Positions 1 to 64,000 of a DNA stretch of 64,000 bases are shown here, in pieces. This DNA is from a virus. Taxonomy: Duplodnaviria > Caudoviricetes. The stretch lies in the IMG/VR virus record IMGVR_UViG_3300029288_000081, positions 1 to 64,000 of that record, one strand, 5' to 3'. Numbering within the stretch: position 1 is the stretch's first letter; every line of letters starts with the position of its first letter. The notes beneath the pieces are model-generated. The model had not been told where the DNA came from. It saw only the letters and a list, made by a program, of their open reading frames with translations, and made no database searches. The position numbers and the translations under genes were made by a program.

Positions 1-24
1 TTCGAGCGCTCGCGGGAGCGGCAG

Positions 25-471
25 GTGGCGCAGATCCCCGCTGCCGCCCGCGCGCAGGTCTACATCTGCGCTGCGTGTCGCAAGGGCGCGCCGCTCGAAC
101 AGATGGAGATGGTCAACCCGCACAACACCTTCGGGATGTGCAAGGGCTGCTTCGCCTTCGTCTGGAAGGCCGGCGAGGAGAAGGTCAAGTACCTCGCCAA
201 GAAGGCGCAAGAGGCTCAGCGCGCTCGCGGACCGGCTCCGGCCCCCGAACCGCAGGCGCGGCCGCCGTGGGTCATTCTCGGGATCGACAAGGACGCCTCG
301 CTCGAAGACATCAAGAAGGCGTGGCGCGCCCTGGCAGCGAAGTACCACCCCGACATGGTGCCCCCTGGCGCCCCGGACGGCGAGAAGGAGGCCGCTCGGG
401 CGAAGTTCGAGGAGGTCACGCGGGCTCGCGACGTGATGGTCAAGCTCCGGCAGCCGGCAACGGCGGTGTGA
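25..471 (+). CDS. Zn-ribbon + C-terminal DnaJ (J-domain) protein
   Basis: CAAC...CKGC then [27 protein letters not shown]...FEEVTRA (HPD motif). Confidence 0.85.
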
Positions 472-472
472 C

Positions 473-862
473 ATGGCGGCTCTCGTCCTCGAACCGCGCC
501 GGCACGACGTGCCCTCGGGGGCCGTTCCGGAGTATCGCAAGTTCGTTCGGCACCTCTGGGCTTGGCGTGCTGAGGACGGCCGACCATGTGTGACCGAGCC
601 GCCGTGGATGTACTCGATGCTCGTCCACGACCCGGCTGAGGTGTCGGTCACCTCGGCCATCCTGGGGACGCTGTATCAGATCGACACGATCGAAGGCCGC
701 TTCGAGATCATCATGATGGATGACGGCGCGGAGTTCTCCTTCTCTGATCTTGCAGCGCTGCACGCGTTCTTGCGCGCCGCCGCAGCACTCGGAGCGACGA
801 ACGAAACGGCGCGGCACGTCTGCGAGTGCATCATGTGGAGCGTGGGGTTCAGGTGGGTGTGA
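473..862 (+). CDS. hypothetical protein
   Basis: 129-aa ORF with normal composition, directly follows the J-domain gene. Confidence 0.7.
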   Translation: MAALVLEPRRHDVPSGAVPEYRKFVRHLWAWRAEDGRPCVTEPPWMYSMLVHDPAEVSVTSAILGTLYQIDTIEGRFEIIMMDDGAEFSFSDLAALHAFLRAAAALGATNETARHVCECIMWSVGFRWV

Positions 863-917
863 TGCGGACCAGCCCGCTCGCTGGATGCCCTTCTCGTTGT
901 TAGGTAAGATCGTCCGC

Positions 918-1352
918 ATGCATACGGTCAAAGCGGTCGCGAGGAACCCCATGAAGAGCGTCACCTGGGGCACTCTCCCCGAGTTCCCCGAGTTCAAGAA
1001 GCACGTCGAGGCCATGGTCGATGACGATGGTGACCCGGTCGTGGGCCCGGACGGTGGCGACGTCTACCACATGGAGCTGGTCGGGCGGGACAAGGAGTCT
1101 GCCAAGGCCGCGCTCAAGACGCTCCTCGCAACGGGCACGCGAGTCAAGTTCGACCAGTTCGAGGGTCGACACGGGAAGTTCGGGCTTCGGTTCCTCGACC
1201 TCGTCTCGCTCCACAAGTTCATCCTCGCGCTCCTGACCGTTCAGGAGATGCAGGACGACGAGGGTGGTGAGATGGAAGGTGGCGATCGCGGCGAGGGCCC
1301 CGGAGACCTGGCGTCGGGCATCATGGGACAGCTCGGCTACGAGTGGGTCTGA
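918..1352 (+). CDS. hypothetical protein (N-terminal VARN motif)
   Basis: TAAGAT -10 box 7 nt before ATG 918; GC3-biased ORF. Confidence 0.7.
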   Translation: MHTVKAVARNPMKSVTWGTLPEFPEFKKHVEAMVDDDGDPVVGPDGGDVYHMELVGRDKESAKAALKTLLATGTRVKFDQFEGRHGKFGLRFLDLVSLHKFILALLTVQEMQDDEGGEMEGGDRGEGPGDLASGIMGQLGYEWV

Positions 1353-1359
1353 GGGCGCC

Positions 1360-3033
1360 GTGGCTCAGCGCGACCTCACGCCGAATGACCCGCGAAAGCG
1401 CTTCGAGTGGGTCATCAAGACCTACTGGAGCAAGGACGTCGTAGACCGGCAACCGATGAGCAGCAGGAAGCGCGAGTCGCTCGACGCTGTGGTGCTCGAC
1501 ACGTTCTACGTGACGACATCGCTGGTGGGAGCGCACGACCTGAGTGGCACCGCGGCTTTCAGCATCAATCGGCACGAACTCGGGAGCCCGTACATCGAGC
1601 AGCACGCAGAGGAGATCTTCGTCGAGCGAATCCAGAAGCGGCTGGATATCGACGAGCGCCCGCGCAACTCAACAGAGGCGCTCAAGGCGGCGAAGGCGGC
1701 GAAGGACGTGCTTGCGCGTCTTGGCCAGCCGTACCAGTACGACGCCGAAGGGTTCATCAACTGGGATAGCGAGCAGTGGGGGCTCGCGGAGCTTGTGCTT
1801 CAGGTCGTCAAGTTGCCCGAGCACAACCCCCGCGACTTCCTCATCCCGTGGATCGGTCGGGAGCTGGCCAAGCTCGCCAAGGAGGTCTTCAAGGGGGCAC
1901 GCCGGCCCGCGTCGGCCGGTGCGCTGAGCCTAACGGAGGGGCTTCAGAGCGGTGTGACGGCGTCGGACTACTGGGACGCGGTCCGCGCGCTCTACGATAA
2001 GGCCCCGGCGATCGCCCAGTGGGCCAAGGAGACGCGTGCCGACGTCGGCAAGGTCGATCTCGCGCAGGCGCTCGAAGCGATCGCCACCTACGAGTTCAAG
2101 GAGAGCCTCGTCGAGCAGGGGGCCGTCGTCTACACCTTCGCCGACGACTGGACCGTGCAGGAGCTGCGCACTCCGACGGCTCTCCTCCAGGAGGGCGACC
2201 AGATGCAGAACTGCGTCGGGGGCTACGACGAGGACGTCGCGAGCGGCCTGGTGCGCATCTACTCCATCCGCGACAAGAGCGGCAGCCCGCATGTCTCGAT
2301 GGAACTGCGCGCACGCGCGTCAGGAATGGCAACGCGTGATGCGGTCCGGGGGATCGCCCACGGAGCGGTGGACGACATGACGCCGGAGGAGTTCATCGCT
2401 TCACCGTCGCATCTGCGGTGGCACTTCGAGCAGATCCTCGGCAAGCAGAACGACATGCCGGTCGAGGCCTACCGCGCACGGGCGCGCGAGTTCATCGACA
2501 AGGTCTTCGACAAGGAAGGCTTGGGCTGGTGCATCGCCGGAGGGGCTGCGAAGGAGGGCCGCTTCGCCGGGCGACAGCTCAACGACATCAACGTCACAGA
2601 GATCATCAACGTCAACGGTCTCGGCGACGGCTTCCTAGGCGGAGCCGACTTCACCGACTGCAACCTGACCGGAGCCCACTTCCGACACGTCAACCTGGGC
2701 CACGTACGCTTCAGCAAAGCGCGTCTCTCGGAGGCCGACTTCAGCTCCGCGACTCTCACCGGTGCTCAGCTTGACGGCGCAGCCTGCATCTTCACCAACT
2801 TTGCTGGCGCGAACCTCTCGGGTGCGAACTTCGAGAACGCGAACGTCGGCGGCGCCGGTTTCGTGGACGCAGATCTGGACAAGGCGAACTTCCGGAACGC
2901 CAAGGCCGACGGCGCCACGTTCACCAGGGTCAAGAGCGCACGGACGGCGAACTGGGAGGGCGTGGAGCTGACGCCGTTCCAGGACGAAGCGATGCTCGGT
3001 GGCCGCTTCGACATCAGGAGACGAGCGCCGTGA
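1360..3033 (+). CDS. PcfJ-like domain + C-terminal pentapeptide-repeat protein
   Basis: LLQEGDQMQNCVGGY...IYSIRDKSGSPHVSME (PcfJ-like); A(D/N)Lxx repeats GADFTDCNLTGAHF...ANLSGANF. Confidence 0.8.
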   Translation: MAQRDLTPNDPRKRFEWVIKTYWSKDVVDRQPMSSRKRESLDAVVLDTFYVTTSLVGAHDLSGTAAFSINRHELGSPYIEQHAEEIFVERIQKRLDIDERPRNSTEALKAAKAAKDVLARLGQPYQYDAEGFINWDSEQWGLAELVLQVVKLPEHNPRDFLIPWIGRELAKLAKEVFKGARRPASAGALSLTEGLQSGVTASDYWDAVRALYDKAPAIAQWAKETRADVGKVDLAQALEAIATYEFKESLVEQGAVVYTFADDWTVQELRTPTALLQEGDQMQNCVGGYDEDVASGLVRIYSIRDKSGSPHVSMELRARASGMATRDAVRGIAHGAVDDMTPEEFIASPSHLRWHFEQILGKQNDMPVEAYRARAREFIDKVFDKEGLGWCIAGGAAKEGRFAGRQLNDINVTEIINVNGLGDGFLGGADFTDCNLTGAHFRHVNLGHVRFSKARLSEADFSSATLTGAQLDGAACIFTNFAGANLSGANFENANVGGAGFVDADLDKANFRNAKADGATFTRVKSARTANWEGVELTPFQDEAMLGGRFDIRRRAP

Positions 3034-3103
3034 GAGCAGATCGCCGATCTTTTCGCTGCCGCTGAGGTTGCACCGGGCCCCTTCGTGGGCGACCATTCGA
3101 GCC

Positions 3104-3781
3104 ATGTCCTACGCCTGCATCGATCGCGACGAGGTCGCCCGTCGGGGCCTCTGTGAGGGTGCTGCCACGCAGCCGCTGATCATCCGAGAGGTGCTGGTGC
3201 GGCCCGTTCGCGAGCTGGCCTTCAACAGCGTCACCCTGCCCCCAGCGACCGGCTTCCGGCACGCCCCGATGCGCATCTCCCGTCCTCGCGGCCGAGGTCG
3301 CCCCAGGCAGGCCCTGGGACGTGCATCCTACGCGCCGCCCGTGCCGCCCTCTATCTCGGGGCGCCGGATGGCTCCTCCGGCCGCTCAGGGCTGCCAGGGC
3401 CCGTCCACCGCCTACACGTCGCGCCCGGCGGCTCCCGTCACCCCCGGAGCCATCTACGACGCGTCCCCGCCGACGTACACGGCAACTCCGGCGCGTCAGC
3501 AGTTCCAGACGGTCATCGGGCCCTCCATGACCTACGCATCGCGCCAGGCCGCCGCGGAGCCCGCGCAGACCGCCTACCGGCCGTCGGCGCGCTACCCGGA
3601 GGCTCCCGAGGCGCCGATGTCGCGAAGGCCCTTCCGGGCGCCGGTGAGCGGCCTCGGGCAGGCCGCGGATGTCTCGCCGCGGTGGAAGTGGGCGACGTTC
3701 GGGCTCGTGGGGCTCGTCGTGGCGCAGTTCTTCTGGTGGGACGCTCGCGCTCCGCAGGTTCTGCGTGGCGGTGGCTACTAG
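3104..3781 (+). CDS. Pro/Ala-rich protein with GLGQ motif and C-terminal TM helix
   Basis: Starts MSYA; VSGLGQ followed by WATFGLVGLVVAQFFWW; TTGCAC-N17-GACCAT upstream. Confidence 0.65.
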   Translation: MSYACIDRDEVARRGLCEGAATQPLIIREVLVRPVRELAFNSVTLPPATGFRHAPMRISRPRGRGRPRQALGRASYAPPVPPSISGRRMAPPAAQGCQGPSTAYTSRPAAPVTPGAIYDASPPTYTATPARQQFQTVIGPSMTYASRQAAAEPAQTAYRPSARYPEAPEAPMSRRPFRAPVSGLGQAADVSPRWKWATFGLVGLVVAQFFWWDARAPQVLRGGGY

Positions 3782-3784
3782 GCG

Positions 3785-5224
3785 ATGACCTGGACCCCCG
3801 ACCAGCTCGCGTTCGTGCGCTCGTGGACCGAGGCCCTCCTCGCGTTCGGTAAGGACGCGTTCGTGCGGGGCACGGTCACGGACGTTGTGGCCTGGGAGGG
3901 TCAGTCGACGCCGAGGTACAGCTCCTTCCACTTCGCCTTCGTGGGCGATGCCGTCAAGCTCGCGACGACATTCGGCTACACGGTCACCGGCGACGAGACC
4001 GACGAGCAGATCAACTCCGGGGCGCGTACCGGACCGATCGCCTCGGCTGCACGCCGGCACCTGCGCGCCAAGCGCATGTCGGAGGACCTGGGTCATGATC
4101 AGATCGTCCTGGCGGACTTCATGGACCGCCTCACGGGCCAGGCCATCGGCGAGTTCTCCCGGGATGAGATGCCGTTCACCGAGGCGTACGGCGCTTGGAT
4201 CTTGAACCCGGGCTACCCCTGGCCAGAGGACGACGCCCAGCCCTTCTCCTACTGGTCGGCGAAGAAGAAGGCGATCATCTCGCCCGAGCGCCCCGGCTGG
4301 CTCATCCGGGTGGAGGACGACTCGAACGGGGAGAACAAGACGGTGCTCGGCGTGAACCCGTGCATGGTCTTCCCCGCCGAGCCGCAGACGCAGGAGTGGC
4401 CGCTCTGGGCACGCGCCAAGACCGTCGACATCATCGTCGCGCACTCGATGACGCTTCCCGCTGACCTGGCTCATGGCTCTCACCTGCCCGCGTCGTACCG
4501 GTACAAGGAGCTGACGCAGGCCATCGAGGGGGTTCGCTCCTGCGGCGGCCTGCTCTTCCCGTCGCTCTCCTACGGTCCGATGCCCGCGTCGAACTTCGGG
4601 CCGCTCACGCTCGTCGGGCACATGGGGCTCGTGCTCGACGGGCTCAAGCCGTACAAGAAGCGCGGCGTCGATCCTGCCGCGTGGGTGTACGAGCACGACG
4701 CCTGGACGATCAAGACCCGCGAGCTGATGACCGGCGTGGCCCAGCGCATCTTCGGCGAGATGCACGGGCACGAGGACTACATCTACGGGCACAACCTCTG
4801 GACGCTTGGGCCACCGGCAGAGCTGTTCGGTGGACCGTCGCAGGGAAGCCGCCCGATCAAGACGGTGGCCCAGCTCATCGCGGTGGCGAAGCGGCGCGGG
4901 AACATCTTCAACCGCTCGATGACCGAGGCGGAGTTCGCGGTGGTGAACGAGCGGGTGTCCGGCACGGTCGACAAGTACGCCTACGGCGAGGCCAAGGGGC
5001 GCAGGGTCATCTCGCTGGACGAGTTCCCGCTCTTCATCGGCCCCGAGCACCAGCGCAGGCAGATGGAGATGTTCGCGAAGGGTGTCGGGTACCGGGGGAA
5101 GATCGTGACCCTCGACGACCCGCTCGGGGTCTCGGAAGACGCGTCGGACTACGTGCTGTACCAGTGGTCGCTCCTCGTCGCCGACGCCATCAAGAAGCTC
5201 GCGCCGCCGATGGAGCTACGTTGA
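3785..5224 (+). CDS. hypothetical protein
   Basis: 479-aa ORF with strong GC3 bias; family not recognised. Confidence 0.75.
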   Translation: MTWTPDQLAFVRSWTEALLAFGKDAFVRGTVTDVVAWEGQSTPRYSSFHFAFVGDAVKLATTFGYTVTGDETDEQINSGARTGPIASAARRHLRAKRMSEDLGHDQIVLADFMDRLTGQAIGEFSRDEMPFTEAYGAWILNPGYPWPEDDAQPFSYWSAKKKAIISPERPGWLIRVEDDSNGENKTVLGVNPCMVFPAEPQTQEWPLWARAKTVDIIVAHSMTLPADLAHGSHLPASYRYKELTQAIEGVRSCGGLLFPSLSYGPMPASNFGPLTLVGHMGLVLDGLKPYKKRGVDPAAWVYEHDAWTIKTRELMTGVAQRIFGEMHGHEDYIYGHNLWTLGPPAELFGGPSQGSRPIKTVAQLIAVAKRRGNIFNRSMTEAEFAVVNERVSGTVDKYAYGEAKGRRVISLDEFPLFIGPEHQRRQMEMFAKGVGYRGKIVTLDDPLGVSEDASDYVLYQWSLLVADAIKKLAPPMELR

Positions 5225-5248
5225 CTGTCTGACACGTGTGGCTACGGT
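5221..5248 (+). promoter_or_regulatory. sigma70-like promoter containing TGTCTGACA
   Basis: TTGACT-N16-TACGGT, palindrome at 5226-5234, GTG start 6 nt downstream. Confidence 0.6.
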
Positions 5249-5254
5249 CGTCGG

Positions 5255-5710
5255 GTGCGTCCCTCGAAGCAGATCGAAACCTTGCGGCGTCTCGGCGTCT
5301 TCAAGAAGCGCGGATGGACGCAGGACGGTGTCGTGTATCGTGTGCGTCGCGGCAAGGTCTGTGTCATCGCGGCAGCCTCGGTCCACCGGAGGTCCGGCAA
5401 TCGCAGGCGAGTAGATGGAACCGGTCGGGATGGACGCATGGACTGGGAGCGTCAGAGGCGTGTGTTGAAGCAGGGGTTCCTTCGCCATGGTCCAGGTAGG
5501 TGGCGGGGGCAGCTTGCGCGTGAGCGCGCCGATCGATGGGATCTGTCGGCGGCTATGGATGAGTGGCTCTACACGTGGGAAACTTGGGCGATGGAGCACG
5601 ACCACTACGACGACGAGTGGGACGATTGGGACGAGACCCGGGACTGCTCTTGGACGGATCTGGGATGGTCGGTGACGTTTGTTGACCTCATGCCGATGTG
5701 GTTGCGCTGA
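5255..5710 (+). CDS. hypothetical protein, basic N-half and Trp/Asp-rich C-half (ETLRRLG motif)
   Basis: ORF directly after promoter; overlaps next start (TGATG). Confidence 0.55.
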   Translation: MRPSKQIETLRRLGVFKKRGWTQDGVVYRVRRGKVCVIAAASVHRRSGNRRRVDGTGRDGRMDWERQRRVLKQGFLRHGPGRWRGQLARERADRWDLSAAMDEWLYTWETWAMEHDHYDDEWDDWDETRDCSWTDLGWSVTFVDLMPMWLR

Positions 5711-6120
5711 TGTCGCGGATTCCACCGCAGATCTCCGAGGCTCTCCCGAAGCTCGTCGAGCTGGCGCAGAAGACGTACGACGAGTGGGATCAGGACGAAG
5801 AGGGCGTCGATGACGAGTTGGGCGTTGGCGGCATCTGCCATCTCATCGCAGAAGAGATCGTCGATGAGCTGAGCGGCCGCGGCCTCGACGCGACGACGGT
5901 CAACGCTCAGGTCGGCGAAAACCACGTGTGGGCTGTGGTCCGGATCGACAGCGGCAAGAACGCAGGCGTCTGGTCGATCGACATCCCGCCGGGAGTGTAC
6001 GAACGTGGCAGCGGTTACGCGTGGAAGAAGCTGCCAGACGTCTCCTTCGAGGTCGACGACATCAACGTCGAACACGAAAGCGCTGACCCGGCCGACTTCG
6101 ACAGATTCATGGAGGACTAG
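5710..6120 (+). CDS. hypothetical acidic protein
   Basis: GGICHLIAE...ENHVW segment; overlapping start. Confidence 0.7.
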   Translation: MSRIPPQISEALPKLVELAQKTYDEWDQDEEGVDDELGVGGICHLIAEEIVDELSGRGLDATTVNAQVGENHVWAVVRIDSGKNAGVWSIDIPPGVYERGSGYAWKKLPDVSFEVDDINVEHESADPADFDRFMED

Positions 6121-6467
6121 CGGTCGGCGCGCTCCAGCTTGCGACGGTCCACGAGATCGATGTCTGCCGCGCAGGAGACGCAGATGTTGAGCCGTACGCC
6201 GCAAGGACGACAGACGCGGTCCGTCTGGGTCGAGGAGTAGCACTGGTCGACCCCGCACGACTCGCACGGCTTGTTCGTGATCGCCTGGCCTCCGATACGC
6301 GACGAGCGTGCGTAGAAGCACCATCGGCACTCGTGCCGCTCCATCCGCTTGGCGCGGTCGAGGTCGGCGAAGGCGCGCTCCGCGTTCGCGATCCACTTGG
6401 CGAGCGCCTGTCGGTTGAACCGCGTCGCGTTCTTCACGTCCTCGATCGTCAGCTTCGGTTGCGCCAC
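6117..6467 (-). CDS. Cys-rich Zn-finger protein
   Basis: four CxxC pairs. Confidence 0.7.
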   Translation of the reverse strand: MAQPKLTIEDVKNATRFNRQALAKWIANAERAFADLDRAKRMERHECRWCFYARSSRIGGQAITNKPCESCGVDQCYSSTQTDRVCRPCGVRLNICVSCAADIDLVDRRKLERADR

Positions 6468-6468
6468 C

Positions 6469-6861
6469 TCAGTACCCGTCCTTGAACCAGCCAGAGCCCT
6501 TCAGGACGAAGCTGGTCGAGCCGGAGATCAGCCGGCGCACGGAGCCGCCGCAGGTCGGCGTGAACGCGGGCGTGTACTCGACGCAGTGGCATCGAGCGCA
6601 GCCGCCAAAGCCGCGCGGAGCGTCGCTGTAGTGCCGGTGCGGAGTCGGATCGTCTCCCTGGCACACGCAGCGGTCCGGGTGCTCGAAGAACGGTCGATAG
6701 TTCCACGAGATGGCCCCGCCGGCCCCGTTGAACGTGTCGAAGCGTTCGACTCGCGTTCGCGCGTCGGGGAGCGGGCAGGCAGCGAGCGGCGCCTCGGAGA
6801 TCTTCCGCTCGACCTCGAACGTCCTCTTGCACTTCTCGCACTCGTACTCGTAGACCGGCAT
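6469..6861 (-). CDS. FmdB-family Zn-ribbon protein with internal insertion
   Basis: MPVYEYECEKC...FEV...CP [insert] CGG..RRLIS...FVLKGSGWF. Confidence 0.8.
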   Translation of the reverse strand: MPVYEYECEKCKRTFEVERKISEAPLAACPLPDARTRVERFDTFNGAGGAISWNYRPFFEHPDRCVCQGDDPTPHRHYSDAPRGFGGCARCHCVEYTPAFTPTCGGSVRRLISGSTSFVLKGSGWFKDGY

Positions 6862-7199
6862 CAGGAATCCGCCCAGGCCGACCACACGGCCTTCTCGAAG
6901 CTCTTGATGCGACCCTCGGCAGCATCGCCTCCGGTCCCACGACTCCTCATCATCGTGACCGTGCCACCAACGAAAGCCTCCACCTCTTCACGACTCTCCA
7001 GCACGAGGACTTGCGGCGACTTGCCCGCTGGCCACGCCTGCTGGGTGAAGGCCATGCCCTGATCGGTCCGCTGATACCACTGAGCGATGTCGCATCCGCA
7101 ATCGCAGACCCACATCACCACCTTGCGGACGCCGGTGTGCGTGCTCGTGGCGTCGAGGAGGTTCGCAAGCATGTCCTCTCGCTTGTACCGGTGCATCAT
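6861..7199 (-). CDS. hypothetical protein
   Basis: MMHRYKRED..., chained overlaps with neighbours. Confidence 0.6.
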   Translation of the reverse strand: MMHRYKREDMLANLLDATSTHTGVRKVVMWVCDCGCDIAQWYQRTDQGMAFTQQAWPAGKSPQVLVLESREEVEAFVGGTVTMMRSRGTGGDAAEGRIKSFEKAVWSAWADS

Positions 7200-7468
7200 C
7201 AGACGCTCACTCCTGCGCGCTTGGCCGCCCGGCGCACGCGCTTGCGCTCGAACGGGGCGATCTCTTTCGCGTTCTCCGGGCTGAACGAGAAGAACTTCCC
7301 GCTGTTGCGGCAGACGCGCCTCGCGTGCATGAACTCTCCGAAGCCGAAGCCCGGCTCGATGTCGCTCATGACGTGCCCGCAGCGCCTGCACACCGCCTGA
7401 CGGTTCATCTCGGCAGCGCGGATCGTACGCGTCAGCCCGTTCATCTTCGCCATCTTGTAGCTGGTCAT
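7199..7468 (-). CDS. small basic Zn-binding protein
   Basis: CRRC...H...C; chained overlaps. Confidence 0.55.
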   Translation of the reverse strand: MTSYKMAKMNGLTRTIRAAEMNRQAVCRRCGHVMSDIEPGFGFGEFMHARRVCRNSGKFFSFSPENAKEIAPFERKRVRRAAKRAGVSV

Positions 7469-7719
7469 GCTCCCTCGGGATCCGTCAGCCGCTTCAGCGC
7501 ACGCGGTCCGCGCGGCGTCTCGATGCGCAGGCAGTCGACTCGGAACCACCTGTCGATGCCCAACTTCTCGTTGATGACGCGAGCATGGTCCCCCGCTGCA
7601 ACGGCCACGACGCACCAGACCCCCACCACCTTGCCATCATGAACGTGAGGCGCGACCACCCGCTGACCGTCGTGGACGTAGCGCGGCGAGTCCCACTTCT
7701 CGTTGATGGCAAGGGTCAT
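7465..7719 (-). CDS. hypothetical protein (C-terminal RALKRL)
   Basis: ATGA overlaps on both sides. Confidence 0.6.
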   Translation of the reverse strand: MTLAINEKWDSPRYVHDGQRVVAPHVHDGKVVGVWCVVAVAAGDHARVINEKLGIDRWFRVDCLRIETPRGPRALKRLTDPEGA

Positions 7720-8114
7720 CGCGAGACCATCCAGAGCACGTGCCGCACGAACGCGCGCGGCGGGCGCACCGCATGCTCGCGGATGTAGTGAGCGAAGCCC
7801 TCGGGCCACACGTACCGACCGTCGGAGAAGTCGGCGGTCCCGTTGTCCTTGCCGCAGATGCGACAGGTCGAGTAGCCCATGTAGCCGGTCGAGCGGAAGC
7901 GCTGGTCGCTGATGTAGGCGAGCACGCGGGCGCGCTCCTTCGGATCCCACTTCGGGTCGACGCAGTCGCGGACGCTGGGCAGGTGCGCTTCCAGAGCGTT
8001 GTTGACGACGATCGCAGCGATGCGCCCGAGCAGGCCAACGCTCTCGAAGGGAAGCCCCGTGGCCTGCCCCTCGGTCTTCCAGAAGCCGACGGGAGTAGGA
8101 TCGATGATCGTCAC
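7716..8114 (-). CDS. hypothetical Zn-binding protein
   Basis: YMGYSTCRICG..NG...VWPEGFAHYI.EH pattern. Confidence 0.75.
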   Translation of the reverse strand: MTIIDPTPVGFWKTEGQATGLPFESVGLLGRIAAIVVNNALEAHLPSVRDCVDPKWDPKERARVLAYISDQRFRSTGYMGYSTCRICGKDNGTADFSDGRYVWPEGFAHYIREHAVRPPRAFVRHVLWMVSR

Positions 8115-8431
8115 GCCTTCTCCGTGGCCTTTCGGACCTTGCTCGCCTCGGCGTCGGCCTGAGCGATCAGCTTGCGGTCGAACGCACTCAGCTCGCCGGC
8201 TCCGCTCACAGAGTAGCCGATGAGCTGGATGAACTGGGTGTAGTCTTCCTTCGAGAAGCCGCCTTTCTGGTTCATACGGATGACGATCTGGTTCATGCCG
8301 ATCGCGCCCTCGTCAAGCAAGGCGCGAACGATGGCGTTCTTCTTGAACCGGACGGTCCCGCTCTCGTCGAAGCCGATGGGCTGCATCGGGTGCGCGAGCT
8401 TCGAGAGCTGCGGCTGCTTCCTCTTGGTCAT
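8111..8431 (-). CDS. hypothetical phage-type protein
   Basis: HPMQPI...RFKKNAIVRALLD...QLIGYSVSG; promoter immediately upstream. Confidence 0.75.
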   Translation of the reverse strand: MTKRKQPQLSKLAHPMQPIGFDESGTVRFKKNAIVRALLDEGAIGMNQIVIRMNQKGGFSKEDYTQFIQLIGYSVSGAGELSAFDRKLIAQADAEASKVRKATEKA

Positions 8432-8437
8432 GCGTCG

Positions 8438-8466
8438 AAAGTAACGTCTGTCAGACATGAGGTCAA
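8438..8466 (-). promoter_or_regulatory. sigma70-like promoter with TGTCTGACA in the spacer
   Basis: minus strand TTGACC-N17-TACTTT-6 nt-ATG; palindrome 8449-8457. Confidence 0.7.
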
Positions 8467-8517
8467 GGTCGAACGTGTCGGGTGGGCTGCAAGGCGCCCG
8501 GCGTGTAGAATCGGGCC

Positions 8518-11433
8518 GTGAGCTACGCAGATCATGACCATCCGTCGAGGTGCGCCTTCGACGACAAGCCGATCGGGCCGGACGACAACGGCATCTGCCC
8601 GAGCTGCTGGAAGGCCATGCAGAAGCCTCTGGCCGGCATCAAGGTCAACCGGGACGAGCTACGCGCGGTCCTCGCTGAGGCTTCCGAGGCTCTGCGTGCC
8701 GACCTGGAGGAGCAGGGGGACCTGACGCAGTCCAAGCCCGCCTTCGACGCGCTGGTCGCTGGCCTTCTGCACGTGGCACTCGCGGTCGAGTACGGCGACA
8801 GCGCCATCGACACGGTCGCGACCCGGGTGGACGAGGGCAAACTGGTCGTCGCGGCGGTCTACAACCTGGCCCAGGTGCTCGGCTACAAGGACGTGGCTTC
8901 CAAGCTACTCCGGTCTCGTCTCGGTGGGCCATCGGACGTCATCCGGTTTCGTGACGCCGGCAAGGGCACCTTGCAGGTCCACACGCCCTACGACGAGAAG
9001 TGGAACGTGCTGGCGCGCGAGAACAAGCAGATCTTCTTCACGGCGCCGCAGCAGGACAAGGGGTTCTGGTGGAGGACCTTCCACAGCTCCGAGCTGCGCC
9101 GGGTCGCGAACATGCTCCAGGGCGTCTTCGGCGACCAGCTCACGCTCGGCGTGAACGGCAAGCTCTTCGCTCTGCCGGCGATGCCGCTCCCCAAGGACGA
9201 CGACTTCGGCAAGCCGCCCACCGGCAAGCCGAAGGCGACGAACGAGACGCCGGACATCCCGCCCGAGATCGAAGGCATCCGCCTCGGGGACCGCATCAAG
9301 CTGCCGGGCGGCGGCGAGTCCATCGTGCAGTTCATCGACCCGCGCAAGAACAAGATCGGCGTCGGCGACGTGAAGGGCGGCAAGTACACCTTCTTCTCGT
9401 TCGACGTCGTCGAGACCGAGAACGGCAAGCCGGTCGCCGCGCGCATCAACGCTGAACGGCGCGCTGCTGGCGCGGAGATCGGTGGCACCAAGGTCGAAGA
9501 CCTCGTCATCGATCGCGTCATCCCCACGGCGATGAAGAACTACCAGATCGAGAGCGTGGCCTTCATCGAGAAGAATCGCCGCGTCATCCTCGCCGACGAG
9601 CAGGGACTGGGCAAGACGCTGAGTGCCATCGTCTGCATCGACCCCCCAGCGATCGTCGTCTGCCCGGCCACGCTCAAGCACAACTGGCTCAACGAGATCG
9701 CCAGGTGGCGACCAGACCTGACCACTGCGGTCCTGACCATCTCCGGCGGCGAAGCTCCGAGCGTGGCAGAGCGGAAGCGTGCGTCGGTGTTCATCCTGAA
9801 CTACGACATCATCGCCAAGCACCTGAGCTGGCTCGTCGAGCTGGGCGCCAAGACGCTCATCGCCGACGAGGCGCAGTACCTCAAGAACCTGGGCGTGAGG
9901 TGGGACAACCGGCTACGGGCCCACGGACCCACCGAACAGTCTCCCGCGCGAGCCCGCGCCTTCTACGAGCTGCACCGTAACATCCCGAAGCTCATCCTCG
10001 CGACCGGCACGCCGATCCTGAACAGGACGAAGGAGCTGTTCCCTCTTCTGCATATGTGCAGCAGCGAGGAGTGGAACAGCCAGACGCTCTTCCAGAAGAA
10101 GTATTGCGGCGCCTTCGAGGAGTCCACCGCACGAGGCACCGTGTGGAACGCCAACGGGCGCACGAACTCGGACGAGCTGCACAAGAGGATCAAGACGCGG
10201 TACATGATCCGCCACACCAAGGAGATGGTGCTCAGCGAGCTGCCTCCGAAGTCGCGCAGCTCGATCCCGGTGCCGCTCACCGGAAAGTGGAAGCGCATCT
10301 ACGCGCACCTGCGCAACGACTTCCTCACCTGGGTCTACGCGGAGGGTGGCCCCGAGCGCGTCATGAAGGCGTCGAAGGCTGAAGCCCTGACGCGCCTGAC
10401 GGCCATGCGGCGCGCCTCGGCGAACGGCAAGGTCGAGGCGGCGCTGGAGCTGATCTCCGGTCACCTGGAGAGCACCGGCTTCCGCCCTCTGATCGTCATG
10501 GGCGTTCATGCCGACGCCTTCGCGTCTCTCGGCGATGGGCTCGACGCGATCAACGTCCAGTTCGACGCGGATGTCGCGGCCGGCAGGATGCCGATGGTCA
10601 GCCGCAAGATCCGGTGGGACAGCTGCATCGGCTCGACAGGCCTCGCCAAGCGCGTGAAGGTGTGCGAGCGGTTCCAGAAGGTGGGCGACCTCGACGTCCT
10701 GCTCTTCTCGATCCCTCTCGCCACGGGGCTCACGCTGACGCGGTCGCAGGACATGATCTTCCTGGAGCGCATGTGGCGCCCTGCCGACCAGCTCCAGGCG
10801 GAGGACCGCATCCACCGCATCAGCCAGACGAACGCGGTGCAGATCACCTACCTCGACGGCGTGGGCACCATCGACCAGAAGATCGGCATGTTGCTCATGG
10901 ACAAGTCCAACACCGCGGCCGCGGTCATCGACGGGGAGGACCTCGACTTCGACAAGGCCTTCTACCGGGTGTTCGGCAACATGGTCGGCAAGGACGGCAA
11001 GAAGATCGACCCGTCCAAGCTCCGCGTCATCGAGTCGATCGCCGACCTCTTCGATGAGGACGAGGCTGAGGGCATCGACGCTGGTCAGAGCCTCTCCGAG
11101 CTGGTCGAGGCCCGCAAGGTCATGGAGCAGCAGAAGGCAGACCTGGCCAAGCTCAAGATGCAGACCGAGGGCATGACGTTCGAGGAGGGTATGGCCGAAG
11201 CGCAGAAGCTCGAAGAGGACATCGAGGTGTACGCGCGCAAGCTCCGCGAGAAGCGCGGCAAGCTGATGAAGCCCAACCGCTCCTCGGCAGACGACGGCCT
11301 GGAAGTGGGCGAGCTGTACCCGGGCCACGCGGCCGACCACGCACGCTACCTGCGGCTGAAGAGGGAGATCCCGAACTTCGACACCATCCTCGACAGTATG
11401 GTCATCGACTCCTGGGACCAGCCGCTGGACTGA
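8518..11433 (+). CDS. SNF2/SMARCAL1-like SF2 helicase
   Basis: LADEQGLGKT, VVCPATL, DEAQ, ATGTPILN, QAEDRIHRISQ motifs. Confidence 0.92.
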   Translation: MSYADHDHPSRCAFDDKPIGPDDNGICPSCWKAMQKPLAGIKVNRDELRAVLAEASEALRADLEEQGDLTQSKPAFDALVAGLLHVALAVEYGDSAIDTVATRVDEGKLVVAAVYNLAQVLGYKDVASKLLRSRLGGPSDVIRFRDAGKGTLQVHTPYDEKWNVLARENKQIFFTAPQQDKGFWWRTFHSSELRRVANMLQGVFGDQLTLGVNGKLFALPAMPLPKDDDFGKPPTGKPKATNETPDIPPEIEGIRLGDRIKLPGGGESIVQFIDPRKNKIGVGDVKGGKYTFFSFDVVETENGKPVAARINAERRAAGAEIGGTKVEDLVIDRVIPTAMKNYQIESVAFIEKNRRVILADEQGLGKTLSAIVCIDPPAIVVCPATLKHNWLNEIARWRPDLTTAVLTISGGEAPSVAERKRASVFILNYDIIAKHLSWLVELGAKTLIADEAQYLKNLGVRWDNRLRAHGPTEQSPARARAFYELHRNIPKLILATGTPILNRTKELFPLLHMCSSEEWNSQTLFQKKYCGAFEESTARGTVWNANGRTNSDELHKRIKTRYMIRHTKEMVLSELPPKSRSSIPVPLTGKWKRIYAHLRNDFLTWVYAEGGPERVMKASKAEALTRLTAMRRASANGKVEAALELISGHLESTGFRPLIVMGVHADAFASLGDGLDAINVQFDADVAAGRMPMVSRKIRWDSCIGSTGLAKRVKVCERFQKVGDLDVLLFSIPLATGLTLTRSQDMIFLERMWRPADQLQAEDRIHRISQTNAVQITYLDGVGTIDQKIGMLLMDKSNTAAAVIDGEDLDFDKAFYRVFGNMVGKDGKKIDPSKLRVIESIADLFDEDEAEGIDAGQSLSELVEARKVMEQQKADLAKLKMQTEGMTFEEGMAEAQKLEEDIEVYARKLREKRGKLMKPNRSSADDGLEVGELYPGHAADHARYLRLKREIPNFDTILDSMVIDSWDQPLD

Positions 11434-12122
11434 TGATGATCCGCGGAGGGAAAGAGCCCCTGTCGGTCGACGACATGATCCGCGAGGCGGGCGACCCTTG
11501 GCCAAAGATCAAGAGGGACATGCTCAACGCGCTCGTGACCGGGGCCGGTCCGTCCGACGAGGAGACGGCGGAAGCAGAGGCGATGGTGGGCAAGATCCCC
11601 GCCTGCCTGGCCACGAAATGGCCTGGGGTGGGCTTCATTGACGACCTGAACGCCAGCGTGCGCAGCTTTTCCTCATACGACGCAACCACGCAGTGGGTAA
11701 GGACCGGGCTGTCGATGCACGCCGCGGATTCGCAAGCTGGCGCTGCCTACTTGGCGGAAGAGCACGGCATTCAGCCGCTGGTCAGCTTCATGTGGCTCAG
11801 TGACCCGTCAACGTTGGACCAGGACACCCGAAGCCGTCTGGACCACTTTGCCGAGCGACTGACAGATCGTCCCAGCAAAGAAGCTGAGTACCAGCAGACG
11901 CTTACGATGGCACTCACGCTGTCGAGCGCGAGACGCGCCTTCCACGACTTCAGCGAAGAGCTGGACGGGGTCACGCCGCGTGAACAGTTAGAGGCAGTTC
12001 TACGCTTCCGAAACCAGCTCCTGTGCTGGCTCTGGTGGGTGGCGCGCATCGTGGATGGCTATGAGATCGACTGGAGCGCGTATCCGATGCCGTGGGAGCT
12101 GGACGAGGAGCCTGTCTCATGA
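11433..12122 (+). CDS. hypothetical protein
   Basis: 229-aa ORF with overlapping start; codon usage looks less GC3-biased than neighbours. Confidence 0.65.
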   Translation: MMIRGGKEPLSVDDMIREAGDPWPKIKRDMLNALVTGAGPSDEETAEAEAMVGKIPACLATKWPGVGFIDDLNASVRSFSSYDATTQWVRTGLSMHAADSQAGAAYLAEEHGIQPLVSFMWLSDPSTLDQDTRSRLDHFAERLTDRPSKEAEYQQTLTMALTLSSARRAFHDFSEELDGVTPREQLEAVLRFRNQLLCWLWWVARIVDGYEIDWSAYPMPWELDEEPVS

Positions 12123-12661
12123 CCGCACCCATCGTCGTTTACACCGGTGCCTCTGTCTGGGAGGGTCGTCCGTACATCAAGGCGTCCCGCAAGGGTCGCT
12201 CCGAGCACGGGCCGGGGCTCTACTTCACGACGCGGCTCCAGACGGCGAGGAAGTACGCCAAGGGGCGCGGAGCCGTCCTGCGCGTGGAGATTGACCCGTC
12301 GTTCACATGGCTGGAGGACGCCACGGCTCCCATCGAAGACCTCGTGGAGTGGGTCTCCGGTCGGCGCGCCATGCGCAAGAAGATCGAGATCATCGACGAC
12401 ATCCTCACCCGAGCCAACCGCGGACTGCCTCCGGGCCGCGGTCGCGTGGCCACTCTCGTCAACCTGATGGTCAACTACAACGCCATCACGGGGGAGCACG
12501 GTCCCGCACTCGCCGAGTTCCTCGCGAGCCTGGGCATCGGAGCCTCGCATGTGAGGCAGTCGGATGAGGACTGGGTCGTCCTCTTCGACCCCTCGAAGGT
12601 CCTGTCCTGGCGCCGCGTGGGCCCCAATGACGCCGAGGACCTGCCGAGCGTTCGTCGCTAG
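12119..12661 (+). CDS. putative ADP-ribosyltransferase-like (polyvalent ART) protein
   Basis: VYTG...HGPGLYFTTRLQTARKYA...EDWVVLFDP. Confidence 0.6.
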   Translation: MTAPIVVYTGASVWEGRPYIKASRKGRSEHGPGLYFTTRLQTARKYAKGRGAVLRVEIDPSFTWLEDATAPIEDLVEWVSGRRAMRKKIEIIDDILTRANRGLPPGRGRVATLVNLMVNYNAITGEHGPALAEFLASLGIGASHVRQSDEDWVVLFDPSKVLSWRRVGPNDAEDLPSVRR

Positions 12662-13008
12662 CGATGGAAGATCGGCCCGAGCCGGCTGTCGCCGGTCGCC
12701 GTGGGCACCGAACTCTGGAGCCTCTTCAGTGCCACCTCGCGTCGATGGTGTGCGAGCGCTTCGGGGTCGGTCACGTGGGGCCATCCCCCGTCGGCGATGT
12801 AGACGCTCCAGGTCCGCGTCGGCGCCGGGGCGCCTGTCTCGGATGGCAGCTTCAGGCCTGGAACGACGACGAGCAGCTTGGCGCGGCCCATGTCGGCAGC
12901 GAGCCGTGAGAGCGGGTACACCTCGAAGGGCCGGTCTCTCGCCGCTCTGTTCAAGATCTCCACCGCTTCGCTGGTGAGAGTCCCGTCAGTGTGGCGCATC
13001 TCGGTCAT
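12658..13008 (-). CDS. hypothetical protein (VALKRLQ motif)
   Basis: MTEMRH..., ATGA overlap. Confidence 0.55.
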   Translation of the reverse strand: MTEMRHTDGTLTSEAVEILNRAARDRPFEVYPLSRLAADMGRAKLLVVVPGLKLPSETGAPAPTRTWSVYIADGGWPHVTDPEALAHHRREVALKRLQSSVPTATGDSRLGPIFHR

Positions 13009-13412
13009 CGACGAGCCCGACAGAGGATGCACGAGGAGCGCTCTTCCCCGTGCCGGCACGCAGCTGCCTTCGCCTCTTCGAGGGTGACCAGGGTGACCGG
13101 CGGAGGCGGGCTCTGCGTCGTCGTCGAGGCGATCCACACGGTCGCATGACGGCTCGTCCTCGTCAGCCTGGTGCGCCCCGAGTCGACGACGAGGTCCTTG
13201 AGCACCAGCCCACGACGCCTCGCACTCGCTGTCTGGTGCAGCAGATGAAGTGCCTGCTCCACCTCGTCGTCGGTCGCGCCGAAGTTGCCACAGGTCCGGA
13301 TGAGGTCGAGGACACGAGCCTCGTCTACGGCCGCCTTGCCCACCTGCGACGCGGCGGCGGCCTGGCTGGTAGAAGATCCTGCAACGTAGGGTCGATATGG
13401 CTTGCGGCTCAC
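13005..13412 (-). CDS. winged-helix DNA-binding protein
   Basis: GATDDEVEQALHLLHQTASARRRGLV..LVVDSGRTRLT...A.VW. Confidence 0.8.
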   Translation of the reverse strand: MSRKPYRPYVAGSSTSQAAAASQVGKAAVDEARVLDLIRTCGNFGATDDEVEQALHLLHQTASARRRGLVLKDLVVDSGRTRLTRTSRHATVWIASTTTQSPPPPVTLVTLEEAKAAACRHGEERSSCILCRARR

Positions 13413-13636
13413 GGTTCAGCTCCCTCTTCGGACGTAGCACCAATGCTCTTCAGTTCTTGCCAGCCGTTGCCAGTGAGAACGCCTGTGAAGACGTGGACGC
13501 AGCCGGCGACTACCGCGATGTCCCCCACCTCCACATCGCGGCACGGGAGGCTCTCGGGTGCTCCGAACTCTCCCCAGTGCCTCATGAAAGGAGGAGGTTC
13601 CTTCAGCCGCCGCAGAGCTTCCCCGCGGCGACTCAC
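13409..13636 (-). CDS. small protein, paralog of 13633-13923
   Basis: EALRRLKEPPP..HWGEF. Confidence 0.7.
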   Translation of the reverse strand: MSRRGEALRRLKEPPPFMRHWGEFGAPESLPCRDVEVGDIAVVAGCVHVFTGVLTGNGWQELKSIGATSEEGAEP

Positions 13637-13923
13637 GGCTCAGATCCGTTCTTGGCAGCGTTGGCAGCGTACTCCGCGTAGGCGCGTGCGAATCGAGCAA
13701 GGTCATCACCGCTCATCTTCGGTGGCGCTTTCACGCCCAGAGGTGCTGACCACTCTGAAGCAACGAAGACGTGCATGCCGGCAGGCGTCGCTGCCGTGTC
13801 TCCGTTCTGCACACGAACGCTTGTCCGAAGACGGTCGAGCGCAGCGACATCGGGGAACTCTCCCCAGTGCAACGGTGGACGCGGGTCCTTCAGTCGACAC
13901 AGAGCCTCCTTGCGGCTACTCAT
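13633..13923 (-). CDS. small protein, paralog of 13409-13636
   Basis: EALCRLKDPRPPLHWGEF. Confidence 0.7.
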   Translation of the reverse strand: MSSRKEALCRLKDPRPPLHWGEFPDVAALDRLRTSVRVQNGDTAATPAGMHVFVASEWSAPLGVKAPPKMSGDDLARFARAYAEYAANAAKNGSEP

Positions 13924-14197
13924 CGTCGTCCTCGGGCGGCGGCTCGCCGATCTGATCGATCCAATCGAACGCGGGCCCCCGCCGCTGAGCCGTCTCCCAG
14001 ATCGTCACATGCTTCAGGCACTCGGGACAGGTCGGCCTCCGCTTCTCGTAGCCGAGCTTGAACTCAGCCCACTTCGCGCAGGAGGTGTAGGCGCCCATCC
14101 GCAAGATCGGCGGCGGCGTGGCCTGCTCCTGCGTCAAGTGCCACACCCCGGCGAGCATCACGCACTGGTAGACAGGATTGAGGTAGGCAGTGCTCAT
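13916..14197 (-). CDS. small Zn-binding protein
   Basis: H...C...CPEC; chained overlaps. Confidence 0.6.
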   Translation of the reverse strand: MSTAYLNPVYQCVMLAGVWHLTQEQATPPPILRMGAYTSCAKWAEFKLGYEKRRPTCPECLKHVTIWETAQRRGPAFDWIDQIGEPPPEDDDE

Positions 14198-14511
14198 CGG
14201 TTCCTCGGCCGGCTCGGCTCAGGAGGCTCGTAGCCTTCGATCCATCCACTGCCCGGATGCTTGTCGAACGCATCCTTCGCGCACTGCTCCGAGCAGAAGG
14301 GTCGGGAGGACATGCGATCGCCGCCATCGTTCGTGACCACCACAAGGCGCCACGTGCGACCGCCAAGCGGCACCGGGTCGACGAACGTGCCACCGCAGCC
14401 ACGACAGGTGATCTCGACGATCTTGGCCCCGAGCCGCCTCAGCGTGGCGACCCGACGCTCGTACATCTCACGCCCCTGCTCGGTCACAGCAACGATGCTC
14501 ACTGCGCCCAC
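14194..14511 (-). CDS. small Zn-finger protein (ATLRRLG)
   Basis: CRGC...FCSEQC. Confidence 0.65.
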   Translation of the reverse strand: MGAVSIVAVTEQGREMYERRVATLRRLGAKIVEITCRGCGGTFVDPVPLGGRTWRLVVVTNDGGDRMSSRPFCSEQCAKDAFDKHPGSGWIEGYEPPEPSRPRNR

Positions 14512-14750
14512 TCCGGCGGCAAGTACGCTTGCTTCGGCACCGTCGCCAGATTGAGCTGCCGCTTGCTATCTTCCTCGCGCACCTCGCGCCGCACCTCATG
14601 CCTGAGCCAGTCGACGTAGCACTGGTCACAGAGACGCGCGCCGTGCCTCAAGCCCTTATGCCCGTGCCGTGGCTCGCAGTTGGGCTCGGAGCACACCTCG
14701 CACACCGGGAAGCCCAGTCTGCGAGCCGCCTCGTTGCGCTCGTCGGTCAC
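14499..14750 (-). CDS. small Zn-finger protein (EAARRLG)
   Basis: CEVC...CDQC. Confidence 0.65.
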   Translation of the reverse strand: MTDERNEAARRLGFPVCEVCSEPNCEPRHGHKGLRHGARLCDQCYVDWLRHEVRREVREEDSKRQLNLATVPKQAYLPPEWAQ

Positions 14751-14941
14751 GACGACTCGACTTCCCGAACGGACTCGATCGACCAGTCGGCCAGCTCGAA
14801 CGGTGCCGTCGGGGAGATCTCACCCTGTGCCAGTTCACGCGCCTCGTCCTCGCTCGTCGCCTCGACCTCCACGTACCCTCGCGCGGTGTACTCGACGCGC
14901 ACCCGGTAGACCTTCATCTTCCGCTCCTTCGTGGTCGTCAT
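14747..14941 (-). CDS. small phage-type protein
   Basis: YRVRVEY...VEVEATSEDEARELA. Confidence 0.65.
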   Translation of the reverse strand: MTTTKERKMKVYRVRVEYTARGYVEVEATSEDEARELAQGEISPTAPFELADWSIESVREVESS

Positions 14942-15177
14942 CGGACGGGCTCCAGCTCGAAGTGATCTGCCTTCGCCTGCACCCAGCGGGTGCCCTTGCG
15001 CTTGAACAACCAGGACCCCGAGCGTCCGGCCTCATTCGAGGGGCCCTCGAAGACGACGTGCTCCGACGTCACCTTCGTGACGGCCCCCGTGTTCACGATC
15101 TTCGCGCGGGGCACGTCCCGCACGATGGCAGGATCCCCCACCTTGAAGAGATGCGCGTCCTTGTTCTTGCTGGGCAT
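14938..15177 (-). CDS. small SH3/KOW-like protein
   Basis: FKVGDPAIV; first gene after the promoter at 15211-15238. Confidence 0.6.
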   Translation of the reverse strand: MPSKNKDAHLFKVGDPAIVRDVPRAKIVNTGAVTKVTSEHVVFEGPSNEAGRSGSWLFKRKGTRWVQAKADHFELEPVR

Positions 15178-15210
15178 CGCGAAAACCGTTTGCTTCTTTC
15201 GACCGACTCA

Positions 15211-15238
15211 CTATAGTCGCTTGTCTGACAGGAGCAAG
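15211..15238 (-). promoter_or_regulatory. promoter with TGTCAGACA in the spacer
   Basis: minus strand TTGCTC-N16-TATAGT; palindrome 15222-15230; divergent intergenic region. Confidence 0.65.
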
Positions 15239-15266
15239 GTGCTCCGGTCGAAAGGACGATCGAATC

Positions 15267-15590
15267 ATGGCTCGCACCCTCTTCCTCGCGACGATGCTCC
15301 TCGCCGGCTGCGCCGGCAGTCCGCCTCCCGAGGAGACGCTCTCGTGCTTCACCGACGCGGCTCTCACGGAGTGCATCGAGTTCGGGCCCGGGTTCTCCGA
15401 GGACACAGCGCTCGGCTTCTGCGTCGACTTCCTCCTGCTGCCTGGCCCGTGCGTCATCGGACGCGTCGGACACTGCACCGCTGCTCTCGACGGTGCCGAG
15501 CTGACCGTCTCCTGGTACGGCGACAACCGCACGGTCGACGAACAGGTGGCCACCTGCACGGCGCTCGACGGGAGCTACGAGGCGAACTGA
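15267..15590 (+). CDS. Cys-rich lipoprotein
   Basis: MARTLFLATMLLAG|C lipobox; six further Cys. Confidence 0.8.
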   Translation: MARTLFLATMLLAGCAGSPPPEETLSCFTDAALTECIEFGPGFSEDTALGFCVDFLLLPGPCVIGRVGHCTAALDGAELTVSWYGDNRTVDEQVATCTALDGSYEAN

Positions 15591-16336
15591 TGTCGGCCAT
15601 CAGGAAGAAGCCGTGGGACATCGTCCCCGAGATGAGCGAAGCCAGCTCCCGCAGCATGAAGAGCCTTGCTGCGCTCGCCGCCACCGTCGTACAAGACGTC
15701 CTCGGTCCCTCGCCGCAGGCGGACAAGGAGGCGGAAGACAACAAGGCGTACCAGCTGTACCTGGCCAACTGGCACGATGTCGTTCGCCGCATGCGCGCGA
15801 TGTCCGATGACGAGTACGAAAGTGCCGTTGCGGACGGGCTCCCAGGCCCCTGCCCGGTCAGGCCCGAGCAGCGTGCGCAAGGGCAGCTGGACGCGTGGCT
15901 GCACGAGAAGCTGCGCCTGCGTCTCATGGGCCGGATCGACGAGGTCCTCATGGACGTGATCGGCATCGAGAACAGCTTCGGGACCATGCGCCTGAAGAAC
16001 ACCACGAACGCCCCCTTCGCCGCCCTTCTCAGCGCCAAGGCGCGCGACGTGGCCAACGACATGGTGAAGAAGTGGGTGGAAGAGAACCCCGATGTCGTCT
16101 TCAAGCCGGCGAAGATGGATGAGATCTCCGCTGGGTACAGGCGCGAGCTGGAAGGGGCGACGAGGATGGCCATCTCCGAGCGCATCAAGCGCATCGCACA
16201 GGAGCGCGCCGAGAGCATCCGTGCCGAGGTGCTGGAAGCGGCTGTCGACGAGGCGATGTTCGACACCTACCCGGTCCTGCGCCGCATGGACGCGCTCTCT
16301 CGCCTGGGCGCGAAGCCCGAGGCCGAGGCGGAGTAG
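15590..16336 (+). CDS. hypothetical helical protein (C-terminal DALSRLG)
   Basis: TGATG overlap; GC3 bias. Confidence 0.7.
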   Translation: MSAIRKKPWDIVPEMSEASSRSMKSLAALAATVVQDVLGPSPQADKEAEDNKAYQLYLANWHDVVRRMRAMSDDEYESAVADGLPGPCPVRPEQRAQGQLDAWLHEKLRLRLMGRIDEVLMDVIGIENSFGTMRLKNTTNAPFAALLSAKARDVANDMVKKWVEENPDVVFKPAKMDEISAGYRRELEGATRMAISERIKRIAQERAESIRAEVLEAAVDEAMFDTYPVLRRMDALSRLGAKPEAEAE

Positions 16337-16344
16337 AATCGCGC

Positions 16345-16731
16345 ATGACCTACCATTCGCAGCCCTCCAAGACCGCTCGCGTCCTCTTCCCGCGGACCGG
16401 TACCTGGGTCGAAGCTCACGTGGCAGACACCGAGCCCGCTCGCATCCAGGGCCTCCACGGGCGAAGCAGCCTCGCGTCCAACGAGGGCATGCTCTTCCGC
16501 TTCCCCGATGGCCTGGTCTCGCCCCTGGCGATGACGATGGCCAAGATGCTCATCCCTCTCGACATCGTCTTCGTCGGGCCCGACATGACCATCAGGCACA
16601 TCGCCCGGCGGGTCCTTCCGGGTCGCGAGCGTCCGGTGCTGGGCCCGGCGGTGCCCTGGGTCTTGGAGGTGCCGCACGACTTCACGCGCAGGCATCGGCT
16701 GGTGCTCGGCGACAGGATGGAGCTGTCGTGA
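16345..16731 (+). CDS. DUF192-family protein
   Basis: VADT...IQGL.GRSSL..NEGMLFRFP...MLIPLDIVFV...WVLEVP. Confidence 0.85.
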   Translation: MTYHSQPSKTARVLFPRTGTWVEAHVADTEPARIQGLHGRSSLASNEGMLFRFPDGLVSPLAMTMAKMLIPLDIVFVGPDMTIRHIARRVLPGRERPVLGPAVPWVLEVPHDFTRRHRLVLGDRMELS

Positions 16732-16916
16732 CCAGTTCAGAAGTCTCCTGGAGCACGGTCGAAGCGGCCATGGCGCGGCTCAAGCGTGGCCAGGGGCGGG
16801 AGGGTGACTTCGCTCTCGTGCAGCAGGCGTTCAGGCAGGATCCTCGGAAGTACGCCCAGCTGAAGGCTGCGGTGGACAAGCAGGTCATCGCCGACGTGCG
16901 GAAGGGGCTCGGCTGA
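16728..16916 (+). CDS. small protein (AAMARLK)
   Basis: GTGA overlap with the DUF192 stop. Confidence 0.5.
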   Translation: MTSSEVSWSTVEAAMARLKRGQGREGDFALVQQAFRQDPRKYAQLKAAVDKQVIADVRKGLG

Positions 16917-16919
16917 GTC

Positions 16920-17468
16920 ATGAAGGTCTTGGCCATCAACCACGAGGGAGATCCGCTCTTCGTTCGCGACGAGCGTGGGCGCGACTTCGAGGTCGAGGTC
17001 CACGTGACGACCGACACGTGGAGTGGTGCCCGCTTCTTCCACAGTCACTCCGGGACGATCGCAAACCCGTCGTCTGTCGCCGTGCCGCCCACTCGTGTCC
17101 TGATGGCTCACTCTCTTCCGACTGCCGAAGAGCGTGATGAGCATCGGCGCCGAGCACGGGGGGTCGCGCTGCTGGGTGGAGACGTCGAGGACCCGGTCTC
17201 CGCTCGTCGGCGCAGGGCTGACACGCGCAACTGGGTACGCAGCGTGCAGCGCCCCGCACAGGACGTGCTCATCAAGACGGAGTCGCTCGTGACCAAGATG
17301 CGGTCGATCGTCCTGTCAGCTACAGCTCAGGACAGGGTCGCGGGACCGTCCAGCGAGACACAGGAGAAGCGCGCCGAGGCGCTGCGCAGGCTGCAAGATC
17401 CTCCGACGCTGACGCCGCACGATGTGATGCTCTTCATCGACGGACTCCGGAGCCGAGACATCTTGTGA
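16920..17468 (+). CDS. hypothetical protein (EALRRLQ)
   Basis: ORF in co-oriented chain. Confidence 0.6.
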   Translation: MKVLAINHEGDPLFVRDERGRDFEVEVHVTTDTWSGARFFHSHSGTIANPSSVAVPPTRVLMAHSLPTAEERDEHRRRARGVALLGGDVEDPVSARRRRADTRNWVRSVQRPAQDVLIKTESLVTKMRSIVLSATAQDRVAGPSSETQEKRAEALRRLQDPPTLTPHDVMLFIDGLRSRDIL

Positions 17469-17767
17469 GTATGGAGGGCTGGAAGGCGATGGGTCGCCTC
17501 GGTGTGCCCACGTTCGTCTGCGATGGTTGCACACGTGTCTCGCCACTCCATATGTCCAACAGCATCAGCATCCGCGGTCGGCACTGGCGGGTAGAGAGCC
17601 GGTGGCGCCGTGACCATCTGAACGCGTGGCACGTATCCGCCTGGATCGCCTGCTCGCAGGAGTGTGCTGTCGCAATCGCGGAGCGAGAGAAGCGCGCCTA
17701 CGGGCAGCAGTTGCCCAAGCTGACCTTCGCCGTCCACGGGCCGTACACCCCGAACGACTCCGCGTGA
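17465..17767 (+). CDS. small Zn-finger protein (KAMGRLG)
   Basis: CDGC...ACSQEC. Confidence 0.65.
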   Translation: MSMEGWKAMGRLGVPTFVCDGCTRVSPLHMSNSISIRGRHWRVESRWRRDHLNAWHVSAWIACSQECAVAIAEREKRAYGQQLPKLTFAVHGPYTPNDSA

Positions 17768-18048
17768 TGCACTACCACCACTGCCCCTTCTGCTACGAAG
17801 CGTTCTCGTGCGAGATGCGATGCACCATCGAGCCAGATCTCGAAGACCGCGGCCGCGACTTCGGCAGTCATACGGTGTGCCACGACATCGCGTGCCAGCT
17901 TGCGGCCGCCGCGCATCGGTACGACGAGCGGCACGAGCAGCGGAAGCGAGACGCCCTCCAGCGGCTTCAGTCGCCGCTCCAGAACATCGGAACCGAGAAG
18001 GACGCGCGGTACACCCTTCCTGGCATTCACCGGCGACCCGTCGCATAG
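17767..18048 (+). CDS. small Cys/His protein (DALQRLQ)
   Basis: MHYHHCPFC...C...C...CHDIAC. Confidence 0.6.
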   Translation: MHYHHCPFCYEAFSCEMRCTIEPDLEDRGRDFGSHTVCHDIACQLAAAAHRYDERHEQRKRDALQRLQSPLQNIGTEKDARYTLPGIHRRPVA

Positions 18049-18086
18049 GCGATCCGTCGCATAGACAGCTGCGTGCGTCGAAAGTA

Positions 18087-18115
18087 TTGACGTGATGTCC
18101 GACAGGGCGTAGGTT
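18087..18115 (+). promoter_or_regulatory. promoter with TGTCCGACA in the spacer
   Basis: TTGACG-N17-TAGGTT, palindrome 18096-18104, GTG start at 18122. Confidence 0.7.
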
Positions 18116-18121
18116 CGCGAC

Positions 18122-18805
18122 GTGAACACTGAAGACGAGCATTCCTGGACCAGCGGCGGCATCTTCGGAACTTCGGTCGATGACGCGGTCGATGTGCTGG
18201 ACGAGCTGGACGAGGCTCCGTACCCGGATGGCAACGGCGGATTTCGGTCTGGGCCTGGGCCTGGCAACGTACTTGGGGCCCGAGATGTGGTCTCGCAGCG
18301 GAAGATGGATCGCGCCAGGCGTGCCAAGATGCTGCTCGTCGAGCGGTTCATCGACGAGCTTCCGGACGTGCGCGACAAGTTCGTCAGCGGCGACGTGACC
18401 GAGATGATCAGGGGCAAGATTATAGACCTTCTCGCGCCGCCCGAGAACTTCAACTGGGGAAGCGAACGGCGCATGCACATTCGAGCAGCTCTCCGCTACT
18501 TCGTTCGAGAGATCGCGGTTGATGTGACCGGAGAGGCGTTCCTGCGCGCCTATCAGAAAGATGTCCAGCGGGCGCAGGCCGCTGTGAGACTCGGGGCCTT
18601 CAGTCCCGAAGACTGGGCCGCCATGCAGACGCAGAAGGTCCTGGAGGCACCGTCGAACGTGGTCGTGGCCATCATGAACGGCGCGACGATGCTCGTGGAG
18701 CGCACCAAGCGTGTCGTGAAGGCGATGACCGAGCCGCTGGACAAGCCTGCTCCGACGGTGCCAACGGTCGAGGCCGTGCCGAAGTACGACGAGGATGCGC
18801 TGTGA
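18122..18805 (+). CDS. hypothetical protein
   Basis: 227-aa ORF after promoter. Confidence 0.7.
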   Translation: MNTEDEHSWTSGGIFGTSVDDAVDVLDELDEAPYPDGNGGFRSGPGPGNVLGARDVVSQRKMDRARRAKMLLVERFIDELPDVRDKFVSGDVTEMIRGKIIDLLAPPENFNWGSERRMHIRAALRYFVREIAVDVTGEAFLRAYQKDVQRAQAAVRLGAFSPEDWAAMQTQKVLEAPSNVVVAIMNGATMLVERTKRVVKAMTEPLDKPAPTVPTVEAVPKYDEDAL

Positions 18806-19134
18806 CGCGTCTCAAGCTCCGAGAGCGGAAGTTCGGGCTCCTCTGGTTCGGGGAGCACGTCCAGGACCGCTGGAACATCACCGACCCCGAGTCCGAGCGG
18901 CTGAGAGAGGCGTGCCGTCGGCTGCGGCCAGATGGTCCGTCTACGAACGGCGGCGAGTGGCCTGAGCGTACACCAGAGGAGCGTCAGCGTGACGACGACA
19001 TCTACGTCTTGCTCCGCGTCGTCGAAGACTATCAGCACCTGACTACCTACGTGCTGGGCATCGAGCACATCATCAAGAAGCTGCGTGCCATCTGGCGCGC
19101 GGTCCGAGGAGGAAGCGATGGCCGAGTCGGATGA
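18802..19134 (+). CDS. hypothetical protein (EACRRLR)
   Basis: GTGA overlap. Confidence 0.6.
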   Translation: MTRLKLRERKFGLLWFGEHVQDRWNITDPESERLREACRRLRPDGPSTNGGEWPERTPEERQRDDDIYVLLRVVEDYQHLTTYVLGIEHIIKKLRAIWRAVRGGSDGRVG

Positions 19135-19447
19135 GCTGCGTCGCCTTGGTGACGCTGAGTGGGACCGCGGGAACAAGGAGATGGGCGCGCGGTATCACGA
19201 GCAGGCTAGGCGCGCAGCTGAGGTGGAGCGAGAACGCGAAGCGCGGAAGGCGTGGTCTGCCACCGTGAAGAGATGGGGACCGGTGTTTGCGCGGCACGGC
19301 TTCGACAAGAACGACATCGATTTCACCGACGTGAAGGTCGAGGCGATCGAGGCGATGGCGAAGGCGCTCCTGGCACTGGAGACGCCTACGCTTGTGGCAC
19401 TGGAAACGACCGAGCGAGAGAGGTGTGATGACGATTCCGAAGACTGA
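19118..19447 (+). CDS. hypothetical protein (DELRRLG)
   Basis: GGAGG RBS before ATG. Confidence 0.65.
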   Translation: MAESDELRRLGDAEWDRGNKEMGARYHEQARRAAEVEREREARKAWSATVKRWGPVFARHGFDKNDIDFTDVKVEAIEAMAKALLALETPTLVALETTERERCDDDSED

Positions 19448-19910
19448 ACTTCCGGACGTTCTCGTGGACGACCTGCATTACTTCCTTGAGAGGCTCGCGC
19501 TGAGCCCACAGCTTCTCGCTCACGAGGCCGAGGGGCTGATGGAGCGGCTGGAGGCGTACATGAAGCCTGATGATCTCAGGCACGTGGAGCCTCCCGATCC
19601 GCTCATCTCCTTCGACGACGACGTGAGCCGCGACCTCGCCGGCCACATCATGAAGAAGACCGGCGTTGCCCCGGTGGTGGCAGCCATGACGGACCAGAGC
19701 AGTGGGGCGGCGTTCCTCGTGTTGCGCTTCTGGATGCGCAACCCCGACGGCACAGTCGCCCGTCGCGACCTGGACCTCCGTGAGCGGCACTCCACCGAGG
19801 GTGTGAAGCATGCTCTCCGCGACGCGCTGCGCACGGTGCGTCTCGATCACGTCGGCTCCCCGTTCGAGACGCGTCCGAGCGATGACGAAGAAGAAGCATC
19901 GGGCTCTTGA
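19428..19910 (+). CDS. hypothetical protein
   Basis: GAGG RBS; co-oriented chain. Confidence 0.6.
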   Translation: MTIPKTELPDVLVDDLHYFLERLALSPQLLAHEAEGLMERLEAYMKPDDLRHVEPPDPLISFDDDVSRDLAGHIMKKTGVAPVVAAMTDQSSGAAFLVLRFWMRNPDGTVARRDLDLRERHSTEGVKHALRDALRTVRLDHVGSPFETRPSDDEEEASGS

Positions 19911-20175
19911 GGCCCTTCGCCGGCTGGGCGCCGAGCCGCCTCCGCCGGACCCGAACTACCGCTGTCAGCACAAGGGCAGCTTCTACGTCTACGGCCAGCG
20001 GTGCGACAAGCCGCCAGTGCGCCTGCGCGAGTGCTGGTGGGACAACCAGAAGCGTTGGTACTGCGTCGAGCACGATCCCGCTCGCATCTACCACGAGCAG
20101 CGCAACCGCAAGAAGCGCGAGGAAGAGAAGAGGCAGCGATGGAAGGCGATGGAGCGCGACAGGAAGCCAAGCTGA
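19882..20175 (+). CDS. small Zn-binding protein (EALRRLG)
   Basis: C...C...C...YCVEHDP. Confidence 0.65.
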   Translation: MTKKKHRALEALRRLGAEPPPPDPNYRCQHKGSFYVYGQRCDKPPVRLRECWWDNQKRWYCVEHDPARIYHEQRNRKKREEEKRQRWKAMERDRKPS

Positions 20176-20744
20176 GCAGGTGGGTCCGGACCGACCTGCC
20201 GGAACGGGTGCATTGGCTCACGCACCGTCATCGCGCGATCCTTGTTGGGTCCCAAGCTCGTCGCTACGCAAACGGACTGAAGCCCGACCCGAAGAAAGAC
20301 TGGGACCTGTTCGTTCCGTACAGTGCCTGGCGCGAAGCCGCGTTGAGCATCCCGAAGGACGCGCGCCCCAACGGGAATCGCGGATGGCGCTTCGAGAGCG
20401 ACGGCGCGTCGATCGATGTCTGGCCTGACGATCTGTGGCGCTTCTTCGAGGAGGCGACCTCCCTTCGCGGGAAGTCCGGGCCGCAGTTCGCTGTGGACCT
20501 CAGCGCCGGAATCATCTTCAAGGCGGAGCATGTGGCCTATGCGCCGGCAGAGCACGCCGTAGCCGGGGAGCTGAACATCGAGCACGAGATGCGGGAAATG
20601 GCCTGCGACTGCGCAGTCGCCCCGATGCACGTGCTGCTCGCGGCGTGGCGGGCGTTCCAGAAGCTAGACATGGACACGCAGGTGTTCGCCATCGAGGATG
20701 CGTGCCAGGAGGTCTATGACCTCGTCCAAGGGAGGACGCGATGA
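20001..20744 (+). CDS. nucleotidyltransferase-fold protein (start uncertain, probably near 20172)
   Basis: LVGSQAR...KDWDLFV...IDVW (GS...DxD...D). Confidence 0.55.
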   Translation: MRQAASAPARVLVGQPEALVLRRARSRSHLPRAAQPQEARGREEAAMEGDGARQEAKLSRWVRTDLPERVHWLTHRHRAILVGSQARRYANGLKPDPKKDWDLFVPYSAWREAALSIPKDARPNGNRGWRFESDGASIDVWPDDLWRFFEEATSLRGKSGPQFAVDLSAGIIFKAEHVAYAPAEHAVAGELNIEHEMREMACDCAVAPMHVLLAAWRAFQKLDMDTQVFAIEDACQEVYDLVQGRTR

Positions 20745-21424
20745 CATTCGCAGTCGGAGATCGGGTGGAGTGGGTGGACGTCGTGAACGACGGCTCGGGT
20801 TCATTGACGCCTGTCACGGTCACCGGCACCGTGAACTACATCCTCACTCCTGGCCAGTACAGCGTCTGTTGCGACCAGCCGGTCTACGGAGCGGTGCAGG
20901 GTCAGAAGTCGATCTCTGAGCGACAGCTCTCCAGGAGTACGCGCGACGTCAAGACCGAGACGCGGCTCACGAAGCTCGAAGCCGAGATGGTCGCGCTGCG
21001 GGAGCAGGTTGCATCCACCGCGGTCCCGAGCGCGGGCGGCCAGGGCGGGCACGCGTTCGAGAAGGCGCTGCTTGCCGAGGTCGAGCGCCTACGCGTGCAG
21101 CTTCGTGAGGTGAGCGCTGCGTTTGCGATGCTGCGGGAGGCAGCGGAGGGCATCTCACTCGTCATCGTGGACGACCTGCCGTGCATCCGCGGCGGTGGTG
21201 CCCTCGCGAGCGCCCTTGCAGCCACGCCCGCCGACCTTGCGATGCGCGACGCACGCCTCCAGGGCGAGGCGCTGCGAGAAGTGGAGCGACTGGTCGCGCA
21301 CAAGCGCCTGCACCTCTCCTCGGGGGACGACGCCCTTGCCGCGATGACTCTGCTCGGCATCCAGCTCCGCGCGATGGCCGATGAGATCGAAAAAGGGGGC
21401 GAGTGCCCGACCAGCAAGGAATGA
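20741..21424 (+). CDS. SH3-like N-domain + coiled-coil protein
   Basis: FAVGDRVEW; C-terminal segment shared with 23848-24897. Confidence 0.65.
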   Translation: MTFAVGDRVEWVDVVNDGSGSLTPVTVTGTVNYILTPGQYSVCCDQPVYGAVQGQKSISERQLSRSTRDVKTETRLTKLEAEMVALREQVASTAVPSAGGQGGHAFEKALLAEVERLRVQLREVSAAFAMLREAAEGISLVIVDDLPCIRGGGALASALAATPADLAMRDARLQGEALREVERLVAHKRLHLSSGDDALAAMTLLGIQLRAMADEIEKGGECPTSKE

Positions 21425-21663
21425 CCATCATGAACAGTGACCACCCCCTCTTCGTGTTCGAGCCACAGGCCGCATTCGCCGAGCTTGAAAATGCCTTCCA
21501 GGAGCTGGCAGACGCGCAGCGGGCGCTGGCCGACGCGGTGCGGCGAGAGCAGGCTGCTCTGACCCGCAAGACCAAGGCCGTGCAGGTGCTCCGTCACGAG
21601 ATTGCTCGGACGAAGAACTGGTGCGGCTTCTGCGGCATCAACTGCACGTCGGACCACAAGTAG
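21421..21663 (+). CDS. small coiled-coil protein with C-terminal Cys/His cluster
   Basis: CGFCGINCTSDH. Confidence 0.55.
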   Translation: MTIMNSDHPLFVFEPQAAFAELENAFQELADAQRALADAVRREQAALTRKTKAVQVLRHEIARTKNWCGFCGINCTSDHK

Positions 21664-21671
21664 GTAGCTGC

Positions 21672-21938
21672 ATGACTCGACGAAAGGCTCGCAGGGTGGC
21701 ACGTCAGCAGAACCGGCTTCGGAGGCTGCGTCGGCAGCACCCTGGTCGCGTGCGCGTGGTGAAGGCGGGAGAGTGGCGTGCTGTCAGGATGCGGTACATC
21801 CGTGGGCCGGAGCGTCGGCGTATGCTTCGACACTTCGGCCGCATGGCTGTCCGCGTTCGCGCTTACGTCGATGCCTTCGGGGTCATGGACTCTGTGTGGA
21901 GCATGATCAGCATGGCAGTCGCAGAGAGGCCCCGGTGA
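21672..21938 (+). CDS. small Arg-rich protein
   Basis: MTRRKARR...; fills the gap in the chain. Confidence 0.5.
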   Translation: MTRRKARRVARQQNRLRRLRRQHPGRVRVVKAGEWRAVRMRYIRGPERRRMLRHFGRMAVRVRAYVDAFGVMDSVWSMISMAVAERPR

Positions 21939-22474
21939 CCCACGACGCGCTGAGGCGGCTGGGCGTGTTCAGTGTGGGAGACCCGGTCGTATACCTCGGG
22001 CTGACCGACGGAGACGAAGCCAACGCCATCGTCATCGGCGTCCGCAACGACCTCGTTGAGATTCGCTACGACGACGATGGCGGCGACCTTGCAATCGTTA
22101 CCTGGCCACATCGACTTCGTCACCGGGAGCTGCGCAGCCACGATGATCATCAGTGTCGCATTCGAGAGGAAGCGCTGCGGCGGCTGCGGCCGGTCGGCGA
22201 GCTGTTCGGTCGCGGTGATATGGAGCGGTGGAGCTGGTACAGGCGTGACGATGATGACGACGGCGGACGCTTGGTGTTCTCCGCGTGGGACTCGGGCGCC
22301 AGCTCTATCTTCTCTGGCATGGAGAACACCGAGCTATTCACGAGGAGTGAGGCTGAGGCTCGACTGCTGATCATCACGCAAGACGCAGGCGTTCATTCGT
22401 ATGAGATCGAGGGGCTCCGCCGCGTGTTGAATCTTCGTCGCGCGCTGGAGACGACGCCGAAAGAGGAGCCGTGA
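21935..22474 (+). CDS. SH3-like protein with two ALRRL motifs
   Basis: MTHDALRRLGVFSVGD; later EEALRRLR. Confidence 0.7.
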   Translation: MTHDALRRLGVFSVGDPVVYLGLTDGDEANAIVIGVRNDLVEIRYDDDGGDLAIVTWPHRLRHRELRSHDDHQCRIREEALRRLRPVGELFGRGDMERWSWYRRDDDDDGGRLVFSAWDSGASSIFSGMENTELFTRSEAEARLLIITQDAGVHSYEIEGLRRVLNLRRALETTPKEEP

Positions 22475-22776
22475 CCCACGATGCGCTGAGGCGGCTCGGA
22501 GTGTTCAGCGTGGGCGACGAGGTGCTGTACCGGAGCGACGACGATGCCGACGATGAAGAGCCAGCGGTTGTCGTGGAGATGTACGAGCTGGGATCGTCGT
22601 ACATCCGAATCCGCTTCACGGCCTTCACGGGGCCATCCGGGAAGATCGAGCACCTCTGGACAAGGGCGGAGAACCTGCGTCACGTCTTTCCTCGCGACGC
22701 AGCTCCTGCTGGCGTGACCAACGATGCGGCTACGTGGCCCAGCGTGCCGAGCGCAGCAGTTAGGCGTGTGCGGTGA
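22471..22776 (+). CDS. SH3-like protein, N-terminus identical to the 21935 gene
   Basis: MTHDALRRLGVFSVGD; AGGAG RBS. Confidence 0.7.
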   Translation: MTHDALRRLGVFSVGDEVLYRSDDDADDEEPAVVVEMYELGSSYIRIRFTAFTGPSGKIEHLWTRAENLRHVFPRDAAPAGVTNDAATWPSVPSAAVRRVR

Positions 22777-23071
22777 GATGCGAGTCGTCGAGCCAGAGAA
22801 CAGAGTCGACCTCTTCGAGTTCGATCGACTCGGCCTCCAGCGTCTCGGCGCACCGTCGCGAGCACGCGTAGTAGAGGATGCGTTCGGTCGGCTCGCTGAC
22901 GCGAGTCCGCATGTTGCTCACCCGCAGGCGGATGGAGGCGGTCGGCTCGCCGACGTCCAGCCAGAGGCGGCGCAGGTAGACGGCCTCGGTCTTCAAGATC
23001 TTCGCACCGCAGCTCCCGCAGCGGACCGTTGGCACGCCGAGGCGGCCGAGCGCGTCGACCTTGGTCGTCAT
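22760..23071 (-). CDS. small Zn-finger protein (DALGRLG)
   Basis: CGSC...ACSRRC; GGAG RBS. Confidence 0.65.
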   Translation of the reverse strand: MTTKVDALGRLGVPTVRCGSCGAKILKTEAVYLRRLWLDVGEPTASIRLRVSNMRTRVSEPTERILYYACSRRCAETLEAESIELEEVDSVLWLDDSHLTAHA

Positions 23072-23715
23072 CTCTCCGGCTCCGGCAGCAGCGGGACGAC
23101 GTCGATGACCTCGCCGCCCATCCGCGCGACGATGCTCTCGATCGACTCGTTCGGGTCGTGCTTCTCTTCTGGGGCGCGCGGCGCGCGGCGCACGGGCTCG
23201 GCCCGCGCCGTGATGTTCGCGAGGTGGGCGTCCACGTCGCCAGGGTCCCTGGCATGCTTCTTCAGGTAGGCGACCGCACGCAGCAGACGCTCGACATCGT
23301 CCGTGAAACACCCGAGACCACGGTTGCATGCGCCGCACAGGAGTTCCCTCACGAGACCGTACCGATGATCATGGTCGACGTGTGCCTCATCTTTCTGCGG
23401 AACAGCTCCCACCGGCAGGGAGATAGGACGCAGACAGATGGCGCACGTCGACTTCTGGCGTGCGAGCTGCGCGTCCACCCAGTCCAGCGTGACCTTGTAG
23501 GTACGCAAGAGGTGGTACTTCCGGACGTTCTCTGATGTAGACAGGCTGCGCTTGTACGCTCGCCAGCAGTTGCGGCAGTAACTTGCCTTCGCGACGCGAA
23601 GTCTTCGCGGCCACGTCAGGCCGCATGTGCCCAGGCAGACAAACCGCGGTTCACCTGGGCCTGGAGCTTCGTGGGCAACGTGTGGAAGGTGGGGGCGACC
23701 TCTCCTCTTGGGCAT
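23068..23715 (-). CDS. recombination endonuclease VII-like nuclease
   Basis: Q...CAIC...HVDHDH.YGLVRELLCGACNRGLG.F.D....L.RAVAYL. Confidence 0.9.
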   Translation of the reverse strand: MPKRRGRPHLPHVAHEAPGPGEPRFVCLGTCGLTWPRRLRVAKASYCRNCWRAYKRSLSTSENVRKYHLLRTYKVTLDWVDAQLARQKSTCAICLRPISLPVGAVPQKDEAHVDHDHRYGLVRELLCGACNRGLGCFTDDVERLLRAVAYLKKHARDPGDVDAHLANITARAEPVRRAPRAPEEKHDPNESIESIVARMGGEVIDVVPLLPEPER

Positions 23716-23847
23716 GGATCTCACTGTAGTACCAAAAGTACCAAAATCAACTGGAGCGAATCTCTATTATGAGAAACAGGTTGACCCAGGATGAACCATC
23801 ACTATCATCTGGCCTGTCGAGCTGGGCGCCGACAACCGGAGAATCTG

Positions 23848-24897
23848 ATGACGGAAGAGAAGAGGAGCGACGAGGGCGTCGTGGAGCTGGCGGCCCAGGA
23901 GCGCCTGGAGCTGCTGCTGGTGGCCGCCGAGCGACCGGATACCCGCCTGCTGACCATGAACGTCCCGGCCTCCTGGATCGAACTGGGCCGGGCACCCTGG
24001 CTCATCCGCGAGGTCCTGGGCGAGCTGGGGTCCCGTCTTCGGAATGTGCAGGCGCAGCTTGCGCTGGGGGCCGAGGTTCACGTCGTGCGCCGCGCAGAGA
24101 CAGCGGAGGCGGCGCTCGATGACGTGCGCGTGCGCTGCGGCGGCTACCGTGACTCGCGGGTGGACGGCGACGGCGGGATCGTGGCCGTCGTCGTGCGCGA
24201 ACGCAACGACGCACAGGCCGCGCTCGCGGCGCTGCGGGAGGCGGTCGCTCCTCTGGTCGGGCATCACAAGGCCACCGGCATCCACGAGACGATCGACACA
24301 GGCGCCCAGCGTGAGAAGGTGCGCGCCGCCCTCGCAGCCACGTCCGCTGACCTCGCTACGCGCGACGCGCGCATCCGGACCGAGGTGCTGCGAGAGGCGG
24401 CAGCACGTATCGCGACTGTGCAAGGCGAGCCGACGAGCGACGTCGAGGCGTACCGACGCGAAGGCCGCGAGAGCGCGGCGGAGACCCTCTGCGAGATGGC
24501 CGACGAAGCCGAGCGGGGAGCCGAGCGGGGTGCGCGCTCGCGTGTCCTCGTGGTCACCGAGACCGAGACGACGACCGTGGAGCCGCTTGATGAGGAGGGC
24601 GCCCGCGCGCTGCTCGCCTACTGGCGGGAGCGCGGTTACATCGACGAGCCCGAGATGATCACGCTGCACCCGAGCATGCGTGCCCGGACTGTCTCGCGCG
24701 GACCGGAAGGCGAGCTGGTGATCGTGACACACGCCGCAGACGCTCCGGTGCCGATCACGCCGATCGGCATCGTCGCAGGCGACCTCGTGAGCTGGACGAC
24801 GACCTTCCCGGTTGTCATCCCGCCGAGCGAACACGCGTGGGACGTGCTGGCTGCTGGCGACGGTGTGCAGGTAACGCGCGCGAAGGTGGTGCGATGA
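23848..24897 (+). CDS. hypothetical multidomain protein
   Basis: GGAG RBS; shares a segment with the 20741 gene. Confidence 0.65.
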   Translation: MTEEKRSDEGVVELAAQERLELLLVAAERPDTRLLTMNVPASWIELGRAPWLIREVLGELGSRLRNVQAQLALGAEVHVVRRAETAEAALDDVRVRCGGYRDSRVDGDGGIVAVVVRERNDAQAALAALREAVAPLVGHHKATGIHETIDTGAQREKVRAALAATSADLATRDARIRTEVLREAAARIATVQGEPTSDVEAYRREGRESAAETLCEMADEAERGAERGARSRVLVVTETETTTVEPLDEEGARALLAYWRERGYIDEPEMITLHPSMRARTVSRGPEGELVIVTHAADAPVPITPIGIVAGDLVSWTTTFPVVIPPSEHAWDVLAAGDGVQVTRAKVVR

Positions 24898-25325
24898 CGA
24901 CGAAGAAAAAGACCCCCGGGACGTTCACCGTCAAGGAGATCCGCAAGTGGGCCGCGAAGGGAGCGTGCCTCGAAGATCGAGACGCACGCGTCCTCCTCAT
25001 CGCGCTCGACGAGGCCGAGAAGCAGATCGCCAGCCTGCGCCTCCAGGTGCGCCTCCAGTCCGAGAAGCTGGCGGCAGCGACGCAGCCGGCGCCCCGCCCC
25101 GCACACGGATGGCTCGTCACCGGACGCACCTACACGCTGCCGCGGATGGAGCCCCGCGCCATGGTGACCCTGCACGGGCCGGATCAGATCGTCCGCCGCA
25201 AGAGGCTGGCCGTTTACCAGGAGCTTGGCTCACTTCGTGGAGACATCTGGGAGATGCTGCGCGAAGCGTTGCGTAGCGCGGGCGCCGAGATCGACGAGCT
25301 GCCCAGGGAAGATGAGAAACGATGA
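24894..25325 (+). CDS. hypothetical protein
   Basis: ATGA overlaps. Confidence 0.6.
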   Translation: MTTKKKTPGTFTVKEIRKWAAKGACLEDRDARVLLIALDEAEKQIASLRLQVRLQSEKLAAATQPAPRPAHGWLVTGRTYTLPRMEPRAMVTLHGPDQIVRRKRLAVYQELGSLRGDIWEMLREALRSAGAEIDELPREDEKR

Positions 25326-26257
25326 CGAGCACCACACACGAAGCGCTGACGCTTCACAACAGCCCGAAGAAGGAACGCACCGTGACCACCGAACCCAAGC
25401 GCAGCAAGGCTTCCGCACCGCTCACCAAGCCCGACACCCGTGGCATCACCGCTGCCCACGGCAGCATCGAGAAGCTGGACATCACGCCCGAGTTCGCCGC
25501 CGAGCTTCTCGCCCGGCGTCATCCCCACCAGCGTCCCCTCAAGGAGCCCTACGTCCTCGCTCTCGCCCGTGCGATGGCCGAGGGACGCTGGCGCTGGACA
25601 GCCGACGCCATCCGCCTCGACAGGGACCTCTTCGTCATCGACGGCCAGCATCGCCTCTCCGCCATCGTGAAGAGCGGCCTGACGATGCGCGATGCCCTGA
25701 TCGCCACGGTCACCGGTGAGGACGTCATCCTCTCCATCGACCAGAACAGGCCGCGCACCCTCGGCGACATGCGCGCGACGCGCGGCGAGGCGCGCCTGCC
25801 GCGCACCGTCTCGGGGGCCATCGTCGCCGAGACGTGCGACTGGTCGCAGTGGCACGGCATGCCGCGCGAGCTTCAGCTCCGCACGATCGAGGAGTGCGAG
25901 TTCGTGGACGACCTGATGTCCCTGATCCGCGGCAAGAGCAAGGTCCACCTGAACGCGACGTTCACCGTGGGCTCCCTGTCGGGAGCGCTCCGCTGCATCC
26001 GCACCAACCGCGACGAGGCGATGAAGTTCTTCAACGCCGTCTTCTCCATGAACCCCGTCGTGGACGGCCAGGAAGTGGAGATGGTCCGCGTCCTCTACAC
26101 CTACCTCGCCGAGTCGAAGGGCGAGAGCTTCTCGTCCGAGCAGCGCACCATCGAGCACGCCTACAAGGCGGTGAGCGCGTACAACCACTGGAAGACGGGC
26201 AGCTCCATCAAGCGGCTCATGTGGAAGGGCGGCATGCCCCCGAAGGTCGTCGGATGA
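25322..26257 (+). CDS. ParB/Srx-like N-terminal domain protein
   Basis: ITPE.A..LL...QRPL...LARAM.EGRW...IDGQHRLSAIV. Confidence 0.85.
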   Translation: MTSTTHEALTLHNSPKKERTVTTEPKRSKASAPLTKPDTRGITAAHGSIEKLDITPEFAAELLARRHPHQRPLKEPYVLALARAMAEGRWRWTADAIRLDRDLFVIDGQHRLSAIVKSGLTMRDALIATVTGEDVILSIDQNRPRTLGDMRATRGEARLPRTVSGAIVAETCDWSQWHGMPRELQLRTIEECEFVDDLMSLIRGKSKVHLNATFTVGSLSGALRCIRTNRDEAMKFFNAVFSMNPVVDGQEVEMVRVLYTYLAESKGESFSSEQRTIEHAYKAVSAYNHWKTGSSIKRLMWKGGMPPKVVG

Positions 26258-26565
26258 CCCGGGTCGAAGGCGTTGTCGTTTTCGGCACCGTGCTGCTCAG
26301 CGCCCTTGCCAACGCTTTCTTCTTCGGACGCACTTCGGGCTACAACCAGATGCGCGAGCTGCGTGAGCAGCGGGTGAGCGAGCTGCGTGAGCAGCAGCGC
26401 CTGTGTCTTGCTCTGGTCGACGAGATGGCTGACCACATGGACTCGATGGTCACCATCCCTGACTGCGACTGCCCGGGGCCCGAGGAGTGCGACGTCGAGG
26501 CAACGTGCAACCGCGACGCGATGCGTTGTTGCCTCGCGCTCATCGATCAACAGGAGCGCCCATGA
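26254..26565 (+). CDS. membrane-anchored Cys-rich protein
   Basis: N-terminal hydrophobic helix, coiled coil, Cys cluster. Confidence 0.55.
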   Translation: MTRVEGVVVFGTVLLSALANAFFFGRTSGYNQMRELREQRVSELREQQRLCLALVDEMADHMDSMVTIPDCDCPGPEECDVEATCNRDAMRCCLALIDQQERP

Positions 26566-27098
26566 AGCTGGAAGAGGCACTGCGTGAGGCTGGCGACGGG
26601 TACGTTCGCCGTGCGGGGTGGCCCGTCTTCGAGGTGTCGCTGCGACGGCTCCGCGGCGCGAACGGCGGCATGACGGTGCCCGGGGCCGTCTTCGAGGACG
26701 CCTTGGGCAAGAGAGTGCTCTACGATGACGAGACGCTGGCCGGGGACGACTGGATGGTCGTCAGCCCGAAGGAGCCCGACAACATGAGCGACGACACCGG
26801 TCGCGTCGGTCGCGAGCGCCGTGCTCTGCGCCGCCTTCAGAACGAGCCGCCGTCGGAGTTCGAGCAGATCATCGACGCGCTCTACACGTGGCGCGAATAC
26901 ACCGGCCCCCAGGCTCGGGTGACCGATCTCATGCGCAGGCTGATCAACCAGAACCACAACGTGAGCGACACCGGTGCGCTGGCGGCGATCCGCGGCTACG
27001 TCAGGGAGGCGCGCACGGCGAAGATCGACGCGGCCATCGCCAAGCTGGGCCTCGATGAAGCGGAGCGCATCCTCGGCCTGAAAGAGAGCGACGAGTGA
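26562..27098 (+). CDS. hypothetical protein (RALRRLQ)
   Basis: MKLEEAL...VRRAGW...DDWMVV phage-type domain; AGGAG RBS. Confidence 0.65.
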   Translation: MKLEEALREAGDGYVRRAGWPVFEVSLRRLRGANGGMTVPGAVFEDALGKRVLYDDETLAGDDWMVVSPKEPDNMSDDTGRVGRERRALRRLQNEPPSEFEQIIDALYTWREYTGPQARVTDLMRRLINQNHNVSDTGALAAIRGYVREARTAKIDAAIAKLGLDEAERILGLKESDE

Positions 27099-27595
27099 CC
27101 GAGGTCGACACGAAGACCGAGGCGCTGCTTCGCCTGCGAGCCTCCGCGTCCGCTGCAAGCGGTCTCGTCGTGCTTCTCGGGTGGGACCTGAACGAGTTCA
27201 TCGACGCGATCCTCGAAGAGGCCGACATGAACGTGCTGCGCGACGTCCTGATGCTCCTGCCGCTCCAGAAGGTCGACCATCTCGAAACTGGTCGCGCAGA
27301 CAACGACTGCGCGCCTGGAGGCTTCACAGTGACCGAGATCGAAACGAAGAAGCTGACCGTCGTGTCCGTGCGACGCTACAAGGCCTGGTTCACGGCGGCG
27401 GCTCCCGTGCGCTCCATGTCCACGTCCGAACTGCTGGGCCTGTTCATGGACCTGCGAGTGACCCTGCTGACCTCGGGGCCGTGCATCTTGCACGTCTCCG
27501 ACGGCGAGTGGTGGAGCTTCAGCCGCATGGAGCGAGGCCGCGAGGTGGCCGACGAGATCGATCGTCGCATGCCTTCGCCGGAGGCTCCGCTGTGA
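27095..27595 (+). CDS. hypothetical protein (EALLRLR)
   Basis: GTGA overlaps. Confidence 0.6.
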   Translation: MTEVDTKTEALLRLRASASAASGLVVLLGWDLNEFIDAILEEADMNVLRDVLMLLPLQKVDHLETGRADNDCAPGGFTVTEIETKKLTVVSVRRYKAWFTAAAPVRSMSTSELLGLFMDLRVTLLTSGPCILHVSDGEWWSFSRMERGREVADEIDRRMPSPEAPL

Positions 27596-28062
27596 AGCTG
27601 TCCCTGCGTGCTGCCACATCCCGCGCCACCTACCTGGAGCGCAAGCTGTCCGGTGACGTGCAGCCTGCTCTCGTCGATGGCGACGATGACGAGCTGGAGG
27701 CCAGTCTCCACGAGCTTGGACACATCCTCGCCCTGCGAGGGTCGCTGCACACTGCTCTGTGCGGCGAACAGGTAACCGACGTCGACATCCTCATGAAAGA
27801 GATGGGCGTCCACGGGATCGCACGTGACGAGAACGAGGTCTCGGCGATCGCTATCGAGCTGCTCGCCTCCACCATGATCGGCCTCCCCATCGACAGCGCG
27901 AAGGTCATCGACTTCGCCTGGGGACACGGGAACGTCTCCTACTTCGTGTACAGGGACGTGTTCGAGGCACGCGTCGTCAGGCGCATGCAGAATGCTCGTT
28001 GCCGCAAGCTGGCCACCGAGCTTGCTCAGCACCTGGCCGCCCCGAAGACGAGGCGCCGATGA
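27592..28062 (+). CDS. HExxH protein (IrrE/ImmA-like metallopeptidase fold?)
   Basis: LHELGH ... ENEVSAIAIE. Confidence 0.55.
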   Translation: MKLSLRAATSRATYLERKLSGDVQPALVDGDDDELEASLHELGHILALRGSLHTALCGEQVTDVDILMKEMGVHGIARDENEVSAIAIELLASTMIGLPIDSAKVIDFAWGHGNVSYFVYRDVFEARVVRRMQNARCRKLATELAQHLAAPKTRRR

Positions 28063-28568
28063 TCGACGACGACCCCGTGTTCAGCAAGGCCGTGGCCACA
28101 GCGAAGAAGCACGCGGTGCAGTGGTACCGCGACTCGTGGCCCGACTTCGATCACAAGCGTGGTCATGCGGCGGACACGGCAGCCGATCTGGTCCACGAGA
28201 TCGCTCACTGGCTCGTCGCCCCGCCCAGCAGGCGCATGAAGCCCTACTTCGGGCTGGGTCATCCCGCAGCGAAGAAGGCGACGCGCGTGTCGTCCAAGCG
28301 GGCCGAACGGGAAGAGTGGCGGGCCAGCTTGCTCGGCATCGCCATCCTGCATGACTGCGGCGGCGACTGGTACCAGATGATGCACGAGCACTCGTGGTTC
28401 GAGTACACGAGCGCGGCGGCCACGAAGAGCGTCCGGACGATCTTGGACAGCTTCGCCGACAAGCGCTGGGTGTCCAAGCGTGCCCTGCGAGCCATCGCGC
28501 GAGCGCGTGAGGAGGGCCTGGCGATGTCGCCTTTCAACAAGAGCCCGACGAGAAGAAGGAAGTCATGA
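28059..28568 (+). CDS. HExxH protein resembling EpmC/YfcM (EF-P hydroxylase) family
   Basis: VHEIAHWLVAPPSRRMKPYFGLG...EEWRASLLG. Confidence 0.5.
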   Translation: MIDDDPVFSKAVATAKKHAVQWYRDSWPDFDHKRGHAADTAADLVHEIAHWLVAPPSRRMKPYFGLGHPAAKKATRVSSKRAEREEWRASLLGIAILHDCGGDWYQMMHEHSWFEYTSAAATKSVRTILDSFADKRWVSKRALRAIARAREEGLAMSPFNKSPTRRRKS

Positions 28569-28801
28569 CCGACGAGAGCGCCGACGAGAAGTTCTACAAG
28601 CCCAGCGAGGTGGAGAAGATGCTCTCGATCTCGAAGAGCACCATGAAGCGCTGGATCCGGGACAAGAAGATCCGCGCCGTGAAGTTCGGCCCCGCCGACC
28701 GCGGCTCCTGGCGCATCTCGGCCTCGGCGCTGGCCGAGTTCAAGAAGACGCAGGCGCACTACAACACCGAGCCTGCCGACACCGAGGGTGACGAGTCATG
28801 A
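28565..28801 (+). CDS. excisionase-type helix-turn-helix protein
   Basis: YKPSEVEKMLSISKSTMKRWIRDKKIRAVKFG...WRIS. Confidence 0.85.
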   Translation: MTDESADEKFYKPSEVEKMLSISKSTMKRWIRDKKIRAVKFGPADRGSWRISASALAEFKKTQAHYNTEPADTEGDES

Positions 28802-29043
28802 TGCTCGCCCAGATCGAGCGAAAGCTCGCCGGCCTGAAGAAGGAGATCGAGATGCAAGAGAAGGACGCGGAGGACATCCGCGAGGGTGCGCGCATCGAGG
28901 GTTCCAAGGTCGTCGCCATCGAGGTCGACCCCGAGATGTATGCACAGCTCCAGGAGGTGGCGAAGCAGCACGGCGTTCGCGGCGTGCGCTCGGCGCTCGT
29001 GCTCGCGGCCCGGTCGGGGCTGCGTCAGCTGGTGCGCCCGTGA
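28798..29043 (+). CDS. small protein, possible ribbon-helix-helix
   Basis: VAIEVDPEMYAQLQEVAKQHG. Confidence 0.55.
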   Translation: MMLAQIERKLAGLKKEIEMQEKDAEDIREGARIEGSKVVAIEVDPEMYAQLQEVAKQHGVRGVRSALVLAARSGLRQLVRP

Positions 29044-29729
29044 GCAACTGCGCCAAGTGCGGCGCTGTCTTCTCTGCATCGTGCCCTGCGTGCCTGCTTG
29101 CGTGGGCCAAGGGCCAGTTCGCGGCCCCGCCCGCCGCGCCGAAGCCGATGCTGTCGATCGTGCAACAGGCTTCGCCTCCGCAGATCGTCGGCGCGTTCGA
29201 CACCCGTGACTCGCACACCGTCCTCGTGTTCACGATCCAGGCCGGTCACTGGGGGGTCGGCTCTGTCTGGCGTGCGTGGGAGAGCATCCCGCGTGGGTGC
29301 TCACTGATCGTCAACGAGGTCACCGTGGTCACAGCTGGTGGGCCAGATGACGTCGACACCGTGGTCACCAGCGGGACGGTTCAGATCTCCGACGACAACG
29401 CCAACACGCCGCTCTTCGAGAGGCCGTTAGGTCTTCTGACCGTCAGGGATGCGCAAAGCCGCGACGCCGAGATGGACGCTCGCCTGTCGCGTCTGGAGCG
29501 CATGATGAACGTGCTCGTCGAGCAGGACTCAGCTGCCGGCGAGGCGCTGCGGCGCCTGGGCGGAGCGAAGATCTTGTACGAGTCGCCCTCGCGGTTCACG
29601 CGGCCGGCCAAGTTCGACGGGGGCGACCGTGTCGGCGCGTCCCTGCGGTTCGAGTGGCCCGTGACGCTGACGAGCGATGTCGTGGTCCGTGTCTCCCTTC
29701 TGGGGATCAGCACGAGGCCGCTCCTGTGA
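29040..29729 (+). CDS. Zn-knuckle + beta-rich protein (EALRRLG)
   Basis: CAKC..CPAC; GTGA overlap. Confidence 0.6.
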   Translation: MSNCAKCGAVFSASCPACLLAWAKGQFAAPPAAPKPMLSIVQQASPPQIVGAFDTRDSHTVLVFTIQAGHWGVGSVWRAWESIPRGCSLIVNEVTVVTAGGPDDVDTVVTSGTVQISDDNANTPLFERPLGLLTVRDAQSRDAEMDARLSRLERMMNVLVEQDSAAGEALRRLGGAKILYESPSRFTRPAKFDGGDRVGASLRFEWPVTLTSDVVVRVSLLGISTRPLL

Positions 29730-30025
29730 CGCCCCTCGCTCTCCAGGAGGCTCGCGAAGCTCTCGCCGAGGAGAACCCGAAGGCCCTCTGGCCTGACGGG
29801 TTCGAGGACGCGTACATCGGACAGGCCCGCCGGTGTGGGCAGCCGACGCTGGCGTCGTTCTCGGTCTCCAAGTGCATCAAGATCTTGATGGACCGCGACG
29901 GCATGACCTACGAGGAGGCCGACGAGTTCTTCGAGTTCAACGTCTCAGGGGCCTGGACGGGGGAGGGGACCCCGGTCTGGATCTACGACGACCTGGAGCT
30001 GGGGTCCGACGATGGCGTTTCGTAG
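29726..30025 (+). CDS. conserved phage-type hypothetical protein
   Basis: DGFEDAYIG...CIKILMDRDGMTYEEADEFFEFNVSGAW.GEGTP. Confidence 0.8.
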   Translation: MTPLALQEAREALAEENPKALWPDGFEDAYIGQARRCGQPTLASFSVSKCIKILMDRDGMTYEEADEFFEFNVSGAWTGEGTPVWIYDDLELGSDDGVS

Positions 30026-30302
30026 CAACAGGATCATCGGTCGCGAGCAGGCGCCGTCCGAGACGACCAGCTCTCGTGCGCAGGCGATGAAGCGGCTTCG
30101 CGACGCGCCGTGGCTGATCGATGTCCTCTCAGACAACGGCGGTCTGCTCGATGTGGCCGACTTCGTGATGCAGCCGGAGGCGCCAGGGTTCTCGAAGGAG
30201 TTCTGGTGCTCCCGCTGTGGGGCTCACGTGCTGATCCACCACATCACCGTCGAAGGGACGGTGACCTGCCGCTGCGGGCCGATCCGAGGAGTGACCCTGT
30301 GA
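30012..30302 (+). CDS. small Zn-ribbon protein (QAMKRLR)
   Basis: CSRC...CRCG. Confidence 0.6.
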   Translation: MAFRSNRIIGREQAPSETTSSRAQAMKRLRDAPWLIDVLSDNGGLLDVADFVMQPEAPGFSKEFWCSRCGAHVLIHHITVEGTVTCRCGPIRGVTL

Positions 30303-30550
30303 CCAAACGACCCGATCATGTGCGCTGCGCCCAGATGGATCTGTGGGACGGCGACCCTCCGAAGCCGACGAACAAGACGTGGTGCGGTCGCATCATCTCG
30401 CCCAGTGTGGAGTGGCAGTTCAAGGACGCGAGCCACGCGCTGTTGCAAGGTTTCCTCAGTGGTCGCCTCCTGCTCTGCGCCGAGTGCGCCGTGGCCATCA
30501 AGGCTGCCCTGCGCGCGGTGTCCTACCGATCCAGGCAGAAGAAGACGTGA
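30299..30550 (+). CDS. small Zn-binding protein
   Basis: H..C...TWCGR...CAEC. Confidence 0.6.
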   Translation: MTKRPDHVRCAQMDLWDGDPPKPTNKTWCGRIISPSVEWQFKDASHALLQGFLSGRLLLCAECAVAIKAALRAVSYRSRQKKT

Positions 30551-31068
30551 CGGTCATGCCGATGGTGACGCGTCCGGTCATCTATCGCGCCGGCACTGCG
30601 GTGGCGATCTTCTACCCGCTCCGCAACCCCACCTGTCCATCGGCCACCTCGGTGGGCGGTGCATCCGTTGTCACCCGGATGATGCGCGGCAAGGACATCC
30701 AGATCGACCTCTCGCGACGCCAGTCCCCGACGGAAGCAGAGCTTCGGCACGCTATCCTCTTGCCGAGCCTCATCCGCTGCCTTGTGTGCAAGCTCGGGGT
30801 GGTCGGCGACAAGCAGTACAGCCTCTCGGTCGAGTGCGTCCACGGGATCTGGTCAGAAGATCCCGACCCGAAGGTTATGGCAGCCCAGCGCCTCGGCAGC
30901 GACATCACAGCATGCGACCTGTGCGGCCACGTCTACCTTCCGAACCGAAGCACCTGGACGTTCATGGCAAGTCCAGGCTTCGGCTCGTCAGCACACGGGG
31001 ACGGAACCTTCGACTTCTGTGGAAACGGATGCCGAGAACGCGCCAGGAAGATGACGCTTCTCTGGTGA
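30547..31068 (+). CDS. multi-Zn-finger protein
   Basis: CLVC, CVH, CDLC, FCGNGC. Confidence 0.6.
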   Translation: MTVMPMVTRPVIYRAGTAVAIFYPLRNPTCPSATSVGGASVVTRMMRGKDIQIDLSRRQSPTEAELRHAILLPSLIRCLVCKLGVVGDKQYSLSVECVHGIWSEDPDPKVMAAQRLGSDITACDLCGHVYLPNRSTWTFMASPGFGSSAHGDGTFDFCGNGCRERARKMTLLW

Positions 31069-31089
31069 CATTTTTCTTCGCTTCCCCCC

Positions 31090-31118
31090 TTGTCAGACAT
31101 CATCTTTCGACATACTGT
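31090..31118 (+). promoter_or_regulatory. promoter overlapping TGTCAGACA
   Basis: TTGTCA-N17-TACTGT; palindrome 31091-31099; AAGGAG RBS downstream. Confidence 0.6.
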
Positions 31119-31156
31119 CGGCTTCTGACTGGGCAGCCAAGAAGGAGTGCAAGAAG

Positions 31157-31474
31157 ATGACGATCGAAGCGACCAACAACGAGCAGAACAAGCAGCCCGA
31201 GCCCGGCTCGAACGCCGCCGACGCGAAGCCGAAGCGCACGGTGAAGCGCAAGGGCCTCTGGCTGGCGGTGCCCAAGGAGTACGAGGACACCGTCGCCGAG
31301 GATGGGGAGATCTGCCGCACCCCCACGCTCTACGAGCTGTACGAGTGCTCGACCAAGACCGAGGTCGGCCAGGTCCTCAGCAAGCTCAAGGACGTCGACC
31401 ACGCGCACGTGAAGCTGTTCCGCGCCGACCCCATTCCCCTGCGTCTGAGCACGCAGGTCACCATCACGTTCTGA
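31157..31474 (+). CDS. hypothetical protein
   Basis: RBS, strong GC3 bias. Confidence 0.75.
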   Translation: MTIEATNNEQNKQPEPGSNAADAKPKRTVKRKGLWLAVPKEYEDTVAEDGEICRTPTLYELYECSTKTEVGQVLSKLKDVDHAHVKLFRADPIPLRLSTQVTITF

Positions 31475-31491
31475 GAGGAGACCCCACCACC

Positions 31492-32382
31492 ATGGCAGGC
31501 ACACAGCTTCTGGACGGCAAGCGCGAGTCGCTCTTCCGAGTCGACCCCGCGACCCTGACCATCATCGGCCTCGACACCGAGGACGGTTCCGACCACCCGC
31601 TCTGGGACGAGCGCATCAAGCTCGACCTCGACGAGGCGATGGTCCTCAACATCATGGCGCTCGGCGTGCGTGAGCCCGTCGTGGTCGTGGTGCAGGGCAA
31701 GGGCGAGTCCCGGGTGGCTGCCGTGGTGGACGGGCGCCAGCGCGTTCGTCACGCTCGCGAGGCGAACGCGCGCCTCGTGAAGCGTGGCGAGCCGGCGCTT
31801 CAGGTGCCGGTCATCGCCGAGAAGGGCATGAGCGAGCAGGAGCAGATGCTCCTCTCGGCCAGCCTGAACGAGATCCGTCAGGACGACCCGGTCATGGTCA
31901 AGGCCGCGAAGGCCTCGCGCATGAAGGCGCGCGGCGCATCGTTCGCCGAAATCGCCATGTCGTTCGGCGTCACCGACCAGACCGTCGCGCTCTGGGTGAA
32001 CATCAACAGCCTCACGGACGTGGCCAAGCGCGCCATCGCCGACGGTCGCATCACCCCGACCGCGGCCGGTCAGCTCGCCGGGCTCAAGCCCGAGGAGCAG
32101 AAGGCGGCCCTCGCGGAGCTGCTCGCGGAGGCGGAGGCCACCGGTGAGAAGCCCACCGTCGACAAGGCCAAGGACAAGGTGCGCGCCAAGAAGAACGGCG
32201 ACACGGCGACCACGATCGCGCCGAAGCGGCGAGTCCTTCGTCGCGTCATCGAGACCGGCACCGAGGTCCTCTCGGCGGACTTCCTGGCCGGCGTGCGCTT
32301 CGCCATCGGAGACCTGAACCCCAAGACCATCAAGGGCCTCACCGCGCTCATGAGCAAGAAGGGCGCGGCGGCGGCGGAGTAG
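31492..32382 (+). CDS. ParB-family CTPase/HTH protein
   Basis: GVREPVVV...VDGRQRVRHA...LNEIRQD; HTH SFAEIAMSFGVTDQTV. Confidence 0.85.
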   Translation: MAGTQLLDGKRESLFRVDPATLTIIGLDTEDGSDHPLWDERIKLDLDEAMVLNIMALGVREPVVVVVQGKGESRVAAVVDGRQRVRHAREANARLVKRGEPALQVPVIAEKGMSEQEQMLLSASLNEIRQDDPVMVKAAKASRMKARGASFAEIAMSFGVTDQTVALWVNINSLTDVAKRAIADGRITPTAAGQLAGLKPEEQKAALAELLAEAEATGEKPTVDKAKDKVRAKKNGDTATTIAPKRRVLRRVIETGTEVLSADFLAGVRFAIGDLNPKTIKGLTALMSKKGAAAAE

Positions 32383-32385
32383 GCC

Positions 32386-32676
32386 ATGTCGGAAGACGCG
32401 GAGGAGTGGACGGAGATCGCCCGCAAGTCGCACCTCTCGGTGCAGCCGTCGTACAAGGACAAGTACGACGCCGTCGTTCTCGTCACGGAGATCACCGACG
32501 AAGGGTGTGTCCCCGGCCAGGCGCGTGGCCTCAAGTATCGCACGCGCATCCACGTGGACCGCATGTACCGGGATGCTGCGGTGGAGGCTGGGCTTGCAGA
32601 CGCGTTCGACGCGCTGATCGCCATGCACCGCCTCTTCGACAAGAGGTTCGAGGAGCGGCTCTCCAAGGTGCAGTGA
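32386..32676 (+). CDS. hypothetical protein
   Basis: GGAG RBS, GC3 bias. Confidence 0.65.
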   Translation: MSEDAEEWTEIARKSHLSVQPSYKDKYDAVVLVTEITDEGCVPGQARGLKYRTRIHVDRMYRDAAVEAGLADAFDALIAMHRLFDKRFEERLSKVQ

Positions 32677-32811
32677 CGGCTGACCACACGCGCCGAGCAC
32701 GGAAACGGGGAAGTGTGGCGCCGGGAACGACAACCGGCCTGGGGTGCTGAATAACCCTGGATGCCAAGGTCGTGACAGCCGGAGAGACGGCGCTTTTTAC
32801 GGAGGTCTCAG

Positions 32812-33210
32812 ATGCACGTGTTGAACAGCATGAAGATCGTCGCCAAGACGAAGGACGTTCTCGCCGCTCTCATCAAGAACCGGGAGAGGCATCAGAAGAT
32901 CGTGGCCGAGGCTCGCGTTGGCTACGCGAAGCGGGCGCGCGAGGCGCTCCTCGAACAGCTCAAGCGGCTGGAGAGCGGCAAGGCCACGATCGTGGTCTTC
33001 TCGCTCACCGCGCCGCAGGACCACACCAAGGTCTACGACACGGCCATCGAGATGATGCGGATGCACACCGGCAAGACGGTGCCTCTCGACTCCGGCCAGG
33101 TCCGCACTCTGATGATGGACGAGTGGGACTGGAAGCGGCACTTCCTGATGGCCAACAGCGCCTACTCCGGCACCGCGGCCGCCGAGTACAGCCCGTCCGA
33201 CGACGAGTAG
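32812..33210 (+). CDS. conserved phage-type hypothetical protein
   Basis: GGAGG RBS; P.DH..YD.AIEM...MDEWDWK. Confidence 0.75.
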   Translation: MHVLNSMKIVAKTKDVLAALIKNRERHQKIVAEARVGYAKRAREALLEQLKRLESGKATIVVFSLTAPQDHTKVYDTAIEMMRMHTGKTVPLDSGQVRTLMMDEWDWKRHFLMANSAYSGTAAAEYSPSDDE

Positions 33211-33217
33211 AGGTAGA

Positions 33218-33716
33218 GATGATGGACCTCCTGTTCAACGCTGTGCTTCCTCCGGTCTTCCTGGTGCTGATCGCGACGTTCATCTTCGCTGTCGGCTACT
33301 ACCGAGCTGTCGACGTGACGCGACGGGCTGTCGATGCCGAGGTGGACAGGCGCTTGCTTGGAAGGGCGGCGGGCGGCGCAGAGGCAGCAGCGAACGCGGC
33401 AGCGGCGAAGCGCGTGATGGATGCGGAGCCGTTCCCAGAGCCCGACGACGATGTCGACGATGTCGATGTCTGCCTGCGCGTGGGGATGCAGGTCGTCTGC
33501 CGACTGTCCGAGAACTCGCACACGCACGGCGTGCTCCTGGGCTTCACCATGGGAACGAACGCGTCCGGCGGGCCGGACACCGAGGGCCCGATGCTCGCTG
33601 TCGTGGACGTGGGCGCCGCGCACCCGATGCCCATCAACGTCGATCTGGTCGAGCCTCGCGGCGTCGAGCGCGCCGTCGGGTACCGAGAGAACGCGGACCC
33701 GAAGAACTGGAACTGA
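33218..33716 (+). CDS. membrane-anchored protein with SH3-like domain
   Basis: N-terminal TM helix; LRVGMQVV. Confidence 0.65.
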
Positions 33717-33717
33717 C

Positions 33718-33990
33718 ATGACCGCGCCGGTCAGAACCATCGTCACATGCGCCCGGTGTAGATCCATTCACCGGATGTCGCTCGGCACCAGCACGCAGGC
33801 CCCCGATGTTCACTGGGTCTGCGACAGGTGTCAGAGAGAAGAACGTGCCCTCTGTCCGATCCACCATGAATCGGTGGAGCGAATGGCCACCTCTGACCTG
33901 ATCGAAGAACTTGTCGGCGGCAACGTGTCGACAGGTCGACGCTCGGCTCTTCGTGCTGAGCTGAACGTGCGCGTCCCGTCGAGGTCCTGA
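33718..33990 (+). CDS. small Zn-finger protein
   Basis: CARC...CDRC...CPIH. Confidence 0.55.
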   Translation: MTAPVRTIVTCARCRSIHRMSLGTSTQAPDVHWVCDRCQREERALCPIHHESVERMATSDLIEELVGGNVSTGRRSALRAELNVRVPSRS

Positions 33991-36020
33991 TGGCCAAGAA
34001 GGCGGTGGCGGAGTCGCGTCGTCTCAACCCGGAGCAGCAGCTTGTCGCCGACCACCTTCGTGGTCCCTTGCGCGTCGGTGCGGTTGCTGGCTCCGGGAAG
34101 ACGCACGCGTTGATCGAGCGCACGGCCACGCTCGTCGAGGGGCACCGCGTCACGCCGAGCAAGATCCTTCTGATCTCGTTCTCGGTGAACGCGCGCAAGG
34201 AGATGGAGAAGCGCCTGGTGGCGCGCTTGCCTGGCGTGGCGGCCGGTGAGATCTGCCGCACCTTCCACTCCATCGGCCTCGACATCTTCCGAGAGGAGAC
34301 GGACCGGGACAAGCTCTGGCTCGTCGACACCACGGGCCGGCTCTGGCGCAAGTCCATCCGCCTCGCCGCCAAGAAGGTCGGCATCAACCTGGACGCCAAG
34401 CACAGCGAGCTGACCGTCAGGGCAGTCGAGAAGGTCTCCTCGCTCGCCAAGACGCGGATGCTCCTCTCCGACCGCGCGCTGCGCCGGCTGGGCCGTATCG
34501 AGCCCGAGCTGAAGCGCGCCGCGGAGGACGTGGTGGGCCCCGACCTGGCAGATGATGCCCTCGGCATCATGCACGCGGCGGAGGACATCCGAGAGGTCAG
34601 CGGCATCGAAGAGCAGGGCATGTTCCAGCGCTTCGTGACCTTCGACGACATGCTCTACGCGTCCGCGACCCTTCTCCGTAGCCAGGACGTCCGCAAGCGC
34701 TGGGCGCACCGCTGGACGTACGTGATGCAGGACGAGGTGCAGGACGAGAACCCCGTCCAGGGAGAGATCGCCGAGGCGCTCTGCTCTGTCCACCGGAACT
34801 ACATGGTCGTCGGGGACCCAGCGCAGGCCATCTACGGCTTCCGCGCAGCCGACCCCAAGCGGATGCTCCTCTTCCCGTCCACATGGCCTGGGTCGACCAC
34901 GGTGGTGATGGACCGCAACTACCGCTCGGGCATCGAGATCATCGAGACCGCCAACAAGGTCATCGCCAACATGCCGCCCGACACGATCATCGCGCGCTCG
35001 ATGAAGTGCGAGCGGCAGACGCGTGCCCATGTCGCGTGCCATCTCTTCACGGACGAGGCCGTCGAGGCGGCTGCGATCGCGCAGAACATCCGCAGGCACT
35101 TCGACCAGGGGCTGCCCTGGAAGGACCAGGCAATCGTCATCCGGATGAACGCGATGGCCCTCGCGATCGAGGTTGGCCTCGCCACGGCCGCCATCCCCTA
35201 CCGCATCGTGTCCGGCGAGTCGTTCTTCAAGCTCACCGAGGCTGCCGTCATGCTCGGGTACCTCCGTGTGGCTACCGGACGCGCAACCCTCGAAGACGTC
35301 GAGGTGTCGCTGGTCAACCCCAACCGCATGCTCGGTAAGGTCTACTTCGAGCAGCTCGCAGCGGCCAAGGTCGCCAAGCCGGACGAGCCGTGGGCCAGCC
35401 TGGTGCTGATGCCGCAGCTGGGCCGCAAGCAGTACGAGGAGGTCGAGAACTGGGTGAGCCTGATCTCGGAGCTTCATGGACAGGTGAAGCACCAGATGAC
35501 TCCCTACCAGGCGCTGACGTACCTCGTGAAGGAGATCTCCTTGGCAGACTGGCTCCGAGACGGCGACGACGGCGACAACTCGTCCTCGACCAACATCAGC
35601 CAGGTGATGGCCTTCGCCGCGAACTACGACACGGTCGACGGCCTCCTCAGCGCGGTCGACAAGGTGCTCGACAACAAGAAGTCCGCATCGCGCCTCCGGA
35701 ACGTCGTCGAGGTCTCCACCATCCACCGATACAAGGGGCGCGAGGCTTCGGTCGTCTACATGCCCAGCGTCGTCCAGGGGCTGTTCCCCTCGTCCCTGGC
35801 CGACCTGCTCGAAGAGAGGCGCCTCTTCTATGTCGGGGTCACCCGTGCGATGGACGAGCTGTGGGTCTCGTGCTCGGAGTACAAGAGCGACGACACCTCG
35901 AACACGCCGAGCATGTTCCTCGCCGAGGCCGGGCTGAGGCTGGAGCCGGGCTCGACGTACATGCCTGGCCGGAAGATCCAGCCGGTGAAGGTGGGCACGC
36001 AGATGGGGCTGCTGCTGTGA
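33990..36020 (+). CDS. UvrD/PcrA-family SF1 helicase
   Basis: AVAGSGKT, TFHS, DEVQD, VGDPAQAIYGFR, NYRS, STIHRYKGRE, EERRLFYVGVTRA. Confidence 0.95.
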   Translation: MAKKAVAESRRLNPEQQLVADHLRGPLRVGAVAGSGKTHALIERTATLVEGHRVTPSKILLISFSVNARKEMEKRLVARLPGVAAGEICRTFHSIGLDIFREETDRDKLWLVDTTGRLWRKSIRLAAKKVGINLDAKHSELTVRAVEKVSSLAKTRMLLSDRALRRLGRIEPELKRAAEDVVGPDLADDALGIMHAAEDIREVSGIEEQGMFQRFVTFDDMLYASATLLRSQDVRKRWAHRWTYVMQDEVQDENPVQGEIAEALCSVHRNYMVVGDPAQAIYGFRAADPKRMLLFPSTWPGSTTVVMDRNYRSGIEIIETANKVIANMPPDTIIARSMKCERQTRAHVACHLFTDEAVEAAAIAQNIRRHFDQGLPWKDQAIVIRMNAMALAIEVGLATAAIPYRIVSGESFFKLTEAAVMLGYLRVATGRATLEDVEVSLVNPNRMLGKVYFEQLAAAKVAKPDEPWASLVLMPQLGRKQYEEVENWVSLISELHGQVKHQMTPYQALTYLVKEISLADWLRDGDDGDNSSSTNISQVMAFAANYDTVDGLLSAVDKVLDNKKSASRLRNVVEVSTIHRYKGREASVVYMPSVVQGLFPSSLADLLEERRLFYVGVTRAMDELWVSCSEYKSDDTSNTPSMFLAEAGLRLEPGSTYMPGRKIQPVKVGTQMGLLL

Positions 36021-36370
36021 TGCTCGTCTTCTCGATCGCCATGTGGGTGCTGACCCTTGCGCTGTGCGCCTCCTTCTTCTACGGCCTCGGGCACAAGAGA
36101 GCGACGGCACAGGCGCGGCGTGCCGAGGCCATGCGCCGCCTGGGCGCTGAGAGCGAGTGGGAGTTTCGCGAGAGCGGTGAGATCAGACTGCTCGAAACGC
36201 TCATCTACGCTCGCGCGCCCGACGGTACCGAGTACACGTCCGAGGCGTTCAGCCACAAGCCGCAAGGCTGGTTTCGGGTAGACGATGCCGAGGCCGTCAC
36301 CGGAGAGAGCGCCAAGGCGCTCACGCGGCGGCTCATCGCGTTCCGCACGAAGAAGAAGGTGGGTCTATGA
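36020..36370 (+). CDS. membrane-anchored protein (EAMRRLG)
   Basis: N-terminal TM helix. Confidence 0.6.
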   Translation: MLVFSIAMWVLTLALCASFFYGLGHKRATAQARRAEAMRRLGAESEWEFRESGEIRLLETLIYARAPDGTEYTSEAFSHKPQGWFRVDDAEAVTGESAKALTRRLIAFRTKKKVGL

Positions 36371-36615
36371 CCATCGAGCGCGATGTCGACGGTGACTGCT
36401 GGCGTTGTCCGTTCGCAGAGAAGCACGACTGGGCCAGCGCCGACTGGTCGGGTACCGACATCACGGACTGCATGCTCGGCGCCCCAGACGCGTCCGAGGT
36501 GCCTGGGCACGAAGTTCAGAGGGCTCTGAACTCGCGCTGCGGGGAGCCGCCTTCGTGGTGCAAGCTCCGGGCGAGCGACGTGGTCGTGAAGCTGAGGCTC
36601 AAGCCTCGCGGCTAG
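36367..36615 (+). CDS. small Cys-cluster protein
   Basis: CWRCPF...C...PPSWCKL. Confidence 0.65.
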   Translation: MTIERDVDGDCWRCPFAEKHDWASADWSGTDITDCMLGAPDASEVPGHEVQRALNSRCGEPPSWCKLRASDVVVKLRLKPRG

Positions 36616-36756
36616 CCCAGCTTCTTCTCGGCGCGAGCGTCGCGCAGCTCCAGCAACGACGTGGAGCGCAGCTCCTGGATCGACGGGCAGCGCTTGCAGC
36701 GCAGACCGCCGTCGTACTTCCGCAGCGCACACATCCAGCAGCAGCCGACGTAGCGC

Positions 36757-37236
36757 TTACGGCACCTTCTCTTGCGACGAGTCATCGGGGTCCTCCTGCC
36801 GCGCCGCCGCCAGCGGCGCGGACGTGGAGGTGTCACGCACTGGCCCGAGCGTGCCGTCTGCCTGGACCTCGTACCTGAAGCCGCTCGTCTGGTTCTCGTC
36901 GTCGGTGACGACCACGCTCGGGTCGCCCGTGGTTGCGGCAGCCGCGTGCGCGACGATGTCCGAGTAGGGCACGAACGAGTCGCCTGGACGCAACGATCCG
37001 ATCGACCATCCGGCTTCATCCAGGAGTCGCACGGTCGACTCTCCGCGACCCGCCTGCGCCAGCAGCCCGACGAACGTGTACGGCTGCGAGGTGAGGATCT
37101 CCTGGAACGCCTTCTGTCCCGCCTCCTCGTCTTCGATCTCCGAGGCAGCGTACGCGAGCTTGAGCGCGAGCTGCGGGTCCTTCGGGCGGAGAATGGCGAG
37201 CTTGTCACCGTGCTTGATGGCGAACGGGTACTTCAT
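36757..37236 (-). CDS. hypothetical protein
   Basis: MKYPFAIK..., GGAG upstream. Confidence 0.65.
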   Translation of the reverse strand: MKYPFAIKHGDKLAILRPKDPQLALKLAYAASEIEDEEAGQKAFQEILTSQPYTFVGLLAQAGRGESTVRLLDEAGWSIGSLRPGDSFVPYSDIVAHAAAATTGDPSVVVTDDENQTSGFRYEVQADGTLGPVRDTSTSAPLAAARQEDPDDSSQEKVP

Positions 37237-37427
37237 GTCACGAACTCCTCGTCGCGCTTGGTGAGGAACGCTTCCTCGATGACCACCGAGTCGTAGTCCC
37301 CATCCTCGCAGGCGACGTCGTACAGGTTGTCCCCCAGCACGAACGCCACGCGACCAACGAACACCGCCTGGGCGCCATCCGCGATGGCCTCGTGCCACAT
37401 CACGCGGTCGCCCACCTGGAACTTCAC
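37233..37427 (-). CDS. small SH3-like protein
   Basis: KFQVGDRVMW; GTGA overlap. Confidence 0.55.
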   Translation of the reverse strand: MKFQVGDRVMWHEAIADGAQAVFVGRVAFVLGDNLYDVACEDGDYDSVVIEEAFLTKRDEEFVT

Positions 37428-38200
37428 GCGGCAGCCTTCTGCCGGTACGACCGCGCGACATCCTCGGTGAGGTTCGTGACGGTCACCGAGGTGTCGTTGT
37501 GCATGAGCCCGAAGCCGACGTCGCCGATGGCCATCGTGCCGTCGTCTCGGCGCATCATGTTGCCCGAGTGGATGTCCTCCCAGTCGACGCCGAGGCTGTG
37601 CATCGCGTGGACGCAGGCGCTGACCTCGCCGAGAAGGTGCATCGTCCGGTTGAGGTTCGCCTGGGTGTGCATCTCCTGCACCTCCAGCTCCTCGCGGACG
37701 TAGCTCTTCCACTTGTCGTGCATCGCGCGGTGGTTCGCCCTCGGGAACTTCAGGTCGATGGACGTGTCGCCGTAGAGCACCCACAGGATGTCCACGAGCG
37801 TGATATCCTTCTTCGAGAGCGGGTTGAGGTAGGCGCGATGCACCGCGTACCAGCCCCTGAGCTTCTTCTCGTGCGTCCAGTTCAGCGACCACGTCTGGTA
37901 GATGTCCACGACGTGCTTGTGGTGCTTGCCGCAGAGGAACGCTGAGGCCTGGGCCTCCGTGGGGTCACGGGTGAACTTCAGCACGCTCCTCTTGCCGTTG
38001 AGCAGCTCGACCTCGTACGCCGAGCCGAACGAGCCCTTGCCCAGCCGCTGTGCCGGAGGGTTGTGGATGCCCAGCAGCTCGACCGCCTTGCGGGAGTTCA
38101 GCAGGACATGGCCCAGTGGGTAGTGAGGCTCGCTCAGCACCTGCGTGAGCGTGCCGGGTCCATCGTCGTCGTCGGGCTCTTCGGAGAAGTGGCGGGCCAT
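37424..38200 (-). CDS. protein kinase-like (Ser/Thr/Tyr fold)
   Basis: LGKGSFGSAY, VLKFT, E, WEDIHSGNMM, IGDVG. Confidence 0.85.
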   Translation of the reverse strand: MARHFSEEPDDDDGPGTLTQVLSEPHYPLGHVLLNSRKAVELLGIHNPPAQRLGKGSFGSAYEVELLNGKRSVLKFTRDPTEAQASAFLCGKHHKHVVDIYQTWSLNWTHEKKLRGWYAVHRAYLNPLSKKDITLVDILWVLYGDTSIDLKFPRANHRAMHDKWKSYVREELEVQEMHTQANLNRTMHLLGEVSACVHAMHSLGVDWEDIHSGNMMRRDDGTMAIGDVGFGLMHNDTSVTVTNLTEDVARSYRQKAAA

Positions 38201-38256
38201 GTGTCGGACAGCCTACCCCTTCGCCTTCAACACGCCAAGCGGCTAAGCTAACGGTC

Positions 38257-38709
38257 ATGAGCTACGCACGCGGCCTCGGACAGGCCAAGATGGTTCCGGG
38301 CCAGATCAGCTTCCAGACCCTGCCCGAGGGACGCTCTGGCTTCCCGAGCCTCGACCCGCTCGTGCGGGCCGGCCTGCCGATCGCTCCGTACATCGAGCAT
38401 GGCTCCTGGGCGACGGGGCGGCCGGCGATCATGCGCTACGGGCTCGACCCCTACCGCGGGCTCGCTGGCGACTCCCTCGGGCAGATCCTGACCGGTTCGC
38501 TCTGCGACCCCACGGCGGTCTCAGCGGCCTTCCAGACGCGCCTGCGCGGAGCCCTCAACGCCGGCAGCCAGGCGGCCCTGGTGGGCGGCGCGGTGGCCGG
38601 GGTGGTAGGTGCCCTCTCCGGCAAGCGCAGCCCCATCATCGGGGCCGTGGCGGGCGCGCTGGTGGGTTGGACCGCCAACCTCGTCCTGACGGCCACGCAC
38701 AGAGCGTGA
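38257..38709 (+). CDS. membrane protein with GLGQ motif and glycine-zipper helices
   Basis: MSYARGLGQ; GGAVAGVVGA / GAVAGALVG. Confidence 0.7.
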   Translation: MSYARGLGQAKMVPGQISFQTLPEGRSGFPSLDPLVRAGLPIAPYIEHGSWATGRPAIMRYGLDPYRGLAGDSLGQILTGSLCDPTAVSAAFQTRLRGALNAGSQAALVGGAVAGVVGALSGKRSPIIGAVAGALVGWTANLVLTATHRA

Positions 38710-38734
38710 GCGCCAAGTGCAGAGGGAAGGCGCC

Positions 38735-39148
38735 ATGAGGAAGAACGGTGAGGCGACGGCCCTGCTCGACGCGATCATGAAGGCCGCCCCCAAGCTGCCG
38801 CTGCGCATCAAGGAGGCGCGCTCCTTCGACGGCTACCTCAGAAGCGAGCTTCCCGTGCAGAACGTCTACCCGGCCGACGATGAAGGCGGGGATGAAGGCG
38901 TTGTCCAGGCGCGAGAGTATGGCGACAGCATCGGCACCACGTTCTCGTGGGCCAACTACATCGCGCTGTCCGGCAACGCGCTACCGGCGCTCCTGGAGGT
39001 CGTGAGCGCGGCGCTGGAGTCGACCGACACGAAGGTCCGCGCGAAGGCCGAGGTGGCATCGCGAGAGCTGGTCAAGGTCGTGCAGAAGATCGCCGATGAG
39101 TCGGTCGTTGAGGTTCCTGAGTCAGAAGACGGCGATAGCGGATGGTGA
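38735..39148 (+). CDS. hypothetical protein (starts MRKN)
   Basis: GGAAGG RBS. Confidence 0.65.
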   Translation: MRKNGEATALLDAIMKAAPKLPLRIKEARSFDGYLRSELPVQNVYPADDEGGDEGVVQAREYGDSIGTTFSWANYIALSGNALPALLEVVSAALESTDTKVRAKAEVASRELVKVVQKIADESVVEVPESEDGDSGW

Positions 39149-39975
39149 GGCAGCATCAAGCTCTGGCGCAGGTCATCAAGGTTCGCGAAGGCGACCTCTC
39201 GCCCAACACTGGGCTCGCCCCCCTCTACCACGGCTCCGACTTCGAGCTGGACGAGCTGGACGGTGGCAACCCTGGCTACGCGGGCTCGCTCGGCTGGGGC
39301 CTCTACCTCACCACCGATCCAGCGTTCGCGAGGGTCTTCGGCAAGCATGTCTACGAGGTCGAGAGCCCTGTGCCTGACGAGCTGGTCGCCTACATCGAGA
39401 CCGATCTTCATGACTGCGGCGACAGCCTGACCATCGGAACTCCTGGGTCCACGCCGTTCACGTTCGAGATCACCGACCGCAGCACCGGCAAGACGCACCG
39501 CTACTCCGTTCTTGGCAACTGCGACGAGCAGGTGCGCGAAGGGCTTCGCAAGTGGGCCCTCGAAGACTTCAAGGAGACGTCGCAGGAGCTGAAAGACCGT
39601 GTCGCCGCGCTGCCAGCCGCTGCGAAGATTCGCATCGGCAAGGCTGCCGCTGCCGTGCTCGAAGCGATCTCCGAGTCAGAGCGAGTCGACGACATGATCG
39701 ATCTCTTCTTGGAGTCCATGTCCGAGAAGGATGGGGTCGACGACGCAACGCTCGACGGTCAGGTTCGTCCGATCCTCGAAGCGCTCGCAGAGGAGATCGA
39801 GGCGTTCGCCGACGAGAAGATCGCCAAGAGACTGGGCGACGAGATCGACCTCGATGACCTCTCCGCGACCGTCTCCGAGCACGGCTACAGCGCCTTCTTC
39901 ATCTCCGACTACGCGCCAGGCGACGAGTACGTCATCGTCGACAACGAGTACCTGCCGATCCCGGTGACGAAGTAG
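39142..39975 (+). CDS. putative ADP-ribosyltransferase-like protein with acidic insertion
   Basis: LYHGS...LGWGLYLTTDPAFARVFG...HGYSA...DEYVIVD. Confidence 0.6.
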   Translation: MVRQHQALAQVIKVREGDLSPNTGLAPLYHGSDFELDELDGGNPGYAGSLGWGLYLTTDPAFARVFGKHVYEVESPVPDELVAYIETDLHDCGDSLTIGTPGSTPFTFEITDRSTGKTHRYSVLGNCDEQVREGLRKWALEDFKETSQELKDRVAALPAAAKIRIGKAAAAVLEAISESERVDDMIDLFLESMSEKDGVDDATLDGQVRPILEALAEEIEAFADEKIAKRLGDEIDLDDLSATVSEHGYSAFFISDYAPGDEYVIVDNEYLPIPVTK

Positions 39976-40605
39976 CTACACCCTCTTGTAGACGGCGATC
40001 AGGCGGCGGCGGACGTCCACGCGCTCTGCCGAGTCGTCGGGGAACGGGCCGTCGCAGAAGTGCTCCCCGTGGTCCGTGCCGATGACCGAACGCCCAAGCG
40101 CGCCCGCGATCAGCACCGGGTCGAACACGGCCAGGTGCCAGTCCTCCACGATGTACACGCCTCCGCGCCGGAGCATCGGCCAGCAGATCGCAAACGAGTC
40201 GATCACTGAACCTGCCCCGTGCGCACCGTCGTCGATGATCAGGTCGAACTCGCCGAGCGACCGTGCCGCAGGGTTCGGCATCGGGAGTACCTGACGACGA
40301 ACTCCAGCCCGATCGAGATGCGCCGCAGCTTCGGGGTTGATGTGTCCGAGCGTGATGTCGAGCCCGAGGATCTCTGCCGCCGGCCACAGCTCCCGCCACA
40401 TGGCCAGGCTGCCGCCGCTGTAGATGCCGATCTCCAGCACGCGTCCCGGATCGGCGCGACCGCCGAGCACCTGCTCGTACCCAACCAGCGTCTGCCGATC
40501 CTTCTGATGAACGATGTCGCCCTGCCGTCTCGACGCGGTGTGCAGGTACGAAAGCCTGCTGCCGTCACGCAGCGTCACGGTTCGCGTGAACTTCTCCAGC
40601 TCCAT
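39976..40605 (-). CDS. class I SAM methyltransferase (sugar O-methyltransferase-like)
   Basis: VLEIGIYSGGSL.MW...GLDI...FDLIIDDGAH...GGVYIVED. Confidence 0.85.
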   Translation of the reverse strand: MELEKFTRTVTLRDGSRLSYLHTASRRQGDIVHQKDRQTLVGYEQVLGGRADPGRVLEIGIYSGGSLAMWRELWPAAEILGLDITLGHINPEAAAHLDRAGVRRQVLPMPNPAARSLGEFDLIIDDGAHGAGSVIDSFAICWPMLRRGGVYIVEDWHLAVFDPVLIAGALGRSVIGTDHGEHFCDGPFPDDSAERVDVRRRLIAVYKRV

Positions 40606-40618
40606 GTGTCTAGCCTCC

Positions 40619-41314
40619 TCAGAACGAGAGATGCGGCTGCGCATCGAACGGGGTAGCGAATCGCTCCTCGCCAGGCAGACCGCCCCACTTCTGAATGTAG
40701 TAGTCGCGGCAGGCACGGAAGCGCACGTGGTGCTGCTCCAGCTCCTTCTGCGAATACTGCTTCATCGTGCCGCTGTTCACGTGGTCGTAACCGCACGGAG
40801 CGATCGCTTCGGTTGCCCCGGCGATCTTCATGCGTCGATGGAAGTCGTTGTCCTCGAAGTACGCCGGCCAAAACATCTCGTCGAAGTATCCGACCTTCTC
40901 GAAGAGCGACAGGCGAACCATGAAGCACGAGAACATCTGGTGCATCGTCGACCGCGCGGGATCTGGAAAGGCGAGGTCTACACCAGTCTCTTCCATCGTC
41001 TTCAGAAGCTGCTCGATGCAATTCGTACCGAGAGAGACGTCGTCGCCGCAGATCAGCAGTCGATCCTCCGGCGTCTTCAGGTTGTCACGCGCAAGAATGT
41101 TCCACGACGGACCCACGCCGAGGTTCTTGCCAGGCCTGACGATCTCGACCGGCCTCGTGTGCAGAGGGTTCTGGTATCCGCCGTCCGCGAGCTTGCCGCC
41201 GTTGTCAACGACGACAATCTGATCCGGCGGAAGCGTGCCGGCGCATGCAGACGCGAGCAGCTCGGCACAGAGGTCGTAACGGTTGAGGGTTGGGACACCC
41301 AGGGTAACGATCAC
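40619..41314 (-). CDS. GT2 glycosyltransferase
   Basis: VPTLNR, VVVDNG, NLGV..SWN, GDD, VGYFDEMFWPAYFEDND. Confidence 0.9.
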   Translation of the reverse strand: MIVTLGVPTLNRYDLCAELLASACAGTLPPDQIVVVDNGGKLADGGYQNPLHTRPVEIVRPGKNLGVGPSWNILARDNLKTPEDRLLICGDDVSLGTNCIEQLLKTMEETGVDLAFPDPARSTMHQMFSCFMVRLSLFEKVGYFDEMFWPAYFEDNDFHRRMKIAGATEAIAPCGYDHVNSGTMKQYSQKELEQHHVRFRACRDYYIQKWGGLPGEERFATPFDAQPHLSF

Positions 41315-41439
41315 GGGCGCTCCCCCTCGTGTCGGATCACCACCGTTGCGAGCCATGCGCGTCGCCCCACTTCGACAGGCTCGTTCTCCCAGTACGCTTC
41401 GATCGTCCTGGCTATCGCAGGCTTGTCCCAGTCGCTCAT
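41311..41439 (-). pseudogene. 42-aa ORF, possible truncated gene remnant
   Basis: coupled on both sides (MSDWDKPAIARTIEAYW...) but very short. Confidence 0.3.
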
Positions 41440-42632
41440 CACTCGCGCCTCTCTCCGGACAGGTGTGCGGTGTGCTGCATGTTGAACGTGTGGTTGCGCT
41501 TGTAGGTGACGAGCGCGTCGATCGGCCAGATGGGTCCGTAGCCCGCCTGCACGAGCGATCGGTAGAAGAGGCCATCGACCACGTAGCCGATCACCGCGGG
41601 GTCCGACGGCCACTCGGGAACCTTGTCGAGACACGAGCGCCGGTGGGCGACCTGGCTCTGGTCGAGCTGGCAGAGCGGGTCCATCACCGGTCCGCCAGGG
41701 TACAGCAAGCCGCCCACGTTGCCTGCTCCGTCGACATAATGCAGGCGCCCGTACGCCATCATCACCGACGGGTTCCGGAACACGGACTCGAAGTGGATGA
41801 AGCGGTTGGGCGCGAAGAAGTCGTCGTCGGGGAGGTAGTGGATGATGTCGTTCTTCGCGACACGAAGTGCGTCGTTGATGCGCTTCACCGCCCGCACGTT
41901 GCCATCAGCCCGGAGCCCCGGCGGCGGACGGTCCGGAGCGTGGAGGAGCAGGCAGCGCGGGTCGCCGTCGGTGAACGACCGGATCACACTGATCGTCTCG
42001 TCGCTCGACGCGTCGTCGCTGACGATCAGCTCCCAGTTGGGGCCGGTCTGCTCGACGATCGATTTCAGCGTCTGAGCGATGAGGCGCGGCCGGTTGTAAC
42101 TTCCAACGATCACGGTGTGCGTGATCGCACCCGACGGAAGTGCGGCCATGTGGACGTGGTCGCTCCCCTCGACGCCGCTGATGACCTTCTTGTAGCCGGC
42201 CCGCTCGTAGATTCTGTGAGCCGACGTGTTGCCCGGCTTCACGTCGAGCTGGACACGAGCGAAGCCTGCGCTCAACGCCCAGGTCGTGAGAACACGCGTT
42301 GCTCGACCTCCGAAGCCAAGACAGAGCCGCTCGTCGTCGCCGACCACGAGGCGTCCGAACGTGACGGTCAGTGGTGGCTCGTGCTTGCTGTAGAGCGAAG
42401 CCTGTCCGATGGGCCCCTTCTCGTCGCCGAAGATCCAGACGCACTCCTTGTCGGCGCGTGACTCGTACTGGCGAAACCACGCCTCGTGCGTCTCGAAGGA
42501 AAACTCCGAGCTGTCTCCGAGCATCTCGCGCACGCGTGGCTTCATCCGCCAGTCGTACGTCATGCGCAGATCCGTCGCCTGAAGAGGCCTGAACCAGAGA
42601 CCTTCCCCACTCAACTCGGTCCTCAAGCTCAT
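41439..42632 (-). CDS. GNAT N-acetyltransferase-GT2 glycosyltransferase fusion
   Basis: PseH-like FRPL...WR...H.AWF...GFG...N..A..IYERAGY; then SYNRP...DDASSD...DDD. Confidence 0.85.
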   Translation of the reverse strand: MSLRTELSGEGLWFRPLQATDLRMTYDWRMKPRVREMLGDSSEFSFETHEAWFRQYESRADKECVWIFGDEKGPIGQASLYSKHEPPLTVTFGRLVVGDDERLCLGFGGRATRVLTTWALSAGFARVQLDVKPGNTSAHRIYERAGYKKVISGVEGSDHVHMAALPSGAITHTVIVGSYNRPRLIAQTLKSIVEQTGPNWELIVSDDASSDETISVIRSFTDGDPRCLLLHAPDRPPPGLRADGNVRAVKRINDALRVAKNDIIHYLPDDDFFAPNRFIHFESVFRNPSVMMAYGRLHYVDGAGNVGGLLYPGGPVMDPLCQLDQSQVAHRRSCLDKVPEWPSDPAVIGYVVDGLFYRSLVQAGYGPIWPIDALVTYKRNHTFNMQHTAHLSGERRE

Positions 42633-43783
42633 GACATCACCTCGCTGAGCGAACGCACGACGCGCTCGACAGCTGCATAGCTCATGCGCAGGTGCAGAGG
42701 CAGAGACATGAGCGATCCGCTGAGCCTCAGGGCCTGCGTACACGTCGTCGCGCCCCTGGCGCCCACATACGGCGCGTAGACAGTGTTGCTCTTGTAGTGA
42801 ACGCCGGGGAAGATGCCCATCGCGTTGAGCTTCATCATGACCGCGTCGCGGCCGGGGATGAGCACCTGAAACAGGTGACGCGACGAGATGCAGCTGGCGT
42901 CGTGCTCGATCGCCACCACGTTCGGCTGCTCCGAGTTTCGCAGGCACGTGATGTAGTGATCGGCCAGAGCGCGCCTGTACGCGTTGTCCCTGTCGAGGAG
43001 CGGGAGCTGCGAGAGCGCGATGCCCGCCATCATCGAGTTGCCGTTGTACTTGTAGCCGACGTCCGGAACGTCGTAGTCCCATCGGTACCGCCCCTTCTGG
43101 AGGGTGCGCGTGTACGTGTCCTTGTCGATGCCGAGCCACGAGAGCGCGCGAGCGCGACGGTCCAGCTCCGCGTCCAAGAACGACACCGCGCCGCTGTCAC
43201 CGGTCGGCAGGTTCTTCACCGCCTGGAACGAGTACGTGACCGCGTCGGCTCCGAACGTGGCGTCGCCGCCTGACTTGAGCCTCGTGCCAGCCATGTGAGC
43301 CGCGTCGAGGATGAGCTGGAGGTTGCGCCGACGGCACAACGCTGCGATCTCGCCCAGGCGCCCCACGTTGCCGCCGAGGCCGACGAACATCACCGCTCGC
43401 GTTCGATCCGTGATGCTTGCCTCGACACTCGCAGGATCGAGACAGCCGGACAGGTCAACGTCGGCGAACACCGGCGTGAAGCCCTCGTAGAGAATCGCGT
43501 GGTTCGTCGACACGAAAGTGATCGGCGTCGTGATGACTTCCGCGTCCTCCGACCACTCGTGCTTCTCGGCGAGAAGCTCGACGGCCAGATGAAGTGCAGA
43601 GGTGGCAGAGTTCAGGAAGTGGACGAAGGAACGGCCGGTGTGCTCCGCCCACTTCTTCTCGAACACGAGCGCCTTGTCTCCCATGCCCGTCCAGCCGCGC
43701 TCCAGCGAGTCGCGCATCTCACGGATGCAGCTCTCGATGTCGAACGTGGGAACGAACAGGTGGATGGGTTCGTCGGCACCCAC
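42629..43783 (-). CDS. DegT/DnrJ/EryC1/StrS NDP-sugar aminotransferase
   Basis: NSATSALHLA, TFVST, LDAAH, YSFQAVKNLPTGDSG. Confidence 0.93.
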   Translation of the reverse strand: MGADEPIHLFVPTFDIESCIREMRDSLERGWTGMGDKALVFEKKWAEHTGRSFVHFLNSATSALHLAVELLAEKHEWSEDAEVITTPITFVSTNHAILYEGFTPVFADVDLSGCLDPASVEASITDRTRAVMFVGLGGNVGRLGEIAALCRRRNLQLILDAAHMAGTRLKSGGDATFGADAVTYSFQAVKNLPTGDSGAVSFLDAELDRRARALSWLGIDKDTYTRTLQKGRYRWDYDVPDVGYKYNGNSMMAGIALSQLPLLDRDNAYRRALADHYITCLRNSEQPNVVAIEHDASCISSRHLFQVLIPGRDAVMMKLNAMGIFPGVHYKSNTVYAPYVGARGATTCTQALRLSGSLMSLPLHLRMSYAAVERVVRSLSEVMS

Positions 43784-43786
43784 CGC

Positions 43787-44338
43787 TCAGCCCTCTCGCG
43801 GCTTCATGCCGGACAGGTCGATGTCGTCGGCTTCCGGCAGATGATCACGCGACGGTCCGCTCGGCGTCGGAGACGGATCACCCAGCGTCGAGCCCAGTAT
43901 GACACCCCCCATGATGGCCCCGAGCTTCTCTCCGGCCTTCTCGAAGAAGACGTCGGCAGCCTCGCCGTACTCCTTCTTGCGGTTCGCCGACGCCTGCCCG
44001 CGAATCGAGAAGTCGCCGCCGCCCATCATCGCCATGTCCACGAGGGTCAGCGAGTTGCAGACGGGACACGGACCCTGGTAGCCGTACGGGTCGCCGCCCA
44101 TCGCTTCCAGCTCCTCCTTGTCGAACTCGATCGTGAGGCCTCGCGGGTACTTGCTGGCACCGCCGTCGTTGAAGCCGCAGGTCATGCACCAGAACAGGCC
44201 CCGGTTCGGAGGCAGCTCGCCGCTGACGACGCGAGCGAGCTGGGTGGCCTCCTTGTGCGAGGCCGGCACGATCGCCGTCGACTGGATGTCGCTCTTCACG
44301 GCGCTCTCGGGGAGCCCGGTGTTCCGTTCGTCAGCCAT
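43787..44338 (-). CDS. Zn-ribbon hypothetical protein
   Basis: CMTC...CPVC; AGGAG RBS. Confidence 0.7.
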   Translation of the reverse strand: MADERNTGLPESAVKSDIQSTAIVPASHKEATQLARVVSGELPPNRGLFWCMTCGFNDGGASKYPRGLTIEFDKEELEAMGGDPYGYQGPCPVCNSLTLVDMAMMGGGDFSIRGQASANRKKEYGEAADVFFEKAGEKLGAIMGGVILGSTLGDPSPTPSGPSRDHLPEADDIDLSGMKPREG

Positions 44339-44567
44339 TCGACTTCTCCTTCTTCTTCAACGACGACTCCTTCGAGTCCTTCTTGGTGTTCAGGGTCGCC
44401 ATGTCGAAGGCCTCGATCAGGAAGTTGAGCACCGCCGAGACGTTCGGGTGCCCCTTCGCGTTGATCCAACCCTTCGCCTTCGCGAGAGCCAGGAGCTTCT
44501 CGGCGTTGCGAGCCGTCGCACGGAACGACAGTCGCTCGCTCTGCGTTTCGCGCGTCGGCTCGGCCAT
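44331..44567 (-). CDS. ribbon-helix-helix-like protein
   Basis: RLSFRAT...EKLLALAK...NVSAVLNFLIE. Confidence 0.55.
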   Translation of the reverse strand: MAEPTRETQSERLSFRATARNAEKLLALAKAKGWINAKGHPNVSAVLNFLIEAFDMATLNTKKDSKESSLKKKEKSNG

Positions 44568-44568
44568 C

Positions 44569-44865
44569 TCAGCTGCCGATCTTGCTGATCGCGCGCACCA
44601 TGAAGATGTCGCTGCCGGAGAGGTAGATGTACGCCCTCGTCGGCACACCGGCCGGCGACGGCACGAGCGTCGTGAACTCCCACTCGTCGCTGTCGCCCAG
44701 CTCACGGAACTTCTGCGCGGTGAACGCGACGAGGGTGTTGGCGGGGATGTCCACGACCTTGCCGTCGGGACCGGTCACCTGCTGGATGTTGAAGTCCATG
44801 ACCCGCGTCAGGACCTCGATCGGCCCGTCGCCACCGAGATGCTTGAGAACGATGCCCTTGCTCAC
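44569..44865 (-). CDS. small beta-rich protein
   Basis: GGAGG RBS, GTGA overlap. Confidence 0.65.
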   Translation of the reverse strand: MSKGIVLKHLGGDGPIEVLTRVMDFNIQQVTGPDGKVVDIPANTLVAFTAQKFRELGDSDEWEFTTLVPSPAGVPTRAYIYLSGSDIFMVRAISKIGS

Positions 44866-45935
44866 GTTGCCTCCATCCATTCCTTGAGTCTCTCGACCCA
44901 CTGCGCCGCAGCGTACTCCCACGACCCCCACCCAGGCTCCGCCGCCTCGCCGACGCTGACCGTCGCCTGGGCCATCCAGTCACGTGCGAAGGGGGTGATG
45001 GCCAGGCTGAGCATCTCCGTGAACGTGGCGCCGTCCACGACGGGCGCGAGGCCCGCCTCGAACGCGAGCGGCCGCATGTGCGGCGTTGGGATCGGCAACC
45101 ATGCGCCAGGGCGCAGCGCCAGGAACTCCGCGTGTCCTGTGTTGCAGGTCGTCAGGAGCGGCACCTGGGCCACGAGCGCCGCGAGCATCATCATCCCGAA
45201 GCCCTCGGACCGCGAAGGCGCCACGATTAGGTCGGCGTGCTCGTAGAGAGTGGTCAGGTCCTGGTCACTCGTGCCCAGGGCGCCCGAGGGCTCGTAGGTC
45301 ACCGTCTCGTCGATGCCGAGGTCGGCGATCCTGTAGAGGGCGTCCTTGCGGAGCGCAGGCGGCCCATGGATCGTCAGGACGGCGTCCGGACCGGCTCGAC
45401 GCCGGCTCCACGCTTCGAGAAGCGTCTCGGTGCCCTTGCGGCTCGGCCAGGCCTGGTCGCTGGTGAAGTGCAGCACGCGCACCGGGCCGCCGATGGCTCG
45501 ATCCGTCTTGTGGAGAGGGCCAGAGATCGGACTCCCGAGCGGGAGCACGGACACCGAGTCGATCTCCGACGACCGGAGAGTCGTGTTGGCGCAGAACCTC
45601 GACGGAGCGATGGCAAGCCCGAACTTGCTGATCGTCTCTCCATGCTCCTCGATGAGAGTGTCCGTGTTCGGGCTCACGAAGATGGCCGACCGCTCGCGGC
45701 CGAACATCTCCGCGTAGCCCGAAACGTAGTGGTTGGGCGCCGCGACCAGCAGCGTGTGTGTCGGGGTTCCCGCAGCGCTACGGAGGCCGCTCCACCTGGG
45801 ATGCCAGGACTGATCGAAGTTCTGGCAGCCGGCGAGCATGCCAGCGTCACGCAGCGCCTCGGCCACGCGCCCAGCGACCGTGGCGTACGAGTAGAGGGTC
45901 CCGAAGTGACCGGCGACGAGGATCATCAGAGCCAC
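44862..45935 (-). CDS. GT4 (GT-B) glycosyltransferase
   Basis: RKGTETLLEAW; PSRSEGFGMMMLAAL. Confidence 0.85.
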   Translation of the reverse strand: MALMILVAGHFGTLYSYATVAGRVAEALRDAGMLAGCQNFDQSWHPRWSGLRSAAGTPTHTLLVAAPNHYVSGYAEMFGRERSAIFVSPNTDTLIEEHGETISKFGLAIAPSRFCANTTLRSSEIDSVSVLPLGSPISGPLHKTDRAIGGPVRVLHFTSDQAWPSRKGTETLLEAWSRRRAGPDAVLTIHGPPALRKDALYRIADLGIDETVTYEPSGALGTSDQDLTTLYEHADLIVAPSRSEGFGMMMLAALVAQVPLLTTCNTGHAEFLALRPGAWLPIPTPHMRPLAFEAGLAPVVDGATFTEMLSLAITPFARDWMAQATVSVGEAAEPGWGSWEYAAAQWVERLKEWMEAT

Positions 45936-48250
45936 TCCCGAGCCTTCTCGGACGACAAGATCTTCCGCAGCGCCTCACGCAGAGGACCGAGCGTCGCAGG
46001 TCCGAACGCCTCGCGGATGTACTCCGCCGACGCCACGTCGACCATGCGGCCCTCGGTCATCGCGGCGCGCATGGTACCAGCGAGGTCGGCGACTGCGTAC
46101 GTGCCCCACTTCGTGCTGCGCTCGAACATGAGCCCGAGCTTCATCATCGCCGGGTCGACGGGGGTCAGGTGGTGACTGAAGAGGTGATCGCAGAACGACC
46201 CGCTCTCCACCCGCGTCTCGAAGATCATCTCTCCGACCGCGCCGTAGTCACTCGACACGATGGGCACGCCCTGAGCCTTGGCCCAGACGTGCGGGATGCC
46301 CAGGCCTTCGCCGTAGGACGGATTGACGTAGCAGTCGAGCGTGCCGAGCCACTCGATCACCTGCTGGTCATCCAGGTCGGTGCCCAGCTCCAGCTGAAGC
46401 CTCGGCATCTTCTTGGACGCGGGGAAGTTGTCGTCGCCGAACTCCTTGGCGATCTCGGCGATCTCCGCCGTGAGCTGTTCCTTGAACTTCTTGATCGTTA
46501 TGCCGCTGTTGAGCGGGCTCGTGCGGATGACGAGCACGACCGGCTCGTCGCGAGTGAAGTTGCCGAAGTACGCGCGCAGCAGGTCGAACATGCCCTTGCG
46601 CTTCTGCCAGGTGCCGAGCGTTCCGAGGACGAACGGGTCGGCCCAGGTGACGAGGCGGTTCTTCGCCTTCTGGAGCTGCTCGATCGGCGTCATCTTCCAG
46701 AAGCCGCTCGTGAGCATCGGTCGGACGACGTCCACTCGTCCTTCCGGCACGCCAGCCGCGACGAAGGCGCTCTTGACGAACTTGCTGACGACCCAGACCT
46801 GCTTGAAGATCGGCCCGGTCGCGAGGTCCCTCGCGTACCGCGAGACCCTGTCGCCCTCGAAGGCGCAGTACGGGATGACGGGGCAGCTCCCCTCGTCTTC
46901 CATCTCGGCGGCCACCTCCAGGGGGAAGCTCACGAAGAGCGCCTGAGGCCAGCCGACCGCTTCCTTCGTCCACTCGAAGAGCTGCGCGTCGCGGTCCTTC
47001 GGGAAGCGCTCGATGTCGATATCCATCGATCGGTGCGGCGTGAGCTGCGTCTTGATCTTCAGCTCCTTCGCGAGCATCCAGTGCAGCGCCACGGCGTGCG
47101 TGGCGTAGCCGGAGCGGTGCGCGGTGCCGAAGCAGTTACCGGTGAGCAGGTTTCCCTCAAGCGCGAAGGTATGAGTCTCCGGCACCTCAGCGCAGAACAC
47201 TTCCTCGACCGTGCCGGTAGCTTCGACGAAGTCGACGAACCAGTCACGACGCTCCTTACCTGACTTGCGAGCCAGCCACCGCTCCCTGTGCTCCCTGACG
47301 AGAAAGAAGTCTTCAGTCAGAGCATTGCGTCCGAAGGCGATCATGTACCAATCACGCAAGCCTTCGCTGAAGCCGCCAGACCGGTGGGTTGCGCGGACGC
47401 CATAGGTAAAGATCCCAAGCTGACGACACACCCTGTCAACGTGTTCGACGGCAGACACCGACGCGCTCCCCAACGTGGGACGGCCCTCCTCGTCTACGCA
47501 CCCGTCGGCCGCGAAGTAGCCAGCGAGCCAGCCGTAGAGGTACGACGGAGACTCGTTGAGGTCGGGCAGCGTCTTGAAGTGGTTCGGAAGCCCGACGATC
47601 CTAACGCCGGACACTCCGCCGTCGGTTTTGTAATCGTAACGGTTCCCCCACGGGAAAAACTGCGAGAGGGCAAGATCCTTCTCGCCCCAAAGTGTCGCCG
47701 CTGTCCCTCGCTCCTCGTAGTGGCCGTCACCGAAAACGAATCCGTGAGCAACGGCCCAGGGAGACACGGCAAGCGTGCCCGAACGCGGGAACGCGGCAGA
47801 CCGCAGTCGCATATCCTTCTTCAGGTCACACGTTGTGATCTCGTCCCAGGAGGGATCACCATGCGGCTCCGACGCGAACCAACGGTGACCGTCCGTTGCG
47901 CGGATGATCTTGGTCTGGCCATTGCGGCGAATGCCGATCTTGAAGAGCTGCTGCTGGCCAAACGACTTGATGGGTGCCATCACCCACTTGGAGTAGCCGC
48001 GCACATCCGTCGTCAAGACCTCGACGGTCTGACCCGCGAGCGATCCGATCGGCACCCCACCGCATCGCATCAGCACCTGGGTCTCCGCGGCCAGACAATG
48101 CCAGAGCCCGTGGACATCGTAGCCATCGGCCGGCGGGGCGACGTAGTTGCGAATGGGCGAGTGACGAACCTGATCCTCGAACGACTTCAGATCGTCGTGC
48201 GGGCGATCCTTGTACTCGGAGAAGTTCGCATCGTCGGGCGTGTCTGACAT
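45926..48250 (-). CDS. GT4 glycosyltransferase containing an intein
   Basis: SGYA, RKGMFDLLRAY, PSYGEGLGIP; ATG at 48250 follows TTGCTT-N17-TAGGGT. Confidence 0.85.
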   Translation of the reverse strand: MSDTPDDANFSEYKDRPHDDLKSFEDQVRHSPIRNYVAPPADGYDVHGLWHCLAAETQVLMRCGGVPIGSLAGQTVEVLTTDVRGYSKWVMAPIKSFGQQQLFKIGIRRNGQTKIIRATDGHRWFASEPHGDPSWDEITTCDLKKDMRLRSAAFPRSGTLAVSPWAVAHGFVFGDGHYEERGTAATLWGEKDLALSQFFPWGNRYDYKTDGGVSGVRIVGLPNHFKTLPDLNESPSYLYGWLAGYFAADGCVDEEGRPTLGSASVSAVEHVDRVCRQLGIFTYGVRATHRSGGFSEGLRDWYMIAFGRNALTEDFFLVREHRERWLARKSGKERRDWFVDFVEATGTVEEVFCAEVPETHTFALEGNLLTGNCFGTAHRSGYATHAVALHWMLAKELKIKTQLTPHRSMDIDIERFPKDRDAQLFEWTKEAVGWPQALFVSFPLEVAAEMEDEGSCPVIPYCAFEGDRVSRYARDLATGPIFKQVWVVSKFVKSAFVAAGVPEGRVDVVRPMLTSGFWKMTPIEQLQKAKNRLVTWADPFVLGTLGTWQKRKGMFDLLRAYFGNFTRDEPVVLVIRTSPLNSGITIKKFKEQLTAEIAEIAKEFGDDNFPASKKMPRLQLELGTDLDDQQVIEWLGTLDCYVNPSYGEGLGIPHVWAKAQGVPIVSSDYGAVGEMIFETRVESGSFCDHLFSHHLTPVDPAMMKLGLMFERSTKWGTYAVADLAGTMRAAMTEGRMVDVASAEYIREAFGPATLGPLREALRKILSSEKAREWL
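47135..48097 (-). mobile_element. intein (321 aa) with LAGLIDADG homing endonuclease
   Basis: H|CLAAET...ATDGHRW...HGFVFGDG...LAGYFAADG...VFCAEVPETHTF...LTGN|C. Confidence 0.9.
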
Positions 48251-48302
48251 GATGCGGGACCCTACAGCAGGTTTGTCTGACAAGCAACCGTCAGAGAAAA
48301 AC

Positions 48303-48339
48303 TTGACGACCCGCAGAACAGCCGCTAGGGTGTCCGACA
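48303..48339 (+). promoter_or_regulatory. promoter for tRNA-like/Pth2 unit with TGTCCGACA over the start site
   Basis: TTGACG-N17-TAGGGT then palindrome 48331-48339; two more copies at 48241 and 48274. Confidence 0.65.
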
Positions 48340-56590: not shown

Positions 56591-56884
56591 ATGGGCTACT
56601 CGCAGGTCACGGGCATGAGTTCGACGCGCTTCCCTCTGAAGGGGCTGAGCGGGTGTGGTTGCCAGGCCACGAGCGGTCTGGGGCAGGTCGAGAACTCGCC
56701 TCTCGGCGGGCTCCTGGCGCTTGGGCTCTTCGGAACGCTCGCGTACCTGACCTTCACGAGCCCGGGGACGTGGAAGATCGGCAGGGACGTGACCTACACG
56801 AGCGGTGGCTACTACGACCACGGGTTGGGCAAGTGGGTGACCCCGAACCGTCGTCGCCGCGGGCGCGGCCGCCGTCGGCGCTGA
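56591..56884 (+). CDS. membrane protein with GLGQ motif and Arg tail
   Basis: LKGLSGCGC..SGLGQ, TM helix, WVTPNRRRRGRGRRRR; TATAGT 7 nt upstream. Confidence 0.75.
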   Translation: MGYSQVTGMSSTRFPLKGLSGCGCQATSGLGQVENSPLGGLLALGLFGTLAYLTFTSPGTWKIGRDVTYTSGGYYDHGLGKWVTPNRRRRGRGRRRR

Positions 56885-56891
56885 GGTCTCC

Positions 56892-57104
56892 ATGCGGCCG
56901 ATGTTCATCTGGCGAGATCCTCGCGGCGTCCTGGTCGCCGACGTGGTCCAGATCGCGAAGATGACCCCCGCAGGCCCGCGCGCCTTCTACGTTGCCCGGG
57001 TCCAGGGTGAGCAGGTCGAGAAGCCCCGCTTCGGCTGCGCCAAGCGCGTCGTCGAGGGGTGGCTGCGCCAGAACGGCATCCGGGCAACCGTCAGCGCGGC
57101 GTAG
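56892..57104 (+). CDS. small hypothetical protein
   Basis: GAGG RBS. Confidence 0.55.
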   Translation: MRPMFIWRDPRGVLVADVVQIAKMTPAGPRAFYVARVQGEQVEKPRFGCAKRVVEGWLRQNGIRATVSAA

Positions 57105-57600
57105 TCGCAAGCCTGACCTGCCTCTTCGATGGGAAGTCGAACGACGGTGGCTTGCTGCGCCACACGATGACGATGGCCCCCGACGACCTGTTGGCGTAGG
57201 CAGACCGGGCTCGACGCACGGTCGCCCACGTGCCGGAGCGGGCCTCTTCCTGGTCCATCTTCGGTACCGCGATCAGCAGGTCTCCGGCCGCTGCGATGGG
57301 GCCGTTGCGTTCGAGAGGGGGCATCGGATCGGACAGGAGCTTCGCTCCACGTCGATCGCAGTGGGCTCGCTTGTTGTCCATGTCGGAGGGGTAGATCCCA
57401 CGCATGATGCCCTGCTCGACGCAGATCTCATCGAACATCGCATCCGCACCCACGCAGTCGCCGTGGACCGCCCGCAACCGGCTCCCGTGCCGCGCCTTCA
57501 GCTTCGCGAGCATCTCTGCCACGAAGGCCCGCTGCTCGCGCGTCATCCCGAGCTGCGTGCCCGTGAAGGACACGACGAAGCGGTCGCGCTGCTCGTTCAA
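57091..57600 (-). CDS. SLOG-superfamily (DprA/YspA-like) nucleotide-binding protein
   Basis: SFTGTQLGMT..Q, HGDCVGAD, RNGPI, RSGTWATVRRA. Confidence 0.75.
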   Translation of the reverse strand: MNEQRDRFVVSFTGTQLGMTREQRAFVAEMLAKLKARHGSRLRAVHGDCVGADAMFDEICVEQGIMRGIYPSDMDNKRAHCDRRGAKLLSDPMPPLERNGPIAAAGDLLIAVPKMDQEEARSGTWATVRRARSAYANRSSGAIVIVWRSKPPSFDFPSKRQVRLATTPR

Positions 57601-58010
57601 GGCTTCCAGCCCTTCGGCGGCTTCCAGCCGGCAGCCTGAGCCGTCTTCGCCCATTCCGGCCACGGGACACCCGTCTCGTACTGGGCTCGCGCAGCCTTGA
57701 GGCTCGCCTGCATCTCCTTGAGGAAGCGCCTGGCAACAGAGACGCTCTCGAAGGTGTAGCCTGCCATCGTGGCGGTGACCAGATCCCGGTTCTGCTCCAC
57801 CCACTCCCGGGCATCGACCTCGATCGCAAAATACTCGAAGTCGCTCAGGTCGCGCTTGACGTAGGCCGCATCCTTCTTGGTTCGGAGCTTGGCGACCGGC
57901 GTGCCCTTGTCCTGCCCCACCCAGGCGCCCTCGCCGTCGCCGTCTTCGTCGCACCACGCGACGATCAGGCCTTCGCGCACATCGAAAACGCCCAGCTTGC
58001 TCTTGCTCAT
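57597..58010 (-). CDS. hypothetical protein
   Basis: MSKSKLGV...; GGAG RBS. Confidence 0.65.
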   Translation of the reverse strand: MSKSKLGVFDVREGLIVAWCDEDGDGEGAWVGQDKGTPVAKLRTKKDAAYVKRDLSDFEYFAIEVDAREWVEQNRDLVTATMAGYTFESVSVARRFLKEMQASLKAARAQYETGVPWPEWAKTAQAAGWKPPKGWKP

Positions 58011-58402
58011 CAGACCGCTCCGTTCGAGTGCAGCCTCCTGAAGGCCTCCCACCGATCATGTTGGATCAGGAGGTAGCGCAGCCGAGAGATCGGCTTGCGC
58101 AGCCGCTGGTCCTCGTAGCTGTTCCAGCTGCGCCTCGGTCCACCCGCCAAGGCCTCCTGCCTGTATCGCTCGGCGCTCTCGATGAACCTCCGCAGTGCGC
58201 TCAACGCGTTCTCGCGGTGCAAGCCGGGTCGTGCGACAGGCTGCGTGTTGATGGAGAGCCTGCTCTGCTGGACGTAGCTATCACGGGTGTCGCACAGGGA
58301 AGGCGCCCTCTTTCCGGACAAGCGCTGCGCCTTCGCAAGACGACCAATGAAGTCGTTCATCGCAGCCTCGGTGTCGCGAGCGAGGCCGAGGGGGTTATCC
58401 AT
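58010..58402 (-). CDS. hypothetical protein (C-terminal EAFRRLH)
   Basis: TGATG overlap. Confidence 0.55.
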   Translation of the reverse strand: MDNPLGLARDTEAAMNDFIGRLAKAQRLSGKRAPSLCDTRDSYVQQSRLSINTQPVARPGLHRENALSALRRFIESAERYRQEALAGGPRRSWNSYEDQRLRKPISRLRYLLIQHDRWEAFRRLHSNGAV

Positions 58403-58405
58403 CTC

Positions 58406-58639
58406 TCACTCTCGTCCCCACGCGTGCAGGTCGCCACGCGCGACGCCGAGCAGGCGGGCCGTGTGATCGAGCGACAGGCCCACGAACTCGGTCTTGGCAT
58501 CCTCCCAGCTCTTGAACGGCGGGAGCGCGAGGTCGAACGATGCGCCGTCGGGACGAGCGCGGATGTACCACTCGCCGTACCGGGCGACCTTGTAGTTCGT
58601 CTGCGGGTCGGGCGGTAGCGCTGTGATCGCGAAGCTCAC
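58406..58639 (-). CDS. small hypothetical protein
   Basis: GTGA overlap, VSFAITALPPDP... Confidence 0.5.
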   Translation of the reverse strand: MSFAITALPPDPQTNYKVARYGEWYIRARPDGASFDLALPPFKSWEDAKTEFVGLSLDHTARLLGVARGDLHAWGRE

Positions 58640-58812
58640 TGGGCCGCCAGCGCCTCGGACGCGTTCGCTGCGTGAGCGCGCATCGCGTTCATCTCGTCGT
58701 TCAGCCGGGTCTCTTCGACGGTCAGCTCGGCCTGCTTGCGGCGGATCGCCTCGATGCGTGCCTGCTTCGCACCGAAGCGGGTGATCACGTCCATGGCCTC
58801 CTCGCGGGTCAC
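58636..58812 (-). CDS. 58-aa coiled-coil protein (not in ORF track)
   Basis: VTREEAMDVITRFG...EALAAQ; GTGA overlaps on both sides. Confidence 0.5.
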   Translation of the reverse strand: MTREEAMDVITRFGAKQARIEAIRRKQAELTVEETRLNDEMNAMRAHAANASEALAAQ

Positions 58813-59042
58813 TTGGCGACCTCGGGCGCCAGCTGGTGCTCCGGGCGCACTGCCACCGCGCGCTTGGCGAAGAAGGCGGCCTCCTGGAGGTGCGTGCGAA
58901 CGAGCGCCATCTCGCGACCGTCCTTGCCGCAGTGCTCTTCGAGGTCGTTGAGCAGGATGGAGAAGCAGGTGGCGATCTCACGCGCCTTCCTGATCCCATC
59001 GTGGTTGAGAACGTGAACGTCGAACTCGGGGCGAATCGTCAT
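58809..59042 (-). CDS. Acb2/Tad1-like helical-hairpin protein (candidate nucleotide sponge)
   Basis: FDVHVLN..GI.KAREIA..FS.LL...GREMALVRTHLQEAAFFAKRAVA; AGGAG RBS. Confidence 0.6.
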   Translation of the reverse strand: MTIRPEFDVHVLNHDGIRKAREIATCFSILLNDLEEHCGKDGREMALVRTHLQEAAFFAKRAVAVRPEHQLAPEVAK

Positions 59043-59052
59043 GCTTGTCTCC

Positions 59053-59691
59053 TCACGGCTTGAGCTTGCCGGCATCGAAGTCGGCGAAGGCCTTGCGCAT
59101 CTTGGCGCAGTACCCCGGGTTCACGCCGCCGTTGTACCTGCGCACGAACTCCTCGACGTCGCCCGCCCTCGCGGCCGCGAGCGCCTTCGGGTTGCTGAGC
59201 AGCCACGCGCCGAGCAGCTTGTCCGAGACCCCCGCCGGGTCGGCGTCGAACGCTGCGACGGCTGCGTTCGCCTCCGGAGCGGTGTCCATCGGGCCCGTGC
59301 CCAGCGCCTTCGGGAACGAGCCTCCGAGCTGCTGGTAGGAACCCCACGAGGACGACAGGACGGCCGAGACCGGGTCGAGCTTCCGTGCTGACTCGAACGC
59401 CTCGCGGTTGGTCTCCATGGCGCTCGACGAGGCCGAGCGAGGCTTGCCGTCTCGGGTGGTGCCGGGTGTGTACGGGACCTTGCCGTTGGCCCACGCGTCG
59501 CCACGCATCTGAGCGGCAGCGACCACCCTGGTTCCTCGGGGAATCTCCCGCACGAGGTCCGAGCGGTACCGCTGGAACAGGTGCGGCTCGAAGCGCACCG
59601 CAGCGGGGTTGCCTCCGCTCTCGACGACGCGCACGCCCACGAGGAAGCGGATCGGGCACTTGGTGCGGTCGGCGACGGCCTGGAGGCTCAT
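59053..59691 (-). CDS. N-acetylmuramidase (DUF3380-like endolysin)
   Basis: VESGG...RFEPHLF...SSSWGSYQQLG...FVRRYNG. Confidence 0.85.
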   Translation of the reverse strand: MSLQAVADRTKCPIRFLVGVRVVESGGNPAAVRFEPHLFQRYRSDLVREIPRGTRVVAAAQMRGDAWANGKVPYTPGTTRDGKPRSASSSAMETNREAFESARKLDPVSAVLSSSWGSYQQLGGSFPKALGTGPMDTAPEANAAVAAFDADPAGVSDKLLGAWLLSNPKALAAARAGDVEEFVRRYNGGVNPGYCAKMRKAFADFDAGKLKP

Positions 59692-59838
59692 GTCGACCTG
59701 TCTGACAGGTTCCAGGGAGAAGGTCAAGAACCGAAGAGGATGATGGTCTTGCTCTGGTCCCGGAGCTGCGGCATGCTCTGGTTTCACGCTTTGCCGCAAG
59801 GTGGAGCACAGCCCCCCGCTGGCTCGGGGGAGTCACCC

Positions 59839-59877
59839 AGGGGCCCCCCACCATTCATCGGGGGGCCCCTTTTCTTT
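59839..59877 (+). terminator. strong GC hairpin with T-tract on + strand
   Basis: AGGGGCCCCCC-N10-GGGGGGCCCCT-TTTCTTT at the 3' end of the tRNA array. Confidence 0.55.
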
Positions 59878-59965
59878 GGCTTGCGGAGCTGGGCTCGAAC
59901 CAGCGACCCGGTGAGGGGCACGAGATCCAAAGGCTCGCCGCGAGTACCGACATCGCCATCCGCAA
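59877..59965 (-). tRNA. tRNA-Gln(UUG) with long variable arm
   Basis: TTGCGGA/TCCGCAA, loop CTTTGGA, about 16-nt V arm, encoded GCCA. Confidence 0.7.
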
Positions 59966-60038
59966 CGCAGCGTGCCGGAGTCGAACCGAGCCTGGCGAGG
60001 TTGAAAGCCCCGCGACCTCCCACGAAGTCGAACGCTGC
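59966..60038 (-). tRNA. tRNA-Glu(UUC)
   Basis: loop CTTTCAA. Confidence 0.8.
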
Positions 60039-60041
60039 AAG

Positions 60042-60114
60042 AGCCCCCAGCCGGTCTCGATCCGGCGACCGCCGGTTTACAAAACCGGTGCTCTGCCAAC
60101 TGAGCTATGGAGGC
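60042..60114 (-). tRNA. tRNA-Thr(UGU)
   Basis: loop TTTGTAA. Confidence 0.9.
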
Positions 60115-60121
60115 GAAGGAG

Positions 60122-60193
60122 AGCCTCCACCCGGACGTGCGCCGGGCTCTCTCGCTTACGAAGCGAGCGCGTCGCTATCTACGCTTTGGAGGC
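60122..60193 (-). tRNA. tRNA-Thr(CGU)
   Basis: loop TTCGTAA; aberrant T loop CGCACGT. Confidence 0.75.
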
Positions 60194-60258
60194 GGAACGT
60201 TTGAGGGCCCTGGATGAGGGCCAGGTGACCTGAGCCAACTAGTCGAACAGGACAGAAG

Positions 60259-60344
60259 CGGAAGTTGGAGGGCACGATCCCCACACCGTGAAGGTGCGCA
60301 CCGCCTAGCAAGCGGGCTCGGCGCCACTCGCCGATTCAACTTCC
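60259..60344 (-). tRNA. tRNA-Ser(GCU)
   Basis: loop TTGCTAG, long V arm. Confidence 0.8.
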
Positions 60345-60346
60345 AA

Positions 60347-60429
60347 TGGAGGACGGAGGAGTCGAACCCCTGCGCCTAAGCGCCGCCCGGTTTCGAGGCG
60401 GGTCCCGTGCCACCACGGGTTCATCCTCC
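60347..60429 (-). tRNA. tRNA-Ser(CGA)
   Basis: loop CTCGAAA, long V arm. Confidence 0.8.
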
Positions 60430-60590
60430 GAGATCACTCCGAACATCATCGATCAGCAGGCACGTGAACCCTGCCCCCGCCGCCAAGAGCGCGTCGAGGT
60501 CGAACCCGCAGGCCAGGCTGAACACCGCGCAGGCGGTCATGACCACCGTCGCGGTGTCCAGCAGGTCCTGCACCTTGTCGCCGCGTCGCC

Positions 60591-61103
60591 TCATGCCGCC
60601 TTACCGAAGTAGGGCTTCCACGACTCGGGGACGGTCCTGGCGTCGAACTTCTTCGGCACGACGGGCAGCCAGCCCGGCTTCCTGGGCTGCCTCTGGAGCG
60701 GCATCTTTGCCTCGTCGGGGGTGCGGTCACCCTTCTTCGAGTTGCACTTGTAGCAGGCCGCGACGATGTTCTCCCACTCGGTGCGTCCACCGCGCGAGCG
60801 CGGCAGGACGTGGTCGTAGTTGAGCTGGTGGGGCTCGAACTCCTTCCGGCAATACTGGCAGGTGTGACCGTCGCGCAGGAGCACGTTGGCCCGGGAGAAC
60901 TTGATCGACACCTTCCGCGAGCGCGTCTTGCGCGTCATGCGGATGATGCTCGGCATGTGCATGGTGATGGACGGGGACCGGATCACCTCGTCGGTTGACT
61001 CGACCGTCTCTGCCTTCTCGTCGTAGAGGAGGCAGATCGCTCGCTCCCACGAGACGACCCGGCTGGGTTGGTAGAAGGCGTCGAGGACGAGTACGCGCTG
61101 CAT
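60591..61103 (-). CDS. HNH endonuclease (McrA-like)
   Basis: VLVLD...FSRANVLLRDGHTCQYC...DHVLPRSRGG.T.WENIVAAC.KCN. Confidence 0.92.
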   Translation of the reverse strand: MQRVLVLDAFYQPSRVVSWERAICLLYDEKAETVESTDEVIRSPSITMHMPSIIRMTRKTRSRKVSIKFSRANVLLRDGHTCQYCRKEFEPHQLNYDHVLPRSRGGRTEWENIVAACYKCNSKKGDRTPDEAKMPLQRQPRKPGWLPVVPKKFDARTVPESWKPYFGKAA

Positions 61104-61125
61104 GATGATCATCTCCGTGTGGTTG

Positions 61126-61210
61126 TGCGCGGGAGAGGAATCGAACCTCCACGTCCCGAAGGACACCGGTGTTTGAAACCGGCCCCGCCTACCTGTTACG
61201 GCACCCGCGC
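61126..61210 (-). tRNA. tRNA-Leu(CAA)
   Basis: loop TTCAAAC, V arm, A73. Confidence 0.85.
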
Positions 61211-61229
61211 GGGTTGTCAGACACTACCA

Positions 61230-61312
61230 TGCGGGAAGGGAGAGTCGAACTCCCACGTCCTTTCGGACACATGGTCCTTAGCCATGCGCGCCTGCCATTC
61301 CGCCATTCCCGC
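61230..61312 (-). tRNA. tRNA-Leu(AAG)
   Basis: CATGG-CTAAGGA-CCATG, V arm, A73. Confidence 0.85.
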
Positions 61313-61318
61313 GAGAGA

Positions 61319-61402
61319 TGCCCCAGGGGAGAGTTGAACTCCCACGTCCTTTCGGACACACCGGTCTGAACGGTGCGCGCCTGCCAGTTCCGCCACCGGG
61401 GC
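61319..61402 (-). tRNA. tRNA-Leu(CAG)
   Basis: loop TTCAGAC. Confidence 0.85.
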
Positions 61403-61409
61403 TCGACCA

Positions 61410-61480
61410 TACACGGCCAGGGACTCGAACCCTGCTCGGCGGCGTGTGAGGCCGCTGCGTTCCCCGATCGCTAGCCGTGC
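61410..61480 (-). tRNA. tRNA-Val(CAC)
   Basis: loop CTCACAC. Confidence 0.8.
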
Positions 61481-61483
61481 TCA

Positions 61484-61555
61484 TCGGGCTGACTGGAATC
61501 GAACCAGCAACATCCGCATCCCGAATGCGGCGGGGTACCATTCCCCTACAGCCCG
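61484..61555 (-). tRNA. tRNA-Pro(CGG)
   Basis: loop TTCGGGA, C1-G72, A73. Confidence 0.88.
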
Positions 61556-61564
61556 GTCATGAAT

Positions 61565-61633
61565 CGCAGCGTCCGGAATCGAACCGGCGACACCCGCATA
61601 TGAAACGGGCCCTCTACCACTGAGGAACGCTGC
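61565..61633 (-). tRNA. tRNA-Met/Ile2(CAU)
   Basis: loop TTCATAT; short T stem. Confidence 0.7.
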
Positions 61634-61639
61634 GTTGGG

Positions 61640-61710
61640 AGCGGGGACTGGACTTGAACCAGCAGCCTGATGGTTATGAGCCATCCGAGGTACCATTCCT
61701 CTACCCCGCA
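61640..61710 (-). tRNA. tRNA-Met(CAU), initiator-like
   Basis: loop CTCATAA; 1:72 mismatch, GCGGGG acceptor. Confidence 0.8.
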
Positions 61711-61783
61711 CGCTGACGACAGGAGTTGAACCTGCATCTTCCGCCTTCGGAGGGCGGCGCTCGTCCAGTCGAGCATCGTCAGC
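61711..61783 (-). tRNA. tRNA-Arg(CCG)
   Basis: loop CTCCGAA. Confidence 0.85.
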
Positions 61784-61788
61784 AGACA

Positions 61789-61861
61789 CGTTCGCGGAGG
61801 GAGTCGAACCCACAACCACCTGATTCGTAATCAGGGGCTCATCCAGTTGAGCTTCGCGAAC
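61789..61861 (-). tRNA. tRNA-Arg(ACG)
   Basis: loop TTACGAA. Confidence 0.88.
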
Positions 61862-61867
61862 AGGAGA

Positions 61868-61938
61868 CGCAGCCGACAGGAGTTGAACCCGCACACACCG
61901 GCTTAGAACACCGGCTACCCTCCAGTGGGCACAGCTGC
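61868..61938 (-). tRNA. tRNA-Arg(UCU)
   Basis: loop GTTCTAA. Confidence 0.7.
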
Positions 61939-61944
61939 AAGAAG

Positions 61945-62028
61945 ATCGTCCGCCCGACCCCCCAGGAACCACGCCCGAGGGTAGGACCCACATCCGACCG
62001 CCTGTGGGGACGGCTCATGCGAACGATC
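61945..62028 (-). ncRNA. unclassified structured RNA in tRNA array
   Basis: terminal stem GATCGTTCGC/GCGGACGATC, inner CCCACA/TGTGGG hairpin. Confidence 0.45.
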
Positions 62029-62029
62029 A

Positions 62030-62099
62030 AGGCGCGAGACGGAGTCGAACCGACCTTCACCGGGTTGCAGCCGGTGTCCTTCCCAGAAGGAATCGCGCC
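62030..62099 (-). tRNA. tRNA-Cys(GCA)
   Basis: loop CTGCAAC, U73. Confidence 0.88.
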
Positions 62100-62102
62100 A
62101 GA

Positions 62103-62173
62103 AGCGGGTGACAGGAATCGAACCTGCTCAGCTGGAGTGGAAGTCCAGAGCCTGACCATTCGGCATCACCCGC
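62103..62173 (-). tRNA. tRNA-Gly(UCC)
   Basis: loop CTTCCAC, U73. Confidence 0.88.
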
Positions 62174-62259
62174 ACGACCGCAGAAGAGAGCGACCTCTGC
62201 GATACACACTGCCTTGCGGCAGCTCGGGGCAACCCCCGACAGCGCCTCGCCCAGCGCAG

Positions 62260-62332
62260 AGCCCCTGACCGGCATCGCACCGGCAACTTCTCGCATACCA
62301 AGCGAGCGTTCTTCTCCTAGAACTTCAGGGGC
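62260..62332 (-). tRNA. tRNA-Thr(GGU)
   Basis: loop TTGGTAT; T loop TGCGATG. Confidence 0.8.
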
Positions 62333-62335
62333 ACA

Positions 62336-62409
62336 TGGACCTGGAGGGCTCCGCCCCCTCCACCTCTCGGGTGCAAACCGAGCGCTCTCCTAGAATGAGC
62401 TACAGGCCC
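62336..62409 (-). tRNA. tRNA-Ala(UGC)
   Basis: loop TTTGCAC, G3-U70; T loop GGCGGAG. Confidence 0.8.
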
Positions 62410-62415
62410 AGATAG

Positions 62416-62627
62416 TTCTGCCGGTGGGAATCGAACCCACACCATTCGCTGCTGCAATCTCTTGTTAGGAAACGCGCTTCCCTAGCGACCAGGGGGCTCC
62501 TTGCCATTCGGTGCATCCGCAACCTCTGAGACCTACCTTCACCCTCTTGCGAGGTAGCCGGCGCAGCGATGCCTTTTACGGTCGTCGGCTCCGTTTTTCC
62601 GATGCTCTTCCGTTGAGCTACGGCAGA
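62416..62627 (-). ncRNA. 212-nt tRNA-like RNA with about 140-nt structured insertion in place of the anticodon arm
   Basis: TCTGCCG/CGGCAGA acceptor, GCTC/GAGC D arm, GTGGG-TTCGATT-CCCAC T arm. Confidence 0.75.
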
Positions 62628-62700
62628 TCGTCGCGCCGGGTTCCGCCCCCGGGGCCTCCTGCTTGTCGAGCAGGTGCTCTTCTACCTGAGCTACGCGACG
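62628..62700 (-). tRNA. tRNA-Val(GAC)
   Basis: loop TCGACAA (C33); T loop GGCGGAA. Confidence 0.7.
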
Positions 62701-62707
62701 AACGAGA

Positions 62708-62780
62708 TAGGCGCACCGGGACTCGAACCCGGACTCTCTCCCTTATCAGGGGAGCGCTCTGACCATTGAACCATGCGCCA
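62708..62780 (-). tRNA. tRNA-Ile(GAU)
   Basis: loop CTGATAA. Confidence 0.85.
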
Positions 62781-62785
62781 TCGAA

Positions 62786-62858
62786 CGCTCGGGGCAGGAT
62801 TTGAACCCGCGTCGGCCTCTTTAGGAAAGAGGAGCCTGATCCGCTAGGCTACCCGAGC
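62786..62858 (-). tRNA. tRNA-Arg(CCU)
   Basis: loop TTCCTAA. Confidence 0.88.
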
Positions 62859-62861
62859 AAG

Positions 62862-62935
62862 GGTGATCGACCGGACTTGAACCGGCTTGGACTGCGGCCA
62901 CAACGCAGCGCCTCGACTCTTCGGCCTCGACCACC
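62862..62935 (-). tRNA. tRNA-His(GUG)
   Basis: loop TTGTGGC; encoded G-1 and C73. Confidence 0.88.
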
Positions 62936-62950
62936 ATGACTATCAGAGAG

Positions 62951-63022
62951 AGCGGGCGACCGGAATCGAACCGGCTGGTTCCACCATGGCAAGGTGGCGT
63001 CCTACCTTAGAACATCGCCCGC
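62951..63022 (-). tRNA. tRNA-Gly(GCC)
   Basis: loop TTGCCAT, U73. Confidence 0.88.
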
Positions 63023-63026
63023 AGAG

Positions 63027-63098
63027 CGCCTCGTAGGCGGAATCGAACCCCTCTCAACCGCTCGACAAGCGGCCCGCCACCCAGCAGCGTCACGAGGC
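63027..63098 (-). tRNA. tRNA-Asp(GUC)
   Basis: loop TTGTCGA, G73. Confidence 0.8.
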
Positions 63099-63101
63099 AG
63101 A

Positions 63102-64000: not shown

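Follow-up and report, generated by a model that had tools for sequence, protein, structure and literature searches.

A recurrent short basic peptide on small early-region proteins of an uncultivated GC-rich phage: a candidate docking tag

Tagged genes of the early region

The window analysed here comprises 64,000 nucleotides of the genome of an uncultivated, GC-rich phage of 171 kb, which CheckV rates as complete. Genes were called anew, giving 266 proteins genome-wide, with 66 of them encoded between 5 and 37 kb. A first-pass annotation had listed 25 related heptapeptides in this region; six-frame translation recovered all of them, at most about 12 nt from where they had been placed. The full motif reads [RK][RK]x[ED]A[LM][RK]RL[G/Q/K/R]x(P), spans some 10-12 residues and holds four to five Arg or Lys per ten residues. 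Its columns are numbered E0, A1, L2, R3, R4, L5 and G6; the strict form used for counting is [ED]AL.RL[GQKR], and position statistics refer to 31 instances. Roughly one in three small proteins of the early region carries the tag, mostly at the start of the protein or of a domain, and the carriers adjoin early replication and recombination genes.

The largest carrier group is a zinc-ribbon family of seven members with the cysteine spacing CxxC ... CSxxC, in which RLG is invariant alongside the four Cys. Its tags include ATLRRLG before the CxxC (14428..14448, - strand; gene 14194-14502, residue 19, or 7 from an alternative ATG), EAARRLG (14712..14732, -; residue 7 of 83, gene 14499-14750), identical in relatives A and B, KAMGRLG (17483..17503, +; residue 7 of 100, gene 17465-17767), which reads KAVLRLG in relative A, and DALGRLG (23036..23056, -; residue 6 of 103, gene 22760-23071). 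In gene 30547-31068, MAAQRLG (30877..30897, +; residue 111 of 173) occupies the junction before a C-terminal zinc ribbon and is degraded to LAVQLLG in relative A. Pfam comparison of the zinc-ribbon carriers gave weak matches to zf-FCS, YacG and DUF7576 (best E 0.0016-0.03, all below curated cut-offs), and no match to zf-dskA_traR (the DksA/TraR C4 zinc finger) was obtained at E<=0.1. Cysteine spacing and Atlas neighbours agree with zf-FCS/TRASH/YHS-like zinc ribbons (PF06467, PF04945, DUF3330), but those domains lack an N-terminal helix of this kind; the Atlas structural alignments to the carrier at 22760-23071 start from residues 10-11, past the first residues of the tag. A helix-turn-helix of the excisionase/MerR type (EAAxxLGVS...) was rejected: HTH_17 and MerR families gave no match in 10 carriers at E<=0.1, and the tag is followed by a CxxC beta strand, Pro runs or SH3-like strands.

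SH3-like carriers comprise the ORF at 5255-5710, with ETLRRLG at residue 8 (5276..5296, +) and an uncertain gene call past about 35 aa, gene 21935-22474, opened by DALRRLG (21944..21964, +; residue 4 of 179), and its tandem paralogue 22471-22776, also with DALRRLG (22480..22500, +; residue 4 of 101). Gene 21935-22474 holds a second tag, EALRRLR (22169..22189, +; residue 79), at the junction before an ELFGRGD module. SH3-like, zinc and ELFGRGD modules occur singly or fused in varied combinations, each with its own tag: the ELFGRGD module forms a separate protein, tagged at its N-terminus, in P0003, P0006, P0007 and P0014-16, and P0002 has three tags. Distant homologues of one module (P0018-P0025) are tagless, their sequence opening directly at the domain. 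These comparisons support addition of the tag in this phage lineage to a family of domains that is otherwise tagless.

Two HWGEF paralogues carry EALRRLK (13601..13621, -; residue 6 of 75, gene 13409-13636) and EALCRLK (13888..13908, -; residue 6 of 96, gene 13633-13923), the latter reading EALRRLC in relative A. Further N-terminal tags are DELRRLG (19130..19150, +; residue 5 of 109, gene 19118-19447), EALLRLR (27119..27139, +; residue 9 of 166, gene 27095-27595) and EALRRLG followed by AEPPPP (19909..19929, +; residue 10 of 97, gene 19882-20175), which precedes a Cys-rich body and is identical in relatives A and B; a weak instance under the score threshold, AAMARLK (16764..16784, +), starts a small gene ending at 16916. 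Somewhat further in lie QAMKRLR (30081..30101, +; residue 24 of 96, gene 30012-30302), which is RVLRRLR in relative A, EACRRLR followed by P (18907..18927, +; residue 36 of 110, gene 18802-19134) and EAMRRLG (36125..36145, +; residue 36 of 116, gene 36020-36370), right behind a hydrophobic N-terminal segment.

Tags deeper in their proteins include DALQRLQ (17950..17970, +; residue 62 of 93, gene 17767-18048; AALRRLL in relative A), RALKRLT (7483..7503, -; residue 73 of 84, gene 7465-7719), retained as RALSRLQ in relative A and RALKRLL in relative C, and VALKRLQ (12715..12735, -; residue 92 of 116), in an ORF with a weak coding score (12658-13008). RALRRLQ followed by NEPP (26820..26840, +; residue 87 of 178, gene 26562-27098) starts a conserved C-terminal module; in this family the tag is present in all nine homologues, always opening the conserved module behind a variable N-terminal part. 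EALRRLQ followed by DPP (17376..17396, +; residue 153 of 182, gene 16920-17468) is retained as EVLKRLR and EALKRLQ in relatives at 26-27% overall identity, while EALRRLG (29541..29561, +; residue 168 of 229, gene 29040-29729) is unchanged in relatives A and B, where overall identity is 36-40%. DALSRLG (16289..16309, +; residue 234 of 248, gene 15590-16336) reads EAAERLG in relative A, and gene 58010-58402 has a tag-like EAFRRLH (58028..58048, -; residue 119 of 130).

Matches within large enzymes were treated separately. The first-pass annotation had noted a close match in the UvrD helicase, and the peptide is indeed present (RALRRLG, 34473..34493, +); the same column reads RSIRKLG in relative C, so that the match, not being kept, is probably due to chance and is not taken as a member. 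EALTRLT in the SNF2 domain of gene 8518-11433 (10381..10401, +) is probably no member either, the enzyme core being 72% identical and the flanks missing. A looser SLRKLG, also listed earlier, belongs to the GT4 gene 55348-56565, where it occupies about 56470-56487 of the minus strand.

Enrichment, position and conservation of the tag

Across the whole proteome the strict motif occurs 13 times against 0.11 expected from per-protein shuffles. For the 66 proteins of 5-37 kb the count is 12 against 0.03, equalled by none of 300 shuffles, which places the motif well above the composition-matched background. All twelve of these matches fall in coding frames and none in the five other frames; the reversed motif has a proteome count of zero, and permuted controls (LR.LA, LA.RL, RL.AL, AL.LR and others) show no excess over expectation. 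The 64-171 kb part likewise shows no excess (one strict match in its 33,060 residues), and 55 other viral loci of GC >0.62 (489 kb), chosen for holding one EALRRLG each, contain only about two further strict matches. When gapped k-mers of the 5-37 kb proteins were scanned without bias, AL.RL ranked first (18 occurrences in 16 proteins against 0.7, P ~1e-19), the top 12 words all being fragments of the tag. Specificity was upheld at all positions in leave-one-out analysis (position 4, for example, is R in 11 of 12 and position 5 is L in 11 of 13). Overall, the excess is about 100-fold or more relative to shuffles, reversed or permuted motifs, other frames, the remainder of the genome and other GC-rich viral DNA.

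The flanks at -3, -2 and +8, which had no part in selecting the instances, are also specific: a basic residue occupies -3 in 15 and -2 in 19 of the 31 tags and Pro occupies +8 in 10, compared with 9%, 30% and 3%, respectively, for generic EALRRLG sites at 117 other viral loci. Position 6 is Gly in 18 of 31 and +7 is hydrophobic in 14 of 31, the profile continuing after the Gly with V/A/D and then P-rich columns; the earlier remark that Gly or Pro often comes next is borne out by these figures. Proximity to a terminus, which had also been proposed, holds for the N-terminus, where 13 of 31 tags start no later than residue 10 (2.7 expected, P<5e-5), but not for the C-terminus (4 of the 31 against 4.3).

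Codon use at the motif agrees with the suggestion that the constraint acts on the protein. Codon pairs for the same residue are identical in 35.2% of cases, where the codon usage of the genome predicts 36.4%; the motif codons are as random as that usage permits and the constraint is therefore on the peptide. Between orthologues, different codons are used at 97 of 160 conserved tag residues. In metagenomic relatives the tag is 67% identical and the remainder of the same alignments 44%; the tag is the better conserved part in 11 of 13 alignments. Chance, GC-rich amino-acid composition or a DNA-level repeat translated through might be invoked, as A, L, R and G outnumber all other residues, but the very large excess over every composition control, the random codons and the specific flanks already refute this explanation.

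The carriers had been described as otherwise unrelated. This is overstated, as 12 of 31 instances fall in three paralogue groups, chiefly the FCS-like zinc-ribbon family, and descent thus explains part of the tag count. The accompanying claim that the tag sits on bodies of different folds (beta-rich, zinc ribbon, helical and membrane-anchored) is supported.

Predicted structure and comparison with known tagging systems

In an AF2 model of a tagged ELFGRGD module the body has a pLDDT of about 90 and the tag is a helix at pLDDT of about 51. Helix is predicted over tags at residues 3-10 in the AF2 model and at residues 3-8 and 73-82 in a second prediction. L2-x-x-x-G6-hydrophobic7 is a standard Schellman helix stop, and the tags follow this C-cap pattern (hydrophobic-x-x-x-Gly-hydrophobic) through L2, G6 and the hydrophobic residue at +7, at the frequencies given above. 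The pattern accounts for the helix stop, not for the specific E-A-L-R-R-L body. As a docking element, the helix is short and weakly hydrophobic.

Bacterial hub-docking motifs include the beta-clamp-binding motif, the SSB C-terminal tail and the SspB XB peptide for ClpX. They resemble the proposed docking tag in that one short peptide occurs on many unrelated proteins and is read by one partner; their sequences are different and mostly C-terminal or extended in conformation. The capsid targeting sequence (CTS) of phage T4 is found on the internal proteins IPI, IPII, IPIII and Alt (PMC3012670). As in the phage analysed here, a short conserved peptide, N-terminal in the case of the CTS, is the sole common feature of diverse, fast-evolving small accessory proteins; the CTS can also be transferred to foreign proteins (PMC3012670). 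The CTS has no sequence likeness to the phage tag, whose carriers lie among early replication and recombination genes. Unlike the CTS, the tag can head modules inside a protein as well: 13 of the 31 instances start in the first 10 residues, the others being internal or, in four cases, near the C-terminus. No conserved x-E site of the prohead-protease consensus (L/I-x-E in T4) was seen in the columns after the tag.

The encapsulation peptide of bacterial microcompartments (BMC) is an amphipathic helix of 15-20 residues with a poorly conserved linker (PMC4594438). Like the predicted helix of the phage tag, these are short amphipathic helices at a terminus of unrelated proteins, with a break or linker before the body, and homologues outside the system lack the extension (PMC4594438, PMC12339742); they are conserved only as a hydrophobic pattern and have long linkers. 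The phage tag, in contrast, is about 10 residues long, conserved in sequence and strongly basic, with a Gly/Pro break of 1-4 residues. The genome contains no match to the shell proteins BMC PF00936 or encapsulin PF04454. A double-glycine (C39) leader was also rejected, as no match to the C39 peptidase PF03412 was found in the genome and a second Gly follows only a few tags.

A putative portable docking helix

The tag is clade-specific, portable, selected at the peptide level, fold-independent, mainly N-terminal and retained at fusion junctions. Its frequency is well beyond chance and its conservation is that of a peptide, so that it looks like a portable address or docking tag, and its features are those to be expected of one. 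The reading that we favour, while giving it somewhat less than an even chance, is that the tag may be an exposed docking or targeting helix for one common partner, spread by duplication and gene fusion/fission. The tag would form a short amphipathic helix in which A1, L2 and L5 make up a small hydrophobic stripe and E0, R3, R4 and R-3 a salt-bridged charged face, terminated by a Schellman-type Gly or by Pro. Left exposed, the helix would be gripped by a single phage or host partner, making some 30 different accessory proteins one group for localisation, loading or delivery, and the tag would multiply by tandem duplication and by fusion/fission of adjacent tagged genes. The docking tag proposed in the first-pass annotation therefore stands as regards portability, peptide-level selection, occurrence on different folds, conservation and retention at junctions, but not as regards its hub: no reader was found, most conserved neighbour genes are without family assignment, and nothing in the evidence favours one of host partner, virion packaging, compartment import and degron over the others. 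Relative C has just about three tags within 20 kb, and a dedicated machine is therefore not obviously needed.

We regard it as rather unlikely that the tag is instead an inherited structural cap without a common reader, a self-contained N-terminal helix that, with its Gly/Pro stop, aids solubility or links or caps the fold, derived from one ancestral small gene that was duplicated while its body diverged or was replaced. The tandem paralogue pairs, the invariance of RLG with the four Cys in the seven zinc-ribbon proteins and the fit to the Schellman stop are consistent with such a cap, as is the roughly 3.6-fold enrichment of AL.RL in the untagged late region too, which marks the tag core as a favoured helix pattern. 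A packing helix should, however, co-vary with its own body, whereas the same specific residues recur on beta-rich, zinc-ribbon, helical and membrane-anchored bodies at saturated synonymous divergence, and in distant homologues the same domain folds without the tag. A generic anchoring arm, in which a basic amphipathic helix has weak affinity for nucleic acid or anionic membrane, is less probable. It would suit the Arg/Lys content, the many zinc-ribbon or SH3-like bodies typical of nucleic-acid binders and the one carrier with its tag directly behind a hydrophobic segment, but an invariant E-A-L-x-R-L order is rare in non-specific electrostatic arms and so small a hydrophobic stripe does not suffice to insert into a membrane.

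Still less probable is a processing signal, with a protease removing a leader (including a cleaved leader of the T4 capsid-targeting type) or separating fused modules. With cleavage at the tag, it would be nearly neutral whether a stop codon between modules was gained or lost, which fits the frequent fusion/fission among relatives and the presence of tags both N-terminally and wherever modules are joined in fused forms; yet a ten-residue helix-prone motif, often with Pro directly next to it, is atypical as a cleavage site, no C39, Prok-JAB or ClpP protease was found in the genome, rated complete, and the carriers lie among replication and recombination genes. Marginally less probable again is a self-associating sticker, whereby tags bind one another and multi-tag proteins co-assemble into one body or condensate. 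Multivalent fusions such as the three-tag P0002 exist, and the helical encapsulation peptides of microcompartments are reported to drive condensation (PMC12339742), but a single heptad with A, L and L is very weak for helix pairing and there is no positive evidence for this model.

Within the docking-helix reading, a true address label is conceivable although doubtful: one phage or host reader would grip the exposed helix and so sort some 30 unrelated accessory proteins jointly, for example for loading into the procapsid for injection or for parking at one host machine. Such a label, added to the distinct Arg/Ser-tail signature seen in late genes, would provide this phage with two peptide sorting codes.

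Large phages hold dozens of small orphan genes of opaque role. A shared tag under purifying selection would imply that one in three of these genes in the clade follows a common handling route, and the fusion/fission pattern offers a simple route for the origin of new tagged genes. Finding the reader would open all tagged genes simultaneously and would also yield a portable peptide that sends foreign proteins by the same route, like the T4 capsid targeting sequence.

Occurrence and anatomy of the shared peptide

A basic, probably helical peptide of approximately 10-12 residues with the core [ED]AL.RL[GQKR], here called the tag, is shared by proteins of the early region (5-37 kb), and this observation is secure. 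All 25 of the heptapeptides listed by the first-pass annotation were found at the positions assigned to them. Gene calling with a self-trained periodic Markov model yielded 266 proteins, which account for about 92% of the genome; in these the strict motif occurs thirteen times against 0.11 expected from per-protein shuffles; for the 66 proteins of the early region the figures are twelve and 0.03. Counts of the reversed or permuted motif match expectation, and strict matches in non-coding frames numbered 0/12. The 64-171 kb part has one strict match in its 33,060 residues, and other viral DNA (489 kb, GC content above 0.62) gave approximately two strict matches beyond the one per locus used for selection. 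An unbiased gapped-word scan ranked AL.RL at the top (P ~1e-19), with all twelve leading words representing this motif, and leave-one-out analysis showed every motif position to be specific in turn. The motif thus exceeds its composition-matched background, by approximately two orders of magnitude against every control, and the caveat that A, L and R are abundant in such proteomes is thereby answered. An artefact of composition is ruled out by the shuffle, frame, other-GC-rich-DNA and gapped-word controls, and chance is scarcely credible as an explanation.

Alignment of 31 instances gave the profile [RK][RK]x[ED]A[LM][RK]RL[G>R,Q,K]x(P)(P). Numbering from the acidic residue as 0, a basic residue is present at -3 in 15 and at -2 in 19 of the 31 tags and proline at +8 in ten, these being columns that played no part in the selection of instances. 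On a helical wheel, A1, L2 and L5 would lie together as a small hydrophobic stripe and E0, R3, R4 and R-3 on a charged face; the profile points to a helix stop made of Gly plus a hydrophobic residue, or of Pro. An IMG/VR scan with a degenerate DNA pattern returned single scattered matches only, which were reused as a control set; at the control EALRRLG sites, which come from 117 other viral loci, the corresponding frequencies are 9%, 30% and 3%, and the site is N-terminal in 11%. The claim that the motif often lies close to a terminus was upheld for the N-terminus, the tag starting within the first ten residues in 13/31 cases where 2.7 would be expected (P<5e-5), whereas the tags show no preference for the C-terminus.

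Tagged proteins make up 23/66 of those encoded at 5-37 kb and 7/200 of those elsewhere. Beyond the window, tag-like sites were identified in genes 71051-71329, 87575-88018, 108238-108588, 108585-109133, 125867-126346 and 128030-128503 (genome coordinates), the last scoring just under the threshold for counting as a tagged protein. Outside the early region, the top enriched words are Arg/Ser-rich runs (RR.SRR and similar), with 37 in 11 proteins of the rest of the proteome (0.12 expected). These runs come from the sequence past 37 kb (window 37000-64000 and loci L128-L133) and constitute another shared signature, separate from the tag.

Genome content, relatives and conservation of the tag

The window spans the opening 64 kb of one contig of 171,466 bp (66% GC), and CheckV gave the IMG/VR virus record a completeness of 100%. 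Identifiable genes include those for an SNF2 helicase, UvrD, endonuclease VII, a ParB-like HTH protein, DUF192, RtcB and sugar-modifying enzymes. Most proteins, the large late ones included, have no Pfam or PHROG family match, and searches of the tag carriers and their neighbours with Pfam and PHROGs gave almost no matches. In an attempt to guess the host, the best matches of the DegT aminotransferase were a mixture of Alphaproteobacteria and Bacillota (50-58% identity). Twenty-eight tRNA genes were predicted in the window (48476-48631 and 59877-64000), one of which (48476-48556), adjoining RtcB (48994-51111), received an abnormal four-base anticodon call (gcga). Residues 240-289 of a glycosyltransferase group 1 protein (45926-48250, minus strand) match LAGLIDADG_3, which suggests that it contains an intein or an inserted homing endonuclease. 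Two large paralogous proteins, 27% identical across 538 aligned columns, are encoded at window 1360-3033 (+) and genome 65482-66948 (-); the former possesses a PcfJ-like region and C-terminal pentapeptide repeats.

No close relatives of the genome were found in the phage collection or IMG/VR, and homologues are known only from metagenome assemblies. Relative A (an 87-kb Logan contig, L118 and L125) and relative B (a second set, L119-121, 126 and 127) show synteny from SNF2 to UvrD with approximately 50-75% protein identity. Relative C (JGI contig L214) is more distant, with a more compact region and about three tags; its SNF2 gene (2274-6197), like the glycosyltransferase gene above, has LAGLIDADG matches, here together with Hom_end. 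The tag consensus in the relatives is the same as in this phage. For 13 orthologous tags, identity over the ten columns of the tag is 67%, compared with 44% in the remainder of those alignments; the tag is the better conserved part in 11/13 and persists where overall identity falls to 26-40%. Random loss of the motif in homologues, which the first-pass annotation had named as evidence against it, was not seen. Its statement that codons vary freely was borne out: codon identity at same-residue tag positions among copies is 35.2% (36.4% expected from genome codon usage), and phage and relatives use different codons at 97/160 conserved tag residues. Selection acts on the tag peptide, not on DNA or RNA, and a DNA-level repeat or recombination linker is rejected because the codons are random.

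Kinship and modular arrangement of the carriers

The carriers had been described as otherwise unrelated, which holds for approximately 17 that do not resemble one another and have different predicted types of structure. The remainder include three paralogue pairs detected by BLAST (gene starts 21935/22471, 13409/13633 and 30547/108585), a zinc-ribbon family and an SH3-like group of three. Alignment of the zinc-ribbon family gave seven members with an invariant RLG and four Cys; their bodies resemble zf-FCS/TRASH-like ribbons (Pfam matches under cut-off), and Atlas structural neighbours of one carrier align only from residues 10-11 on.

An exhaustive search using the three-tag metagenomic homologue P0002 as query revealed three modules (SH3-like, small Zn and ELFGRGD) that are either encoded singly or joined to one another in four different combinations, always with their own tag at the head of each. 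At window 21935-22776 and in homologues P0002, P0004, P0009, P0010 and P0026, the three adjacent modules form one, two or three genes depending on the relative. Gene fusion and fission are thus frequent among these modules, which suggests, by Rosetta-stone logic, that their products act together. Distant, lower-GC-looking ELFGRGD homologues (P0018-P0025) begin directly with the domain and have no tag. AF2 modelling of a tagged ELFGRGD member gave a body pLDDT of ~90 and a low-confidence N-terminal helix (~51), and in the 26562-27098 family the tag opens a conserved C-terminal module in 9/9 homologues behind a variable N-terminal part. From these modular combinations, tagless homologues, models and family alignments, the tag is a lineage-specific add-on separable from the folds behind it, probably spread by tandem duplication plus fusion and fission of neighbouring genes.

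The ELFGRGD model (m80d006537e63, from P0006; module of window 22190-22474) consists of two beta-hairpins and three helices with pLDDT ~90, and Foldseek against the PDB gave nothing at E<=0.001. The two-module protein 21935-22474 gave an unusable model (pLDDT 44).

Possible roles of the tag

We tentatively take the tag for a docking or targeting helix that one shared partner recognises, because it is conserved in sequence on unrelated bodies, lies exposed at termini or junctions and was added in this lineage. The exposed helix would be gripped by one partner, so that the carriers are docked or targeted. No reader candidates emerged; a TPR-like secreted protein beside SNF2 in relative A was rejected, its counterpart being absent from this genome. 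A structural cap, inherited without any reader, is a rather unlikely alternative, and a generic basic anchoring arm is improbable. A self-associating sticker has the lowest standing among these roles. Nearly as improbable is a processing signal, against which counts the absence of C39, Prok-JAB and ClpP proteases, all searched for in the genome.

As a docking helix the tag would work in the manner of the T4 capsid targeting sequence, the sole element common to diverse internal proteins (PMC3012670), or of microcompartment encapsulation peptides (PMC4594438). It qualifies as neither: it is without a cleavage consensus, its length and conservation pattern differ, and BMC and encapsulin shell genes were searched for in the genome and are absent. 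Literature searches, by peptide sequence and for N-terminal motifs common to several phage proteins, gave nothing relevant and turned up no account of this peptide, or of a comparable tag, in phages like this one.

What the first reader, a model, noticed from the sequence alone, without database searches (positions are those of the whole stretch)
62416..62627. tRNA body with about 140 nt of structured RNA replacing the anticodon arm
Seen: intact acceptor, D and T arms flank an insert. The insert has a possible H-type pseudoknot (ACGG/CCGT, GCC/GGC with an AAAA linker), a CCTC-GCAA-GAGG hairpin, a CCCTGG/CTAGGG hairpin and a long-range TCGCTGC/GCAGCGA pairing. It lacks the G3-U70 alanine pair of tmRNA and is shorter than typical group I introns. 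Inference: either a new tRNA-scaffolded ncRNA using tRNA processing for maturation, or a small intron needing protein-dependent ligation, for which RtcB is present.
Basis: partly seen in the sequence, partly recalled or inferred. Interest (0 to 1): 0.75.

Follow-up and report, generated by a model that had tools for sequence, protein, structure and literature searches.

The report
tRNA-shaped RNA, probable Ro60 partner
This 212-base gene in a phage tRNA cluster makes an RNA with the outer shape of a tRNA but no anticodon; it carries a large, highly conserved extra arm, belongs to an uncatalogued family found in many phages and some soil bacteria, and is most likely a new form of the "Y RNA" partner of the RNA-surveillance protein Ro60.

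Summary
The element is real. On the minus strand, 62627->62416, a perfect 7-bp acceptor stem, a D arm and a T arm enclose about 160 nt. It is not a one-off. I collected 26 distinct homologues from jumbo phages, metagenomes and Myxococcota genomes. Their acceptor stems all differ, 96% of cells pair, and 33 of 47 pairs show compensatory change.

The insert does not replace the anticodon arm. A short hairpin with an invariant AAAACGG loop keeps that position. The bulk is a giant variable arm ending in a near-invariant 59-nt irregular hairpin.

Rfam 15 has no match. It is not tmRNA, because true tmRNAs coexist with it. It is not a group I intron or an RtcB-ligated intron, because no splice restores an anticodon arm and complete phages that carry it lack RtcB.

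The core carries the CGAA/GAAUG motif of Ro60-binding Y RNAs. The element lies directly upstream of Ro60-like genes in two phages. All 10 myxobacterial genomes with it encode Ro60. This phage itself has no Ro60.

Best reading, about 50%: a tRNA-framed Y-like RNA matured by tRNA processing.

The scan found this family before on other DNA.

The parts
62416..62627 (-). Whole tRNA-framed RNA gene, 212 nt. RNA position 1 is window 62627 and the discriminator A is window 62416.
   Evidence: Read. Covariance model R1 scores it 192.1 bits, against 44 bits or less for ordinary tRNAs.
62621..62627 (-). 5' strand of the acceptor stem, UCUGCCG.
   Evidence: Pairs 7/7 with 62417-62423. All 7 pairs show compensatory change across 26 members.
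62417..62423 (-). 3' strand of the acceptor stem, CGGCAGA. The discriminator A is at 62416 and CCA is not encoded.
62604..62618 (-). D arm, GCUC-AACGGAA-GAGC, with G18 G19.
   Evidence: helix 2, 95.9% paired. The A15-U48 Levitt pair covaries with G15-C48 in other members.
62585..62602 (-). Hairpin at the anticodon-arm position: stem UCGG/CCGA with a 10-nt loop holding the family-invariant AAAACGG. It is not a decoding loop.
   Evidence: 98.1% paired and all 4 pairs have compensatory change. Loops are 9-14 nt across the family.
62570..62584 (-). Linker and small hairpin, CC-GUAAAA-GG. Other subtypes have a GNRA-capped hairpin such as CUC-GAAA-GAG here.
   Evidence: helix 4. This is weak in this copy.
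62563..62569 (-). Helix Pa, 5' strand UCGCUGC: the base of the giant variable arm.
   Evidence: Pairs with 62446-62452. About 80% paired with many pair types across the family (helix 5).
62533..62562 (-). Lineage-variable hairpin domain, including CUACC...GGUAG and the GGGUGAAGG block. Other type-1 members have GGGUGUGGG.
   Evidence: The alignment is unreliable here.
62528..62532 (-). Helix Pb, 5' strand GUCUC, which encloses the conserved core.
   Evidence: Pairs with 62457-62461. 84% paired and all pairs have compensatory change (helix 6, 123).
62467..62525 (-). Conserved core: one irregular 59-nt hairpin. Its stems are AGG/CCU, UGCG/CGCG, C-A-CC/GGG and UGGC/GUCG (from GGUCG), then AG/CU closing a 7-nt loop. 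Its internal loops are GAUG/AAG and GAA/CUA.
   Evidence: Predicted by RNAalifold and supported (helices 7-10, 98-100% paired). The sequence GCACCGAAUGGC is present in 24/26 members.
62507..62510 (-). CGAA motif at the stem/internal-loop junction of the core, within GCACCGAAUGGC. This is the candidate Ro60 contact.
   Evidence: The same (C/U)GAAUG motif heads YrlA-like RNAs of phages G001 and G002. The motif is defined in PMC4201824 and PMC12135203.
62457..62461 (-). Helix Pb, 3' strand GAGAU.
62446..62452 (-). Helix Pa, 3' strand GCAGCGA, followed by AUGGU (62441-62445), which corresponds to the end of the variable region.
62424..62440 (-). T arm, GUGGG-UUCGAUU-CCCAC.
   Evidence: helix 11, 99.2% paired.
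62628..62700 (-). Context: tRNA-Val(GAC). Its discriminator abuts position 1 of the element, so one RNase P cut would free both ends.
62336..62409 (-). Context: tRNA-Ala(UGC), which begins 6 nt after the element's discriminator.

Best explanation
The element is a gene for a tRNA-framed non-coding RNA of a conserved family that Rfam does not hold. It most likely acts as a Y-RNA-like partner of Ro60 (Rsr).

Proposed mechanism:
1. It is transcribed as part of the tRNA array.
2. RNase P and the 3' tRNA-processing enzymes cut it out like a tRNA. CCA is then probably added, because the acceptor, D and T arms and the tertiary Levitt pair are kept.
3. It cannot decode. The anticodon position holds a short hairpin with a 10-nt AAAACGG loop.
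4. A giant variable arm of about 144 nt displays a near-invariant stem-bulge-stem hairpin. Its GCACCGAAUGGC strand carries the CGAA motif used by Y RNAs to dock Ro60.
5. Because this phage encodes no Ro60, the RNA would engage the host's Rsr. The tRNA-like body would give stability and perhaps a second contact, for example with PNPase or another tRNA-binding factor.

Shown here: the gene, the family, the fold, the motif, and the linkage to Ro60 genes in other genomes.
Inferred only: expression, processing, Ro60 binding, and the effect on the host.
For: Family and fold:
- 26 distinct members were found by DNA patterns in viral, metagenome and species-genome collections.
- Model R1 separates members (108-216 bits) from tRNAs (44 bits or less).
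- 96.1% of cells are paired against 74.7% in shuffles (0/500 reach it). 33 of 47 pairs show compensatory change. Slid controls give 37-53%.
- The R15-Y48 pair covaries.

Ro60 link:
- In complete jumbo phage G002 the order on one strand is a YrlA-like RNA, then the element (182574-182794), then a Ro60-like gene beginning about 30 nt later. That gene scores vWA_Ro60 52 bits and TROVE 27 bits.
- In metagenome contig L060 the element lies about 1.1 kb upstream of a Ro60-like gene on the same strand. That gene is 50% identical to the G001 protein.
- Complete phage G001 also encodes Ro60, 22 kb from the element, amid several YrlA-like RNAs.
- In 32 Sandaracinaceae genomes, 9 carry the element and 18 carry vWA_Ro60. 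All 9 carriers are Ro60-positive. My hand-computed hypergeometric P is about 0.0017.
- A Polyangiaceae carrier is also Ro60-positive.

Motif:
- The core strand GCAC(C/U)GAAUGGC matches the 5' Rsr-site region of YrlA-like RNAs of the same phages: GCACUGAAUGC, GGCGAAUGC and GACGAAUGC.
- It contains the GNCGAAN0-1G/CGAA motif described for Rsr and phage Ro60 binding (PMC4201824; PMC12135203, where each CGAA base affects binding).
Against: - This phage has no TROVE or vWA_Ro60 gene, even at permissive thresholds, and no YrlA-like RNA. Its relative L078's genome bin also shows none.
- In the bacterial chromosomes the element is megabases away from rsr. In G034 it is at 4.40 Mb and rsr is at 1.59 Mb. 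A YrlA-like RNA already sits beside rsr.
- The putative Ro60 site lies in an internal hairpin, not in the 5'/3' terminal stem as in every described Y RNA. Relative to the helix end it runs in the opposite sense.
- The pairing around CGAA differs from that in YrlA.
- Rfam's YrlA and Y_RNA models do not match it.
- A 6-nt motif match alone is weak evidence.
- The co-occurrence statistic ignores phylogeny and the incompleteness of metagenome-assembled genomes.
Confidence: 0.5

Rival explanations
1. It is a tRNA-scaffolded RNA whose conserved arm serves some partner other than Ro60. Examples are a decoy or sponge for a tRNA-targeting defence enzyme, a ligand-binding aptamer, or an adaptor for another conserved tRNA-handling machine. 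On this reading the Ro60 neighbourhood only reflects the general clustering of RNA-repair and tRNA genes in phages.
For: - This phage, judged complete, has no Ro60.
- The bacterial copies are not next to rsr.
- The core is near-invariant across phages with 29-71% GC. That points to a universally conserved target.
- The AAAACGG loop is also invariant and is not explained by the Ro60 model.
- The family always sits among tRNAs in phages.
Against: - The element directly abuts a Ro60-like gene in G002 and is close to one in L060.
- 10 of 10 bacterial carriers are Ro60-positive.
- The motif is shared with neighbouring YrlA-like RNAs.
- No alternative partner is indicated by any conserved neighbouring gene. 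Chromosomal contexts differ between genera.
Confidence: 0.35
2. It is a tRNA gene interrupted by a small intron that an endonuclease removes and the phage RtcB re-ligates.
For: RtcB, interrupted by an intein, is encoded at 48994-51213. ARAGORN in intron mode forces a tRNA-Arg(ACG) call with a 118-nt intron.
Against: - The ARAGORN model has a 4-bp stem and 27 unpaired bases.
- An exhaustive scan finds no excision that gives a 5-bp anticodon stem with a U33 loop and a normal variable loop.
- The hairpin loop is 9-14 nt in all members.
- The array already covers all 20 amino acids once the tRNA-His at 62860-62949, read by eye, is counted.
- RtcB is absent from complete carriers G001 and G002.
- Rfam finds no group I or ribozyme match.
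Confidence: 0.03
3. It is a miniature or variant tmRNA.
For: - It has tRNA-like ends around a structured middle.
- One member, L053, has G3-U70, A73 and an encoded CCA.
- Most members have a short frame GCA CCG AAU GGC ... UAG.
Against: - This copy has U3-A70 and a full D stem.
- The frame is broken in L061, L073, L076 and L079, where the hairpin is 2 nt shorter, and L049 lacks the stop.
- The UAG varies only together with its pairing partner (pair 200-228).
- A true tmRNA (101.8 bits) lies immediately upstream of the element in L066.
- Standard tmRNAs exist in 5 of 5 carrier genomes.
- ARAGORN and Rfam tmRNA models do not match.
Confidence: 0.02
4. It is a dead tRNA gene disrupted by junk DNA. 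The array does contain decaying tRNAs.
For: - The element is absent between Val(GAC) and Ala(UGC) in three related arrays (L045/L046, L047, L048).
- Remnants of tRNA-Glu(CUC) and tRNA-Thr(CGU) lie at 60115-60259.
- The single-sequence fold energy is unremarkable.
Against: - 26 homologues keep the frame and core under clear purifying and compensatory selection.
- The family is present in unrelated phages and in bacterial chromosomes.
- The related phage contig L078 has it at the equivalent array position.
Confidence: 0.02

Closest known systems
YrlA-type bacterial and phage Y RNAs (Rfam RF02553; Chen et al. 2014, PMC4201824) and phage phiLo Yrl1/Yrl2 (PMC12135203)
   Same: - It combines a tRNA-like module (D arm, T arm, acceptor-like stem, Levitt pair) with a stem-bulge-stem that carries the CGAA/GAAUG motif.
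- It is encoded just upstream of Ro60-like genes in two phages.
- It co-occurs with Ro60 in bacterial genomes.
- It probably relies on RNase P and CCA addition, as shown for M. smegmatis YrlA.
   Different: - In YrlA the tRNA module is internal and circularly permuted, and the RNA ends lie in the Ro60-binding stem. Here the ends form a true 7-bp acceptor stem, and the putative Ro60 site is an internal hairpin at the tip of a giant variable arm.
- This RNA is about twice as long, 198-251 nt.
- It has an extra invariant AAAACGG hairpin.
- The RF02553 model does not match it.
- Bacterial copies lie far from rsr, and this phage has no Ro60.
Class II tRNAs with long variable arms (Ser, Leu, bacterial Tyr, Sec)
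   Same: It has a canonical 7/5 acceptor-T minihelix, a D arm, an R15-Y48 pair, and an extra arm that leaves between the anticodon stem and the T stem. The discriminator is G73 in 21/26 members, as in tRNA-Ser and tRNA-Sec.
   Different: The variable arm is about 144 nt rather than 10-20 nt, and it is conserved in sequence. There is no 7-nt anticodon loop and no U33. tRNA models score only the frame.
tmRNA (RF00023)
   Same: It has tRNA-like ends enclosing a structured domain, it lies in phage tRNA clusters, and one member has alanine-type G3-U70.
   Different: It has a full D stem, no conserved tag frame and no pseudoknot series. It is roughly 100-150 nt shorter. It coexists with genuine tmRNA in L066 and in the bacterial genomes.
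Stable RNAs of unknown function in phage tRNA clusters, such as T4 rnaC/rnaD (species 1 and 2). This comparison is from memory and from earlier scan notes and was not tested here.
   Same: These are non-decoding stable RNAs encoded inside phage tRNA clusters and released by tRNA-processing enzymes.
   Different: No sequence relationship was tested. A blastn search of 50,697 GenBank phage records with this element found no match to the core.

Membership tests
tRNA (RF00005) | 7-bp acceptor stem, D arm and T arm with tertiary-pair nucleotides | tested here: met
   acceptor 7/7, D and T arms over 95% paired, and R15-Y48 covaries.
tRNA (RF00005) | 5-bp anticodon stem with a 7-nt loop, U33 and an anticodon | tested here: not met
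   The hairpin is 4 bp with a 10-nt loop AAAAACGGAG. No excision restores an anticodon arm. Loops are 9-14 nt in the family.
tRNA (RF00005) | Detected by the Rfam tRNA model or by default ARAGORN | tested here: not met
   Searches give only a 14.6-bit T-arm fragment.
Group I intron in a tRNA gene | Match to the group I core (P3-P8, G-binding P7) and an insertion in the anticodon loop that leaves a functional tRNA after splicing | tested here: not met
   No Intron_gpI hit at E up to 10. The cargo is about 144 nt and sits in the variable-arm position. No splice gives a tRNA.
tmRNA | G3-U70 alanine identity, no D stem, and a conserved tag reading frame with a stop | tested here: not met
   This copy has U3-A70 and a D stem. 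The frame is broken in several members. The stop covaries as a base pair. Real tmRNAs coexist.
Y RNA / YrlA | CGAA (GNCGAAN0-1G) motif in a stem-bulge-stem | tested here: met
   CGAA is at window 62507-62510, at the junction of a helix and an internal loop. GCACCGAAUGGC is present in 24/26 members. The motif is shared with YrlA-like RNAs of G001, G002 and G006. It is defined in PMC4201824 and PMC12135203.
Y RNA / YrlA | Encoded next to a Ro60 (TROVE + vWA) gene | tested here: inconclusive
   Met in G002 (about 30 nt upstream) and L060 (about 1.1 kb). Not met in this phage, which has no Ro60, nor in G001 (22 kb away), nor in bacterial chromosomes (megabases away).
Y RNA / YrlA | Ro60 site lies in the stem formed by the RNA's 5' and 3' ends; the tRNA-like module is internal | tested here: not met
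   The ends form a tRNA acceptor stem, and the motif lies in an internal hairpin of the variable arm.
Y RNA / YrlA | Match to the Rfam YrlA model | tested here: not met
   Only 23.7 bits against a gathering score of 69, and that match spans the T arm of the element and the D arm of the next tRNA.
Y RNA / YrlA | Physical binding to Ro60/Rsr | not testable with these tools
   This needs immunoprecipitation or EMSA.

The most novel reading that the evidence does not exclude
The family is a new functional class: a fully tRNA-shaped, CCA-tailed and possibly aminoacylated adaptor. Its giant arm would recruit Ro60 or another conserved factor to the tRNA-handling machinery (EF-Tu, the ribosome, PNPase), or would shield phage tRNAs from host tRNA-targeting defences. 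On this reading the tRNA frame is a working part and not merely a processing handle, and bacteria of the Polyangia use the same device chromosomally.
Probability: 0.15. Interest if true: 0.85.

Novelty: new variant of a known kind. Interest (0 to 1): 0.66.

Why it matters
Bacterial Y RNAs are known to mimic tRNA, but nobody knows why. Every described example hides the tRNA module inside the RNA.

This family turns the design around. A complete tRNA body with free acceptor ends carries the putative Ro60-docking helix as a side arm. If Ro60 binding is confirmed, it offers a natural experiment on what the tRNA module contributes: processing, CCA addition and stability, or recruitment of a second factor.

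It would also widen the known range of phage interference with host RNA surveillance. For comparison, phiLo Ro60-Yrl complexes attenuate PNPase (PMC12135203).

Practical points:
- It is an uncatalogued RNA family. The covariance model separates it cleanly from tRNAs, and it is currently unannotated or mis-read as an intron-bearing tRNA in phage tRNA arrays.
- It is a natural precedent for the "tRNA scaffold" used to express recombinant RNAs.

Tried and rejected
Searches for relatives of the phage:
- Exact 31-mer search of viral contigs found nothing.
- Searches with a wrong-frame ORF, the muramidase, RtcB and HNH in IMG/VR gave no relatives, only intein hits, or only distant hits.
- Large related contigs found through the muramidase and the 172-aa protein either lack the tRNA array at that locus or had no DNA available.
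- Whole-record search of ENA/Logan contigs is not possible.

Searches for the element itself:
- The D-arm pattern search returned ordinary tRNA-Thr and tRNA-His genes and unrelated oddities.
- A paralogue search among 130 array tRNAs found no donor tRNA for the frame.
- Among the 10 species-genome loci from the core pattern, L074 lies in a coding region with no T arm and is a false positive.

Readings considered and rejected:
- ARAGORN intron mode gave an unconvincing tRNA-Arg. Low-threshold ARAGORN tRNA-Val(AAC) and permuted-tmRNA calls are noise.
- I weighed TPP riboswitch, 5S rRNA, RNase P, SRP, K-turn, loop E and tetraloop-receptor resemblances by eye. I dropped them because Rfam gave no hit, or because the covariation supports different pairings.

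Other checks:
- The TROVE model alone is too insensitive for the divergent Ro60s. vWA_Ro60 worked.
- A pattern search with 2 mismatches in Sandaracinaceae added only doubtful hits. One of these was in the unpublished genome G036. None of these hits is used for any claim.
- The 172-aa phage protein is not found in G018 or G022, so the host of this phage remains unassigned.
- Integrase genes are not near the chromosomal copies.

Full report
**Setting.** The window is the first 64 kb of a 171,466-bp, 65% GC IMG/VR phage record that CheckV judges complete. A minus-strand array of about 33 tRNA genes runs from 64379 down to 59877. Two HNH endonuclease genes and several structured spacers interrupt the array. 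The finding lies in the gap between tRNA-Val(GAC) (62628-62700) and tRNA-Ala(UGC) (62336-62409).

**The observation.** Read on the minus strand, the 212 nt from 62627 to 62416 have these parts:
- a perfect 7-bp acceptor stem, UCUGCCG/CGGCAGA, with discriminator A;
- a normal D arm, GCUC-AACGGAA-GAGC;
- a normal T arm, GUGGG-UUCGAUU-CCCAC.

Position 1 directly follows the discriminator of tRNA-Val. Default ARAGORN and Rfam at its gathering thresholds report nothing here. Rfam at E up to 10 gives only a T-arm fragment and a spurious YrlA hit that spans the element's T arm and the next tRNA's D arm. The minimum free energy of the single sequence is not unusual (z = -0.97). The sequence alone therefore cannot show that the middle part is structured.

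**Not a tRNA with an intron.** ARAGORN in intron mode forces a tRNA-Arg(ACG) with a 118-nt intron, but that model has a 4-bp stem and 27 unpaired bases. I enumerated every possible single excision. None yields a class-I anticodon arm with at least 4 bp. Only one weak candidate, with two G-U pairs and anticodon AAC, appears if a long variable region is allowed. The array already covers all 20 amino acids: a tRNA-His with G-1/C73 is visible by eye in the 62860-62949 gap.

**Finding relatives.** GenBank phages hold nothing similar. Protein anchors located related phages in public assemblies: the muramidase at 59053-59799, the 172-aa protein upstream of the array, and the HNH at 60591-61166.
- Four syntenic arrays (L045-L048; HNH 79-87% identical) place tRNA-Ala(UGC) 4-7 nt after tRNA-Val(GAC). 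They lack the element.
- A contig related to this phage, L078, carries the element right after tRNA-Ile(GAU) at the equivalent array position. L078 is binned in a metagenome-assembled genome, and its 172-aa protein is 63% identical to this phage's.

The element therefore behaves like a gene that comes and goes within arrays.

**The family.** A pattern taken from the 5' part of the insert hit two complete jumbo phages of 392 and 424 kb. Their copies have the same architecture but different acceptor stems. Patterns from the conserved core then recovered more copies from three sources:
- IMG/VR;
- JGI metagenomes (18 loci);
- one-genome-per-species collections (10 loci, mostly Sandaracinaceae and Polyangiaceae).

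After removing duplicates there are 26 distinct members of 198-251 nt, from DNA of 29-71% GC. The covariance model built from them gives members 108-216 bits and ordinary tRNAs at most 44 bits. This window's copy scores 192 bits.

**Structure.** On the model-guided alignment:
- 96.1% of cells form standard pairs, against 74.7% in shuffles (0 of 500 shuffles reach it);
- controls in which the pairing partners are slid along the alignment give 37-53%;
- 33 of 47 pairs show compensatory change.

The alignment was fitted to the model, so these counts lean slightly in its favour.

The fold, from 5' to 3':
- the acceptor stem, in which all 7 pairs covary;
- the D arm;
- a 4-5 bp hairpin at the anticodon-arm position, whose 9-14 nt loop always contains AAAACGG;
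- a small hairpin that is GNRA-capped in some subtypes;
- a long-range helix Pa, UCGCUGC/GCAGCGA in this copy;
- a lineage-variable hairpin domain;
- a helix Pb, GUCUC/GAGAU;
- a 59-nt irregular hairpin inside Pb that is almost invariant;
- a short stretch, (A)UGGU, then the T arm.

The R15-Y48 Levitt pair switches between A-U and G-C, which argues for a genuine L-shaped tRNA body. The cargo is therefore a giant variable arm. It is not a replacement of the anticodon arm.

- GCC/GGC overlaps the covarying hairpin.
- ACGG/CCGU has no compensatory support.
- CCCUGG/CUAGGG is contradicted by pairs such as 200-228, where C-G changes to G-C in L049 and to U-A in L060.

**What it is not.**
- tmRNA. 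This copy has U3-A70 and a D stem. The apparent short frame ending in UAG is broken in members whose hairpin is 2 nt shorter, and in L049. The UAG varies only together with its pairing partner. A genuine tmRNA (101.8 bits) lies immediately upstream of the element in L066. Standard tmRNAs exist elsewhere in five carrier genomes.
- Group I intron or known ribozyme. Rfam 15 gives nothing even at E = 10 for six different members.
- RtcB-dependent intron. RtcB is present in this phage at 48994-51213, with an intein. It is absent from both complete jumbo phages that carry the element.

**The Ro60 lead and my tests of it.** Earlier notes of this scan, on other genomes, proposed that a 246-nt member of this family is a Ro60-linked Y RNA. 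I treated this as a lead and tested it four ways.

(i) Ro60 genes in the carrier phages. Both complete jumbo phages encode a divergent Ro60. It scores vWA_Ro60 at 52-53 bits and TROVE at 27 bits, both above their cut-offs.

(ii) Gene order.
- In G002 the order on one strand is a YrlA-like RNA (182875-183013), the element (182574-182794), then the Ro60-like gene starting about 30 nt later.
- In metagenome contig L060 the element (7573-7795) lies about 1.1 kb upstream of a Ro60-like gene (4915-6501) on the same strand.
- In G001 the two are 22 kb apart, within a region rich in YrlA-like RNAs.

(iii) Co-occurrence in bacteria. Among 32 Sandaracinaceae genomes the model finds the element in 9. This is a lower bound, because only 72 candidates per genome were scored. 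vWA_Ro60 is found in 18 of the 32. All 9 carriers are Ro60-positive, giving a hypergeometric P of about 0.0017. I computed that figure by hand, and it is not corrected for phylogeny or genome completeness. A Polyangiaceae carrier is Ro60-positive too.

(iv) Motif.
- Chen et al. (PMC4201824) define GNCGAAN0-1G near the 5' end as the likely Rsr site.
- The phiLo study (PMC12135203) shows that each base of CGAA in a stem-bulge-stem contributes to phage Ro60 binding.
- The core hairpin has GCACCGAAUGGC in 24 of 26 members. The other two have GGAA and UGAA variants, each with a compensating partner. The CGAA sits at a helix/internal-loop junction.
- The YrlA-like RNAs of the same phages and of a Sandaracinus genome begin with GCACUGAAUGC, GGCGAAUGC or GACGAAUGC.

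**Evidence against the Ro60 reading.**
- This phage has no TROVE or vWA_Ro60 gene, even at permissive thresholds, and no YrlA-like RNA. It would have to use a host Rsr, and the host is not established.
- In the bacterial chromosomes the element sits among ordinary housekeeping genes. Neighbours include AstB and an Fe-S oxidoreductase, an ABC1 kinase, and DabA with iPGM. It lies megabases from rsr, not near any integrase, while a YrlA-like RNA already flanks rsr.
- The motif lies in an internal hairpin, not in the terminal stem, and the pairing around it differs from YrlA.

Membership in the YrlA family is therefore not claimed. The claim is that the RNA works like a Y RNA, at roughly even odds.

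**Mechanism proposed.**
- Shown: the gene, its family, its fold, its motif, and its genomic linkage.
- Inferred: it is co-transcribed with the array; RNase P and the 3' tRNA-processing enzymes release it, and a single RNase P cut would also create the 3' end of tRNA-Val; CCA is added; Ro60 docks on the CGAA hairpin of the variable arm; and the tRNA body gives nuclease resistance and perhaps a second contact, such as PNPase in RYPER-type complexes.

The invariant AAAACGG loop is not explained by any model.

**Novelty and score.** The family is absent from Rfam 15 and from the papers I could search. The closest described RNAs are YrlA-type Y RNAs, from which it differs in topology, size and model match. 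This scan noted the same family before on other DNA (e1-5712825, e1-5712842, and e1-984664, whose acceptor tcccgcg is that of my L078). I rate it a new variant of a known kind, with interest about 0.66. It is a real, widespread, uncatalogued RNA with a testable link to an open question, namely why Y RNAs mimic tRNA. Function and expression remain unproven.

Noticed in passing
window 48994-51213 (-): The RtcB RNA ligase gene is split by an intein of roughly 310 aa. Pfam RtcB positions 1-50 and 49-426 match about 930 bp apart in one open frame. The only IMG/VR relatives found matched the intein part.
   Followed up: partly
window 62860-62949 (-): A tRNA-His(GUG) with G-1 and C73 and an odd D arm is visible by eye. 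Both ARAGORN and the Rfam tRNA model miss it. It completes the 20-amino-acid set of the array.
   Followed up: partly
window 60115-60259 (-): This spacer aligns with intact tRNA-Glu(CUC) and tRNA-Thr(CGU) genes of the related contig L017. It is therefore a pair of decaying tRNA genes, which shows turnover within the array.
   Followed up: partly
window 60591-61166 (-) and 63240-63637 (-): Two HNH endonuclease genes sit inside the tRNA array. The first is 79-88% identical in related phages at the same position. Several assemblies break inside it, which suggests presence/absence polymorphism.
   Followed up: partly
window 48476-48556 (+), next to tRNA-Ile(GAU) at 48559-48631: An 81-nt tRNA with an enlarged anticodon arm lies beside the RtcB gene. 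ARAGORN reads a 4-base anticodon, gcga. It is conserved in relative L017 (9256-9336).
   Followed up: no
window 61940-62029, 62174-62258, 63099-63167 (-): Three tRNA-sized spacers in the array fold into strong hairpins (-43.5, -43.4 and -29.3 kcal/mol) but are not tRNAs. They may be further non-tRNA RNAs or tRNA remnants.
   Followed up: no
L066:42-391 (+) and L066:477-717 (+): In this metagenome contig a genuine tmRNA (Rfam 101.8 bits) lies about 85 nt upstream of a member of the family.
   Followed up: partly
G001:C1 101-127 kb and G002:C1 182-204 kb: The two jumbo phages carry 8-9 YrlA-like hits each (up to 62 bits, below Rfam's gathering score of 69), clustered near their Ro60-like gene. 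This may be an unusually large Y RNA repertoire.
   Followed up: no
L092:3104-3667 (+), G034 chromosome: SmpB, the tmRNA partner protein, is encoded about 5 kb from the chromosomal copy of the element in two Sandaracinaceae genomes. The synteny is conserved, but four unrelated genes lie between them, so this is probably coincidence.
   Followed up: no
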